Shown: positions 1 through 64,000 of the stretch, piece after piece | Layout: every line of letters starts with the position of its first letter | Position numbering within the stretch: the stretch's first letter is position 1 | Assembly: GCA_032718475.1 (NCBI GenBank) | Contig: JAUCBJ010000533.1 | Coordinates: 1-64,000 of the forward strand | DNA from: Nemertoderma westbladi | Taxonomy: Eukaryota; Animalia; Xenacoelomorpha | Length of the DNA stretch: 64,000 bases | Direction of reading: 5' to 3' | Position numbers and translations under genes: made by a program | Notes under the pieces: model-generated | Databases searched by the model: none | What the model was told of the DNA's origin: nothing | What the model saw: the letters and a program-made list of their open reading frames with translations, nothing else

Positions 1-59
1 GACAAATACAATTATTATCTGCGTTATTCAGGCTCGGTCTGTGAGTGCACAATAGCTAC

Positions 60-264
60 CTGGAATAAAACTCTCGTGTCCCACACAGTAACATGTCCAT
101 CAGCGCTGCCGGTAGCTATCACTCTGTCGTAGGTAGACGTGCTGAGGATGTTGTGTTCGCAGGGTAACGCTGGGTCCGTCGCCATGGCCACATCCAACGG
201 CACATTAACTGTTGGCTCGCCGCGGACGAACGGGCAATTCGGTTGATGACGTTCGTGTTCCGAC
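60..264 (-). CDS. BIRC6: BIRC6/BRUCE-like exon: C-terminal half of the BIR domain and downstream beta-propeller segment
   Basis: Manual translation: (W)SEHERHQPNCPFVRGEPTVNVPLDVAMATDPALPCEHNILSTSTYDRVIATGSADGHVTVWDTRVLFQ. This resembles the recalled BIRC6 motif WSEHERHSPNCPFVKGEHTQNVPL. Acceptor ctaaAG at 265-266, donor CAG|GTAGCT at 59-58. The phase joins to the 4903-5097 exon (TG+G = Trp). Confidence 0.9.
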
Positions 265-428
265 CTTTAGGTGAACAAAATAAATAAATATTATTGAATC
301 TTGGCTTTATTTCCTCATGGATAGTAAAATTGCTAATATTATAATTATTTGATTAAAATAAAGAAATACATAACTGAATGTTTGGAATGTGAATGTGGAT
401 AAGGTCAGGTCAGGTCCCCAGATCCTGC

Positions 429-881
429 TACCACTATGGCAGTAATGTGGTACTACCTGTAGCTGCCAGCCCAGTAGGGCAGGCCCGATAAGCATAGCCT
501 ATTCATTATTTAGTTGATCAAGAGTGGGTTGGTTCAGCCCCGTCAACTAAATAAGTCATTGAGGGCTATAGCGCCTAGAGCTCCATTGAAGGCAAAGGCT
601 TGATACGCATCTGCATTAGAGATGATACAAGCCCCGCCCTGTCTATACTGGATGCTCCTCTACCAGTGTTAGGTAACCTAACCCAGGAGGCACACTTGGT
701 TCAGGGTGTAACAAATGGACCCCTACAGTCGGCAGCAGGGCTGTAGGCCATGGATAGGCGGAAGGTAATCAACCAACGGCTAGACATGCTGACAAGGTCG
801 GCAGAAGGTAATCAACCAACGGCGACCTACTGCGTAGACGCTTGTAGGAGTTGCGACCACAAGCGGTTTACTCCCGCAACT
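429..881 (+). other. Structured 5' leader of the retrotransposon (multiple stems and candidate pseudoknots)
   Basis: Complementary segments read by eye: 429-434/447-452, 437-442/463-468, 471-476/646-651, 506-517/543-554 (perfect 12 bp), 722-728/741-747, 795-800/823-828, 839-845/859-865, 849-855/875-881. Confidence 0.6.
761..823 (+). repeat. Identical 20-bp direct repeat GAAGGTAATCAACCAACGGC
   Basis: Exact copies at 761-780 and 804-823. Confidence 0.9.
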
Positions 882-888
882 GAAAGAT

Positions 889-3606
889 ATGAGTATGAGA
901 ACCATCCAGGAGAAATACCGGCTCGGTCGTCGCCCGGGTCAACAAGGACCGCGTCCCTCAGTGGTACACCAGGCTGGGGTCGATAAATTGGCTACTGGAA
1001 CAGAAGACAGAGAAGAAAGAAGAACCAACCTGTTGAAATGGATAAAGACACTAAAGATTGCTACAATGAACGCACGCACGCTGAAAGCACAGAGCAAACA
1101 GGGTGACATGGTCGCTCTGGCTATGGAATATAACATCGACATCATCTGCATCCAAGAACATCGGATTTGTCATGAAGACACTGCCATGAAGTACAATGAC
1201 ATTGGAAATGGATGGACGTTAGTAACAAGCTCAGCAGTAAGAAACTCGGCCAATGCATCAATTGGTGGAGTAGGAATTCTGCTAAGCCCATTTGCACTTA
1301 AGACCCTACACAACATCGAATCTATAAATTCCAGGGTTATGATCGCAACATTTGATGGGAATCCCAAGACAACAGTTATATGTTGCTACAGTCCAACCAA
1401 TGCACCAGAGCCAGAACAAGCAGTCAAGTTTTATGAAGAACTGACTGGACTTATTAAGGACATCCCGAAACACAATGTTAAAGTCATTGCTGGTGACCTG
1501 AATGCGCAAATTGGCCCAGAAGACATCAAGGGTTACACCTATAACACCAGTTCTAACAGAAATGGGTACTTACTTTTAGACCTAATGGAAGAATGTGAAT
1601 TGATACCAACAAACAACACATTTGAAAAGAGTAAGGGGAAGCTATGGACCTTTCAATACTCTAATGGAACCAAAGCACAACTGGATTACATCCTTATAAA
1701 CAAAAAGTGGAGAAACAGCATGATCAACTGCGAGGCATACAGCTCGTTCAACCTAATTGGTTCGGACCACAGAATTGTGACTGCAGAGATCAGACTCAGT
1801 TTGAGAGCCAGCAAACCCAGGACAAGCAAGCAAATCAACTATGACTGGGAGAAACTCAGAACTGACAATGCTGTAAAGGATGCTTATACAGTAGAAGTTC
1901 AAAACCACTTTGAAGCACTTCGGTCAATGGATGAAAACCAATCCACCGATTCAATATACCAGAATATAATAACAGCCCAAAAGGAATCAGCTAAGAGGCA
2001 TATCCCCCAGAAACCTAAACGAAAACAGTATGCGCCATGGCAAAACTCTGAGGTTACTTGTAAGAGAGAAGATCTTAAGATAGCCTACAAAGTTAAAACC
2101 GAACAACCAACAACCGAAAACATTAACAAGGTTGAGAAAGCTAAGGACGATCTTAAATTAGCCTACAACATCAGCCAGGAAAAGTACATACAGGATAAAA
2201 CTGAAGCAATTACAACTACTCACATACAGCAACAATCAAGACTTACCTGGCAAACTGTAAATGAGGTATCTGGTCGGAAAGGTTGTGCAAAGGGGCGCCT
2301 CAAAGCCGATAGTCCTGAAGAACGTGTTGGGAAGTGGAAAAATCACTTCAGCAACTTGCTTGGGCAGCCGCCAAACATTGAGGTCAGCCCTACAAGGAAA
2401 ATATATGACAAGACACTACCTATAGAAACAGGGGACTTCACACCTGCCGAACTCCAAAGAAGCATTAAAAGCATGTCCAATAATAAAGCGACCGGATTGG
2501 ATGAAATCCCAGCGGAGGTATGGAAAACCGGAGTGCTAAATAGACCATTATTGAATGTTTGCAACCGGATGTTAAAAGGGGAAAAGCCACCACCAATTTG
2601 GACTAAAGGTCAACTAAAGCCTCTCCCCAAGAAAGGAGACCTCGGCATACCAACAAACTATCGTGGGATCTGTCTGCTTGTGGTAGCTGCCAAAATATAC
2701 AATAAAATGATTCTATATAGGATTAGGCCTCACATAGAGAAACTACTGCGTAAGAGCCAAAACGGATTTCGACCAAGTAGATCAACAATAGCTCAGATAC
2801 TTGCACTACGGAGACTGATTGAAGGAATTAAGTCAAAGAATCTCCCCGCAGTCATGACTTTTGTGGACTTCAAGAAGGCATTCGACTCCATCCATAGAGG
2901 TAAAATGCTTGAAATCATAAGAGCTTATGGAATACCAGAAGTAATTGTTGCTGGCATTGGATTGTTATATTGTGACACAGAAGCGCAGGTACTCTCACCA
3001 GATGGTGAAACTGAGTTTTTCTCAATCCTGGCTGGCGTACTGCAAGGTGACACATTAGCACCATTAATATTTGTAATTGTGCTGGATTACGCAATGAGGA
3101 CGGCCACAAAGGGTGAAGACCTGGGATTCACACTTCGAGAACGCAGAAGTAGTAGATATCCGGCAACTACAGTCACAGACACCGACTTTGCGGATGACAT
3201 CGCCCTGCTCTCTAATACGCTAGCAGATGCACAGCTTCTACTAAATAAAGTGGAGAGGGCTGCTAAGGAGGTTGGATTGCAAATGCTACCAAGACCGAAT
3301 TCATGACCTTTAATGTTGATGGAAACTTGACAACCATTGATAATAATCAACTAAGGAAGGTCGATGACTTCCAGTACCTTGGATCATGGATAGAGAGTAG
3401 CAAAAAGGACATAGAAGTTAGGAAAGCAAAGGCTAGGGTAGCTATATCAAAAATGGATACCATCTGGAAATCAGATCTCCCCAGGCACCTGAAGACTAAG
3501 TTCGTTCGAGCCACAGTGGAAAGTGTATTTTTATACGGGGGTGAGACCTGGACACTGACTAAATCACTTGAACAACGAATTGATGGTTGCTACACAAGAC
3601 TACTAT
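889..3606 (+). pseudogene. Endonuclease-reverse transcriptase ORF of the LINE, frameshifted at ~3282 and C-terminally deleted
   Basis: 805-aa ORF 889-3306 has APE motifs (ATMNART, CIQEHR, AGDLNA, LDYIL, GSDH) and RT motifs (PKKGD, NYRGI, QNGFR, FVDFKKAFDS, GVLQGDTLAP, DFADD). Homology continues in another frame from 3282 (NATKTEFM...FQYLGS...YGGETWTLT...DGCYTRLL) and then breaks off. Confidence 0.9.
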
Positions 3607-3618
3607 CTCATTTCCACT

Positions 3619-3651
3619 GTCCGAGTTCGCTCGACTTAGTAGTAGTAGTAG
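3619..3651 (+). repeat. LINE 3' end: CGAG-TTCG-CTCG hairpin plus (TAG)5 tail
   Basis: Stem 3622-3625/3630-3633 with a TTCG loop. TAG x5 at 3637-3651, followed by AT-rich intron. Confidence 0.7.
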
Positions 3652-4520
3652 GTATATTCAAACAAATTTAAACATAAGCAAATACAATGCAATACAAAAC
3701 AATTATTTTTATAATTTGTATCATATTCATTCATAATATTATGAATATGATAAAGTCTATAAAGCAGAGCTATAATTTTATGACAATCTACATGCTGAGC
3801 TGACTGACTACTTTTTTTGCCAAGAATATTTGTATTTGGTTGAGCTCAGCCTCAATAACACTAAATATATATATAATAAATAGTACATGTATACCCATAT
3901 ACTAATTATAACTAGTCAATAATTATTATATTGTCCCAGAGCGCAAGCGTTAATTTTGGTCTAGGTAGGTTTGATATAAATTGATATTAAGCCCCCGAAT
4001 GACCAGTTTATATATTCGAGAGGCAATTTAGAAATTCTAGTAAATCCATTTTATCCCAGAGGCAGAGAGTATAAAAAAACTACAGCTACTGTATTACTTC
4101 GTTCTATTAATCAATTTGCAATTTATTTATCGAATCAATCCATTATATCAAATATCAAATCGTCGTTATAATCTTACTCAAATCGTCGTATCAAATAGAG
4201 GTTATGGTACAAAAATATTAGTTTCTCTCCACGATCCGGAAGTAGACGAGAGCGTTTCTCATCAAATACATCACCAGCCTCTACAAATATTCGCGCGGAA
4301 TAAATACGCGGAATAAATTGAAGACGCTGGTGATACTAAATATACATGTACAAGTATTTGTAAATTAGGAAACGCTCTTCTCGTCCCGTTTATTTGGGAT
4401 AATTGACATACTTATCTACTTCTGAATTCATTCTGTAAAGTAGTAATGTTAATAAAGTCAAATTCCTTATCATGACCTTGCTGATAGATAATGATCCAGC
4501 ACGTTATCTATCGACGCAGC

Positions 4521-4568
4521 CCAACGCCCTAACGACCTAACGCCCAAAGGACCAAACGACGTGGTACC
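4521..4568. repeat. Five degenerate 8-bp units followed by GTGGTACC; possible subterminal repeats of a DNA-transposon remnant
   Basis: ccaacgcc/ctaacgac/ctaacgcc/caaaggac/caaacgac. The TE origin is inference only. Confidence 0.4.
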
Positions 4569-4644
4569 CTCCCTCCATCCAGTTCTGTTCATGCACAAAG
4601 GTACCATATAGCTGATTCAAGGAAAAAGGTGGTAATATATTAAA

Positions 4645-4729
4645 AATCCGGCTTTGATCGGAATTCCGGCCGGATCCGCTCCGGCTCCGGCCTGGCCGGT
4701 TTGAAAATAGTCAATCCGGCACATCCCTA
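4645..4729. mobile_element. One end of a non-autonomous hAT-like DNA transposon
   Basis: Cluster of CCGG motifs ending in ATCCGGCACATCCCTA (reverse complement TAGGGATGTGCCGGAT), the TAGGGATG-type terminus common in animal hAT MITEs. No partner TIR seen. Confidence 0.5.
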
Positions 4730-4739
4730 GTTATAATCA

Positions 4740-4850
4740 AGCAAGAGGCGACCCAAAGTCTCCTCGTTCGATATCTGCTCTCCAATCCAAAGATTTGCTC
4801 CCAGTAACTCAACTAGGTACTCATTGTATCGACCAACTGAGCTAGCCCCA
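4740..4850 (-). mobile_element. tRNA-derived SINE remnant
   Basis: The minus strand reads GGGGCTAGCTCAGTTGGTCGATACAATGAGTACC: a tRNA A-box (TAGCTCAGTTGG) fused to a GGTCGATAnAATGAGTACC motif that I recall from invertebrate SINE bodies. No B-box. Confidence 0.45.
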
Positions 4851-4902
4851 CCTTTTTCTATCAAACATTTTCTATATTTTATCTAACCAAATGAATACTA
4901 AC

Positions 4903-5097
4903 CAAGGTTCATCCGATGCTTCCCAAGTAATTAAACTGACGTGGCAACAGAAACAGAGAGCCCTGTCCTCGCCCGGGTGGGTGGGGTGATGGTAGAAGCC
5001 AGCGGCGGCCATCGCGTCAGGGAGGGCCCACTTATAGCCCATGTGGGGCCACGAGGTGAACGTCTCACGCCTACACCACTCACTACCCATCTGGTAT
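4903..5097 (-). CDS. BIRC6: BIRC6/BRUCE-like exon: N-terminal part of the BIR domain
   Basis: YQMGSEWCRRETFTSWPHMGYKWALPDAMAAAGFYHHPTHPGEDRALCFCCHVSLITWEASDEP(W). RRETFTSWPH is characteristic of BIRC6. With the next exon it completes C-x2-C-x16-H-x6-C. Acceptor ctttttAG at 5098-5099, donor TG|GTTAGT. Confidence 0.93.
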
Positions 5098-5419
5098 CTA
5101 AAAAGGGAGTCAATGATCATCTATTCAACCAATTTAACAAAAAGTAATATCTAAATTTGATGAAGCTCTGGTTGGTTTTGTTCAGTTTGTGACATGTTTT
5201 TAACTCACAGAATTTCTCAAGACAACATCAAATATATTTAAGTAGGCACCCGAAAATTTATATTAATAAACAAAAATTAAATAAAACCCGGAAATTCTAT
5301 CTTTACAAGCTGAATCCAGATGTAAGAGTGGCTAAAACCACGAGTTCAGCCAGATCCCCAGAGGAGACGCTTTCCGAACTCCTCATGACTCGGAATTTGA
5401 AGCACCACAACCTACTAAC

Positions 5420-5543
5420 CCCCGTGCGTCCGGCTCATTGGCACTCTGGTCCAACTCCAACAAGCGATTGAGAAGGGCCCCTATGGTCGGTAGAAACGTA
5501 GACATTGATTTCCTATTGCTGTTCGAAATATTGGAAATATTGC
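5420..5543 (-). CDS. BIRC6: BIRC6-like exon upstream of the BIR domain
   Basis: (G)NISNISNSNRKSMSTFLPTIGALLNRLLELDQSANEPDAR(G). Acceptor tttattatAG at 5544-5545, donor GG|GTTAGT. Phases fit both neighbouring exons. Confidence 0.75.
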
Positions 5544-5797
5544 CTATAATAAAATATAAATAGGGCCTGTAGGACACTGCAAATATTAAAAAAATGGTTT
5601 ATAATTATTAATAAACGATGACATATTTTCCATTGTAAGAATAAATAAAGTACGTCACACTTAATAAGGTGTGTAACAGTTTTACTAAATAAATCCGTGT
5701 TGGTTTGTTACATTACATTTACAACATTGCACATTACTCAGCAATAACCAACTTAAGTGTGTTGTAATTAGTTTTAATACAAAATTGTTAATCTTAC

Positions 5798-5975
5798 CGG
5801 CGATATCTAGACAAACGTCGCGTAGTGATTCCAACGGGACAACCAGTAAGACGGTGAACCACTTGGTAAGTTTGTTTGCGAGTCTCGAGTCGACGGGGTG
5901 TTGGGAATCAGCTGCAAACACTGAGTTCTCCCGTTGTAGTTCGAGTTTGAGAACAGATTCTAAATCAGCACCGGC
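5798..5975 (-). CDS. BIRC6: BIRC6-like exon whose acceptor and first 19 nt overlap the terminal satellite monomer
   Basis: AGADLESVLKLELQRENSVFAADSQHPVDSRLANKLTKWFTVLLVVPLESLRDVCLDIA(G). The NKLTKWFTV segment resembles the recalled BIRC6 HKVAKWATV. Donor G|GTAAGA at 5797, acceptor TTCTCTCTCTCTAG|G at 5976-5977. An alternative acceptor TTTAG at 5960-5961 cannot be excluded. Confidence 0.75.
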
Positions 5976-8900
5976 CTAGAGAGAGAGAACAAAGCCAATT
6001 CTAAATAAGCACCGTCCCAGAGAGAGAACAAAGCCAATTCCAAATCAGCATCGTCCTAGAGAGAGAGAACAAAGCCAATTCTAAATCAGCATCGTCCTAG
6101 AGAGAGAACAAAGCCAATTCCAAATCAGCATCGGCCTAGAGAGAACAAAGCCAATTCTAAATCAGCATCGGCCTAGAGAGAGAACAAAGCCAATTCTAAA
6201 TCAGCATCGTCCTAGAGAGAGAACAAAGCCAATTCTAAATCAGCATCGTCCTAGAGAGAGAACAAAGCCAATTCTAAATCAGCATCGGTCCTAGAGAGAG
6301 AACAAAGCCAATTCTAAATCAGCATCGTCCTAGAGAGAGAACAAAGCCAATTCTAAATCAGCACCGGTCCTAGAGAGAGAACAAAGCCAATTCTAAATCA
6401 GCATCGTCCTAGAGAGAGAACAAAGCCAATTCTAAATCAGCATCGTCCTAGAGAGAGAACAAAGCCAATTCTAAATCAGCATCGTCCTAGAGAGAGAACA
6501 AAGCCAATTCTAAATCAGCATCGGTCCTAGAGAGAGAACAAAGCCAATTCTAAATCAGCATCGTCCTAGAGAGAGAACAAAGCCAATTCTAAATCAGCAT
6601 CGGTCCTAGAGAGAGAACAAAGCCAATTCTAAATCAGCACCGTCCTGAGAGAGAGAACAAAGCCAATTCTAAATCAGCATCGCCCTAGAGAGAGAGAACA
6701 AAGCCAATTCTAAATCAGCATCGTCCTAGAGAGAGAACAAAGCCAATTCTAAATCAGCATCGTCCTAGAGAGAGAGAACAAAGCCAATTCTAAATCAGCA
6801 ACGGTCTAGAGAGAGAGAGAACAAAGCCAATTCTAAATCAGCATCGTCCTAGAGAGAGAACAAAGCCAATTCTAAATCAGCATCGTCCTAGAGAGAGAGA
6901 ACAAAGCCAATTCTAAATCAGCATCGGCCTAGAGAGAGAACAAAGCCAATTCTAAATCAGCATCGGCCTAGAGAGAGAACAAAGCCAATTCTAAATCAGC
7001 ATCGGCCTAGAGAGAGAACAAAGCCAATTCTAAATCAGCATCGGCCTAGAGAGAGAACAAAGCCAATTCTAAATCAGCATCGGCCTAGAGAGAGAACAAA
7101 GCCAATTCTAAATCAGAATCGTCCTAGAGAGAGAACAAAGCCAATTCCAAATCAGCATCGGCCTAGAGAGAGAACAAAGCCAATTCTAAATAAGCACCGG
7201 CTTAGAGAGAGAACAAAGCCAATTCTAAATCAGCATCGTCCTAGAGAGAGAGAACAAAGCCAATTCTAAATCAGCATCGTCCTAGAGAGAGAACAAAGCC
7301 AATTCTAAATCAGCATCGTCCTAGAGAGAGAGAACAAAGCCAATTCTAAATCAGCATCGGTCCTAGAGAGAGAACAAAGCCAATTCTAAATCAGCATCGT
7401 CCTAGAGAGAGAACAAAGCCAATTCTAAATCAGCATCGTCCTAGAGAGAGAACAAAGCCAATTCTAAATCAGCATCGGTCCTGAGAGAGAGAACAAAGCC
7501 AATTCTAAATCAGCATCGTCCTAGAGAGAGAACAAAGCCAATTCTAAATCAGCATCGTCTTAGAGAGAGAGAACAAAGCCAATTCTAAATCAGCATCGTC
7601 CTAGAGAGAGAGAACAAAGCCAATTCTAAATCAGCATCGGCCTAGAGAGAGAACAAAGCCAATTCTAAATCAGCATCGTCCTAGAGAGAGAACAAAGCCA
7701 ATTCTAAATCAGCATCGTCCTAGAGAGAGAACAAAGCCAATTCTAAATAGCATCGGCCTAGAGAGAGAACAAAGCCAATTCTAAATCAGCATCGTCCTAG
7801 AGAGAGAACAAAGCCAATTCTAAATCAGAATCGTCCAGAGAGAGAACAAAGCCAATTCTAAATCAGCATCGTCCTAGAGAGAGAGAACAAAGCCAATTCT
7901 AAATCAGCATCGGCCTAGAGAGAGAACAAAGCCAATTCTAAATCAGCATCGGTCTAGAGAGAGAACAAAGCCAATTCTAAATCAGCATCGTCCTAGAGAG
8001 AGAACAAAGCCAATTCTAAATCAGCATCGTCCTAGAGAGAGAACAAAGCCAATTCTAAATCAGCATCGGCCTAGAGAGAGAACAAAGCCAATTCTAAATC
8101 AGCATCGTCCTAGAGAGAGAACAAAGCCAATTCTAAATCAGCATCGTCCTAGAGAGAGAACAAAGCCAATTCTAAATCAGCATCGTCCTAGAGAGAGAAC
8201 AAAGCCAATTCTAAATCAGCATCGTCCTAAGAGAGAGAACAAAGCCAATTCTAAATCAGCATCGTCCTAGAGAGAGAACAAAGCCAATTCTAAATCAGCA
8301 TCGTCCTAGAGAGAGAACAAAGCCAATTCTAAATCAGCATCGGCCTAGAGAGAGAACAAAGCCAATTCTAAATCAGCATCGTCCTAGAGAGAGAACAAAG
8401 CCAATTCTAAATCAGCATCGCCCTAGAGAGAGAACAAAGCCAATTCCAAATCAGCATCGTCCTAGAGAGAGAGAACAAAGCCAATTCTAAATCAGCATCG
8501 TCCTAGAGAGAGAACAAAGCCAATTCTAAATCAGCACCGTCCTAGAGAGAGAGAACAAAGCCAATTCTAAATCAGCATCGTCCTAGAGAGAGAACAAAGC
8601 CAATTCTAAATCAGCATCGTCCTAGAGAGAGAACAAAGCCAATTCTAAATCAGCATCGGCCTAGAGAGAGAACAAAGCCAATTCTAAATCAGCATCGTCC
8701 TAGAGAGAGAACAAAGCCAATTCTAAATCAGCATCGGCCTAGAGAGAGAACAAAGCCAATTCTAAATCAGCATCGTCCTAGAGAGAGAACAAAGCCAATT
8801 CTAAATCAGCATCGTCCTAGAGAGAGAACAAAGCCAATTCTAAATCAGCATCGTCCTAGAGAGAGAACAAAGCCAATTCTAAATCAGCATCGTCCTAGAG

Positions 8901-9239
8901 AGAGAACAAAGCCAATTCTAAATAAGCATCGGCCTAGAGAGAGAACAAAGCCAATTCTAAATCAGCATCGTCCTAGAGAGAGAACAAAGCCAATTCTAAA
9001 TCAGCATCGTCCTAGAGAGAGAGAACAAAGCCAATTCTAAATCAGCATCGTCCTAGAGAGAGAACAAAGACAATTCTAAATCAGAATCGTCCCAGAGAGA
9101 GAACAAAGCCAATTCTAAATCAGCATCGTCCTAGAGAGAGAACAAAGCCAATTCTAAATCAGAATCGTCCTAGAGAGAGAGAACAAAGCCAATTCTAAAT
9201 AAGCACCGGCTTAGAGAGAGAACAAAGCCAATTCCAAAT

Positions 9240-10140
9240 CAGCATCGTCCTAGAGAGAGAACAAAGCCAATTCTAAATCAGCATCGTCCTAGAGAGAGAA
9301 CAAAGCCAATTCTAAATCAGCATCGGTCTAGAGAGAGAACAAAGCCAATTCTAAATCAGCATCGGCCTAGAGAGAGAACAAAGCCAATTCTAAATCAGCA
9401 CCGTCCTAGAGAGAGAGAACAAAGCCAATTCAAAATCAGAATCGTCCTAGAGAGAGAACAAAGCCAATTCTAAATAAGCACCGGCTTAGAGAGAGAACAA
9501 AGCCAATTCCAAATCAGCATCGGCCTAGAGAGAGAACAAAGCCAATTCTAAATCAGCATCGTCCTAGAGAGAGAACAAAGCCAATTCTAAATCAGCATCG
9601 TCCTAGAGAGAGAACAAAGCCAATTCTAAATCAGCATCGTCCTAGAGAGAGAACAAAGCCAATTCTAAATCAGCATCGGTCTAGAGAGAGAACAAAGCCA
9701 ATTCTAAATCAGCATCGGCCTAGAGAGAGAACAAAGCCAATTCTAAATCAGCACCGTCCTAGAGAGAGAGAACAAAGCCAATTCAAAATCAGAATCGTCC
9801 TAGAGAGAGAACAAAGCCAATTCTAAATAAGCACCGGCTTAGAGAGAGAACAAAGCCAATTCCAAATCAGCATCGGCCTAGAGAGAGAACAAAGCCAATT
9901 CTAAATCAGCATCGTCCTAGAGAGAGAACAAAGCCAATTCTAAATCAGCATCGTCCTAGAGAGAGAACAAAGCCAATTCTAAATCAGCATCGTCCTAGAG
10001 AGAGAACAAAGCCAATTCTAAATCAGCATCGGTCTAGAGAGAGAACAAAGCCAATTCTAAATCAGCATCGGCCTAGAGAGAGAACAAAGCCAATTCTAAA
10101 TCAGCACCGTCCTAGAGAGAGAGAACAAAGCCAATTCAAA
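9240..10140. repeat. Local 9-monomer (353 bp) higher-order repeat
   Basis: The rare variant ttCAAAatc recurs at 9431, 9784 and 10137, a spacing of 353 = 8x39+41. Confidence 0.85.
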
Positions 10141-13100
10141 ATCAGCATCGTCCTAGAGAGAGAACAAAGCCAATTCTAAATCAGCATCGTCCTAGAGAGA
10201 GAACAAAGCCAATTCCAAATCAGCATCGTCCTAGAGAGAGAGAACAAAGCCAATTCTAAATAAGCACCGGCTTAGAGAGAGAACAAAGCCAATTCCAAAT
10301 CAGCATCGTCCTAGAGAGAGAGAACAAAGCCAATTCTAAATCAGCATCGTCCTAGAGAGAGAACAAAGCCAATTCCAAATCAGCATCGTCCTAGAGAGAG
10401 AGAACAAAGCCAATTCAAAATCAGCATCGTCCTAGAGAAAGAACAAAGCCAATTCTAAATCAGCATCGTCCTAGAGAGAGAACAAAGCCAATTCCAAATC
10501 AGCATCGTCCTAGAGAGAGAGAACAAAGCCAATTCTAAATAAGCACCGGCTTAGAGAGAGAGAACAAAGCCAATTCTAAATCAGAATCGTCCCAGAGAGA
10601 GAACAAAGCCAATTCTAAATCACCATCGGCCTAGAGAGAGAACAAAGCCAATTCTAAATCAGCATCGTCCTAGAGAGAGAACAAAGCCAATTCTAAATCA
10701 GCATCGTCCTAGAGAGAACAAAGCCAATTCCAAATCAGCATCGGCCTAGAGAGAGAACAAAGCCAATTCTAAATAAGCACCGTCCTAGAGAGAGAACAAA
10801 GCCAATTCTAAATAAGCAAAGCATCGTATTAGAGAGAGAACAAAGCCAATTCTAAATCAGCATCGTCCTAGAGAGAGAACAAAGCCAATTCTAAATAAGC
10901 ACCGTCCTAGAGAGAGAACAAAGCCAATTCTAAATAAGCATCGTCCTAGAGAGAGAACAAAGCCAATTCTAAATCAGAATCGTCCCAGAGAGAGAACAAA
11001 GCCAATTCTAAATCAGCATCGTCCTAGAGAGAGAACAAAGCCAATTCCAAATCAGCATCGTCCTAGAGAGAGAACAAAGCCAATTCTAAATCAGCATCGT
11101 CCTAGAGAGAACAAAGCCAATTCCAAATCAGCATCGTCCTAGAGAGAACAAAGCCAATTCCAAATCAGCATCGGCCTAGAGAGAGAACAAAGCCAATTCT
11201 AAATAAGCACCGTCCTAGAGAGAGAACAAAGCCAATTCTAAATAAGCATCGTCCTAGAGAGAGAACAAAGCCAATTCTAAATAAGCACCGTCCTAGAGAG
11301 AGAACAAAGCCAATTCCAAATCAGCATCGGCCTAGAGAGAGAACAAAGCCAATTCCAAATCAGCATCGTCCTAGAGAGAGAACAAAGCCAATTCTAAATC
11401 AGCATCGTCCTAGAGAGAACAAAGCCAATTCCAAATCAGCATCGTCCTAGAGAGAACAAAGCCAATTCCAAATCAGCATCGGCCTAGAGAGAGAACAAAG
11501 CCAATTCTAAATAAGCACCGTCCTAGAGAGAGAACAAAGCCAATTCTAAATAAGCATCGTCCTAGAGAGAGAACAAAGCCAATTCTAAATAAGCACCGTC
11601 CTAGAGAGAGAACAAAGCCAATTCTAAATAAGCATCGTCCTAGAGAGAGAACAAAGCCAATTCTAAATCAGCATCGCCCTAGAGAGAGAACAAAGCCAAT
11701 TCTAAATCAGAATCGTCCCAGAGAGAGAACAAAGCCAATTCCAAATCAGCATCGTCCTAGAGAGAACAAAGCCAATTCCAAATCAGCATCGGCCTAGAGA
11801 GAGAACAAAGCCAATTCTAAATAAGCACCGGCTTAGAGAGAGAACAAAGCCAATTCCAAATCAGCATCGGCCTAGAGAGAGAACAAAGCCAATTCTAAAT
11901 AAGCATCGTCCTAGAGAGAGAACAAAGCCAATTCTAAATCAGAATCGTCCCAGAGAGAGAACAAAGCCAATTCCAAATCAGCATCGTCCTAGAGAGAACA
12001 AAGCCAATTCCAAATCAGCATCGGCCTAGAGAGAGAACAAAGCCAATTCTAAATAAGCACCGGCTTAGAGAGAGAACAAAGCCAATTCCAAATCAGCATC
12101 GTCCTAGAGAGAACAAAGCCAATTCTAAATCAGAATCGTCCCAGAGAGAGAACAAAGCCAATTCTAAATAAGCACCGGCTTAGAGAGAGAACAAAGCCAA
12201 TTCTAAATAAGCATCGTCCTAGAGAGAGAACAAAGCCAATTCTAAATCAGAATCGTCCCAGAGAGAGAACAAAGCCAATTCCAAATCAGCATCGTCCTAG
12301 AGAGAACAAAGCCAATTCCAAATCAGCATCGGCCTAGAGAGAGAACAAAGCCAATTCTAAATAAGCACCGTCCTAGAGAGAGAACAAAGCCAATTCTAAA
12401 TAAGCATCGTCCTAGAGAGAGAACAAAGCCAATTCTAAATAAGCACCGTCCTAGAGAGAGAACAAAGCCAATTCTAAATAAGCATCGTCCTAGAGAGAGA
12501 ACAAAGCCAATTCTAAATCAGAATCGTCCCAGAGAGAGAACAAAGCCAATTCCAAATCAGCATCGTCCTAGAGAGAGAACAAAGCCAATTCTAAATCAGC
12601 ACCGGCCTAGAGAGAGAGAACAAAGCCAATTCTAAATCAGCACCGGCCTAAAGAGAGAGAACAAAGCCAATTCCAAATCAGCATCGGCCTAGAGAGAGAA
12701 CAAAGCCAATTCTAAATAAGCACCGGCTTAGAGAGAGAACAAAGCCAATTCCAAATCAGCATCGTCCTAGAGAGAACAAAGCCAATTCTAAATCAGAATC
12801 GTCCCAGAGAGAGAACAAAGCCAATTCTAAATAAGCACCGGCTTAGAGAGAGAACAAAGCCAATTCCAAATCAGCATCGTCCTAGAGAGAACAAAGCCAA
12901 TTCCAAATCAGCATCGGCCTAGAGAGAGAACAAAGCCAATTCTAAATAAGCACCGGCTTAGAGAGAGAACAAAGCCAATTCCAAATCAGCATCGTCCTAG
13001 AGAGAGAGAACAAAGCCAATTCTAAATCAGCATCGTCCTAGAGAGAACAAAGCCAATTCTAAATCAGAATCGTCCCAGAGAGAGAACAAAGCCAATTCTA

Positions 13101-16100
13101 AATAAGCACCGGCTTAGAGAGAGAACAAAGCCAATTCCAAATCAGCATCGTCCTAGAGAGAACAAAGCCAATTCTAAATCAGAATCGTCCCAGAGAGAGA
13201 ACAAAGCCAATTCTAAATAAGCACCGGCTTAGAGAGAGAACAAAGCCAATTCCAAATCAGCATCGTCCTAGAGAGAACAAAGCCAATTCCAAATCAGCAT
13301 CGGCCTAGAGAGAGAACAAAGCCAATTCCAAATCAGCATCGTCCTAGAGAGAACAAAGCCAATTCTAAATCAGAATCGTCCCAGAGAGAGAACAAAGCCA
13401 ATTCTAAATAAGCACCGGCTTAGAGAGAGAACAAAGCCAATTCCAAATCAGCATCGTCCTAGAGAGAACAAAGCCAATTCCAAATCAGCATCGGCCTAGA
13501 GAGAGAACAAAGCCAATTCTAAATAAGCACCGGCTTAGAGAGAGAACAAAGCCAATTCCAAATCAGCATCGTCCTAGAGAGAGAGAACAAAGCCAATTCC
13601 AAATCAGCATCGTCCTAGAGAGAGAGAACAAAGCCAATTCCAAATCAGCATCGTCCTAGAGAGAACAAAGCCAATTCCAAATCAGCATCGGCCTAGAGAG
13701 AGAACAAAGCCAATTCTAAATCAGCACCGTCCTAGAGAGAGAACAAAGCCAATTCCAAATCAGCATCGTCCTAGAGAGAGAGAACAAAGCCAATTCCAAA
13801 TCAGCATCGGCCTAGAGAGAGAACAAAGCCAATTCTAAATCAGCATCGGCTTAGAGAGAGAACAAAGCCAATTCTAAATCAGAATCGTCCCAGAGAGAGA
13901 ACAAAGCCAATTCCAAATCAGCATCGGCTTGGAGAGAGAACAAAGCCAATTCTAAATCAGCATCGGCCTAGAGAGAGAACAAAGCCAATTCTAAATAAGC
14001 ACCGGCTTAGAGAGAGAACAAAGCCAATTCCAAATCAGCATCGGCCTAGAGAGAGAACAAAGCCAATTCCAAATCAGAATCGTCCTAGAGAGAGAACAAA
14101 GACAATTCTAAATCAGAATCGTCCTAGAGAGAGAACAAAGCCAATTCTAAATCAGAATCGGCCTAGAGAGAGAGAACAAAGCCAATTCTAAATCAGCATC
14201 GCCCTAGAGAGAGAACAAAGCCAATTCCAAATCAGAATCGTCCTAGAGAGAGAACAAAGACAATTCTAAATCAGCATCGCCCTAGAGAGAGAACAAAGCC
14301 AATTCTAAATCAGCACCGGTCTAGAGAGAGAACAAAGCCAATTCTAAATCAGCATCGCCCTAGAGAGAGAACAAAGCCAATTCTAAATCAGCACCGGTCT
14401 AGAGAGAGAACAAAGCCAATTCTAAATCAGCACCGTCCTAGAGAGAGAGAACAAAGCCAATTCTAAATCAGCATCGTCCTAGAGAGAGAGAACAAAGCCA
14501 ATTCTAAATCAGAATCGTCCCAGAGAGAGAACAAAGCCAATTCTAAATCAGCATCGTCCTAGAGAGAGAGAACAAAGCCAATTCCAAATCAGCATCGGCT
14601 TGGAGAGAGAACAAAGCCAATTCTAAATCAGCATCGCCCTAGAGAGAGAACAAAGCCAATTCTAAATCAGCACCGGTCTAGAGAGAGAACAAAGCCAATT
14701 CTAAATCAGCACCGTCCTAGAGAGAGAGAACAAAGCCAATTCCAAATCAGCATCGTCCCTGAGAGAGAACAAAGCCAATTCTAAATCAGCATCGTCCTAG
14801 AGAGAGAGAACAAAGCCAATTCCAAATCAGCATCGGCTTGGAGAGAGAACAAAGCCAATTCTAAATCAGCATCGCCCTAGAGAGAGAACAAAGCCAATTC
14901 TAAATCAGAATCGTCCCAGAGAGAGAACAAAGCCAATTCCAAATCAGCATCGTCCCTGAGAGAGAACAAAGCCAATTCTAAATCAGTATCGTCCTAGAGA
15001 GAGAGAACAAAGCCAATTCCAAATCAGCATCGGCTTGGAGAGAGAACAAAGCCAATTCTAAATCAGCATCGCCCTAGAGAGAGAACAAAGCCAATTCTAA
15101 ATCAGCATCGGCCTAGAGAGAGAACAAAGCCAATTCTAAATCAGAATCGTCCCAGAGAGAGAACAAAGCCAATTCCAAATCAGCATCGGCCTAGAGAGAG
15201 AACAAAGCCAATTCTAAATCAGAATCGTCCTAGAGAGAACAAAGCCAATTCTAAATCAGCATCGTCCTAGAGAGAACAAAGCCAATTCTAAATCAGCATC
15301 GTCCTAGAGAGAGAGAACAAAGCCAATTCTAAATCAGAATCGTCCTGGAGAGAACAAAGCCAATTCTAAATCAGCATCGTCCTAGAGAGAGAGAACAAAG
15401 CCAATTCTAAATCAGAATCGTCCCAGAGAGAGAACAAAGCCAATTCCAAATCAGCATCGGCCTAGAGAGAGAGAACAAAGCCAATTCTAAATCAGAATCG
15501 TCCCAGAGAGAGAACAAAGCCAATTCTAAATCAGCATCGTCCTAGAGAGAGAGAACAAAGCCAATTCTAAATCAGAATCGTCCTGGAGAGAACAAAGCCA
15601 ATTCTAAATCAGCATCGTCCTAGAGAGAGAGAACAAAGCCAATTCTAAATCAGAATCGTCCCAGAGAGAGAACAAAGCCAATTCCAAATCAGAATCGTCC
15701 CAGAGAGAGAACAAAGCCAATTCTAAATCAGCATCGCCCTAGAGAGAGAACAAAGCCAATTCCAAATCAGCACCGGTCTAGAGAGAGAACAAAGCCAATT
15801 CTAAATCAGCATCGTCCTAGAGAGAGAACAAAGCCAATTCTAAATCAGCATCGTCCTAGAGAGAGAACAAAGCCAATTCCAAATCAGCATCGGCTTGGAG
15901 AGAGAACAAAGCCAATTCTAAATCAGCATCGTCCTAGAGAGAGAACAAAGCCAATTCCAAATCAGCATCGGCTTGGAGAGAGAACAAAGCCAATTCTAAA
16001 TCAGCATCGGCCTAGAGAGAGAACAAAGCCAATTCTAAATCAGAATCGTCCCAGAGAGAGAACAAAGCCAATTCCAAATCAGCATCGGCCTAGAGAGAGA

Positions 16101-19100
16101 ACAAAGCCAATTCTAAATAAGCATCGGCCTAGAGAGAGAACAAAGCCAATTCTAAATCAGAATCGTCCCAGAGAGAGAACAAAGCCAATTCTAAATCAGC
16201 ATCGTCCTAGAGAGAGAGAACAAAGCCAATTCCAAATCAGCATCGGCTTGGAGAGAGAACAAAGCCAATTCTAAATCAGCATCGCCCTAGAGAGAGAACA
16301 AAGCCAATTCTAAATCAGCACCGGTCTAGAGAGAGAACAAAGCCAATTCTAAATCAGCACCGTCCTAGAGAGAGAACAAAGCCAATTCTAAATCAGCATC
16401 GTCCTAGAGAGAGAACAAAGCCAATTCTAAATCAGAATCGTCCCAGAGAGAGAACAAAGCCAATTCTAAATCAGCATCGTCCTAGAGAGAGAGAACAAAG
16501 CCAATTCCAAATCAGCATCGGCTTGGAGAGAGAACAAAGCCAATTCTAAATCAGCATCGCCCTAGAGAGAGAACAAAGCCAATTCTAAATCAGCACCGGT
16601 CTAGAGAGAGAACAAAGCCAATTCTAAATCAGCACCGTCCTAGAGAGAGAACAAAGCCAATTCTAAATCAGCATCGCCCTAGAGAGAGAACAAAGCCAAT
16701 TCTAAATCAGCACCGGTCTAGAGAGAGAACAAAGCCAATTCTAAATCAGCACCGTCCTAGAGAGAGAACAAAGCCAATTCTAAATCAGCATCGTCCTAGA
16801 GAGAACAAAGCCAATTCTAAATCAGAATCGTCCCAGAGAGAGAACAAAGCCAATTCTAAATCAGCATCGTCCTAGAGAGAGAGAACAAAGCCAATTCCAA
16901 ATCAGCATCGGCTTGGAGAGAGAACAAAGCCAATTCTAAATCAGCATCGCCCTAGAGAGAGAACAAAGCCAATTCTAAATCAGAATCGTCCCAGAGAGAG
17001 AACAAAGCCAATTCCAAATCAGAATCGTCCCAGAGAGAGAACAAAGCCAATTCCAAATCAGCATCGGCTTGGAGAGAGAACAAAGCCAATTCTAAATCAG
17101 CATCGGCCTAGAGAGAGAACAAAGCCAATTCTAAATCAGAATCGTCCCAGAGAGAGAACAAAGCCAATTCCAAATCAGCATCGGCTTGGAGAGAGAACAA
17201 AGCCAATTCTAAATCAGCATCGGCCTAGAGAGAGAACAAAGCCAATTCTAAATAAGCACCGGCTTAGAGAGAGAACAAAGCCAATTCCAAATCAGCATCG
17301 GCCTAGAGAGAGAACAAAGCCAATTCCAAATCAGAATCGTCCTAGAGAGAGAACAAAGACAATTCTAAATCAGAATCGTCCTAGAGAGAGAACAAAGCCA
17401 ATTCTAAATCAGCATCGCCCTAGAGAGAGAACAAAGCCAATTCTAAATCAGCACCGGTCTAGAGAGAGAACAAAGCCAATTCTAAATCAGCACCGTCCTA
17501 GAGAGAGAGAACAAAGCCAATTCTAAATCAGCATCGTCCTAGAGAGAGAACAAAGCCAATTCTAAATCAGAATCGTCCTAGAGAGAGAACAAAGCCAATT
17601 CTAAATAAGCACCGGCTTAGAGAGAGAACAAAGCCAATTCTAAATCAGAATCGTCCCAGAGAGAGAACAAAGCCAATTCTAAATCAGCATCGTCCTAGAG
17701 AGAGAGAACAAAGCCAATTCTAAATCAGCATCGTCCTAGAGAGAGAACAAAGCCAATTCTAAATCAGAATCGTCCCAGAGAGAGAACAAAGCCAATTCTA
17801 AATCAGCATCGTCCTAGAGAGAGAGAACAAAGCCAATTCTAAATCAGCAACGGACTAGAGAGAGAACAAAGCCAATTCTAAATCAGAATCGTCCTAGAGA
17901 GAGAACAAAGCCAATTCTAAATAAGCACCGGCTTAGAGAGAGAACAAAGCCAATTCTAAATCAGAATCGTCCTAGAGAGAGAACAAAGCCAATTCTAAAT
18001 CAGAATCGTCCTAGAGAGAGAACAAAGCCAATTCTAAATCAGCATCGTCCTAGAGAGAGAACAAAGCCAATTCTAAATAAGCACCGGTCTAGAGAGAGAA
18101 CAAAGCCAATTCTAAATCAGCACCGTCCTAGAGAGAGAGAACAAAGCCAATTCCAAATCAGCATCGTCCTAGAGAGAGAGAACAAAGCCAATTCTAAATC
18201 AGCACCGGTCTAGAGAGAGAACAAAGCCAATTCTAAATCAGCACCGTCCTAGAGAGAGAGAACAAAGCCAATTCCAAATCAGCATCGTCCTAGAGAGAGA
18301 GAACAAAGCCAATTCTAAATCAGAATCGTCCCAGAGAGAGAACAAAGCCAATTCTAAATCAGCATCGCCCTAGAGAGAGAACAAAGCCAATTCTAAATCA
18401 GCACCGTCCTAGAGAGAGAGAACAAAGCCAATTCCAAATCAGCATCGTCCTAGAGAGAGAGAACAAAGCCAATTCTAAATCAGAATCGTCCCAGAGAGAG
18501 AACAAAGCCAATTCTAAATCAGCATCGCCCTAGAGAGAGAACAAAGCCAATTCTAAATCAGCACCGTCCTAGAGAGAGAGAACAAAGCCAATTCTAAATC
18601 AGAATCGTCCTAGAGAGAGAACAAAGCCAATTCTAAATAAGCATCGTCCTAGAGAGAGAACAAAGCCAATTCTAAATCAGCATCGCCCTAGAGAGAGAAC
18701 AAAGCCAATTCTAAATCAGCACCGGTCTAGAGAGAGAACAAAGCCAATTCCAAATCAGCATCGCCCTAGAGAGAGAACAAAGCCAATTCTAAATCAGCAC
18801 CGGTCTAGAGAGAGAACAAAGCCAATTCTAAATCAGCACCGGTCTAGAGAGAGAACAAAGCCAATTCCAAATCAGCATCGTCCTAGAGAGAGAACAAAGC
18901 CAATTCTAAATCAGCACCGGTCTAGAGAGAGAACAAAGCCAATTCCAAATCAGCATCGTCCTAGAGAGAGAGAACAAAGCCAATTCTAAATCAGAATCGT
19001 CCCAGAGAGAGAACAAAGCCAATTCTAAATCAGCATCGCCCTAGAGAGAGAACAAAGCCAATTCTAAATCAGCACCGGTCTAGAGAGAGAACAAAGCCAA

Positions 19101-22100
19101 TTCCAAATCAGCATCGCCCTAGAGAGAGAACAAAGCCAATTCTAAATCAGCACCGGTCTAGAGAGAGAACAAAGCCAATTCTAAATCAGCACCGTCCTAG
19201 AGAGAGAGAACAAAGCCAATTCCAAATCAGCATCGTCCTAGAGAGAGAGAACAAAGCCAATTCTAAATCAGAATCGTCCCAGAGAGAGAACAAAGCCAAT
19301 TCTAAATCAGCATCGCCCTAGAGAGAGAACAAAGCCAATTCTAAATCAGCACCGGTCTAGAGAGAGAACAAAGCCAATTCTAAATCAGCACCGTCCTAGA
19401 GAGAGAGAACAAAGCCAATTCCAAATCAGCATCGTCCTAGAGAGAGAACAAAGCCAATTCCAAATCAGCATCGTCCTAGAGAGAGAACAAAGCCAATTCT
19501 AAATCAGCATCGTCCTAGAGAGAACAAAGCCAATTCCAAATCAGCATCGGCCTAGAGAGAGAACAAAGCCAATTCTAAATAAGCACCGGCTTAGAGAGAG
19601 AACAAAGCCAATTCCAAATCAGCATCGGCCTAGAGAGAGAACAAAGCCAATTCTAAATCAGCATCGTCCTAGAGAGAGAACAAAGCCAATTCTAAATCAG
19701 CATCGTCCTAGAGAGAACAAAGCCAATTCTAAATCAGCATCGTCCTAGAGAGAGAACAAAGCCAATTCTAAATCAGCATCGTCCTAGAGAGAACAAAGCC
19801 AATTCCAAATCAGCATCGGCCTAGAGAGAGAACAAAGCCAATTCTAAATAAGCACCGGCTTAGAGAGAGAACAAAGCCAATTCCAAATCAGCATCGGCCT
19901 AGAGAGAGAACAAAGCCAATTCTAAATCAGCATCGTCCTAGAGAGAGAACAAAGCCAATTCTAAATCAGCATCGTCCTAGAGAGAACAAAGCCAATTCCA
20001 AATCAGCATCGGCCTAGAGAGAGAACAAAGCCAATTCTAAATAAGCACCGGCTTAGAGAGAGAACAAAGCCAATTCCAAATCAGCATCGGCCTAGAGAGA
20101 GAACAAAGCCAATTCTAAATCAGAATCGTCCCAGAGAGAGAACAAAGCCAATTCCAAATCAGCATCGGCCTAGAGAGAGAACAAAGCCAATTCTAAATAA
20201 GCACCGGCTTAGAGAGAGAACAAAGCCAATTCCAAATCAGCATCGGCCTAGAGAGAGAACAAAGCCAATTCCAAATCAGAATCGTCCTAGAGAGAGAACA
20301 AAGACAATTCTAAATCAGAATCGTCCTAGAGAGAACAAAGCCAATTCTAAATCAGCATCGTCCTAGAGAGAGAACAAAGCCAATTCTAAATCAGCATCGT
20401 CCTAGAGAGAACAAAGCCAATTCCAAATCAGCATCGGCCTAGAGAGAGAACAAAGCCAATTCTAAATAAGCACCGGCTTAGAGAGAGAACAAAGCCAATT
20501 CCAAATCAGCATCGGCCTAGAGAGAGAACAAAGCCAATTCTAAATCAGCATCGTCCTAGAGAGAGAACAAAGCCAATTCTAAATCAGCATCGTCCTAGAG
20601 AGAACAAAGCCAATTCCAAATCAGCATCGGCCTAGAGAGAGAACAAAGCCAATTCTAAATAAGCACCGGCTTAGAGAGAGAACAAAGCCAATTCCAAATC
20701 AGCATCGGCCTAGAGAGAGAACAAAGCCAATTCTAAATCAGAATCGTCCCAGAGAGAGAACAAAGCCAATTCCAAATCAGCATCGGCCTAGAGAGAGAAC
20801 AAAGCCAATTCTAAATAAGCACCGGCTTAGAGAGAGAACAAAGCCAATTCCAAATCAGCATCGGCCTAGAGAGAGAACAAAGCCAATTCCAAATCAGAAT
20901 CGTCCTAGAGAGAGAACAAAGACAATTCTAAATCAGAATCGTCCTAGAGAGAGAACAAAGCCAATTCCAAATCAACACCGTCCTAGAGAGAGAACAAAGC
21001 CAATTCTAAATCAGCATCGTCCTAGAGAGAGAACAAAGCCAATTCTAAATCAGCATCGCCCTAGAGAGAGAACAAAGCCAATTCTAAATCAGAATCGTCC
21101 CAGAGAGAGAACAAAGCCAATTCTAAATCAGCATCGCCCTAGAGAGAGAACAAAGCCAATTCTAAATCAGCACCGTCCTAGAGAGAGAGAACAAAGCCAA
21201 TTCTAAATCAGCATCGCCCTAGAGAGAGAACAAAGCCAATTCTAAATCAGCACCGTCCTAGAGAGAGAGAACAAAGCCAATTCTAAATCAGAATCGTCCC
21301 AGAGAGAGAACAAAGCCAATTCTAAATCAGCACCGGTCTAGAGAGAGAGAACAAAGCCAATTCTAAATCAGCATCGTCCTAGAGAGAGAACAAAGCCAAT
21401 TCTAAATCAGCACCGGTCTAGAGAGAGAGAACAAAGCCAATTCTAAATCAGCATCGTCCTAGAGAGAGAGAACAAAGCCAATTCTAAATCAGCACCGGTC
21501 TAGAGAGAGAGAACAAAGCCAATTCTAAATCAGCATCGTCCTAGAGAGAGAACAAAGCCAATTCTAAATCAGCACCGGTCTAGAGAGAGAGAACAAAGCC
21601 AATTCTAAATCAGCATCGTCCTAGAGAGAGAACAAAGCCAATTCTAAATCAGCATCGTCCTAGAGAGAACAAAGCCAATTCTAAATCAGCATCGGCCTAG
21701 AGAGAGAACAAAGCCAATTCTAAATCAGAATCGTCCCAGAGAGAGAACAAAGCCAATTCTAAATCAGCATCGGCCTAGAGAGAGAACAAAGCCAATTATA
21801 AATCAGCATCGGCCTAGAGAGAGAACAAAGCCAATTATAAATCAGCATCGTCCTAGAGAGAGAACAAAGCCAATTCTAAATCAGCATCGTCCTAGAGAGA
21901 GAGAACAAAGCCAATTCTAAATCAGCATCGGCCTAGAGAGAGAACAAAGCCAATTCTAAATCAGCATCGGCCTAGAGAGAGAACAAAGCCAATTCTAAAT
22001 CAGCACCGGCTTAGAGAGAGAACAAAGCCAATTCTAAATCAGCATCGGCCTAGAGAGAGAACAAAGCCAATTCTAAATCAGCATCGGCCTAGAGAGAGAA

Positions 22101-25100
22101 CAAAGCCAATTCTAAATCAGCATCGGCCTAGAGAGAGAACAAAGCCAATTATAAATCAGCATCGGCCTAGAGAGAGAACAAAGCCAATTATAAATCAGCA
22201 TCGTCCTAGAGAGAGAACAAAGCCAATTCTAAATCAGCATCGTCCTAGAGAGAGAGAACAAAGCCAATTCTAAATCAGCATCGGCCTAGAGAGAGAACAA
22301 AGCCAATTCTAAATCAGCACCGGCTTAGAGAGAGAACAAAGCCAATTCCAAATAAGCATCGGCCTAGAGAGAGAACAAAGCCAATTCTAAATCAGCATCG
22401 TCCTAGAGAGAGAGAACAAAGCCAATTCTAAATCAGCATCGTCCTAGAGAGAGAGAACAAAGCCAATTCTAAATCAGAATCGTCCCAGAGAGAGAACAAA
22501 GCCAATTCTAAATCAGCATCGGCCTAGAGAGAGAACAAAGCCAATTCTAAATCAGAATCGTCCCAGAGAGAGAACAAAGCCAATTCTAAATCAGCATCGG
22601 CCTAGAGAGAGAACAAAGCCAATTATAAATCAGCATCGTCCTAGAGAGAGAACAAAGCCAATTCTAAATCAGCATCGTCCTAGAGAGAGAGAACAAAGCC
22701 AATTCTAAATCAGCATCGGCCTAGAGAGAGAACAAAGCCAATTCTAAATCAGCATCGGCCTAGAGAGAGAACAAAGCCAATTCTAAATCAGCATCGTCCT
22801 AGAGAGAGAGAACAAAGCCAATTCTAAATCAGCATCGTCCTAGAGAGAGAACAAAGCCAATTCTAAATCAGCATCGGCCTAGAGAGAGAGAACAAAGCCA
22901 ATTCTAAATCAACACCGTCCTAGAGAGAGAACAAAGCCAATTCTAAATCAGCATCGTCCTAGAGAGAGAACAAAGCCAATTCTAAATCAGAATCGTCCTA
23001 GAGAGAGAGAACAAAGCCAATTCAAAATCAACACCGTCCTAGAGAGAGAACAAAGCCAATTCTAAATCAGCATCGTCCCAGAGAGAGAACAAAGCCAATT
23101 CTAAATCAGAATCGTCCCAGAGAGAGAACAAAGCCAATTCTAAATCAGCATCGGCCTAGAGAGAGAACAAAGCCAATTCTAAATAAGCACCGTCCTAGAG
23201 AGAGAGAACAAAGCCAATTCTAAATCAACACCGTCCTAGAGAGAGAACAAAGCCAATTCTAAATAAGCATCGCCCTAGAGAGAGAGAACAAAGCCAATTC
23301 TAAATCAGCATCGTCCTAGAGAGAGAGAACAAAGCCAATTCAAAATCAACACCGTCCTAGAGAGAGAACAAAGCCAATTCTAAATCAGCATCGTCCCAGA
23401 GAGAGAACAAAGCCAATTCTAAATCAGAATCGTCCCAGAGAGAGAACAAAGCCAATTCTAAATCAGCATCGGCCTAGAGAGAGAACAAAGCCAATTCTAA
23501 ATCAGCATCGTCCTAGAGAGAGAGAACAAAGCCAATTCTAAATCAGCATCGTCCTAGAGAGAGAGAACAAAGCCAATTCTAAATCAGAATCGTCCCAGAG
23601 AGAGAACAAAGCCAATTCTAAATCAGCATCGTCCCAGAGAGAGAACAAAGCCAATTCAAAATCAACACCGTCCTAGAGAGAGAACAAAGCCAATTCTAAA
23701 TCAGCATCGTCCCAGAGAGAGAACAAAGCCAATTCTAAATCAGCATCGTCCTAGAGAGAGAACAAAGACAATTCTAAATCAGCATCGCCCTAGAGAGAGA
23801 ACAAAGCCAATTCTAAATCAGAATCGTCCCAGAGAGAGAACAAAGCCAATTCTAAATCAGCATCGTCCCAGAGAGAGAACAAAGCCAATTCTAAATCAGC
23901 ATCGTCCCAGAGAGAGAACAAAGCCAATTCTAAATCAGAATCGTCCCAGAGAGAGAACAAAGCCAATTCTAAATCAGCATCGTCCCAGAGAGAGAACAAA
24001 GCCAATTCTAAATCAGCATCGCCCTAGAGAGAGAACAAAGCCAATTCTAAATAAGCATCGTCCCAGAGAGAGAACAAAGCCAATTCTAAATCAGAATCGT
24101 CCCAGAGAGAGAACAAAGCCAATTCTAAATCAGCATCGTCCCAGAGAGAGAACAAAGCCAATTCTAAATCAGCATCGCCCTAGAGAGAGAACAAAGCCAA
24201 TTCTAAATCAGAATCGTCCCAGAGAGAGAACAAAGCCAATTCTAAATCAGCATCGTCCCAGAGAGAGAACAAAGCCAATTCTAAATCAGCATCGCCCTAG
24301 AGAGAGAACAAAGCCAATTCTAAATCAGAATCGTCCCAGAGAGAGAACAAAGCCAATTCTAAATCAGCATCGTCCCAGAGAGAGAACAAAGCCAATTCTA
24401 AATCAGCATCGCCCTAGAGAGAGAACAAAGCCAATTCTAAATAAGCATCGTCCCAGAGAGAGAACAAAGCCAATTCTAAATCAGAATCGTCCTAGAGAGA
24501 GAACAAAGCCAATTCTAAATCAGCACCGTCCTAGAGAGAGAGAACAAAGCCAATTCTAAATCAGCATCGTCCCAGAGAGAGAACAAAGCCAATTCTAAAT
24601 CAGCATCGTCCCAGAGAGAGAACAAAGCCAATTCTAAATCAGAATCGTCCCAGAGAGAGAACAAAGCCAATTCTAAATCAGCATCGTCCCAGAGAGAGAA
24701 CAAAGCCAATTCTAAATCAGCATCGGCCTAGAGAGAGAACAAAGCCAATTCTAAATAAGCATCGTCCTAGAGAGAGAACAAAGCCAATTCTAAATCAGCA
24801 TCGCCCTAGAGAGAGAACAAAGCCAATTCTAAATCAGAATCGTCCCAGAGAGAGAACAAAGCCAATTCTAAATCAGCAACGGTCTAGAGAGAGAGAGAAC
24901 AAAGCCAATTCTAAATCAGCATCGTATTAGAGAGAGAACAAAGCCAATTCTAAATCAGCATCGTCCTAGAGAGAACAAAGCCAATTCTAAATCAGCATCG
25001 TCCTAGAGAGAGAACAAAGCCAATTCTAAATCAGAATCGTCCCAGAGAGAGAACAAAGCCAATTCTAAATCAGCACCGTCCTAGAGAGAGAACAAAGCCA

Positions 25101-28100
25101 ATTCTAAATCAGCACCGTCCTAGAGAGAGAACAAAGCCAATTCTAAATCAGCATCGTCCTAGAGAGAACAAAGCCAATTCTAAATCAGCATCGTCCTAGA
25201 GAGAGAACAAAGCCAATTCTAAATAAGCATCGTCCTAGAGAGAGAACAAAGCCAATTCTAAATCAGCATCGGCCTAGAGAGAACAAAGCCAATTCTAAAT
25301 AAGCATCGTCCTAGAGAGAGAACAAAGCCAATTCTAAATCAGCATCGTCCCAGAGAGAGAACAAAGCCAATTCTAAATAAGCATCGTCCTAGAGAGAGAA
25401 CAAAGCCAATTCTAAATAAGCATCGTCCTAGAGAGAGAACAAAGCCAATTCTAAATCAGCATCGTCCCAGAGAGAGAACAAAGCCAATTCTAAATCAGCA
25501 TCGGCCTAGAGAGAGAACAAAGCCAATTCTAAATAAGCATCGTCCTAGAGAGAGAACAAAGCCAATTCTAAATCAGCATCGCCCTAGAGAGAGAACAAAG
25601 CCAATTCTAAATCAGAATCGTCCCAGAGAGAGAACAAAGCCAATTCTAAATCAGCATCGGCCTAGAGAGAGAACAAAGCCAATTCCAAATCAGCATCGGC
25701 CTAGAGAGAGAACAAAGCCAATTCTAAATAAGCATCGTCCTAGAGAGAGAACAAAGCCAATTCTAAATCAGCATCGCCCTAGAGAGAGAACAAAGCCAAT
25801 TCTAAATCAGAATCGTCCCAGAGAGAGAACAAAGCCAATTCTAAATCAGCATCGGCCTAGAGAGAGAACAAAGCCAATTCCAAATCAGCATCGGCCTAGA
25901 GAGAGAACAAAGCCAATTCTAAATCAGCATCGTCCCAGAGAGAGAACAAAGCCAATTCTAAATCAGCATCGGCCTAGAGAGAGAACAAAGCCAATTCTAA
26001 ATAAGCATCGTCCTAGAGAGAGAACAAAGCCAATTCTAAATCAGCATCGCCCTAGAGAGAGAACAAAGCCAATTCTAAATCAGAATCGTCCCAGAGAGAG
26101 AACAAAGCCAATTCTAAATCAGCATCGGCCTAGAGAGAGAACAAAGCCAATTCCAAATCAGCATCGGCCTAGAGAGAGAACAAAGCCAATTCTAAATCAG
26201 CATCGTCCTAGAGAGAGAACAAAGCCAATTCTAAATCAGCATCGTCCTAGAGAGAGAACAAAGCCAATTCTAAATAAGCATCGTCCTAGAGAGAGAACAA
26301 AGCCAATTCTAAATAAGCATCGTCCTAGAGAGAGAACAAAGCCAATTCTAAATAAGCATCGTCCTAGAGAGAGAACAAAGCCAATTCTAAATCAGCATCG
26401 GCCTAGAGAGAGAACAAAGCCAATTCTAAATCAGCATCGCCCTAGAGAGAGAACAAAGCCAATTCTAAATAAGCATCGTCCTAGAGAGAGAACAAAGCCA
26501 ATTCTAAATAAGCATCGTCCTAGAGAGAGAACAAAGCCAATTCTAAATCAGCATCGCCCTAGAGAGAGAACAAAGCCAATTCTAAATCAGCATCGCCCTA
26601 GAGAGAGAACAAAGCCAATTCTAAATAAGCATCGTCCTAGAGAGAGAACAAAGCCAATTCTAAATCAGCATCGGCCTAGAGAGAGAACAAAGCCAATTCT
26701 AAATCAGCATCGTCCTAGAGAGAGAACAAAGCCAATTCTAAATAAGCATCGTCCTAGAGAGAGAACAAAGCCAATTCTAAATAAGCATCGTCCTAGAGAG
26801 AGAACAAAGCCAATTCTAAATAAGCATCGTCCTAGAGAGAGAACAAAGCCAATTCTAAATCAGCATCGGCCTAGAGAGAGAACAAAGCCAATTCTAAATC
26901 AGCATCGCCCTAGAGAGAGAACAAAGCCAATTCTAAATCAGCACCGGTCTAGAGAGAGAACAAAGCCAATTCTAAATCAGCATCGTCCTAGAGAGAGAAC
27001 AAAGCCAATTCTAAATCAGCATCGTCCTAGAGAGAACAAAGCCAATTCTAAATCAGCACCGGCCTAGAGAGAGAGAACAAAGCCAATTCTAAATCAGCAT
27101 CGTCCTAGAGAGAGAACAAAGCCAATTCTAATTCAGAATCGTCCTAGAGAGAGAACAAAGCCAATTCTAAATCAGAATCGGCCTAGAGAGAGAACAAAGC
27201 CAATTCTAAATCAGAATCGGTCTAGAGAGAGAGAGAACAAAGCCAATTCTAATTCAGAATCGGTCTAGAGAGAGAGAGAACAAAGCCAATTCTAATTCAG
27301 AATCGTCCTAGAGAGAGAACAAAGCCAATTCTAAATCAGAATCGGCCTAGAGAGAGAACAAAGCCAATTCTAAATCAGAATCGGTCTAGAGAGAGAACAA
27401 AGCCAATTCTAAATCAGCATCGTCCCAGAGAGAGAACAAAGCCAATTCTAAATCAGCATCGTCCTAGAGAGAGAACAAAGCCAATTCTAATTCAGAATCG
27501 TCCTAGAGAGAGAACAAAGCCAATTCTAAATCAGAATCGGCCTAGAGAGAGAACAAAGCCAATTCTAAATCAGAATCGGTCTAGAGAGAGAACAAAGCCA
27601 ATTCTAAATCAGCATCGTCCTAGAGAGAGAACAAAGCCAATTCTAAATCAGAATCGGTCTAGAGAGAGAACAAAGCCAATTCTAAATCAGCATCGGTCTA
27701 GAGAGAGAACAAAGCCAATTCTAAATCAGCATCGTCCTAGAGAGAGAACAAAGCCAATTCTAAATCAGCATCGGCCTAGAGAGAGAACAAAGCCAATTCT
27801 AAATCAGAATCGGTCTAGAGAGAGAACAAAGCCAATTCTAAATCAGCATCGTCCTAGAGAGAGAACAAAGCCAATTCTAAATCAGAATCGGTCTAGAGAG
27901 AGAACAAAGCCAATTCTAAATCAGCATCGGTCTAGAGAGAGAACAAAGCCAATTCTAAATCAGCATCGTCCTAGAGAGAGAACAAAGCCAATTCTAAATC
28001 AGCATCGTCCTAGAGAGAGAACAAAGCCAATTCTAAATCAGCATCGTCCTAGAGAGAGAACAAAGCCAATTCTAAATCAGCATCGGCCTAGAGAGAGAAC

Positions 28101-31100
28101 AAAGCCAATTCTAAATCAGCACCGGCTTAGAGAGAGAGAACAAAGCCAATTCTAAATCAGCATCGGCCTAGAGAGAGAACAAAGCCAATTCTAAATCAGC
28201 ACCGGCTTAGAGAGAGAGAACAAAGCCAATTCTAAATCAGCATCGTCCTAGAGAGAGAACAAAGCCAATTCTAAATCAGCATCGTCCTAGAGAGAGAACA
28301 AAGCCAATTCTAAATCAGCATCGGCCTAGAGAGAGAACAAAGCCAATTCTAAATCAGCACCGGCTTAGAGAGAGAGAACAAAGCCAATTCTAAATCAGCA
28401 TCGTCCTAGAGAGAGAACAAAGCCAATTCTAAATCAGCATCGTCCTAGAGAGAGAACAAAGCCAATTCTAAATCAGCACCGTCCTAGAGAGAGAACAAAG
28501 CCAATTCTAAATCAGCATCGTCCTAGAGAGAACAAAGCCAATTCTAAATCAGAATCGGCCTAGAGAGAGAACAAAGCCAATTCTAAATCAGCATCGGCCT
28601 AGAGAGAGAACAAAGCCAATTCTAAATCAGCATCGTCCTAGAGAGAGAGAACAAAGCCAATTCTAAATCAGAATCGTCCCAGAGAGAGAACAAAGCCAAT
28701 TCTAAATCAGCACCGTCCTAGAGAGAGAACAAAGCCAATTCTAAATCAGCATCGTCCTAGAGAGAACAAAGCCAATTCTAAATCAGAATCGGCCTAGAGA
28801 GAGAACAAAGCCAATTCTAAATCAGCATCGGCCTAGAGAGAGAACAAAGCCAATTCTAAATCAGCATCGTCCTAGAGAGAGAGAACAAAGCCAATTCTAA
28901 ATCAGCATCGTCCTAGAGAGAGAACAAAGCCAATTCTAAATCAGAATCGTCCTAGAGAGAGAACAAAGCCAATTCTAAATCAGCATCGTCCTAGAGAGAA
29001 CAAAGCCAATTCTAAATCAGAATCGTCCTAGAGAGAGAACAAAGCCAATTCTAAATAAGCACCGGCTTAGAGAGAGAACAAAGTCAATTCCAAATCAGCA
29101 TCGGCCTAGAGAGAGAACAAAGCCAATTCTAAATCAGCATCGTCCTAGAGAGAGAGAACAAAGCCAATTCTAAATCAGCATCGTCCTAGAGAGAGAACAA
29201 AGCCAATTCTAAATCAGAATCGTCCTAGAGAGAGAACAAAGCCAATTCTAAATCAGCATCGGCCTAGAGAGAGAACAAAGCCAATTCTAAATCAGCATCG
29301 TCCTAGAGAGAGAGAACAAAGCCAATTCTAAATCAGCATCGTCCTAGAGAGAGAGAACAAAGCCAATTCTAAATCAGCATCGGCCTAGAGAGAGAACAAA
29401 GCCAATTCTAAATCAGCATCGTCCTAGAGAGAACAAAGCCAATTCTAAATCAGAATCGTCCTAGAGAGAGAACAAAGCCAATTCTAAATAAGCACCGGCT
29501 TAGAGAGAGAACAAAGTCAATTCCAAATCAGCATCGGCCTAGAGAGAGAACAAAGCCAATTCTAAATCAGCATCGTCCTAGAGAGAGAGAACAAAGCCAA
29601 TTCTAAATCAGCATCGTCCTAGAGAGAGAACAAAGCCAATTCTAAATCAGAATCGTCCTAGAGAGAGAACAAAGCCAATTCTAAATCAGCATCGGCCTAG
29701 AGAGAGAACAAAGCCAATTCTAAATCAGCATCGTCCTAGAGAGAGAGAACAAAGCCAATTCTAAATCAGCATCGTCCTAGAGAGAGAGAACAAAGCCAAT
29801 TCTAAATCAGCATCGGCCTAGAGAGAGAACAAAGCCAATTCTAAATCAGCATCGTCCTAGAGAGAGAGAACAAAGCCAATTCTAAATCAGCATCGGCCTA
29901 GAGAGAGAGAACAAAGCCAATTCTAAATAAGCATCGTCCTAGAGAGAGAGAACAAAGCCAATTCTAAATAAGCATCGTCCTAGAGAGAGAGAACAAAGCC
30001 AATTCTAAATAAGCACCGGCTTAGAGAGAGAACAAAGTCAATTCTAAATCAGAATCGTCCCAGAGAGAGAACAAAGCCAATTCCAAATCAGCATCGGCCT
30101 AGAGAGAGAACAAAGCCAATTCTAAATCAGCATCGGTCTAGAGAGAGAACAAAGCCAATTCCAAATCAGCATCGTCCTAGAGAGAGAACAAAGCCAATTC
30201 TAAATCAGAATCGTCCTAGAGAGAGAACAAAGCCAATTCTAAATAAGCAACGGCTTAGAGAGAGAACAAAGCCAATTCCAAATCAGCATCGGCCTAGAGA
30301 GAGAACAAAGCCAATTCTAAATCAGAATCGTCCTAGAGAGAGAACAAAGCCAATTCTAAATAAGCAACGGCTTAGAGAGAGAACAAAGCCAATTCCAAAT
30401 CAGCATCGGCCTAGAGAGAGAACAAAGCCAATTCTAAATAAGCAACGGCTTAGAGAGAGAACAAAGCCAATTCCAAATCAGCATCGGCCTAGAGAGAGAA
30501 CAAAGCCAATTCTAAATCAGAATCGTCCTAGAGAGAGAACAAAGCCAATTCTAAATAAGCACCGGCTTAGAGAGAGAACAAAGCCAATTCCAAATCAGCA
30601 TCGGCCTAGAGAGAGAACAAAGCCAATTCTAAATCAGAATCGTCCTAGAGAGAGAACAAAGCCAATTCTAAATAAGCAACGGCTTAGAGAGAGAACAAAG
30701 CCAATTCCAAATCAGCATCGGCCTAGAGAGAGAACAAAGCCAATTCTAAATAAGCACCGGCTTAGAAAGAGAACAAAGCCAATTCCAAATCAGCATCGGC
30801 CTAGAGAGAGAACAAAGCCAATTCTAAATAAGCACCGGCTTAGAAAGAGAACAAAGCCAATTCCAAATCAGCATCGGCCTAGAGAGAGAACAAAGCCAAT
30901 TCCAAATCAGCATCGTCCTAGAGAGAGAACAAAGCCAATTCTAAATCAACACCGTCCTAGAGAGAGAGAACAAAGCCAATTCTAAATAAGCACCGGCTTA
31001 GAGAGAGAGAACAAAGCCAATTCTAAATCAGCATCGTCCTAGAGAGAGAACAAAGCCAATTCTAAATCAGAATCGTCCTAGAGAGAGAACAAAGCCAATT

Positions 31101-34100
31101 CTAAATCAACACCGTCCTAGAGAGAGAGAACAAAGCCAATTCTAAATCAGCATCGTATTAGAGAGAGAGAACAAAGCCAATTCTAAATAAGCATCGTCCC
31201 AGAGAGAGAACAAAGCCAATTCCAAATCAGCATCGGCCTAGAGAGAGAACAAAGCCAATTCTAAATAAGCACCGGCTTAGAAAGAGAACAAAGCCAATTC
31301 CAAATCAGCATCGGCCTAGAGAGAGAACAAAGCCAATTCTAAATAAGCATCGTCCCAGAGAGAGAACAAAGCCAATTCCAAATCAGCATCGGCCTAGAGA
31401 GAGAACAAAGCCAATTCCAAATCAGCATCGTCCTAGAGAGAGAGAACAAAGCCAATTCTAAATCAGAATCGTCCTAGAGAGAGAACAAAGCCAATTCTAA
31501 ATAAGCATCGTCCCAGAGAGAGAACAAAGCCAATTCCAAATCAGCATCGTCCTAGAGAGAGAGAACAAAGCCAATTCTAAATAAGCATCGGTCTAGAGAG
31601 AGAGAGAACAAAGCCAATTCTAAATCAGAATCGTCCTAGAGAGAGAGAACAAAGCCAATTCTAAATCAGAATCGTCCTAGAGAGAGAACAAAGCCAATTC
31701 TAAATCAGAATCGTCCTAGAGAGAGAACAAAGCCAATTCTAAATAAGCATCGTCCTAGAGAGAGAACAAAGCCAATTCCAAATAAGCATCGTCCCAGAGA
31801 GAGAACAAAGCCAATTCCAAATCAGCATCGGCCTAGAGAGAGAACAATGCCAATTCTAAATAAGCACCGGCTTAGAAAGAGAACAAAGCCAATTCCAAAT
31901 CAGCATCGGCCTAGAGAGAGAACAAAGCCAATTCTAAATCAGAATCGTCCTAGAGAGAGAACAAAGCCAATTCTAAATCAGCATCGTCCTAGAGAGAGAG
32001 AACAAAGCCAATTCAAAATCAACACCGTCCTAGAGAGAGAACAAAGCCAATTCTAAATAAGCACCGGCTTAGAGAGAGAACAAAGCCAATTCCAAATCAG
32101 CATCGTCCTAGAGAGAGAACAAAGCCAATTCTAAATCAACACCGTCCTAGAGAGAGAGAACAAAGCCAATTCTAAATAAGCATCATCCCAGAGAGAGAAC
32201 AAAGCCAATTCCAAATCAGCATCGGCCTAGAGAGAGAACAAAGCCAATTCTAAATAAGCACCGGCTTAGAGAGAGAACAAAGCCAATTCCAAATCAGCAT
32301 CGGCCTAGAGAGAGAACAAAGCCAATTCTAAATCAACACCGTCCTAGAGAGAGAGAACAAAGCCAATTCTAAATAAGCATCATCCCAGAGAGAGAACAAA
32401 GCCAATTCCAAATCAGCATCGGCCTAGAGAGAGAACAAAGCCAATTCTAAATAAGCACCGGCTTAGAGAGAGAACAAAGCCAATTCCAAATCAGCATCGG
32501 CCTAGAGAGAGAACAAAGCCAATTCTAAATCAGAATCGTCCTAGAGAGAGAACAAAGCCAATTCTAAATAAGCAACGGCTTAGAGAGAGAACAAAGCCAA
32601 TTCCAAATCAGCATCGGCCTAGAGAGAGAACAAAGCCAATTCTAAATCAGAATCGTCCTAGAGAGAGAACAAAGCCAATTCTAAATAAGCACCGGCTTAG
32701 AGAGAGAACAAAGCCAATTCCAAATCAGCAACGTCCTAGAGAGAGAACAAAGCCAATTCTAAATCAGCATCGGCTTGGAGAGAGAACAAAGCCAATTCTA
32801 AATCAGCAAAGGTCTAGAGAGAGAGAGAACAAAGCCAATTCTAAATAAGCACCGGCTTAGAGAGAGAACAAAGCCAATTCTAAATCAGAATCGTCCTAGA
32901 GAGAGAACAAAGCCAATTCTAAATAAGCACCGGCTTAGAGAGAGAACAAAGCCAATTCCAAATCAGCAACGTCCTAGAGAGAGAACAAAGCCAATTCTAA
33001 ATCAACACCGTCCTAGAGAGAGAGAACAAAGCCAATTCTAAATAAGCATCGTCCCAGAGAGAGAACAAAGCCAATTCCAAATCAGCATCGGCCTAGAGAG
33101 AGAACAAAGCCAATTCTAAATAAGCACCGGCTTAGAGAGAGAACAAAGCCAATTCCAAATCAGCATCGGCCTAGAGAGAGAACAAAGCCAATTCTAAATC
33201 AGAATCGTCCTAGATAGAGAACAAAGCCAATTCTAAATAAGCATCGTCCCAGAGAGAGAACAAAGCCAATTCCAAATCAGCATCGGCCTAGAGAGAGAAC
33301 AAAGCCAATTCTAAATAAGCACCGGCTTAGAGAGAGAACAAAGCCAATTCCAAATCAGCATCGGCCTAGAGAGAGAACAAAGCCAATTCTAAATCAGAAT
33401 CGTCCTAGAGAGAGAACAAAGCCAATTCTAAATCAGCATCGTCCTAGAGAGAGAGAACAAAGCCAATTCTAAATCAACACCGTCCTAGAGAGAGAGAACA
33501 AAGCCAATTCTAAATCAGTATCGTCCTAGAGAGAGAACAAAGCCAATTCTAAATCAGTATCGTCCTAGAGAGAGAACAAAGCCAATTCTAAATCAGCATC
33601 GTCCTGGAGAGAACAAAGTCAATTCTAAATCAGCATCGTCCTAGAGAGAGAACAAAGCCAATTCTAAATAAGCATCGTCCTAGAGAGAGAACAAAGCCAA
33701 TTCTAAATCAGCATCGTCCTAGAGAGAGAGAACAAAGCCAATTCTAAATCAGCATCGTCCCTGAGAGAGAACAAAGCCAATTCCAAATCAGCATCGGCCT
33801 AGAGAGAGAACAAAGCCAATTCTAAATCAGCACCGTCCTAGAGAGAGAACAAAGCCAATTCTAAATCAGCACCGTCCTAGAGAGAGAGAACAAAGCCAAT
33901 TCTAAATAAGCATCGGCCTAGAGAGAGAACAAAGCCAATTCTAAATCAGCATCGTCCTAGAGAGAGAACAAAGCCAATTCTAAATAAGCATCGGCCTAGA
34001 GAGAGAACAAAGCCAATTCTAAATCAGAATCGTCCTAGAGAGAGAACAAAGCCAATTCTAAATAAGCATCGTCCTAGAGAGAGAGAACAAAGCCAATTCC

Positions 34101-37100
34101 AAATCAGCATCGGCCTAGAGAGAGAACAAAGCCAATTCTAAATCAGCATCGTCCTAGAGAGAGAACAAAGCCAATTCTAAATAAGCATCGGCCTAGAGAG
34201 AGAACAAAGCCAATTCCAAATCAGCATCGGCCTAGAGAGAGAACAAAGCCAATTCTAAATCAGCACCGTCCTAGAGAGAGAACAAAGCCAATTCTAAATC
34301 AGCACCGTCCTAGAGAGAGAGAACAAAGCCAATTCTAAATCAGAATCGTCCTAGAGAGAGAACAAAGCCAATTCTAAATAAGCATCGTCCTAGAGAGAGA
34401 ACAAAGCCAATTCTAAATCAGCATCGGCCTAGAGAGAGAACAAAGCCAATTCTAAATAAGCACCGGCTTAGAGAGAGAGAACAAAGCCAATTCTAAATAA
34501 GCATCATCCCAGAGAGAGAACAAAGCCAATTCCAAATCAGCATCGGCCTAGAGAGAGAACAAAGCCAATTCTAAATAAGCACCGGCTTAGAGAGAGAACA
34601 AAGCCAATTCCAAATCAGCATCGGCCTAGAGAGAGAACAAAGCCAATTCTAAATCAGAATCGTCCTAGAGAGAGAACAAAGCCAATTCTAAATAAGCAAC
34701 GGCTTAGAGAGAGAACAAAGCCAATTCCAAATCAGCATCGGCCTAGAGAGAGAACAAAGCCAATTCTAAATCAGAATCGTCCTAGAGAGAGAACAAAGCC
34801 AATTCTAAATAAGCACCGGCTTAGAGAGAGAACAAAGCCAATTCCAAATCAGCAACGTCCTAGAGAGAGAACAAAGCCAATTCTAAATCAGAATCGTCCT
34901 AGAGAGAGAACAAAGCCAATTCTAAATCAACACCGTCCTAGAGAGAGAGAACAAAGCCAATTCTAAATAAGCATCGTCCCAGAGAGAGAACAAAGCCAAT
35001 TCCAAATCAGCATCGGCCTAGAGAGAGAACAAAGCCAATTCTAAATAAGCACCGGCTTAGAGAGAGAACAAAGCCAATTCCAAATCAGCATCGGCCTAGA
35101 GAGAGAACAAAGCCAATTCTAAATCAGAATCGTCCTAGATAGAGAACAAAGCCAATTCTAAATAAGCATCGTCCCAGAGAGAGAACAAAGCCAATTCTAA
35201 ATCAGCATCGGCCTAGAGAGAGAACAAAGCCAATTCTAAATAAGCACCGGCTTAGAGAGAGAACAAAGCCAATTCCAAATCAGCATCGGCCTAGAGAGAG
35301 AACAAAGCCAATTCTAAATCAGAATCGTCCTAGAGAGAGAACAAAGCCAATTCTAAATCAGCATCGTCCTAGAGAGAGAGAACAAAGCCAATTCTAAATC
35401 AACACCGTCCTAGAGAGAGAACAAAGCCAATTCTAAATCAGTATCGTCCTAGAGAGAGAACAAAGCCAATTCTAAATCAGCATCGTCCTGGAGAGAACAA
35501 AGTCAATTCTAAATCAGCATCGTCCTAGAGAGAACAAAGTCAATTCTAAATCAGCATCGTCCTAGAGAGAGAACAAAGCCAATTCTAAATAAGCATCGTC
35601 CTAGAGAGAGAACAAAGCCAATTCTAAATCAGCATCGTCCTAGAGAGAGAGAACAAAGCCAATTCTAAATCAGCATCGTCCCTGAGAGAGAACAAAGCCA
35701 ATTCCAAATCAGCATCGGCCTAGAGAGAGAACAAAGCCAATTCTAAATCAGCACCGTCCTAGAGAGAGAACAAAGCCAATTCTAAATCAGCACCGTCCTA
35801 GAGAGAGAGAACAAAGCCAATTCTAAATAAGCATCGGCCTAGAGAGAGAACAAAGCCAATTCTAAATCAGCATCGTCCTAGAGAGAGAACAAAGCCAATT
35901 CTAAATAAGCATCGGCCTAGAGAGAGAACAAAGCCAATTCTAAATCAGAATCGTCCTAGAGAGAGAACAAAGCCAATTCTAAATAAGCATCGTCCTAGAG
36001 AGAGAGAACAAAGCCAATTCCAAATCAGCATCGGCCTAGAGAGAGAACAAAGCCAATTCTAAATCAGCATCGTCCTAGAGAGAGAACAAAGCCAATTCTA
36101 AATAAGCATCGGCCTAGAGAGAGAGAACAAAGCCAATTCCAAATCAGCATCGGCCTAGAGAGAGAACAAAGCCAATTCTAAATCAGCACCGTCCTAGAGA
36201 GAGAACAAAGCCAATTCTAAATCAGCACCGTCCTAGAGAGAGAGAACAAAGCCAATTCTAAATCAGCATCGTCCTATAGAGAGAACAAAGCCAATTCTAA
36301 ATCAGCATCGTCGTAGAGAGAGAGAACAAAGCCAATTCTAAATCAGAATCGTCCTAGAGAGAGAACAAAGCCAATTCTAAATCAGCATCGTCCTAGAAAC
36401 AAAGCCAATTCTAAATCAGAATCGTCCTAGAGAGAGAACAAAGCCAATTCTAAATAAGCACCGGCTTAGAGAGAGAGAACAAAGCCAATTCCAAATCAGC
36501 ATCGTCCCAGAGAGAGAACAAAGCCAATTCTAAATCAGCATCGGCCTAGAGAGAGAACAAAGCCAATTCTAAATCAGAATCGTCCTAGAGAGAGAACAAA
36601 GCCAATTCTAAATAAGCACCGGCTTAGAGAGAGAGAACAAAGCCAATTCTAAATCAGCATCGGCCTAGAGAGAGAACAAAGCCAATTCTAAATCAGCATC
36701 GTCCTAGAGAGAACAAAGCCAATTCTAAATCAGAATCGTCCTAGAGAGAGAACAAAGCCAATTCTAAATAAGCACCGGCTTAGAGAGAGAGAACAAAGCC
36801 AATTCTCAATCAGCATCGGCCTAGAGAGAGAACAAAGCCAATTCTAAATCAGAATCGTCCTAGAGAGAGAACAAAGCCAATTCTAAATCAGAATCGTCCT
36901 AGAGAGAGAACAAAGCCAATTCTAAATCAGCATCGTCCTAGAGAGAACAAAGCCAATTCTAAATCAGAATCGTCCTAGAGAGAGAACAAAGCCAATTCTA
37001 AATAAGCACCGGCTTAGAGAGAGAACAAAGTCAATTCCAAATCAGCATCGGCCTAGAGAGAGAACAAAGCCAATTGTAAATCAGAATCGTCCTAGAGAGA

Positions 37101-38549
37101 GAACAAAGCCAATTCTAAATAAGCACCGGCTTAGAGAGAGAGAACAAAGCCAATTCTAAATAAGCACCGGCTTAGAGAGAGAGAACAAAGCCAATTCTAA
37201 ATCAGCATCGGCCTAGAGAGAGAACAAAGCCAATTCTAAATCAGCATCGGCCTAGAGAGAGAACAATGCCAATTCTAAATAAGCACCGGCTTAGAAAGAG
37301 AACAAAGCCAATTCCAAATCAGCATCGGCCTAGAGAGAGAACAAAGCCAATTCTAAATCAGAATCGTCCTAGAGAGAGAACAAAGCCAATTCTAAATAAG
37401 CACCGGCTTAGAGAGAGAGAACAAAGCCAATTCTAAATAAGCACCGGCTTAGAGAGAGAGAACAAAGCCAATTCTAAATAAGCACCGGCTTAGAGAGAGA
37501 GAACAAAGCCAATTCTAAATCAGCATCGGCCTAGAGAGAGAACAAAGCCAATTCTAAATCAGAATCGTCCTAGAGAGAGAACAAAGCCAATTCTAAATAA
37601 GCACCGGCTTAGAGAGAGAGAACAAAGCCAATTCTAAATAAGCACCGGCTTAGAGAGAGAACAAAGCCAATTCTAAATCAGCATCGGCCTAGAGAGAGAA
37701 CAAAGCCAATTCTAAATCAGAATCGTCCTAGAGAGAGAACAAAGCCAATTCTAAATAAGCACCGGCTTAGAGAGAGAGAACAAAGCCAATTCTAAATAAG
37801 CACCGGCTTAGAGAGAGAGAACAAAGCCAATTCTAAATAAGCACCGGCTTAGAGAGAGAGAACAAAGCCAATTCTAAATCAGCATCGGCCTAGAGAGAGA
37901 ACAAAGCCAATTCTAAATCAGAATCGTCCTAGAGAGAGAACAAAGCCAATTCTAAATCAGCATCGTCCTAGAGAGAGAACAAAGCCAATTCTAAATCAGC
38001 AACGGTCTAGAGAGAGAACAAAGCCAATTCTAAATCAGCATCGCCCTAGAGAGAGAACAAAGCCAATTCTAAATAAGCACCGGCTTAGAGAGAGAGAACA
38101 AAGCCAATTCTAAATCAGCATCGGCCTAGAGAGAGAACAAAGCCAATTCTAAATCAGAATCGTCCTAGAGAGAGAACAAAGCCAATTCAAAATCAACACC
38201 GTCCTAGAGAGAGAACAAAGCCAATTCTAAATAAGCACCGGCTTAGAGAGAGAACAAAGCCAATTCCAAATCAGCATCGTCCTAGAGAGAGAACAAAGCC
38301 AATTCTAAATCAACACCGTCCTAGAGAGAGAGAACAAAGCCAATTCTAAATAAGCATCATCCCAGAGAGAGAACAAAGCCAATTCCAAATCAGCATCGGC
38401 CTAGAGAGAGAACAAAGCCAATTCTAAATAAGCACCGGCTTAGAGAGAGAACAAAGCCAATTCCAAATCAGCATCGGCCTAGAGAGAGAACAAAGCCAAT
38501 TCTAAATCAGAATCGTCCTAGAGAGAGAACAAAGCCAATTCTAAATAAG

Positions 38550-41500
38550 CAACGGCTTAGAGAGAGAACAAAGCCAATTCTAAATCAGCATCGTCCTAGA
38601 GAGAGAGAACAAAGCCAATTCTAAATCAGCATCGTCCTAGAGAGAGAACAAAGCCAATTCCAAATCAGCATCGGCCTAGAGAGAGAACAAAGCCAATTCT
38701 AAATCAGAATCGTCCTAGAGAGAGAACAAAGCCAATTCTAAATCAGCATCGTCCTAGAGAGAGAACAAAGCCAATTCCAAATCAGCAACGTCCTAGAGAG
38801 AGAACAAAGCCAATTCTAAATAAGCACCGGCTTAGAGAGAGAACAAAGCCAATTCCAAATCAGCAACGTCCTAGAGAGAGAACAAAGCCAATTCTAAATC
38901 AGCATCGTCCTAGAGAGAGAACAAAGCCAATTCTAAATAAGCATCGTCCCAGAGAGAGAACAAAGCCAATTCCAAATCAGCATCGGCCTAGAGAGAGAAC
39001 AAAGCCAATTCTAAATAAGCACCGGCTTAGAGAGAGAACAAAGCCAATTCCAAATCAGCATCGGCCTAGAGAGAGAACAAAGCCAATTCTAAATCAGAAT
39101 CGTCCTAGAGAGAGAGAACAAAGCCAATTCTAAATCAGAATCGTCCTAGAGAGAGAACAAAGCCAATTCTAAATCAACACCGTCCTAGAGAGAACAAAGC
39201 CAATTCTAAATAAGCATCGTCCCAGAGAGAGAACAAAGCCAATTCCAAATCAGCATCGGCCTAGAGAGAGAACAAAGCCAATTCTAAATAAGCACCGGCT
39301 TAGAGAGAGAACAAAGCCAATTCCAAATCAGCATCGGCCTAGAGAGAGAACAAAGCCAATTCTAAATCAGAATCGTCCTAGATAGAGAACAAAGCCAATT
39401 CTAAATAAGCATCGTCCCAGAGAGAGAACAAAGCCAATTCCAAATCAGCATCGGCCTAGAGAGAGAACAAAGCCAATTCTAAATAAGCACCGGCTTAGAG
39501 AGAGAACAAAGCCAATTCCAAATCAGCATCGGCCTAGAGAGAGAACAAAGCCAATTCTAAATCAGAATCGTCCTAGAGAGAGAACAAAGCCAATTCTAAA
39601 TCAGCATCGTCCTAGAGAGAGAACAAAGCCAATTCTAAATCAGCATCGTCCTAGAGAGAGAACAAAGCCAATTCCAAATCAGCATCGGCCTAGAGAGAGA
39701 ACAAAGCCAATTCTAAATCAGCACCGTCCTAGAGAGAGAACAAAGCCAATTCTAAATCAGCACCGTCCTAGAGAGAGAGAACAAAGCCAATTCTAAATCA
39801 GCATCGGCCTAGAGAGAGAACAAAGCCAATTCTAAATCAGCATCGGCCTAGAGAGAGAACAAAGCCAATTCTAAATCAGCACCGGCTTAGAGAGAGAGAA
39901 CAAAGCCAATTCTAAATAAGCATCATCCCAGAGAGAGAACAAAGCCAATTCCAAATCAGCATCGGCCTAGAGAGAGAACAAAGCCAATTCTAAATAAGCA
40001 CCGGCTTAGAGAGAGAACAAAGCCAATTCCAAATCAGCATCGGCCTAGAGAGAGAACAAAGCCAATTCTAAATCAGAATCGTCCTAGAGAGAGAACAAAG
40101 CCAATTCTAAATCAGAATCGTCCTAGAGAGAGAACAAAGCCAATTCTAAATAAGCACCGGCTTAGAGAGAGAGAACAAAGCCAATTCTAAATAAGCATCA
40201 TCCCAGAGAGAGAACAAAGCCAATTCCAAATCAGCATCGGCCTAGAGAGAGAACAAAGCCAATTCTAAATAAGCACCGGCTTAGAGAGAGAACAAAGCCA
40301 ATTCCAAATCAGCATCGGCCTAGAGAGAGAACAAAGCCAATTCTAAATCAGAATCGTCCTAGAGAGAGAACAAAGCCAATTCTAAATAAGCAACGGCTTA
40401 GAGAGAGAACAAAGCCAATTCCAAATCAGCATCGGCCTAGAGAGAGAACAAAGCCAATTCTAAATCAGCATCGTCCTAGAGAGAGAGAACAAAGCCAATT
40501 CTAAATCAGAATCGTCCTAGAGAGAGAACAAAGCCAATTCTAAATAAGCACCGGCTTAGAGAGAGAACAAAGCCAATTCCAAATCAGCATCGGCCTAGAG
40601 AGAGAACAAAGCCAATTCTAAATCAGAATCGTCCTAGAGAGAGAACAAAGCCAATTCTAAATAAGCACCGGCTTAGAGAGAGAACAAAGCCAATTCTAAA
40701 TCAGCACCGTCCTAGAGAGAGAGAACAAAGCCAATTCTAAATAAGCATCGTCCCAGAGAGAGAACAAAGCCAATTCCAAATCAGCATCGGCCTAGAGAGA
40801 GAACAAAGCCAATTCTAAATCAGAATCGTCCTAGAGAGAGAACAAAGCCAATTCTAAATCAACACCGTCCTAGAGAGAGAGAACAAAGCCAATTCTAAAT
40901 AAGCATCGTCCCAGAGAGAGAACAAAGCCAATTCCAAATCAGCATCGGCCTAGAGAGAGAACAAAGCCAATTCTAAATAAGCACCGGCTTAGAGAGAGAA
41001 CAAAGCCAATTCCAAATCAGCATCGGCCTAGAGAGAGAACAAAGCCAATTCTAAATCAGAATCGTCCTAGATAGAGAACAAAGCCAATTCTAAATAAGCA
41101 TCGTCCCAGAGAGAGAACAAAGCCAATTCTAAATCAGCATCGGCCTAGAGAGAGAACAAAGCCAATTCTAAATAAGCACCGGCTTAGAGAGAGAACAAAG
41201 CCAATTCCAAATCAGCATCGGCCTAGAGAGAGAACAAAGCCAATTCTAAATCAGAATCGTCCTAGAGAGAGAACAAAGCCAATTCTAAATCAGCATCGTC
41301 CTAGAGAGAGAGAACAAAGCCAATTCTAAATCAACACCGTCCTAGAGAGAGAACAAAGCCAATTCTAAATCAGTATCGTCCTAGAGAGAGAACAAAGCCA
41401 ATTCTAAATCAGCATCGTCCTGGAGAGAACAAAGTCAATTCTAAATCAGCATCGTCCTAGAGAGAACAAAGTCAATTCTAAATCAGCATCGTCCTAGAGA

Positions 41501-44500
41501 GAGAACAAAGCCAATTCTAAATCAGAATCGGCCTAGAGAGAGAACAAAGCCAATTCTAAATCAGCATCGTCCTAGAGAGAGAACAAAGCCAATTCTAAAT
41601 CAACACCGTCCTAGAGAGAGAACAAAGCCAATTCTAAATCAGTATCGTCCTAGAGAGAGAACAAAGCCAATTCTAAATCAGCATCGTCCTGGAGAGAACA
41701 AAGTCAATTCTAAATCAGCATCGTCCTAGAGAGAACAAAGTCAATTCTAAATCAGCATCGTCCTAGAGAGAGAACAAAGCCAATTCTAAATCAGAATCGG
41801 CCTAGAGAGAGAACAAAGCCAATTCTAAATCAGCATCGCCCTAGAGAGAACAAAGCCAATTCTAAATAAGCATCGTCCTAGAGAGAGAACAAAGCCAATT
41901 CTAAATCAGCATCGTCCTAGAGAGAGAGAACAAAGCCAATTCTAAATCAGCATCGTCCCTGAGAGAGAACAAAGCCAATTCCAAATCAGCATCGGCCTAG
42001 AGAGAGAACAAAGCCAATTCTAAATCAGCACCGTCCTAGAGAGAGAACAAAGCCAATTCTAAATCAGCACCGTCCTAGAGAGAGAGAACAAAGCCAATTC
42101 TAAATAAGCATCGGCCTAGAGAGAGAACAAAGCCAATTCTAAATCAGCATCGTCCTAGAGAGAGAACAAAGCCAATTCTAAATAAGCATCGGCCTAGAGA
42201 GAGAACAAAGCCAATTCTAAATCAGAATCGTCCTAGAGAGAGAACAAAGCCAATTCTAAATAAGCATCATCCTAGAGAGAGAGAACAAAGCCAATTCCAA
42301 ATCAGCATCGGCCTAGAGAGAGAACAAAGCCAATTCTAAATAAGCACCGGCTTAGAGAGAGAACAAAGCCAATTCTAAATCAGCATCGTCCTAGAGAGAG
42401 AACAAAGCCAATTCTAAATAAGCATCGGCCTAGAGAGAGAACAAAGCCAATTCCAAATCAGCATCGGCCTAGAGAGAGAACAAAGCCAATTCTAAATCAG
42501 CACCGTCCTAGAGAGAGAACAAAGCCAATTCTAAATCAGCACCGTCCTAGAGAGAGAGAACAAAGCCAATTCTAAATCAGAATCGTCCTAGAGAGAGAAC
42601 AAAGCCAATTCCAAATAAGCACCGGCTTAGAGAGAGAACAAAGCCAATTCCAAATCAGCAACGTCCTAGAGAGAGAACAAAGCCAATTCTAAATAAGCAA
42701 CGGCTTAGAGAGAGAACAAAGCCAATTCTAAATCAGCATCGTCCTAGAGAGAGAGAACAAAGCCAATTCTAAATCAGCATCGTCCTAGAGAGAGAACAAA
42801 GCCAATTCCAAATCAGCATCGGCCTAGAGAGAGAACAAAGCCAATTCTAAATCAGAATCGTCCTAGAGAGAGAACAAAGCCAATTCTAAATCAGCATCGT
42901 CCTAGAGAGAGAACAAAGCCAATTCCAAATCAGCAACGTCCTAGAGAGAGAACAAAGCCAATTCTAAATAAGCACCGGCTTAGAGAGAGAACAAAGCCAA
43001 TTCCAAATCAGCAACGTCCTAGAGAGAGAACAAAGCCAATTCTAAATCAGCATCGTCCTAGAGAGAGAACAAAGCCAATTCTAAATAAGCATCGTCCCAG
43101 AGAGAGAACAAAGCCAATTCCAAATCAGCATCGGCCTAGAGAGAGAACAAAGCCAATTCTAAATAAGCACCGGCTTAGAGAGAGAACAAAGCCAATTCCA
43201 AATCAGCATCGGCCTAGAGAGAGAACAAAGCCAATTCTAAATCAGAATCGTCCTAGAGAGAGAGAACAAAGCCAATTCTAAATCAGAATCGTCCTAGAGA
43301 GAGAACAAAGCCAATTCTAAATCAACACCGTCCTAGAGAGAACAAAGCCAATTCTAAATAAGCATCGTCCCAGAGAGAGAACAAAGCCAATTCCAAATCA
43401 GCATCGGCCTAGAGAGAGAACAAAGCCAATTCTAAATAAGCACCGGCTTAGAGAGAGAACAAAGCCAATTCCAAATCAGCATCGGCCTAGAGAGAGAACA
43501 AAGCCAATTCTAAATCAGAATCGTCCTAGATAGAGAACAAAGCCAATTCTAAATAAGCATCGTCCCAGAGAGAGAACAAAGCCAATTCCAAATCAGCATC
43601 GGCCTAGAGAGAGAACAAAGCCAATTCTAAATAAGCACCGGCTTAGAGAGAGAACAAAGCCAATTCCAAATCAGCATCGGCCTAGAGAGAGAACAAAGCC
43701 AATTCTAAATCAGAATCGTCCTAGAGAGAGAACAAAGCCAATTCTAAATCAGCATCGTCCTAGAGAGAGAACAAAGCCAATTCTAAATCAGCATCGTCCT
43801 AGAGAGAGAACAAAGCCAATTCCAAATCAGCATCGGCCTAGAGAGAGAACAAAGTCAATTCTAAATCAGCATCGTCCTAGAGAGAACAAAGTCAATTCTA
43901 AATCAGCATCGTCCTAGAGAGAGAACAAAGCCAATTCTAAATCAGAATCGGCCTAGAGAGAGAACAAAGCCAATTCTAAATCAGCATCGTCCTAGAGAGA
44001 GAACAAAGCCAATTCTAAATCAACACCGTCCTAGAGAGAGAACAAAGCCAATTCTAAATCAGTATCGTCCTAGAGAGAGAACAAAGCCAATTCTAAATCA
44101 GCATCGTCCTGGAGAGAACAAAGTCAATTCTAAATCAGCATCGTCCTAGAGAGAACAAAGTCAATTCTAAATCAGCATCGTCCTAGAGAGAGAACAAAGC
44201 CAATTCTAAATCAGAATCGGCCTAGAGAGAGAACAAAGCCAATTCTAAATCAGCATCGCCCTAGAGAGAACAAAGCCAATTCTAAATAAGCATCGTCCTA
44301 GAGAGAGAACAAAGCCAATTCTAAATCAGCATCGTCCTAGAGAGAGAGAACAAAGCCAATTCTAAATCAGCATCGTCCCTGAGAGAGAACAAAGCCAATT
44401 CCAAATCAGCATCGGCCTAGAGAGAGAACAAAGCCAATTCTAAATCAGCACCGTCCTAGAGAGAGAACAAAGCCAATTCTAAATCAGCACCGTCCTAGAG

Positions 44501-47500
44501 AGAGAGAACAAAGCCAATTCTAAATAAGCATCGGCCTAGAGAGAGAACAAAGCCAATTCTAAATCAGCATCGTCCTAGAGAGAGAACAAAGCCAATTCTA
44601 AATAAGCATCGGCCTAGAGAGAGAACAAAGCCAATTCTAAATCAGAATCGTCCTAGAGAGAGAACAAAGCCAATTCTAAATAAGCATCATCCTAGAGAGA
44701 GAGAACAAAGCCAATTCCAAATCAGCATCGGCCTAGAGAGAGAACAAAGCCAATTCTAAATAAGCACCGGCTTAGAGAGAGAACAAAGCCAATTCTAAAT
44801 CAGCATCGTCCTAGAGAGAGAACAAAGCCAATTCTAAATAAGCATCGGCCTAGAGAGAGAACAAAGCCAATTCCAAATCAGCATCGGCCTAGAGAGAGAA
44901 CAAAGCCAATTCTAAATCAGCACCGTCCTAGAGAGAGAACAAAGCCAATTCTAAATCAGCACCGTCCTAGAGAGAGAGAACAAAGCCAATTCTAAATCAG
45001 AATCGTCCTAGAGAGAGAACAAAGCCAATTCCAAATAAGCACCGGCTTAGAGAGAGAACAAAGCCAATTCCAAATCAGCAACGTCCTAGAGAGAGAACAA
45101 AGCCAATTCTAAATAAGCAACGGCTTAGAGAGAGAACAAAGCCAATTCTAAATCAGCATCGTCCTAGAGAGAGAGAACAAAGCCAATTCTAAATCAGCAT
45201 CGTCCTAGAGAGAGAACAAAGCCAATTCCAAATCAGCATCGGCCTAGAGAGAGAACAAAGCCAATTCTAAATCAGAATCGTCCTAGAGAGAGAACAAAGC
45301 CAATTCTAAATCAGCATCGTCCTAGAGAGAGAACAAAGCCAATTCCAAATCAGCAACGTCCTAGAGAGAGAACAAAGCCAATTCTAAATAAGCACCGGCT
45401 TAGAGAGAGAACAAAGCCAATTCCAAATCAGCAACGTCCTAGAGAGAGAACAAAGCCAATTCTAAATCAGCATCGTCCTAGAGAGAGAACAAAGCCAATT
45501 CTAAATAAGCATCGTCCCAGAGAGAGAACAAAGCCAATTCCAAATCAGCATCGGCCTAGAGAGAGAACAAAGCCAATTCTAAATAAGCACCGGCTTAGAG
45601 AGAGAACAAAGCCAATTCCAAATCAGCATCGGCCTAGAGAGAGAACAAAGCCAATTCTAAATCAGAATCGTCCTAGAGAGAGAGAACAAAGCCAATTCTA
45701 AATCAGAATCGTCCTAGAGAGAGAACAAAGCCAATTCTAAATCAACACCGTCCTAGAGAGAACAAAGCCAATTCTAAATAAGCATCGTCCCAGAGAGAGA
45801 ACAAAGCCAATTCCAAATCAGCATCGGCCTAGAGAGAGAACAAAGCCAATTCTAAATAAGCACCGGCTTAGAGAGAGAACAAAGCCAATTCCAAATCAGC
45901 ATCGGCCTAGAGAGAGAACAAAGCCAATTCTAAATCAGAATCGTCCTAGATAGAGAACAAAGCCAATTCTAAATAAGCATCGTCCCAGAGAGAGAACAAA
46001 GCCAATTCCAAATCAGCATCGGCCTAGAGAGAGAACAAAGCCAATTCTAAATAAGCACCGGCTTAGAGAGAGAACAAAGCCAATTCCAAATCAGCATCGG
46101 CCTAGAGAGAGAACAAAGCCAATTCTAAATCAGAATCGTCCTAGAGAGAGAACAAAGCCAATTCTAAATCAGCATCGTCCTAGAGAGAGAACAAAGCCAA
46201 TTCTAAATCAGCATCGTCCTAGAGAGAGAACAAAGCCAATTCCAAATCAGCATCGGCCTAGAGAGAGAACAAAGCCAATTCTAAATCAGCACCGTCCTAG
46301 AGAGAGAACAAAGCCAATTCTAAATCAGCACCGTCCTAGAGAGAGAGAACAAAGCCAATTCTAAATCAGCATCGGCCTAGAGAGAGAACAAAGCCAATTC
46401 TAAATCAGCATCGGCCTAGAGAGAGAACAAAGCCAATTCTAAATCAGCACCGGCTTAGAGAGAGAGAACAAAGCCAATTCTAAATAAGCATCATCCCAGA
46501 GAGAGAACAAAGCCAATTCCAAATCAGCATCGGCCTAGAGAGAGAACAAAGCCAATTCTAAATAAGCACCGGCTTAGAGAGAGAACAAAGCCAATTCCAA
46601 ATCAGCATCGGCCTAGAGAGAGAACAAAGCCAATTCTAAATCAGAATCGTCCTAGAGAGAGAACAAAGCCAATTCTAAATCAGAATCGTCCTAGAGAGAG
46701 AACAAAGCCAATTCTAAATAAGCACCGGCTTAGAGAGAGAGAACAAAGCCAATTCTAAATAAGCATCATCCCAGAGAGAGAACAAAGCCAATTCCAAATC
46801 AGCATCGGCCTAGAGAGAGAACAAAGCCAATTCTAAATAAGCACCGGCTTAGAGAGAGAACAAAGCCAATTCCAAATCAGCATCGGCCTAGAGAGAGAAC
46901 AAAGCCAATTCTAAATCAGAATCGTCCTAGAGAGAGAACAAAGCCAATTCTAAATAAGCAACGGCTTAGAGAGAGAACAAAGCCAATTCCAAATCAGCAT
47001 CGGCCTAGAGAGAGAACAAAGCCAATTCTAAATCAGCATCGTCCTAGAGAGAGAGAACAAAGCCAATTCTAAATCAGAATCGTCCTAGAGAGAGAACAAA
47101 GCCAATTCTAAATAAGCACCGGCTTAGAGAGAGAACAAAGCCAATTCCAAATCAGCATCGGCCTAGAGAGAGAACAAAGCCAATTCTAAATCAGAATCGT
47201 CCTAGAGAGAGAACAAAGCCAATTCTAAATAAGCACCGGCTTAGAGAGAGAACAAAGCCAATTCTAAATCAGCACCGTCCTAGAGAGAGAGAACAAAGCC
47301 AATTCTAAATAAGCATCGTCCCAGAGAGAGAACAAAGCCAATTCCAAATCAGCATCGGCCTAGAGAGAGAACAAAGCCAATTCTAAATCAGAATCGTCCT
47401 AGAGAGAGAACAAAGCCAATTCTAAATCAACACCGTCCTAGAGAGAGAGAACAAAGCCAATTCTAAATAAGCATCGTCCCAGAGAGAGAACAAAGCCAAT

Positions 47501-50500
47501 TCCAAATCAGCATCGGCCTAGAGAGAGAACAAAGCCAATTCTAAATAAGCACCGGCTTAGAGAGAGAACAAAGCCAATTCCAAATCAGCATCGGCCTAGA
47601 GAGAGAACAAAGCCAATTCTAAATCAGAATCGTCCTAGATAGAGAACAAAGCCAATTCTAAATAAGCATCGTCCCAGAGAGAGAACAAAGCCAATTCTAA
47701 ATCAGCATCGGCCTAGAGAGAGAACAAAGCCAATTCTAAATAAGCACCGGCTTAGAGAGAGAACAAAGCCAATTCCAAATCAGCATCGGCCTAGAGAGAG
47801 AACAAAGCCAATTCTAAATCAGAATCGTCCTAGAGAGAGAACAAAGCCAATTCTAAATCAGCATCGTCCTAGAGAGAGAGAACAAAGCCAATTCTAAATC
47901 AACACCGTCCTAGAGAGAGAACAAAGCCAATTCTAAATCAGTATCGTCCTAGAGAGAGAACAAAGCCAATTCTAAATCAGCATCGTCCTGGAGAGAACAA
48001 AGTCAATTCTAAATCAGCATCGTCCTAGAGAGAACAAAGTCAATTCTAAATCAGCATCGTCCTAGAGAGAGAACAAAGCCAATTCTAAATCAGAATCGGC
48101 CTAGAGAGAGAACAAAGTCAATTCTAAATCAGCATCGTCCTAGAGAGAACAAAGTCAATTCTAAATCAGCATCGTCCTAGAGAGAGAACAAAGCCAATTC
48201 TAAATCAGAATCGGCCTAGAGAGAGAACAAAGCCAATTCTAAATCAGCATCGTCCTAGAGAGAGAACAAAGCCAATTCTAAATCAACACCGTCCTAGAGA
48301 GAGAACAAAGCCAATTCTAAATCAGTATCGTCCTAGAGAGAGAACAAAGCCAATTCTAAATCAGCATCGTCCTGGAGAGAACAAAGTCAATTCTAAATCA
48401 GCATCGTCCTAGAGAGAACAAAGTCAATTCTAAATCAGCATCGTCCTAGAGAGAGAACAAAGCCAATTCTAAATCAGAATCGGCCTAGAGAGAGAACAAA
48501 GCCAATTCTAAATCAGCATCGCCCTAGAGAGAACAAAGCCAATTCTAAATAAGCATCGTCCTAGAGAGAGAACAAAGCCAATTCTAAATCAGCATCGTCC
48601 TAGAGAGAGAGAACAAAGCCAATTCTAAATCAGCATCGTCCCTGAGAGAGAACAAAGCCAATTCCAAATCAGCATCGGCCTAGAGAGAGAACAAAGCCAA
48701 TTCTAAATCAGCACCGTCCTAGAGAGAGAACAAAGCCAATTCTAAATCAGCACCGTCCTAGAGAGAGAGAACAAAGCCAATTCTAAATAAGCATCGGCCT
48801 AGAGAGAGAACAAAGCCAATTCTAAATCAGCATCGTCCTAGAGAGAGAACAAAGCCAATTCTAAATAAGCATCGGCCTAGAGAGAGAACAAAGCCAATTC
48901 TAAATCAGAATCGTCCTAGAGAGAGAACAAAGCCAATTCTAAATAAGCATCATCCTAGAGAGAGAGAACAAAGCCAATTCCAAATCAGCATCGGCCTAGA
49001 GAGAGAACAAAGCCAATTCTAAATAAGCACCGGCTTAGAGAGAGAACAAAGCCAATTCTAAATCAGCATCGTCCTAGAGAGAGAACAAAGCCAATTCTAA
49101 ATAAGCATCGGCCTAGAGAGAGAACAAAGCCAATTCCAAATCAGCATCGGCCTAGAGAGAGAACAAAGCCAATTCTAAATCAGCACCGTCCTAGAGAGAG
49201 AACAAAGCCAATTCTAAATCAGCACCGTCCTAGAGAGAGAGAACAAAGCCAATTCTAAATCAGAATCGTCCTAGAGAGAGAACAAAGCCAATTCCAAATA
49301 AGCACCGGCTTAGAGAGAGAACAAAGCCAATTCCAAATCAGCAACGTCCTAGAGAGAGAACAAAGCCAATTCTAAATAAGCAACGGCTTAGAGAGAGAAC
49401 AAAGCCAATTCTAAATCAGCATCGTCCTAGAGAGAGAGAACAAAGCCAATTCTAAATCAGCATCGTCCTAGAGAGAGAACAAAGCCAATTCCAAATCAGC
49501 ATCGGCCTAGAGAGAGAACAAAGCCAATTCTAAATCAGAATCGTCCTAGAGAGAGAACAAAGCCAATTCTAAATCAGCATCGTCCTAGAGAGAGAACAAA
49601 GCCAATTCCAAATCAGCAACGTCCTAGAGAGAGAACAAAGCCAATTCTAAATAAGCACCGGCTTAGAGAGAGAACAAAGCCAATTCCAAATCAGCAACGT
49701 CCTAGAGAGAGAACAAAGCCAATTCTAAATCAGCATCGTCCTAGAGAGAGAACAAAGCCAATTCTAAATAAGCATCGTCCCAGAGAGAGAACAAAGCCAA
49801 TTCCAAATCAGCATCGGCCTAGAGAGAGAACAAAGCCAATTCTAAATAAGCACCGGCTTAGAGAGAGAACAAAGCCAATTCCAAATCAGCATCGGCCTAG
49901 AGAGAGAACAAAGCCAATTCTAAATCAGAATCGTCCTAGAGAGAGAGAACAAAGCCAATTCTAAATCAGAATCGTCCTAGAGAGAGAACAAAGCCAATTC
50001 TAAATCAACACCGTCCTAGAGAGAACAAAGCCAATTCTAAATAAGCATCGTCCCAGAGAGAGAACAAAGCCAATTCCAAATCAGCATCGGCCTAGAGAGA
50101 GAACAAAGCCAATTCTAAATAAGCACCGGCTTAGAGAGAGAACAAAGCCAATTCCAAATCAGCATCGGCCTAGAGAGAGAACAAAGCCAATTCTAAATCA
50201 GAATCGTCCTAGATAGAGAACAAAGCCAATTCTAAATAAGCATCGTCCCAGAGAGAGAACAAAGCCAATTCCAAATCAGCATCGGCCTAGAGAGAGAACA
50301 AAGCCAATTCTAAATAAGCACCGGCTTAGAGAGAGAACAAAGCCAATTCCAAATCAGCATCGGCCTAGAGAGAGAACAAAGCCAATTCTAAATCAGAATC
50401 GTCCTAGAGAGAGAACAAAGCCAATTCTAAATCAGCATCGTCCTAGAGAGAGAACAAAGCCAATTCTAAATCAGCATCGTCCTAGAGAGAGAACAAAGCC

Positions 50501-53500
50501 AATTCCAAATCAGCATCGGCCTAGAGAGAGAACAAAGCCAATTCTAAATCAGCACCGTCCTAGAGAGAGAACAAAGCCAATTCTAAATCAGCACCGTCCT
50601 AGAGAGAGAGAACAAAGCCAATTCTAAATCAGCATCGGCCTAGAGAGAGAACAAAGCCAATTCTAAATCAGCATCGGCCTAGAGAGAGAACAAAGCCAAT
50701 TCTAAATCAGCACCGGCTTAGAGAGAGAGAACAAAGCCAATTCTAAATAAGCATCATCCCAGAGAGAGAACAAAGCCAATTCCAAATCAGCATCGGCCTA
50801 GAGAGAGAACAAAGCCAATTCTAAATAAGCACCGGCTTAGAGAGAGAACAAAGCCAATTCCAAATCAGCATCGGCCTAGAGAGAGAACAAAGCCAATTCT
50901 AAATCAGAATCGTCCTAGAGAGAGAACAAAGCCAATTCTAAATCAGAATCGTCCTAGAGAGAGAACAAAGCCAATTCTAAATAAGCACCGGCTTAGAGAG
51001 AGAGAACAAAGCCAATTCTAAATAAGCATCATCCCAGAGAGAGAACAAAGCCAATTCCAAATCAGCATCGGCCTAGAGAGAGAACAAAGCCAATTCTAAA
51101 TAAGCACCGGCTTAGAGAGAGAACAAAGCCAATTCCAAATCAGCATCGGCCTAGAGAGAGAACAAAGCCAATTCTAAATCAGAATCGTCCTAGAGAGAGA
51201 ACAAAGCCAATTCTAAATAAGCAACGGCTTAGAGAGAGAACAAAGCCAATTCCAAATCAGCATCGGCCTAGAGAGAGAACAAAGCCAATTCTAAATCAGC
51301 ATCGTCCTAGAGAGAGAGAACAAAGCCAATTCTAAATCAGAATCGTCCTAGAGAGAGAACAAAGCCAATTCTAAATAAGCACCGGCTTAGAGAGAGAACA
51401 AAGCCAATTCCAAATCAGCATCGGCCTAGAGAGAGAACAAAGCCAATTCTAAATCAGAATCGTCCTAGAGAGAGAACAAAGCCAATTCTAAATAAGCACC
51501 GGCTTAGAGAGAGAACAAAGCCAATTCTAAATCAGCACCGTCCTAGAGAGAGAGAACAAAGCCAATTCTAAATAAGCATCGTCCCAGAGAGAGAACAAAG
51601 CCAATTCCAAATCAGCATCGGCCTAGAGAGAGAACAAAGCCAATTCTAAATCAGAATCGTCCTAGAGAGAGAACAAAGCCAATTCTAAATCAACACCGTC
51701 CTAGAGAGAGAGAACAAAGCCAATTCTAAATAAGCATCGTCCCAGAGAGAGAACAAAGCCAATTCCAAATCAGCATCGGCCTAGAGAGAGAACAAAGCCA
51801 ATTCTAAATAAGCACCGGCTTAGAGAGAGAACAAAGCCAATTCCAAATCAGCATCGGCCTAGAGAGAGAACAAAGCCAATTCTAAATCAGAATCGTCCTA
51901 GATAGAGAACAAAGCCAATTCTAAATAAGCATCGTCCCAGAGAGAGAACAAAGCCAATTCTAAATCAGCATCGGCCTAGAGAGAGAACAAAGCCAATTCT
52001 AAATAAGCACCGGCTTAGAGAGAGAACAAAGCCAATTCCAAATCAGCATCGGCCTAGAGAGAGAACAAAGCCAATTCTAAATCAGAATCGTCCTAGAGAG
52101 AGAACAAAGCCAATTCTAAATCAGCATCGTCCTAGAGAGAGAGAACAAAGCCAATTCTAAATCAACACCGTCCTAGAGAGAGAACAAAGCCAATTCTAAA
52201 TCAGTATCGTCCTAGAGAGAGAACAAAGCCAATTCTAAATCAGCATCGTCCTGGAGAGAACAAAGTCAATTCTAAATCAGCATCGTCCTAGAGAGAACAA
52301 AGTCAATTCTAAATCAGCATCGTCCTAGAGAGAGAACAAAGCCAATTCTAAATCAGAATCGGCCTAGAGAGAGAACAAAGCCAATTCTAAATCAGCATCG
52401 TCCTAGAGAGAGAACAAAGCCAATTCTAAATCAACACCGTCCTAGAGAGAGAACAAAGCCAATTCTAAATCAGTATCGTCCTAGAGAGAGAACAAAGCCA
52501 ATTCTAAATCAGCATCGTCCTGGAGAGAACAAAGTCAATTCTAAATCAGCATCGTCCTAGAGAGAACAAAGTCAATTCTAAATCAGCATCGTCCTAGAGA
52601 GAGAACAAAGCCAATTCTAAATCAGAATCGGCCTAGAGAGAGAACAAAGCCAATTCTAAATCAGCATCGCCCTAGAGAGAACAAAGCCAATTCTAAATAA
52701 GCATCGTCCTAGAGAGAGAACAAAGCCAATTCTAAATCAGCATCGTCCTAGAGAGAGAGAACAAAGCCAATTCTAAATCAGCATCGTCCCTGAGAGAGAA
52801 CAAAGCCAATTCCAAATCAGCATCGGCCTAGAGAGAGAACAAAGCCAATTCTAAATCAGCACCGTCCTAGAGAGAGAACAAAGCCAATTCTAAATCAGCA
52901 CCGTCCTAGAGAGAGAGAACAAAGCCAATTCTAAATAAGCATCGGCCTAGAGAGAGAACAAAGCCAATTCTAAATCAGCATCGTCCTAGAGAGAGAACAA
53001 AGCCAATTCTAAATAAGCATCGGCCTAGAGAGAGAACAAAGCCAATTCTAAATCAGAATCGTCCTAGAGAGAGAACAAAGCCAATTCTAAATAAGCATCA
53101 TCCTAGAGAGAGAGAACAAAGCCAATTCCAAATCAGCATCGGCCTAGAGAGAGAACAAAGCCAATTCTAAATAAGCACCGGCTTAGAGAGAGAACAAAGC
53201 CAATTCTAAATCAGCATCGTCCTAGAGAGAGAACAAAGCCAATTCTAAATAAGCATCGGCCTAGAGAGAGAACAAAGCCAATTCCAAATCAGCATCGGCC
53301 TAGAGAGAGAACAAAGCCAATTCTAAATCAGCACCGTCCTAGAGAGAGAACAAAGCCAATTCTAAATCAGCACCGTCCTAGAGAGAGAGAACAAAGCCAA
53401 TTCTAAATCAGAATCGTCCTAGAGAGAGAACAAAGCCAATTCCAAATAAGCACCGGCTTAGAGAGAGAACAAAGCCAATTCCAAATCAGCAACGTCCTAG
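38550..53500. repeat. Multi-kb higher-order repeat, period about 4.15-4.26 kb, with one 2.42-kb partial duplication
   Basis: The agaTagag marker lies at 39383, 41072, 43531, 45951, 47640, 50214 and 51903 (1689-bp spacing three times; 4148 and 4263 offsets). The cagTatcg marker gives concordant offsets of 2420, 4263 and 4148. Boundaries are approximate. Confidence 0.85.
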
Positions 53501-56500
53501 AGAGAGAACAAAGCCAATTCTAAATCGCATCGTCCTAGAGAGAGAACAAAGCCAATTCTAAATAAGCACCGGCTTAGAGAGAGAACAAAGCCAATTCCAA
53601 ATCAGCAACGTCCTAGAGAGAGAACAAAGCCAATTCTAAATCAGCATCGTCCCTGAGAGAGAACAAAGCCAATTCTAAATCAGCATCGGCCTAGAGAGAG
53701 AACAAAGCCAATTCTAAATCAGCATCGTCCTAGAGAGAACAAAGCCAATTCTAAATCAGAATCGTCCTAGAGAGAGAACAAAGCCAATTCTAAATCAGAA
53801 TCGTCCTAGAGAGAGAACAAAGCCAATTCTAAATCAGCATCGTCCTAGAGAGAGAACAAAGCCAATTCTAAATAAGCATCGGCCTAGAGAGAGAACAAAG
53901 CCAATTCTAAATCAGCATCGTCTTAGAGAGAGAACAAAGCCAATTCTAAATCAGAATCGTCCTAGAGAGAGAACAAAGCCAATTCTAAATAAGCACCGGC
54001 TTAGAGAGAGAGAACAAAGCCAATTCTAAATAAGCACCGGCTTAGAGAGAGAGAACAAAGCCAATTCTAAATAAGCACCGGCTTAGAGAGAGAGAACAAA
54101 GCCAATTCTAAATCAGCATCGGCCTAGAGAGAGAACAAAGCCAATTCTAAATCAGAATCGTCCTAGAGAGAGAACAAAGCCAATTCTAAATAAGCACCGG
54201 CTTAGAGAGAGAGAACAAAGCCAATTCTAAATAAGCACCGGCTTAGAGAGAGAACAAAGCCAATTCTAAATCAGCATCGGCCTAGAGAGAGAACAAAGCC
54301 AATTCTAAATCAGAATCGTCCTAGAGAGAGAACAAAGCCAATTCTAAATAAGCACCGGCTTAGAGAGAGAGAACAAAGCCAATTCTAAATAAGCACCGGC
54401 TTAGAGAGAGAGAACAAAGCCAATTCTAAATAAGCACCGGCTTAGAGAGAGAGAACAAAGCCAATTCTAAATCAGCATCGGCCTAGAGAGAGAACAAAGC
54501 CAATTCTAAATCAGAATCGTCCTAGAGAGAGAACAAAGCCAATTCTAAATCAGCATCGGCCTAGAGAGAGAACAAAGCCAATTCTAAATCAGAATCGTCC
54601 TAGAGAGAGAACAAAGCCAATTCTAAATAAGCACCGGCTTAGAGAGAGAACAAAGCCAATTCCAAATCAGCATCGGCCTAGAGAGAGAACAAAGCCAATT
54701 CTAAATCAGCAACGTCCTAGAGAGAGAACAAAGCCAATTCTAAATCAGAATCGTCCTAGAGAGAGAACAAAGCCAATTCTAAATAAGCACCGGCTTAGAG
54801 AGAGAACAAAGCCAATTCCAAATCAGCAACGTCCTAGAGAGAGAACAAAGCCAATTCTAAATCAGAATCGTCCTAGAGAGAGAACAAAGCCAATTCTAAA
54901 TAAGCAACGGCTTAGAGAGAGAACAAAGCCAATTCCAAATCAGCATCGGCCTAGAGAGAGAACAAAGCCAATTCTAAATCAGAATCGTCCTAGAGAGAGA
55001 ACAAAGCCAATTCTAAATAAGCACCGGCTTAGAGAGAGAGAACAAAGCCAATTCTAAATAAGCATCGTCCTAGAGAGAGAACAAAGCCAATTCCAAATCA
55101 GCAACGTCCTAGAGAGAGAACAAAGCCAATTCCAAATCAGCAACGTCCTAGAGAGAGAACAAAGCCAATTCTAAATCAGAATCGGCCTAGAGAGAGAACA
55201 AAGCCAATTCTAAATAAGCATCGTCCCAGAGAGAGAACAAAGCCAATTCTAAATAAGCACCGGCTTAGAGAGAGAACAAAGCCAATTCCAAATCAGCATC
55301 GGCCTAGAGAGAGAACAAAGCCAATTCTAAATAAGCACCGGCTTAGAGAGAGAACAAAGCCAATTCCAAATCAGCATCGTCCTAGAGAGAGAACAAAGCC
55401 AATTCTAAATCAACACCGTCCTAGAGAGAGAGAACAAAGCCAATTCTAAATAAGCATCATCCCAGAGAGAGAACAAAGCCAATTCCAAATCAGCATCGGC
55501 CTAGAGAGAGAACAAAGCCAATTCTAAATAAGCACCGGCTTAGAGAGAGAACAAAGCCAATTCCAAATCAGCATCGGCCTAGAGAGAGAACAAAGCCAAT
55601 TCTAAATCAGAATCGTCCTAGAGAGAGAACAAAGCCAATTCTAAATAAGCAACGGCTTAGAGAGAGAACAAAGCCAATTCCAAATCAGCATCGGCCTAGA
55701 GAGAGAACAAAGCCAATTCTAAATCAGAATCGTCCTAGAGAGAGAACAAAGCCAATTCTAAATAAGCACCGGCTTAGAGAGAGAACAAAGCCAATTCCAA
55801 ATCAGCAACGTCCTAGAGAGAGAACAAAGCCAATTCTAAATCAGAATCGTCCTAGAGAGAGAACAAAGCCAATTCTAAATCAACACCGTCCTAGAGAGAG
55901 AGAACAAAGCCAATTCTAAATAAGCATCGTCCCAGAGAGAGAACAAAGCCAATTCCAAATCAGCATCGGCCTAGAGAGAGAACAAAGCCAATTCTAAATA
56001 AGCACCGGCTTAGAGAGAGAACAAAGCCAATTCCAAATCAGCATCGGCCTAGAGAGAGAACAAAGCCAATTCTAAATCAGAATCGTCCTAGATAGAGAAC
56101 AAAGCCAATTCTAAATAAGCATCGTCCCAGAGAGAGAACAAAGCCAATTCCAAATCAGCATCGGCCTAGAGAGAGAACAAAGCCAATTCTAAATAAGCAC
56201 CGGCTTAGAGAGAGAACAAAGCCAATTCCAAATCAGCATCGGCCTAGAGAGAGAACAAAGCCAATTCTAAATCAGAATCGTCCTAGAGAGAGAACAAAGC
56301 CAATTCTAAATCAGCATCGTCCTAGAGAGAGAACAAAGCCAATTCTAAATCAGCATCGTCCTAGAGAGAGAACAAAGCTAATTCTAAATCAGCATCGTCC
56401 TAGAGAGAGAGAACAAAGCCAATTCTAAATCAACACCGTCCTAGAGAGAGAACAAAGCCAATTCTAAATCAGTATCGTCCTAGAGAGAGAACAAAGCCAA

Positions 56501-59500
56501 TTCTAAATCAGCATCGTCCTGGAGAGAACAAAGTCAATTCTAAATCAGCATCGTCCTAGAGAGAGAACAAAGCCAATTCTAAATAAGCATCGTCCTAGAG
56601 AGAGAACAAAGCCAATTCTAAATCAGCATCGTCCTAGAGAGAGAGAACAAAGCCAATTCTAAATCAGCATCGTCCCTGAGAGAGAACAAAGCCAATTCCA
56701 AATCAGCATCGGCCTAGAGAGAGAACAAAGCCAATTCTAAATCAGCACCGTCCTAGAGAGAGAACAAAGCCAATTCTAAATCAGCACCGTCCTAGAGAGA
56801 GAGAACAAAGCCAAGTCTAAATAAGAATCGGCCTAGAGAGAGAACAAAGCCAATTCTAAATCAGCATCGTCCTAGAGAGAGAACAAAGCCAATTCTAAAT
56901 AAGCATCGGCCTAGAGAGAGAACAAAGCCAATTCTAAATCAGAATCGTCCTAGAGAGAGAACAAAGCCAATTCTAAATAAGCATCGTCCTAGAGAGAGAG
57001 AACAAAGCCAATTCCAAATCAGCATCGGCCTAGAGAGAGAACAAAGCCAATTCTAAATCAGCATCGTCCTAGAGAGAGAACAAAGCCAATTCTAAATAAG
57101 CATCGGCCTAGAGAGAGAACAAAGCCAATTCCAAATCAGCATCGGCCTAGAGAGAGAACAAAGCCAATTCTAAATCAGCACCGTCCTAGAGAGAGAACAA
57201 AGCCAATTCTAAATCAGCACCGTCCTAGAGAGAGAACAAAGCCAATTCTAAATCAGCATCGTCCTAGAGAGAGAGAACAAAGCCAATTCTAAATCAGAAT
57301 CGTCCTAGAGAGAGAACAAAGCCAATTCTAAATCAGCATCGTCCTAGAGAGAGAGAACAAAGCCAATTCTAAATCAGCAACGGCTTAGAGAGAGAACAAA
57401 GCCAATTCTAAATCAGAATCGTCCTAGAGAGAGAACAAAGCCAATTCTAAATCAGAATCGTCCTAGAGAGAGAACAAAGCCAATTCTAAATCAGCATCGT
57501 CCTAGAGAGAGAGAACAAAGCCAATTCTAAATCAGCAACGGCTTAGAGAGAGAGAACAAAGCCAATTCTAAATCAGCATCGTCCCAGAGAGAGAACAAAG
57601 CCAATTCTAAATCAGCACCGTCCTAGAGAGAGAACAAAGCCAATTCTAATTCAGAATCGTCCTAGAGAGAGAACAAAGCCAATTCTAAATCAGAATCGTC
57701 CTAGAGAGAGAACAAAGCCAATTCTAAATCAGCATCGTCCTAGAGAGAGAACAAAGCCAATTCTAAATCAGAATCGTCCTAGAGAGAGAACAAAGCCAAT
57801 TCTAAATAAGCACCGGCTTAGAGAGAGAACAAAGCCAATTCTAAATCAGCATCGTCCTAGAGAGAGAACAAAGCCAATTCTAAATCAGAATCGTCCTAGA
57901 GAGAGAACAAAGCCAATTCTAAATAAGCACCGGCTTAGAGAGAGAGAACAAAGCCAATTCTAAATCAGCACCGTCCTAGAGAGAGAACAAAGCCAATTCT
58001 AAATCAGCACCGTCCTAGAGAGAGAACAAAGCCAATTCTAATTCAGAATCGTCCTAGAGAGAGAACAAAGCCAATTCTAAATCAGAATCGTCCTAGAGAG
58101 AGAACAAAGCCAATTCTAAATCAGCATCGTCCTAGAGAGAGAGAACAAAGCCAATTCTAAATCAGCAACGGCTTAGAGAGAGAACAAAGCCAATTCTAAA
58201 TCAGAATCGTCCTAGAGAGAGAACAAAGCCAATTCTAAATAAGCACCGGCTTAGAGAGAGAGAACAAAGCCAATTCTCAATCAGCATCGGCCTAGAGAGA
58301 GAACAAAGCCAATTCTAAATCAGCATCGTCCTAGAGAGAACAAAGCCAATTCTAAATCAGAATCGTCCTAGAGAGAGAGAACAAAGCCAATTCTAAATAA
58401 GCAACGGCTTAGAGAGAGAACAAAGCCAATTCTAAATCAGCATCGGCCTAGAGAGAGAACAAAGCCAATTCTAAATAAGCACCGGCTTAGAGAGAGAGAA
58501 CAAAGCCAATTCTAAATCAGCATCGTCCTAGAGAGAGAACAAAGCCAATTCTAAATCAGAATCGTCCTAGAGAGAGAACAAAGCCAATTCTAAATCAGCA
58601 TCGTCCTAGAGAGAGAACAAAGCCAATTCTAAATCAGAATCGTCCTAGAGAGAGAACAAAGCCAATTCTAAATCAGAATCGTCCTAGAGAGAACAAAGTC
58701 AATTCTAAATCAGCATCGTTCTAGAGAGAGAGAACAAAGCCAATTCCAAATCAGCAACGGTCTAGAGAGAGAGAGAGAACAAAGCCAATTCTAAATCAGC
58801 ATCGTTCTAGAGAGAGAGAACAAAGCCAATTCCAAATCAGCAACGGTCTAGAGAGAGAGAGAGAACAAAGCCAATTCTAAATCAGCATCGTTCTAGAGAG
58901 AGAGAACAAAGCCAATTCCAAATCAGCAACGGTCTAGAGAGAGAGAGAGAACAAAGCCAATTCTAAATCAGCATCGTCCTAGAGAGAGAACAAAGCCAAT
59001 TCTAAATCAGCATCGTCCTAGAGAGAGAACAAAGCCAATTCTAAATCAGCATCGTCCCAGAGAGAGAACAAAGCCAATTCTAAATCAGCATCGTCCTAGA
59101 GAGAGAGAACAAAGCCAATTCTAAATCAGCAACGGCTTAGAGAGAGAACAAAGCCAATTCTAAATCAGAATCGTCCTAGAGAGAGAACAAAGCCAATTCT
59201 AAATAAGCACCGGCTTAGAGAGAGAGAACAAAGCCAATTCTCAATCAGCATCGGCCTAGAGAGAGAACAAAGCCAATTCTAAATCAGCATCGTCCTAGAG
59301 AGAACAAAGCCAATTCTAAATCAGAATCGTCCTAGAGAGAGAACAAAGCCAATTCTAAATCAGAATCGTCCTAGAGAGAGAACAAAGCCAATTCTAAATC
59401 AGCATCGTCCTTGAGAGAGAGAACAAAGCCAATTCTAAATCAGCATCGTCCTAGAGAGAGAGAACAAAGCCAATTCTAAATCAGCATCGTCCTAGAGAGA

Positions 59501-62500
59501 GAACAAAGCCAATTCTAAATAAGCACCGGCTTAGAGAGAGAACAAAGCCAATTCTAAATCAGAATCGTCCTAGAGAGAGAGAACAAAGCCAATTCTAAAT
59601 CAGAATCGTCCTAGAGAGAGAGAACAAAGCCAATTCTAAATCAGCATCGTCCTAGAGAGAGAACAAAGCCAATTCTAAATCAGAATCGTCCTAGAGAGAG
59701 AACAAAGCCAATTCTAAATAAGCACCGGCTTAGAGAGAGAGAACAAAGCCAATTCTAAATAAGCACCGGCTTAGAGAGAGAGAACAAAGCCAATTCTAAA
59801 TCAGAATCGTCCTAGAGAGAGAACAAAGCCAATTCTAAATAAGCACCGGCTTAGAGAGAGAGAACAAAGCCAATTCTAAATAAGCACCGGCTTAGAGAGA
59901 GAGAACAAAGCCAATTCTAAATAAGCACCGGCTTAGAGAGAGAGAACAAAGCCAATTCTAAATAAGCACCGGCTTAGAGAGAGAGAACAAAGCCAATTCT
60001 AAATCAGAATCGTCCTAGAGAGAGAACAAAGCCAATTCTAAATAAGCACCGGCTTAGAGAGAGAGAACAAAGCCAATTCTAAATAAGCACCGGCTTAGAG
60101 AGAGAGAACAAAGCCAATTCTAAATAAGCACCGGCTTAGAGAGAGAGAACAAAGCCAATTCTAAATCAGCATCGGCCTAGAGAGAGAACAAAGCCAATTC
60201 TAAATAAGCACCGGCTTAGAGAGAGAGAACAAAGCCAATTCTAAATAAGCACCGGCTTAGAGAGAGAGAACAAAGCCAATTCTAAATAAGCACCGGCTTA
60301 GAGAGAGAGAACAAAGCCAATTCTAAATCAGAATCGTCCTAGAGAGAGAACAAAGCCAATTCTAAATAAGCACCGGCTTAGAGAGAGAGAACAAAGCCAA
60401 TTCTAAATAAGCACCGGCTTAGAGAGAGAGAACAAAGCCAATTCTAAATAAGCACCGGCTTAGAGAGAGAGAACAAAGCCAATTCTAAATCAGCATCGGC
60501 CTAGAGAGAGAACAAAGCCAATTCTAAATCAGAATCGTCCTAGAGAGAGAACAAAGCCAATTCTAAATAAGCACCGGCTTAGAGAGAGAGAACAAAGCCA
60601 ATTCTAAATAAGCACCGGCTTAGAGAGAGAACAAAGCCAATTCTAAATCAGCATCGGCCTAGAGAGAGAACAAAGCCAATTCTAAATCAGAATCGTCCTA
60701 GAGAGAGAACAAAGCCAATTCTAAATAAGCACCGGCTTAGAGAGAGAGAACAAAGCCAATTCTAAATAAGCACCGGCTTAGAGAGAGAGAACAAAGCCAA
60801 TTCTAAATAAGCACCGGCTTAGAGAGAGAGAACAAAGCCAATTCTAAATCAGCATCGGCCTAGAGAGAGAACAAAGCCAATTCTAAATCAGAATCGTCCT
60901 AGAGAGAGAACAAAGCCAATTCTAAATAAGCACCGGCTTAGAGAGAGAGAACAAAGCCAATTCTAAATAAGCACCGGCTTAGAGAGAGAACAAAGCCAAT
61001 TCTAAATCAGCATCGGCCTAGAGAGAGAACAAAGCCAATTCTAAATCAGAATCGTCCTAGAGAGAGAACAGAGCCAATTCTAAATAAGCACCGGCTTAGA
61101 GAGAGAGAACAAAGCCAATTCTAAATAAGCACCGGCTTAGAGAGAGAGAACAAAGCCAATTCTAAATAAGCACCGGCTTAGAGAGAGAGAACAAAGCCAA
61201 TTCTAAATCAGCATCGGCCTAGAGAGAGAACAAAGCCAATTCTAAATCAGAATCGTCCTAGAGAGAGAACAAAGCCAATTCTAAATCAGCATCGGCCTAG
61301 AGAGAGAACAAAGCCAATTCTAAATCAGCAAAGGTCTAGAGAGAGAGAGAACGAAGACAATTCTAAATCAGAATCGTCCTAGAGAGAGAACAAAGCCAAT
61401 TCTAAATCAGAATCGTCCTAGAGAGAGAACAAAGCCAATTCTAAATCAGCATCGGCCTAGAGAGAGAACAAAGCCAATTCTAAATCAGCAAAGGTCTAGA
61501 GAGAGAGAGAACGAAGACAATTCTAAATCAGAATCGGCCTAGAGAGAGAACAAAGCCAATTCTAAATCAGAATCGTCCTAGAGAGAGAACAAAGCCAATT
61601 CTAAATAAGCATCGGCCTAGAGAGAGAACAAAGCCAATTCTAAATCAGCATCGTCCTAGAGAGAGAACAAAGCCAATTCTAAATCAGCATCGTCCTAGAG
61701 AGAGAACAAAGCCAATTCCAAATCAGCATCGTCCTAGAGAGAGAACAAAGCCAATTCTAAATCAGCACCGTCCTAGAGAGAGAGAACAAAGCCAATTCTA
61801 AATCAGCATCGTCCCAGAGAGAGAACAAAGCCAATTCCAAATCAGCATCGGCCTAGAGAGAGAACAAAGCCAATTCTAAATCAGAATCGTCCTAGAGAGA
61901 GAACAAAGCCAATTCCAAATCAGCATCGTCCTAGAGAGAGAACAAAGCCAATTCTAAATCAGCACCGGCCTAGAGAGAGAGAACAAAGCCAATTCTAAAT
62001 CAGCACCGGCCTAAAGAGAGAGAACAAAGCCAATTCTTAATCAGCATCGTCATAGAGAGAACAAAGCCAATTCTAAATCAGCATCGTCCTAGAGAGAGAA
62101 CAAAGCCAATTCTAAATCAACACCGTCCTAGAGAGAGAACAAAGCCAATTCTAAATAAGCATCGGCCTAGAGAGAGAGAACAAAGCCAATTCTAAATCAG
62201 CAACGGACTAGAGAGAGAACAAAGCCAATTCTAAATCAGAATCGCCCTAGAGAGAGAACAAAGCCAATTCTAAATAAGCATCGGCCTAGAGAGAGAACAA
62301 AGCCAATTCTAAATCAGCATCGTCCTAGAGAGAGAACAAAGCCAATTCTAAATAAGCATCGGCCTAGAGAGAGAACAAAGCCAATTCTAAATCAGAATCG
62401 TCCTAGAGAGAGAACAAAGCCAATTCTAAATCAGCAACGGACTAGAGAGAGAACAAAGCCAATTCTAAATCAGAATCGCCCTAGAGAGAGAACAAAGCCA

Positions 62501-64000
62501 ATTCTAAATCAGCATCGTCCTAGAGAGAGAACAAAGCCAATTCTAAATAAGCATCGGCCTAGAGAGAGAACAAAGCCAATTCTAAATCAGCATCGTCCTA
62601 GAGAGAGAACAAAGCCAATTCTAAATAAGCATCGTCCTAGAGAGAGAACAAAGCCAATTCTAAATAAGCATCGGCCTAGAGAGAGAACAAAGCCAATTCT
62701 AAATCAGCATCGTCCTAGAGAGAGAACAAAGCCAATTCTAAATAAGCATCGGCCTAGAGAGAGAACAAAGCCAATTCTAAATCAGAATCGTCCTAGAGAG
62801 AGAACAAAGCCAATTCTAAATCAGCACCGTCCTAGTGAGAGAACAAAGCCAATTCTAAATAAGCATCGGCCTAGAGAGAGAACAAAGCCAATTCTAAATA
62901 AGCATCGGCCTAGAGAGAGAACAAAGCCAATTCTAAATCAGCATCGTCCTAGAGAGAGAACAAAGCCAATTCTAAATCAGCATCGGTCTAGAGAGAGAAC
63001 AAAGCCAATTCTAAATCAGCACCGGCCCAAAGAGAGAGAACAAAGCCAATTCCAAATCAGCATCGTCCTAGAGAGAGAACAAAGCCAATTCTAAATCAGC
63101 ATCGTCCTAGAGAGAGAACAAAGCCAATTCTAAATCAGCATCGTCCTAGAGAGAGAACAAAGCCAATTCTAAATAAGCATCGGCCTAGAGAGAACAAAGC
63201 CAATTCTAAATCAGCACCGGCCTAGAGAGAGAGAACAAAGCCAATTCCAAATCAGCATCGTCCTAGAGAGAGAACAAAGCCAATTCTAAATCAGCATCGT
63301 CCTAGAGAGAACAAAGCCAATTCTAAATCAGAATCGTCCTAGAGAGAGAACAAAGCCAATTCTAAATCAACACCGTCCTAGAGAGAGAGAACAAAGCCAA
63401 TTCCAAATCAGCATCGGCCTAGAGAGAGAACAAAGCCAATTCTAAATCAGCATCGTCCTAGAGAGAACAAAGCCAATTCTAAATCAACATCGTCCTAGAG
63501 AGAACAAAGCCAATTCCAAATCAGCATCGGCCTAGAGAGAGAACAAAGCCAATTCTAAATAAGCATCGTCCTAGAAAGAGAACAAAGCCAATTCTAAATC
63601 AGCATCGTCCTAGAGAGAACAAAGCCAATTCTAAATCAGCACCGGCCTAAAGAGAGAGAACAAAGCCAATTCCAAATCAGCATCGTCCTAGAGAGAGAAC
63701 AAAGCCAATTCTAAATCAGCATCGTCCTAGAGAGAACAAAGCCAATTCTAAATCAGCATCGCCCTAGAGAGAGAACAAAGCCAATTCTAAATCAGCATCG
63801 TCCCAGAGAGAGAACAAAGCCAATTCTAAATCAGCATCGTCCTAGAGAGAGAACAAAGCCAATTCCAAATCAGCATCGTCCTAGAGAGAGAACAAAGCCA
63901 ATTCCAAATCAGCATCGTCCTAGAGAGAGAACAAAGCCAATTCTAAATCAGCATCGTCCTAGAGAGAGAGAACAAAGCCAATTCTAAATCAGCACCGGCC

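What the first reader, a model, noticed from the sequence alone, without database searches (positions are those of the whole stretch)
5949..64000. A >58-kb satellite built from the host gene's own 3' splice site: over a thousand tandem acceptor mimics in a BIRC6 intron
Seen: in transcript (minus) orientation the monomer reads TGGCTTTGTTCTCTCTCTAG|GACGATGCTGATTTAGAAT. The last copy runs directly into the exon (TAG|GCC GGT GCT GAT TTA GAA TCT = AGADLES), so the unit is ~20 nt of intron end plus ~19 nt of exon start. Tandem arrangement places a branch-point-like CTGAT about 28 nt ahead of the next unit's pyrimidine tract and TAG|G. Established: CTRAY + pyrimidine tract + YAG|G is the U2-type acceptor consensus. 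Inference: the spliceosome must ignore a very large number of near-identical acceptors and use the last. This could work by exon definition from the donor at 5797, or by an unusual stepwise or repression mechanism. The array could also act as a U2AF/SF1 sponge. Small junction-spanning repeats are known, but this scale in a usually single-copy conserved gene is striking.
Basis: partly seen in the sequence, partly recalled or inferred. Interest (0 to 1): 0.85.

Follow-up and report, generated by a model that had tools for sequence, protein, structure and literature searches.

The report
Giant splice-acceptor satellite in BIRC6
In an animal's BIRC6 gene the last 20 bases of an intron and the first 19 bases of the next exon are repeated at least 1,478 times over 58 kb, yet a spliced transcript from another sample enters only at the last copy, so this is likely a tolerated, giant case of a repeat type known from lancelets as a "mirage".

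Summary
Window 5957-64000 is one array of 1,478 units of about 39 bases. The last unit is the acceptor plus six codons of a BIRC6 exon; 1,139 other units keep a YAG. A spliced contig from an independent sample joins an upstream exon to 5975 and then three more exons, and that run laid no array contig. DNA contigs of two samples carry the exon into the repeat. Four upstream units are identical to the real one, so local sequence cannot choose; exon definition by the donor at 5797 is the likely rule, and any decoy used would hit a stop within 77 codons. No YAG|GT recursive site exists; nothing supports a sponge. The real acceptor follows CTTAT, not CTGAT. It fits the 'mirage' minisatellites of lancelets and human junction VNTRs, which have 2 to 26 copies in the passages I read. 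The scan found this kind before on other DNA: ten earlier notes in this genome, more in other genomes. Open: the array's far end, and whether the long allele itself splices well.

The parts
5957..64000 (-). Tandem array, 1,478 units of 37-45 nt (mostly 39); unit = about 20 nt of intron end plus 19 nt of exon start; open at the window's end
5957..5998 (-). Terminal unit (41 nt plus one base): real pyrimidine tract, acceptor AG at 5977-5976 and the first six codons of exon A
   Evidence: spliced contig leaves the window at 5977
5999..6037 (-). Next-to-last unit: AG lost (TGG); holds the CTTAT pentamer, the likely branch-point region of the real acceptor (A at -31 and -27)
   Evidence: branch point inferred
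6038..6117 (-). Two nearest intact decoy acceptors (exon-like starts at 6055 and 6096); use would give 258- and 299-nt exons with a stop after 31 codons
38514..53525 (.). 15-kb part of the array made of exact duplicates of 1 kb or more (runs of 108, 106 and 76 identical units at lags of 109, 277 and 168 units): recent higher-order amplification or assembler duplication
5798..5975 (-). Exon A of the BIRC6 gene (178 nt), donor GT at 5797-5796
   Evidence: no family match on its own
5420..5543 (-). Exon B (124 nt)
   Evidence: joints in spliced contig; frame
4903..5097 (-). Exon C (195 nt), BIR domain
   Evidence: Pfam BIR 1.6e-14; BIRC6 3e-23
60..264 (-). Exon D (205 nt), end of BIR and a WD40-like repeat
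   Evidence: BIRC6 1.5e-11; loose end of the spliced contig matches 233-262

Best explanation
The array is a tandem amplification of the BIRC6 gene's own intron end and exon start, likely a neutral 'mirage' grown to satellite size, and the spliceosome uses the last copy, likely because only that copy has a real donor close behind it (exon definition). Steps: (1) a 39-41-base piece across the acceptor was likely duplicated once; this leaves the protein intact because the spare copy falls on the intron side (inferred). (2) Slippage in the TC tract and unequal exchange likely expanded it; exact multi-kb blocks and shared variants along the array are seen, the mechanism is inferred. (3) The upstream exon joins 5975 (shown in one other sample). 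(4) Decoys have no usable donor within reach, so they are likely not defined as exons and the intron is likely removed in one piece (inferred). (5) A decoy used by mistake gives a stop within 77 codons (computed) and would likely be cleared by nonsense-mediated decay (inferred), which would hide leaks.
For: Spliced contig of run X4 (sample S3, study P3): 1,556 nt, 0 mismatches, three pieces on exons A-C, joints with GT..AG ends, loose end from 5977; its other loose end is exon D. At 80% likeness X4 laid 1 record of 1,901,655, the spliced one. Four upstream units are identical to the terminal unit and its -20..+3 stretch occurs 11 times: local signals cannot discriminate. No YAG|GT, no GTnAG, one GTRA in the array, while three of the four real donors have GTnAG. 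All 1,139 decoys stop within 3-77 codons, 766 after 12. AG is kept in 0.90 of the 148 units nearest the exon against 0.68-0.82 elsewhere, so no purge of decoys near the exon. Lancelet mirages and human junction VNTRs behave alike (PMC3087553 section 16; PMC3902484 passages; PMC1557585 passages).
Against: The transcript comes from sample S3, whose array length is unknown; contig depths hint that another sample (S2) holds 5-20 times fewer copies than S1, so the 58-kb allele itself was not seen spliced. Contigs drop rare forms, so low-level decoy use is not excluded. The two nearest decoys would give exons of 258 and 299 nt, within usual exon size, so exon definition alone does not rule them out. 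315 weak CG|GTG donor-like sites lie 4 nt behind an acceptor position, and 172 array GT sites score 6 of 9 on my crude count, as two real donors do. Run X4 is listed as 'DNA?'; I read it as RNA because it lacks introns.
Confidence: 0.7

Rival explanations
1. The intron is removed in several jumps: some decoy acceptors are used first and the weak CG|GTG site 4 nt behind them (or 39n+4 nt on) then serves as a new donor, a loose form of recursive splicing.
For: 315 such GT sites lie in the array; the intron is at least 58 kb; very long satellite introns depend on co-transcriptional splicing (PMC11207136 abstract).
Against: No YAG|GT, no GTnAG, one GTRA site. Each jump would leave 4 or more extra bases unless later skipped; the contig seen has a clean junction.
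Confidence: 0.12
2. The very long array belongs to one haplotype or is partly inflated by the assembler, or this allele is cut off from its upstream exons; the working allele has a much shorter array.
For: 15,012 of 58,044 bases are exact duplicates of 1 kb or more. The far end was not seen and no genome is held. Sample S2 shows lower repeat depth. The DNA contigs reach only 30 bases into the repeat, one short of the tool's own bridging rule.
Against: In X1 summed depth on the unit is about 1,300 times the flank (37,139 against 28.3); two single contigs give 334 and 122 times, against at most 229 and 81 word counts in the window, so X1 holds at least the same order of copies. 129 unit variants and 3,327 distinct 31-mers argue against a collapsed or invented array. 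The junction stands in X1, X2 and X3. The four exons are intact.
Confidence: 0.12
3. The array is functional: its nascent RNA binds U2AF/SF1 as a sponge, or its length tunes BIRC6 output through delay and unproductive splicing.
For: 1,139 YAG decoys, 823 of 1,138 with CTGAT upstream; every decoy leads to a premature stop; length likely differs between samples; the sense strand is predicted to fold into long G-U hairpins (3 of 200 shuffles as stable).
Against: 338 of 1,478 units have lost or shifted the AG; variant frequency does not follow folding stability (Spearman -0.04, 71 variants); the real acceptor is not more open than decoys (120 of 225 decoys have as open a tract); no array contig in X4; unrelated genes of this genome carry like arrays by earlier notes.
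Confidence: 0.06

Closest known systems
'Mirage' minisatellites of lancelets (globins BflGb6, BflGb9; PGBD5; Adh3 and troponin C as cited). Seen: PMC3087553 abstract, section 16 and one reference passage; PMC3902484 four passages; Canestro 2002 only as cited (not held)
   Same: Tandem copies of an exon-intron boundary; BflGb6 is of the same polarity (intron 3' end plus exon 5' start); many but not all units keep the splice signal; normal mRNA is made; length is unstable.
   Different: 3-7 copies at BflGb6 and PGBD5 in the passages read, against at least 1,478 copies and 58 kb here; higher-order blocks of several kb; the terminal unit is not set apart from the rest (four identical copies upstream).
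Human junction-spanning VNTRs: F7 intron 7 (37 bp), CBS intron 13, 6-16, lamin B2, PDGF. Seen: 12 of 14 passages of PMC1557585
   Same: The first or last unit spans the junction, identical pseudo-sites follow, and the site next to the exon (or the nearest one or two) is used.
   Different: Those are donor arrays of 5-26 copies; this is an acceptor array about 60-300 times longer in copies, in which the site used is the last one transcribed.
Giant satellite-filled introns of Drosophila Y fertility genes. Seen: abstract and outline of PMC11207136
   Same: A very long, repeat-filled intron in a working gene.
   Different: Those introns reach megabases; that their satellites are not copies of the gene's own splice site is recalled, not read. 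Here the repeat is the acceptor itself.
Recursive (ratchet) splicing at YAG|GT sites (recalled)
   Same: Acceptor-like sites inside a long intron.
   Different: No YAG|GT site in the array.

Membership tests
Mirage minisatellite | Head-to-tail tandem array of short units | tested here: met
Mirage minisatellite | The unit spans an exon-intron boundary of the host gene | tested here: met
   terminal unit holds the acceptor used by the spliced contig
Mirage minisatellite | Many, not all, units keep the splice signal | tested here: met
   1,140 of 1,478 with YAG
Mirage minisatellite | Normal mRNA is still made through the authentic site | tested here: met
   one contig from one sample whose array length is unknown
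Mirage minisatellite | Length differs between haplotypes or cells | tested here: inconclusive
   summed contig depth over flank about 1,300 (X1), 270 (X2), 60-100 (X3); the tool warns this is no copy number, and X2 and X3 are one sample
Canonical recursive splicing | Acceptor directly followed by a donor (YAG|GT) | tested here: not met
   0 sites in the array
Canonical recursive splicing | Saw-tooth nascent RNA and lariat intermediates | not testable with these tools
   only contigs are held for these runs
BIRC6 (host gene) | Single BIR domain closest to BIRC6, followed by WD40-like sequence | tested here: met
   BIRC6 chains score 84 bits, the next family 46
BIRC6 (host gene) | Exon A is homologous to the BIRC6 region before the BIR | tested here: inconclusive
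   no significant match alone; it is joined in frame to the BIR exon in the transcript
BIRC6 (host gene) | C-terminal UBC domain, protein of about 4,800 residues, single copy | not testable with these tools
   outside the window; no genome held

The most novel reading that the evidence does not exclude
This animal has a mutational process, coupled to transcription or splicing, that seeds tandem arrays at splice junctions and expands them to tens of kilobases across the genome; array length varies several-fold between individuals and acts as a heritable dial on the host gene (here BIRC6) through delay and leak into stop-containing decoys. The species would then be a natural library for measuring how exon definition picks one acceptor among more than a thousand near-identical ones.
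Probability: 0.15. Interest if true: 0.75.

Novelty: new variant of a known kind. Interest (0 to 1): 0.42.

Why it matters
It is a natural extreme test of splice-site choice. A strict first-come rule for acceptors would pick a copy 58 kb early; the transcript seen uses the last of 1,140, although four earlier units are letter-for-letter the same. That favours selection from the downstream donor and gives a ready minigene substrate. It also shows that a conserved gene can carry a satellite made of its own splice signal, so such arrays can break assemblies and gene models right at exon edges. As a kind of element it is known and likely neutral.

Tried and rejected
No whole genome is held, so the upstream exon, the far end of the array and other loci of the repeat could not be looked up. 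No listed run is on record as RNA: 'no RNA holder listed'; X4 was recognised only by its spliced contig. Homologue searches with exon A and exon C gave nothing (32, 1 and 0 candidates, none significant); phmmer over 1.84 billion representatives gave one hit, P0001, an unnamed protein of 11 matched repeats, rejected as chance; the Atlas gave only scores under 0.8; exon A has no match in solved structures up to E 10. The animal's group was therefore not determined. Structural masking of decoys as the selection rule: rejected; of 225 decoys scored (from 1,139), 120 had as open a pyrimidine tract and 27 as open a YAG as the real acceptor with 100 nt each side, 52 and 81 with only 25 nt downstream; the two consensus changes stabilise the hairpin, but so did 49 of 300 random double changes. 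DNA hairpins as driver of expansion: no support (109 and 186 of 200 shuffles as stable). Purge of AGs near the exon: not seen beyond the single next-to-last unit. Coding role of the 39-base unit: rejected, every decoy stops within 77 codons. No poly(A) hexamer AATAAA or ATTAAA on the sense strand. Rfam: 0 matches in 1-8000. A bacterial promoter scan was irrelevant and empty. Paper searches with no result; one search listed one unrelated paper. Look-ups of earlier findings by place near, by sequence and by 'BIRC6 intron satellite' found nothing on this array.

Full report
Observation. Tandem Repeats Finder reports one array at 5957-63994, period 39, 1478.4 copies, 91% matches, and it runs to the end of the window. 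Splitting on a 12-base anchor gives 1,478 units of 129 kinds, 58 seen once. Lengths differ mostly by TC steps in the pyrimidine tract. Units of 39 nt differ from their consensus by 4.3% and from each other by 6.6%. On the minus strand the last unit (5998-5957) ends in the first six codons of an exon that starts at 5975.

Host gene. Four exons (5975-5798, 5543-5420, 5097-4903, 264-60) have AG and GT ends and read 234 codons without a stop. Exon C is a BIR domain (Pfam 1.6e-14) whose best solved match is BIRC6 (84 bits against 46 for the next family). Exon D matches the next stretch of BIRC6 (1.5e-11; designed WD40 proteins score similarly through many weak repeats). Exon A alone matched nothing. 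The organism is an animal by inference; its group was not determined.

Is the last copy the one used? Six runs were listed, none on record as RNA. Run X4 (sample S3, study P3) holds 0.39 of the words, about the exon share. Laid on 4860-5998, it gives one 1,556-nt contig with no mismatch that covers exons A, B and C, skips 254 and 322 bases with GT..AG ends, and leaves the window at 5977 with 602 bases unlike it. The two bases 5977-5976 are the acceptor AG, matched by chance by the end of the upstream exon, so the canonical cut is at 5975. Read by hand, the 30 loose bases are open in the frame of exon A. The other loose end is exon D. With 302 bases in exons A and B, 602 upstream bases leave room for the roughly 283 residues that precede the BIR match in solved BIRC6. 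At 80% likeness X4 still laid only this record of 1,901,655. I read X4 as RNA because it lacks introns, though it is listed 'DNA?'. This is one contig of one sample, and contigs drop rare forms.

Is the junction and the size real? Contigs of X1 (possibly the source of the window), X2 and X3 (one other sample) run from the unique flank to 5986, 30 bases into the repeat and 11 into the intron end; that is where a 31-mer graph must branch, but one base short of the tool's bridging rule. Summed depth over the unit is about 1,300 times the flank in X1, 270 in X2 and 60-100 in X3. Two single X1 contigs stand at 334 and 122 times the flank, where the window's own word counts reach at most 229 and 81 (five other contigs could not be assigned to a variant). 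The tool warns that such depths are no copy number, so I take them only as an order of magnitude for X1 and as a hint that S2 holds fewer copies. One part, 38514-53525 (15,012 of 58,044 bases), consists of exact duplicates of 1 kb or more, either recent unequal exchange or assembler duplication. The far end was not seen; no genome is held.

How one acceptor is chosen. Four upstream units are identical to the terminal unit, and its -20..+3 stretch occurs 11 times, so a local splice-site score cannot pick it. Predicted folding does not either: the sense strand forms long G-U hairpins (3 of 200 shuffles as stable), but the real acceptor is no more open than the 225 decoys scored. What is unique is what follows: a donor 178 bases on. 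The array has no YAG|GT, no GTnAG and one GTRA. Exon definition is therefore the likely rule (inference from established splicing knowledge; the model is described in PMC1557585). The loss of AG in the next-to-last unit removes the closest rival, but one such loss is well within chance, and the nearest 148 units keep more AGs than the rest (0.90 against 0.68-0.82). The next decoys would give exons of 258 and 299 nt. All 1,139 decoys lead to a stop within 77 codons, so mistakes would likely be degraded and unseen. Against this reading: 315 weak CG|GTG sites could allow jumps, and the long allele was never seen spliced.

Origin. A duplication across an acceptor leaves the protein unchanged if the downstream copy is used, so it can survive and grow on the intron side. 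The exon's states at the two positions where it differs from the consensus are common in the array (579 and 312 of 1,466 units), and variants are mixed along its length, as expected of turnover by slippage and unequal exchange. Direction (exon first, array second) is inferred, not shown; no relative without the array was found.

Comparison. Earlier notes of this scan (unchecked AI notes) gave me the name 'mirage' and the papers. I read PMC3087553 (abstract, section 16, one reference passage): tandem copies of intron-exon boundaries in lancelet genes, BflGb6 with this polarity, 6 and 3 units, many keeping splice signals, normal splicing, unstable length. PMC3902484 (four passages) adds PGBD5 with 2-7 units. 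PMC1557585 (12 of 14 passages) lists human donor arrays of 5-26 units. I did not open the supplements of these papers; those of PMC3087553 hold unit alignments that may bear on the comparison. Canestro 2002 is not held. My ten searches listed no paper on a junction array of this size; the library lacks most subscription journals. The scan's notes list ten findings of this kind in the same genome (NF-kB, beta-catenin twice, a nuclear receptor, CstF-77, a RhoGEF, CUL3, an ion channel, TFCP2, BRSK) and smaller ones in worms and sea urchins; I did not test them.

Verdict. Real, and a member of the mirage kind by four features met and one inconclusive; new in scale (at least 1,478 copies, 58 kb, acceptor type). 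Most likely neutral and resolved by exon definition (0.7). Interest 0.42: a good natural substrate for testing acceptor choice, not a new system. The bolder reading, a junction-coupled expansion process with length effects on expression, I put at 0.15.

Noticed in passing
window 838-3671 (+): A non-LTR retrotransposon lies antisense in the intron between exons C and D: an 822-codon frame with endonuclease and reverse-transcriptase domains (Pfam) that ends at 3306, with the rest in another frame (3267-3671). RTE-like is my recalled label.
   Followed up: partly
window 757-823: A 21-base repeat of 3.1 degenerate copies just before the retrotransposon frame.
   Followed up: no
window 6311-10849: Ten of the 12 units with odd lengths (34, 38, 40, 44 nt) lie within 4.9 kb of the exon: a local variant family or consensus errors at the array's edge.
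   Followed up: no
window 38514-53525: Exact higher-order blocks, among them a 109-unit (4.3-kb) tandem duplication.
   Followed up: partly
window 5957-64000 (-): The sense RNA of the consensus unit is predicted to pair with its neighbours into long G-U-rich hairpins (3 of 200 shuffles as stable), while the antisense strand is not; this could compact the intron or give double-stranded RNA.
   Followed up: partly
window 5960: A second AG 16 bases inside exon A, repeated in most units; the spliced contig does not use it.
   Followed up: no
window 5572: One intronic G>A difference in sample S2 (runs X2, X3); no other difference was listed for 4860-5998.
   Followed up: no
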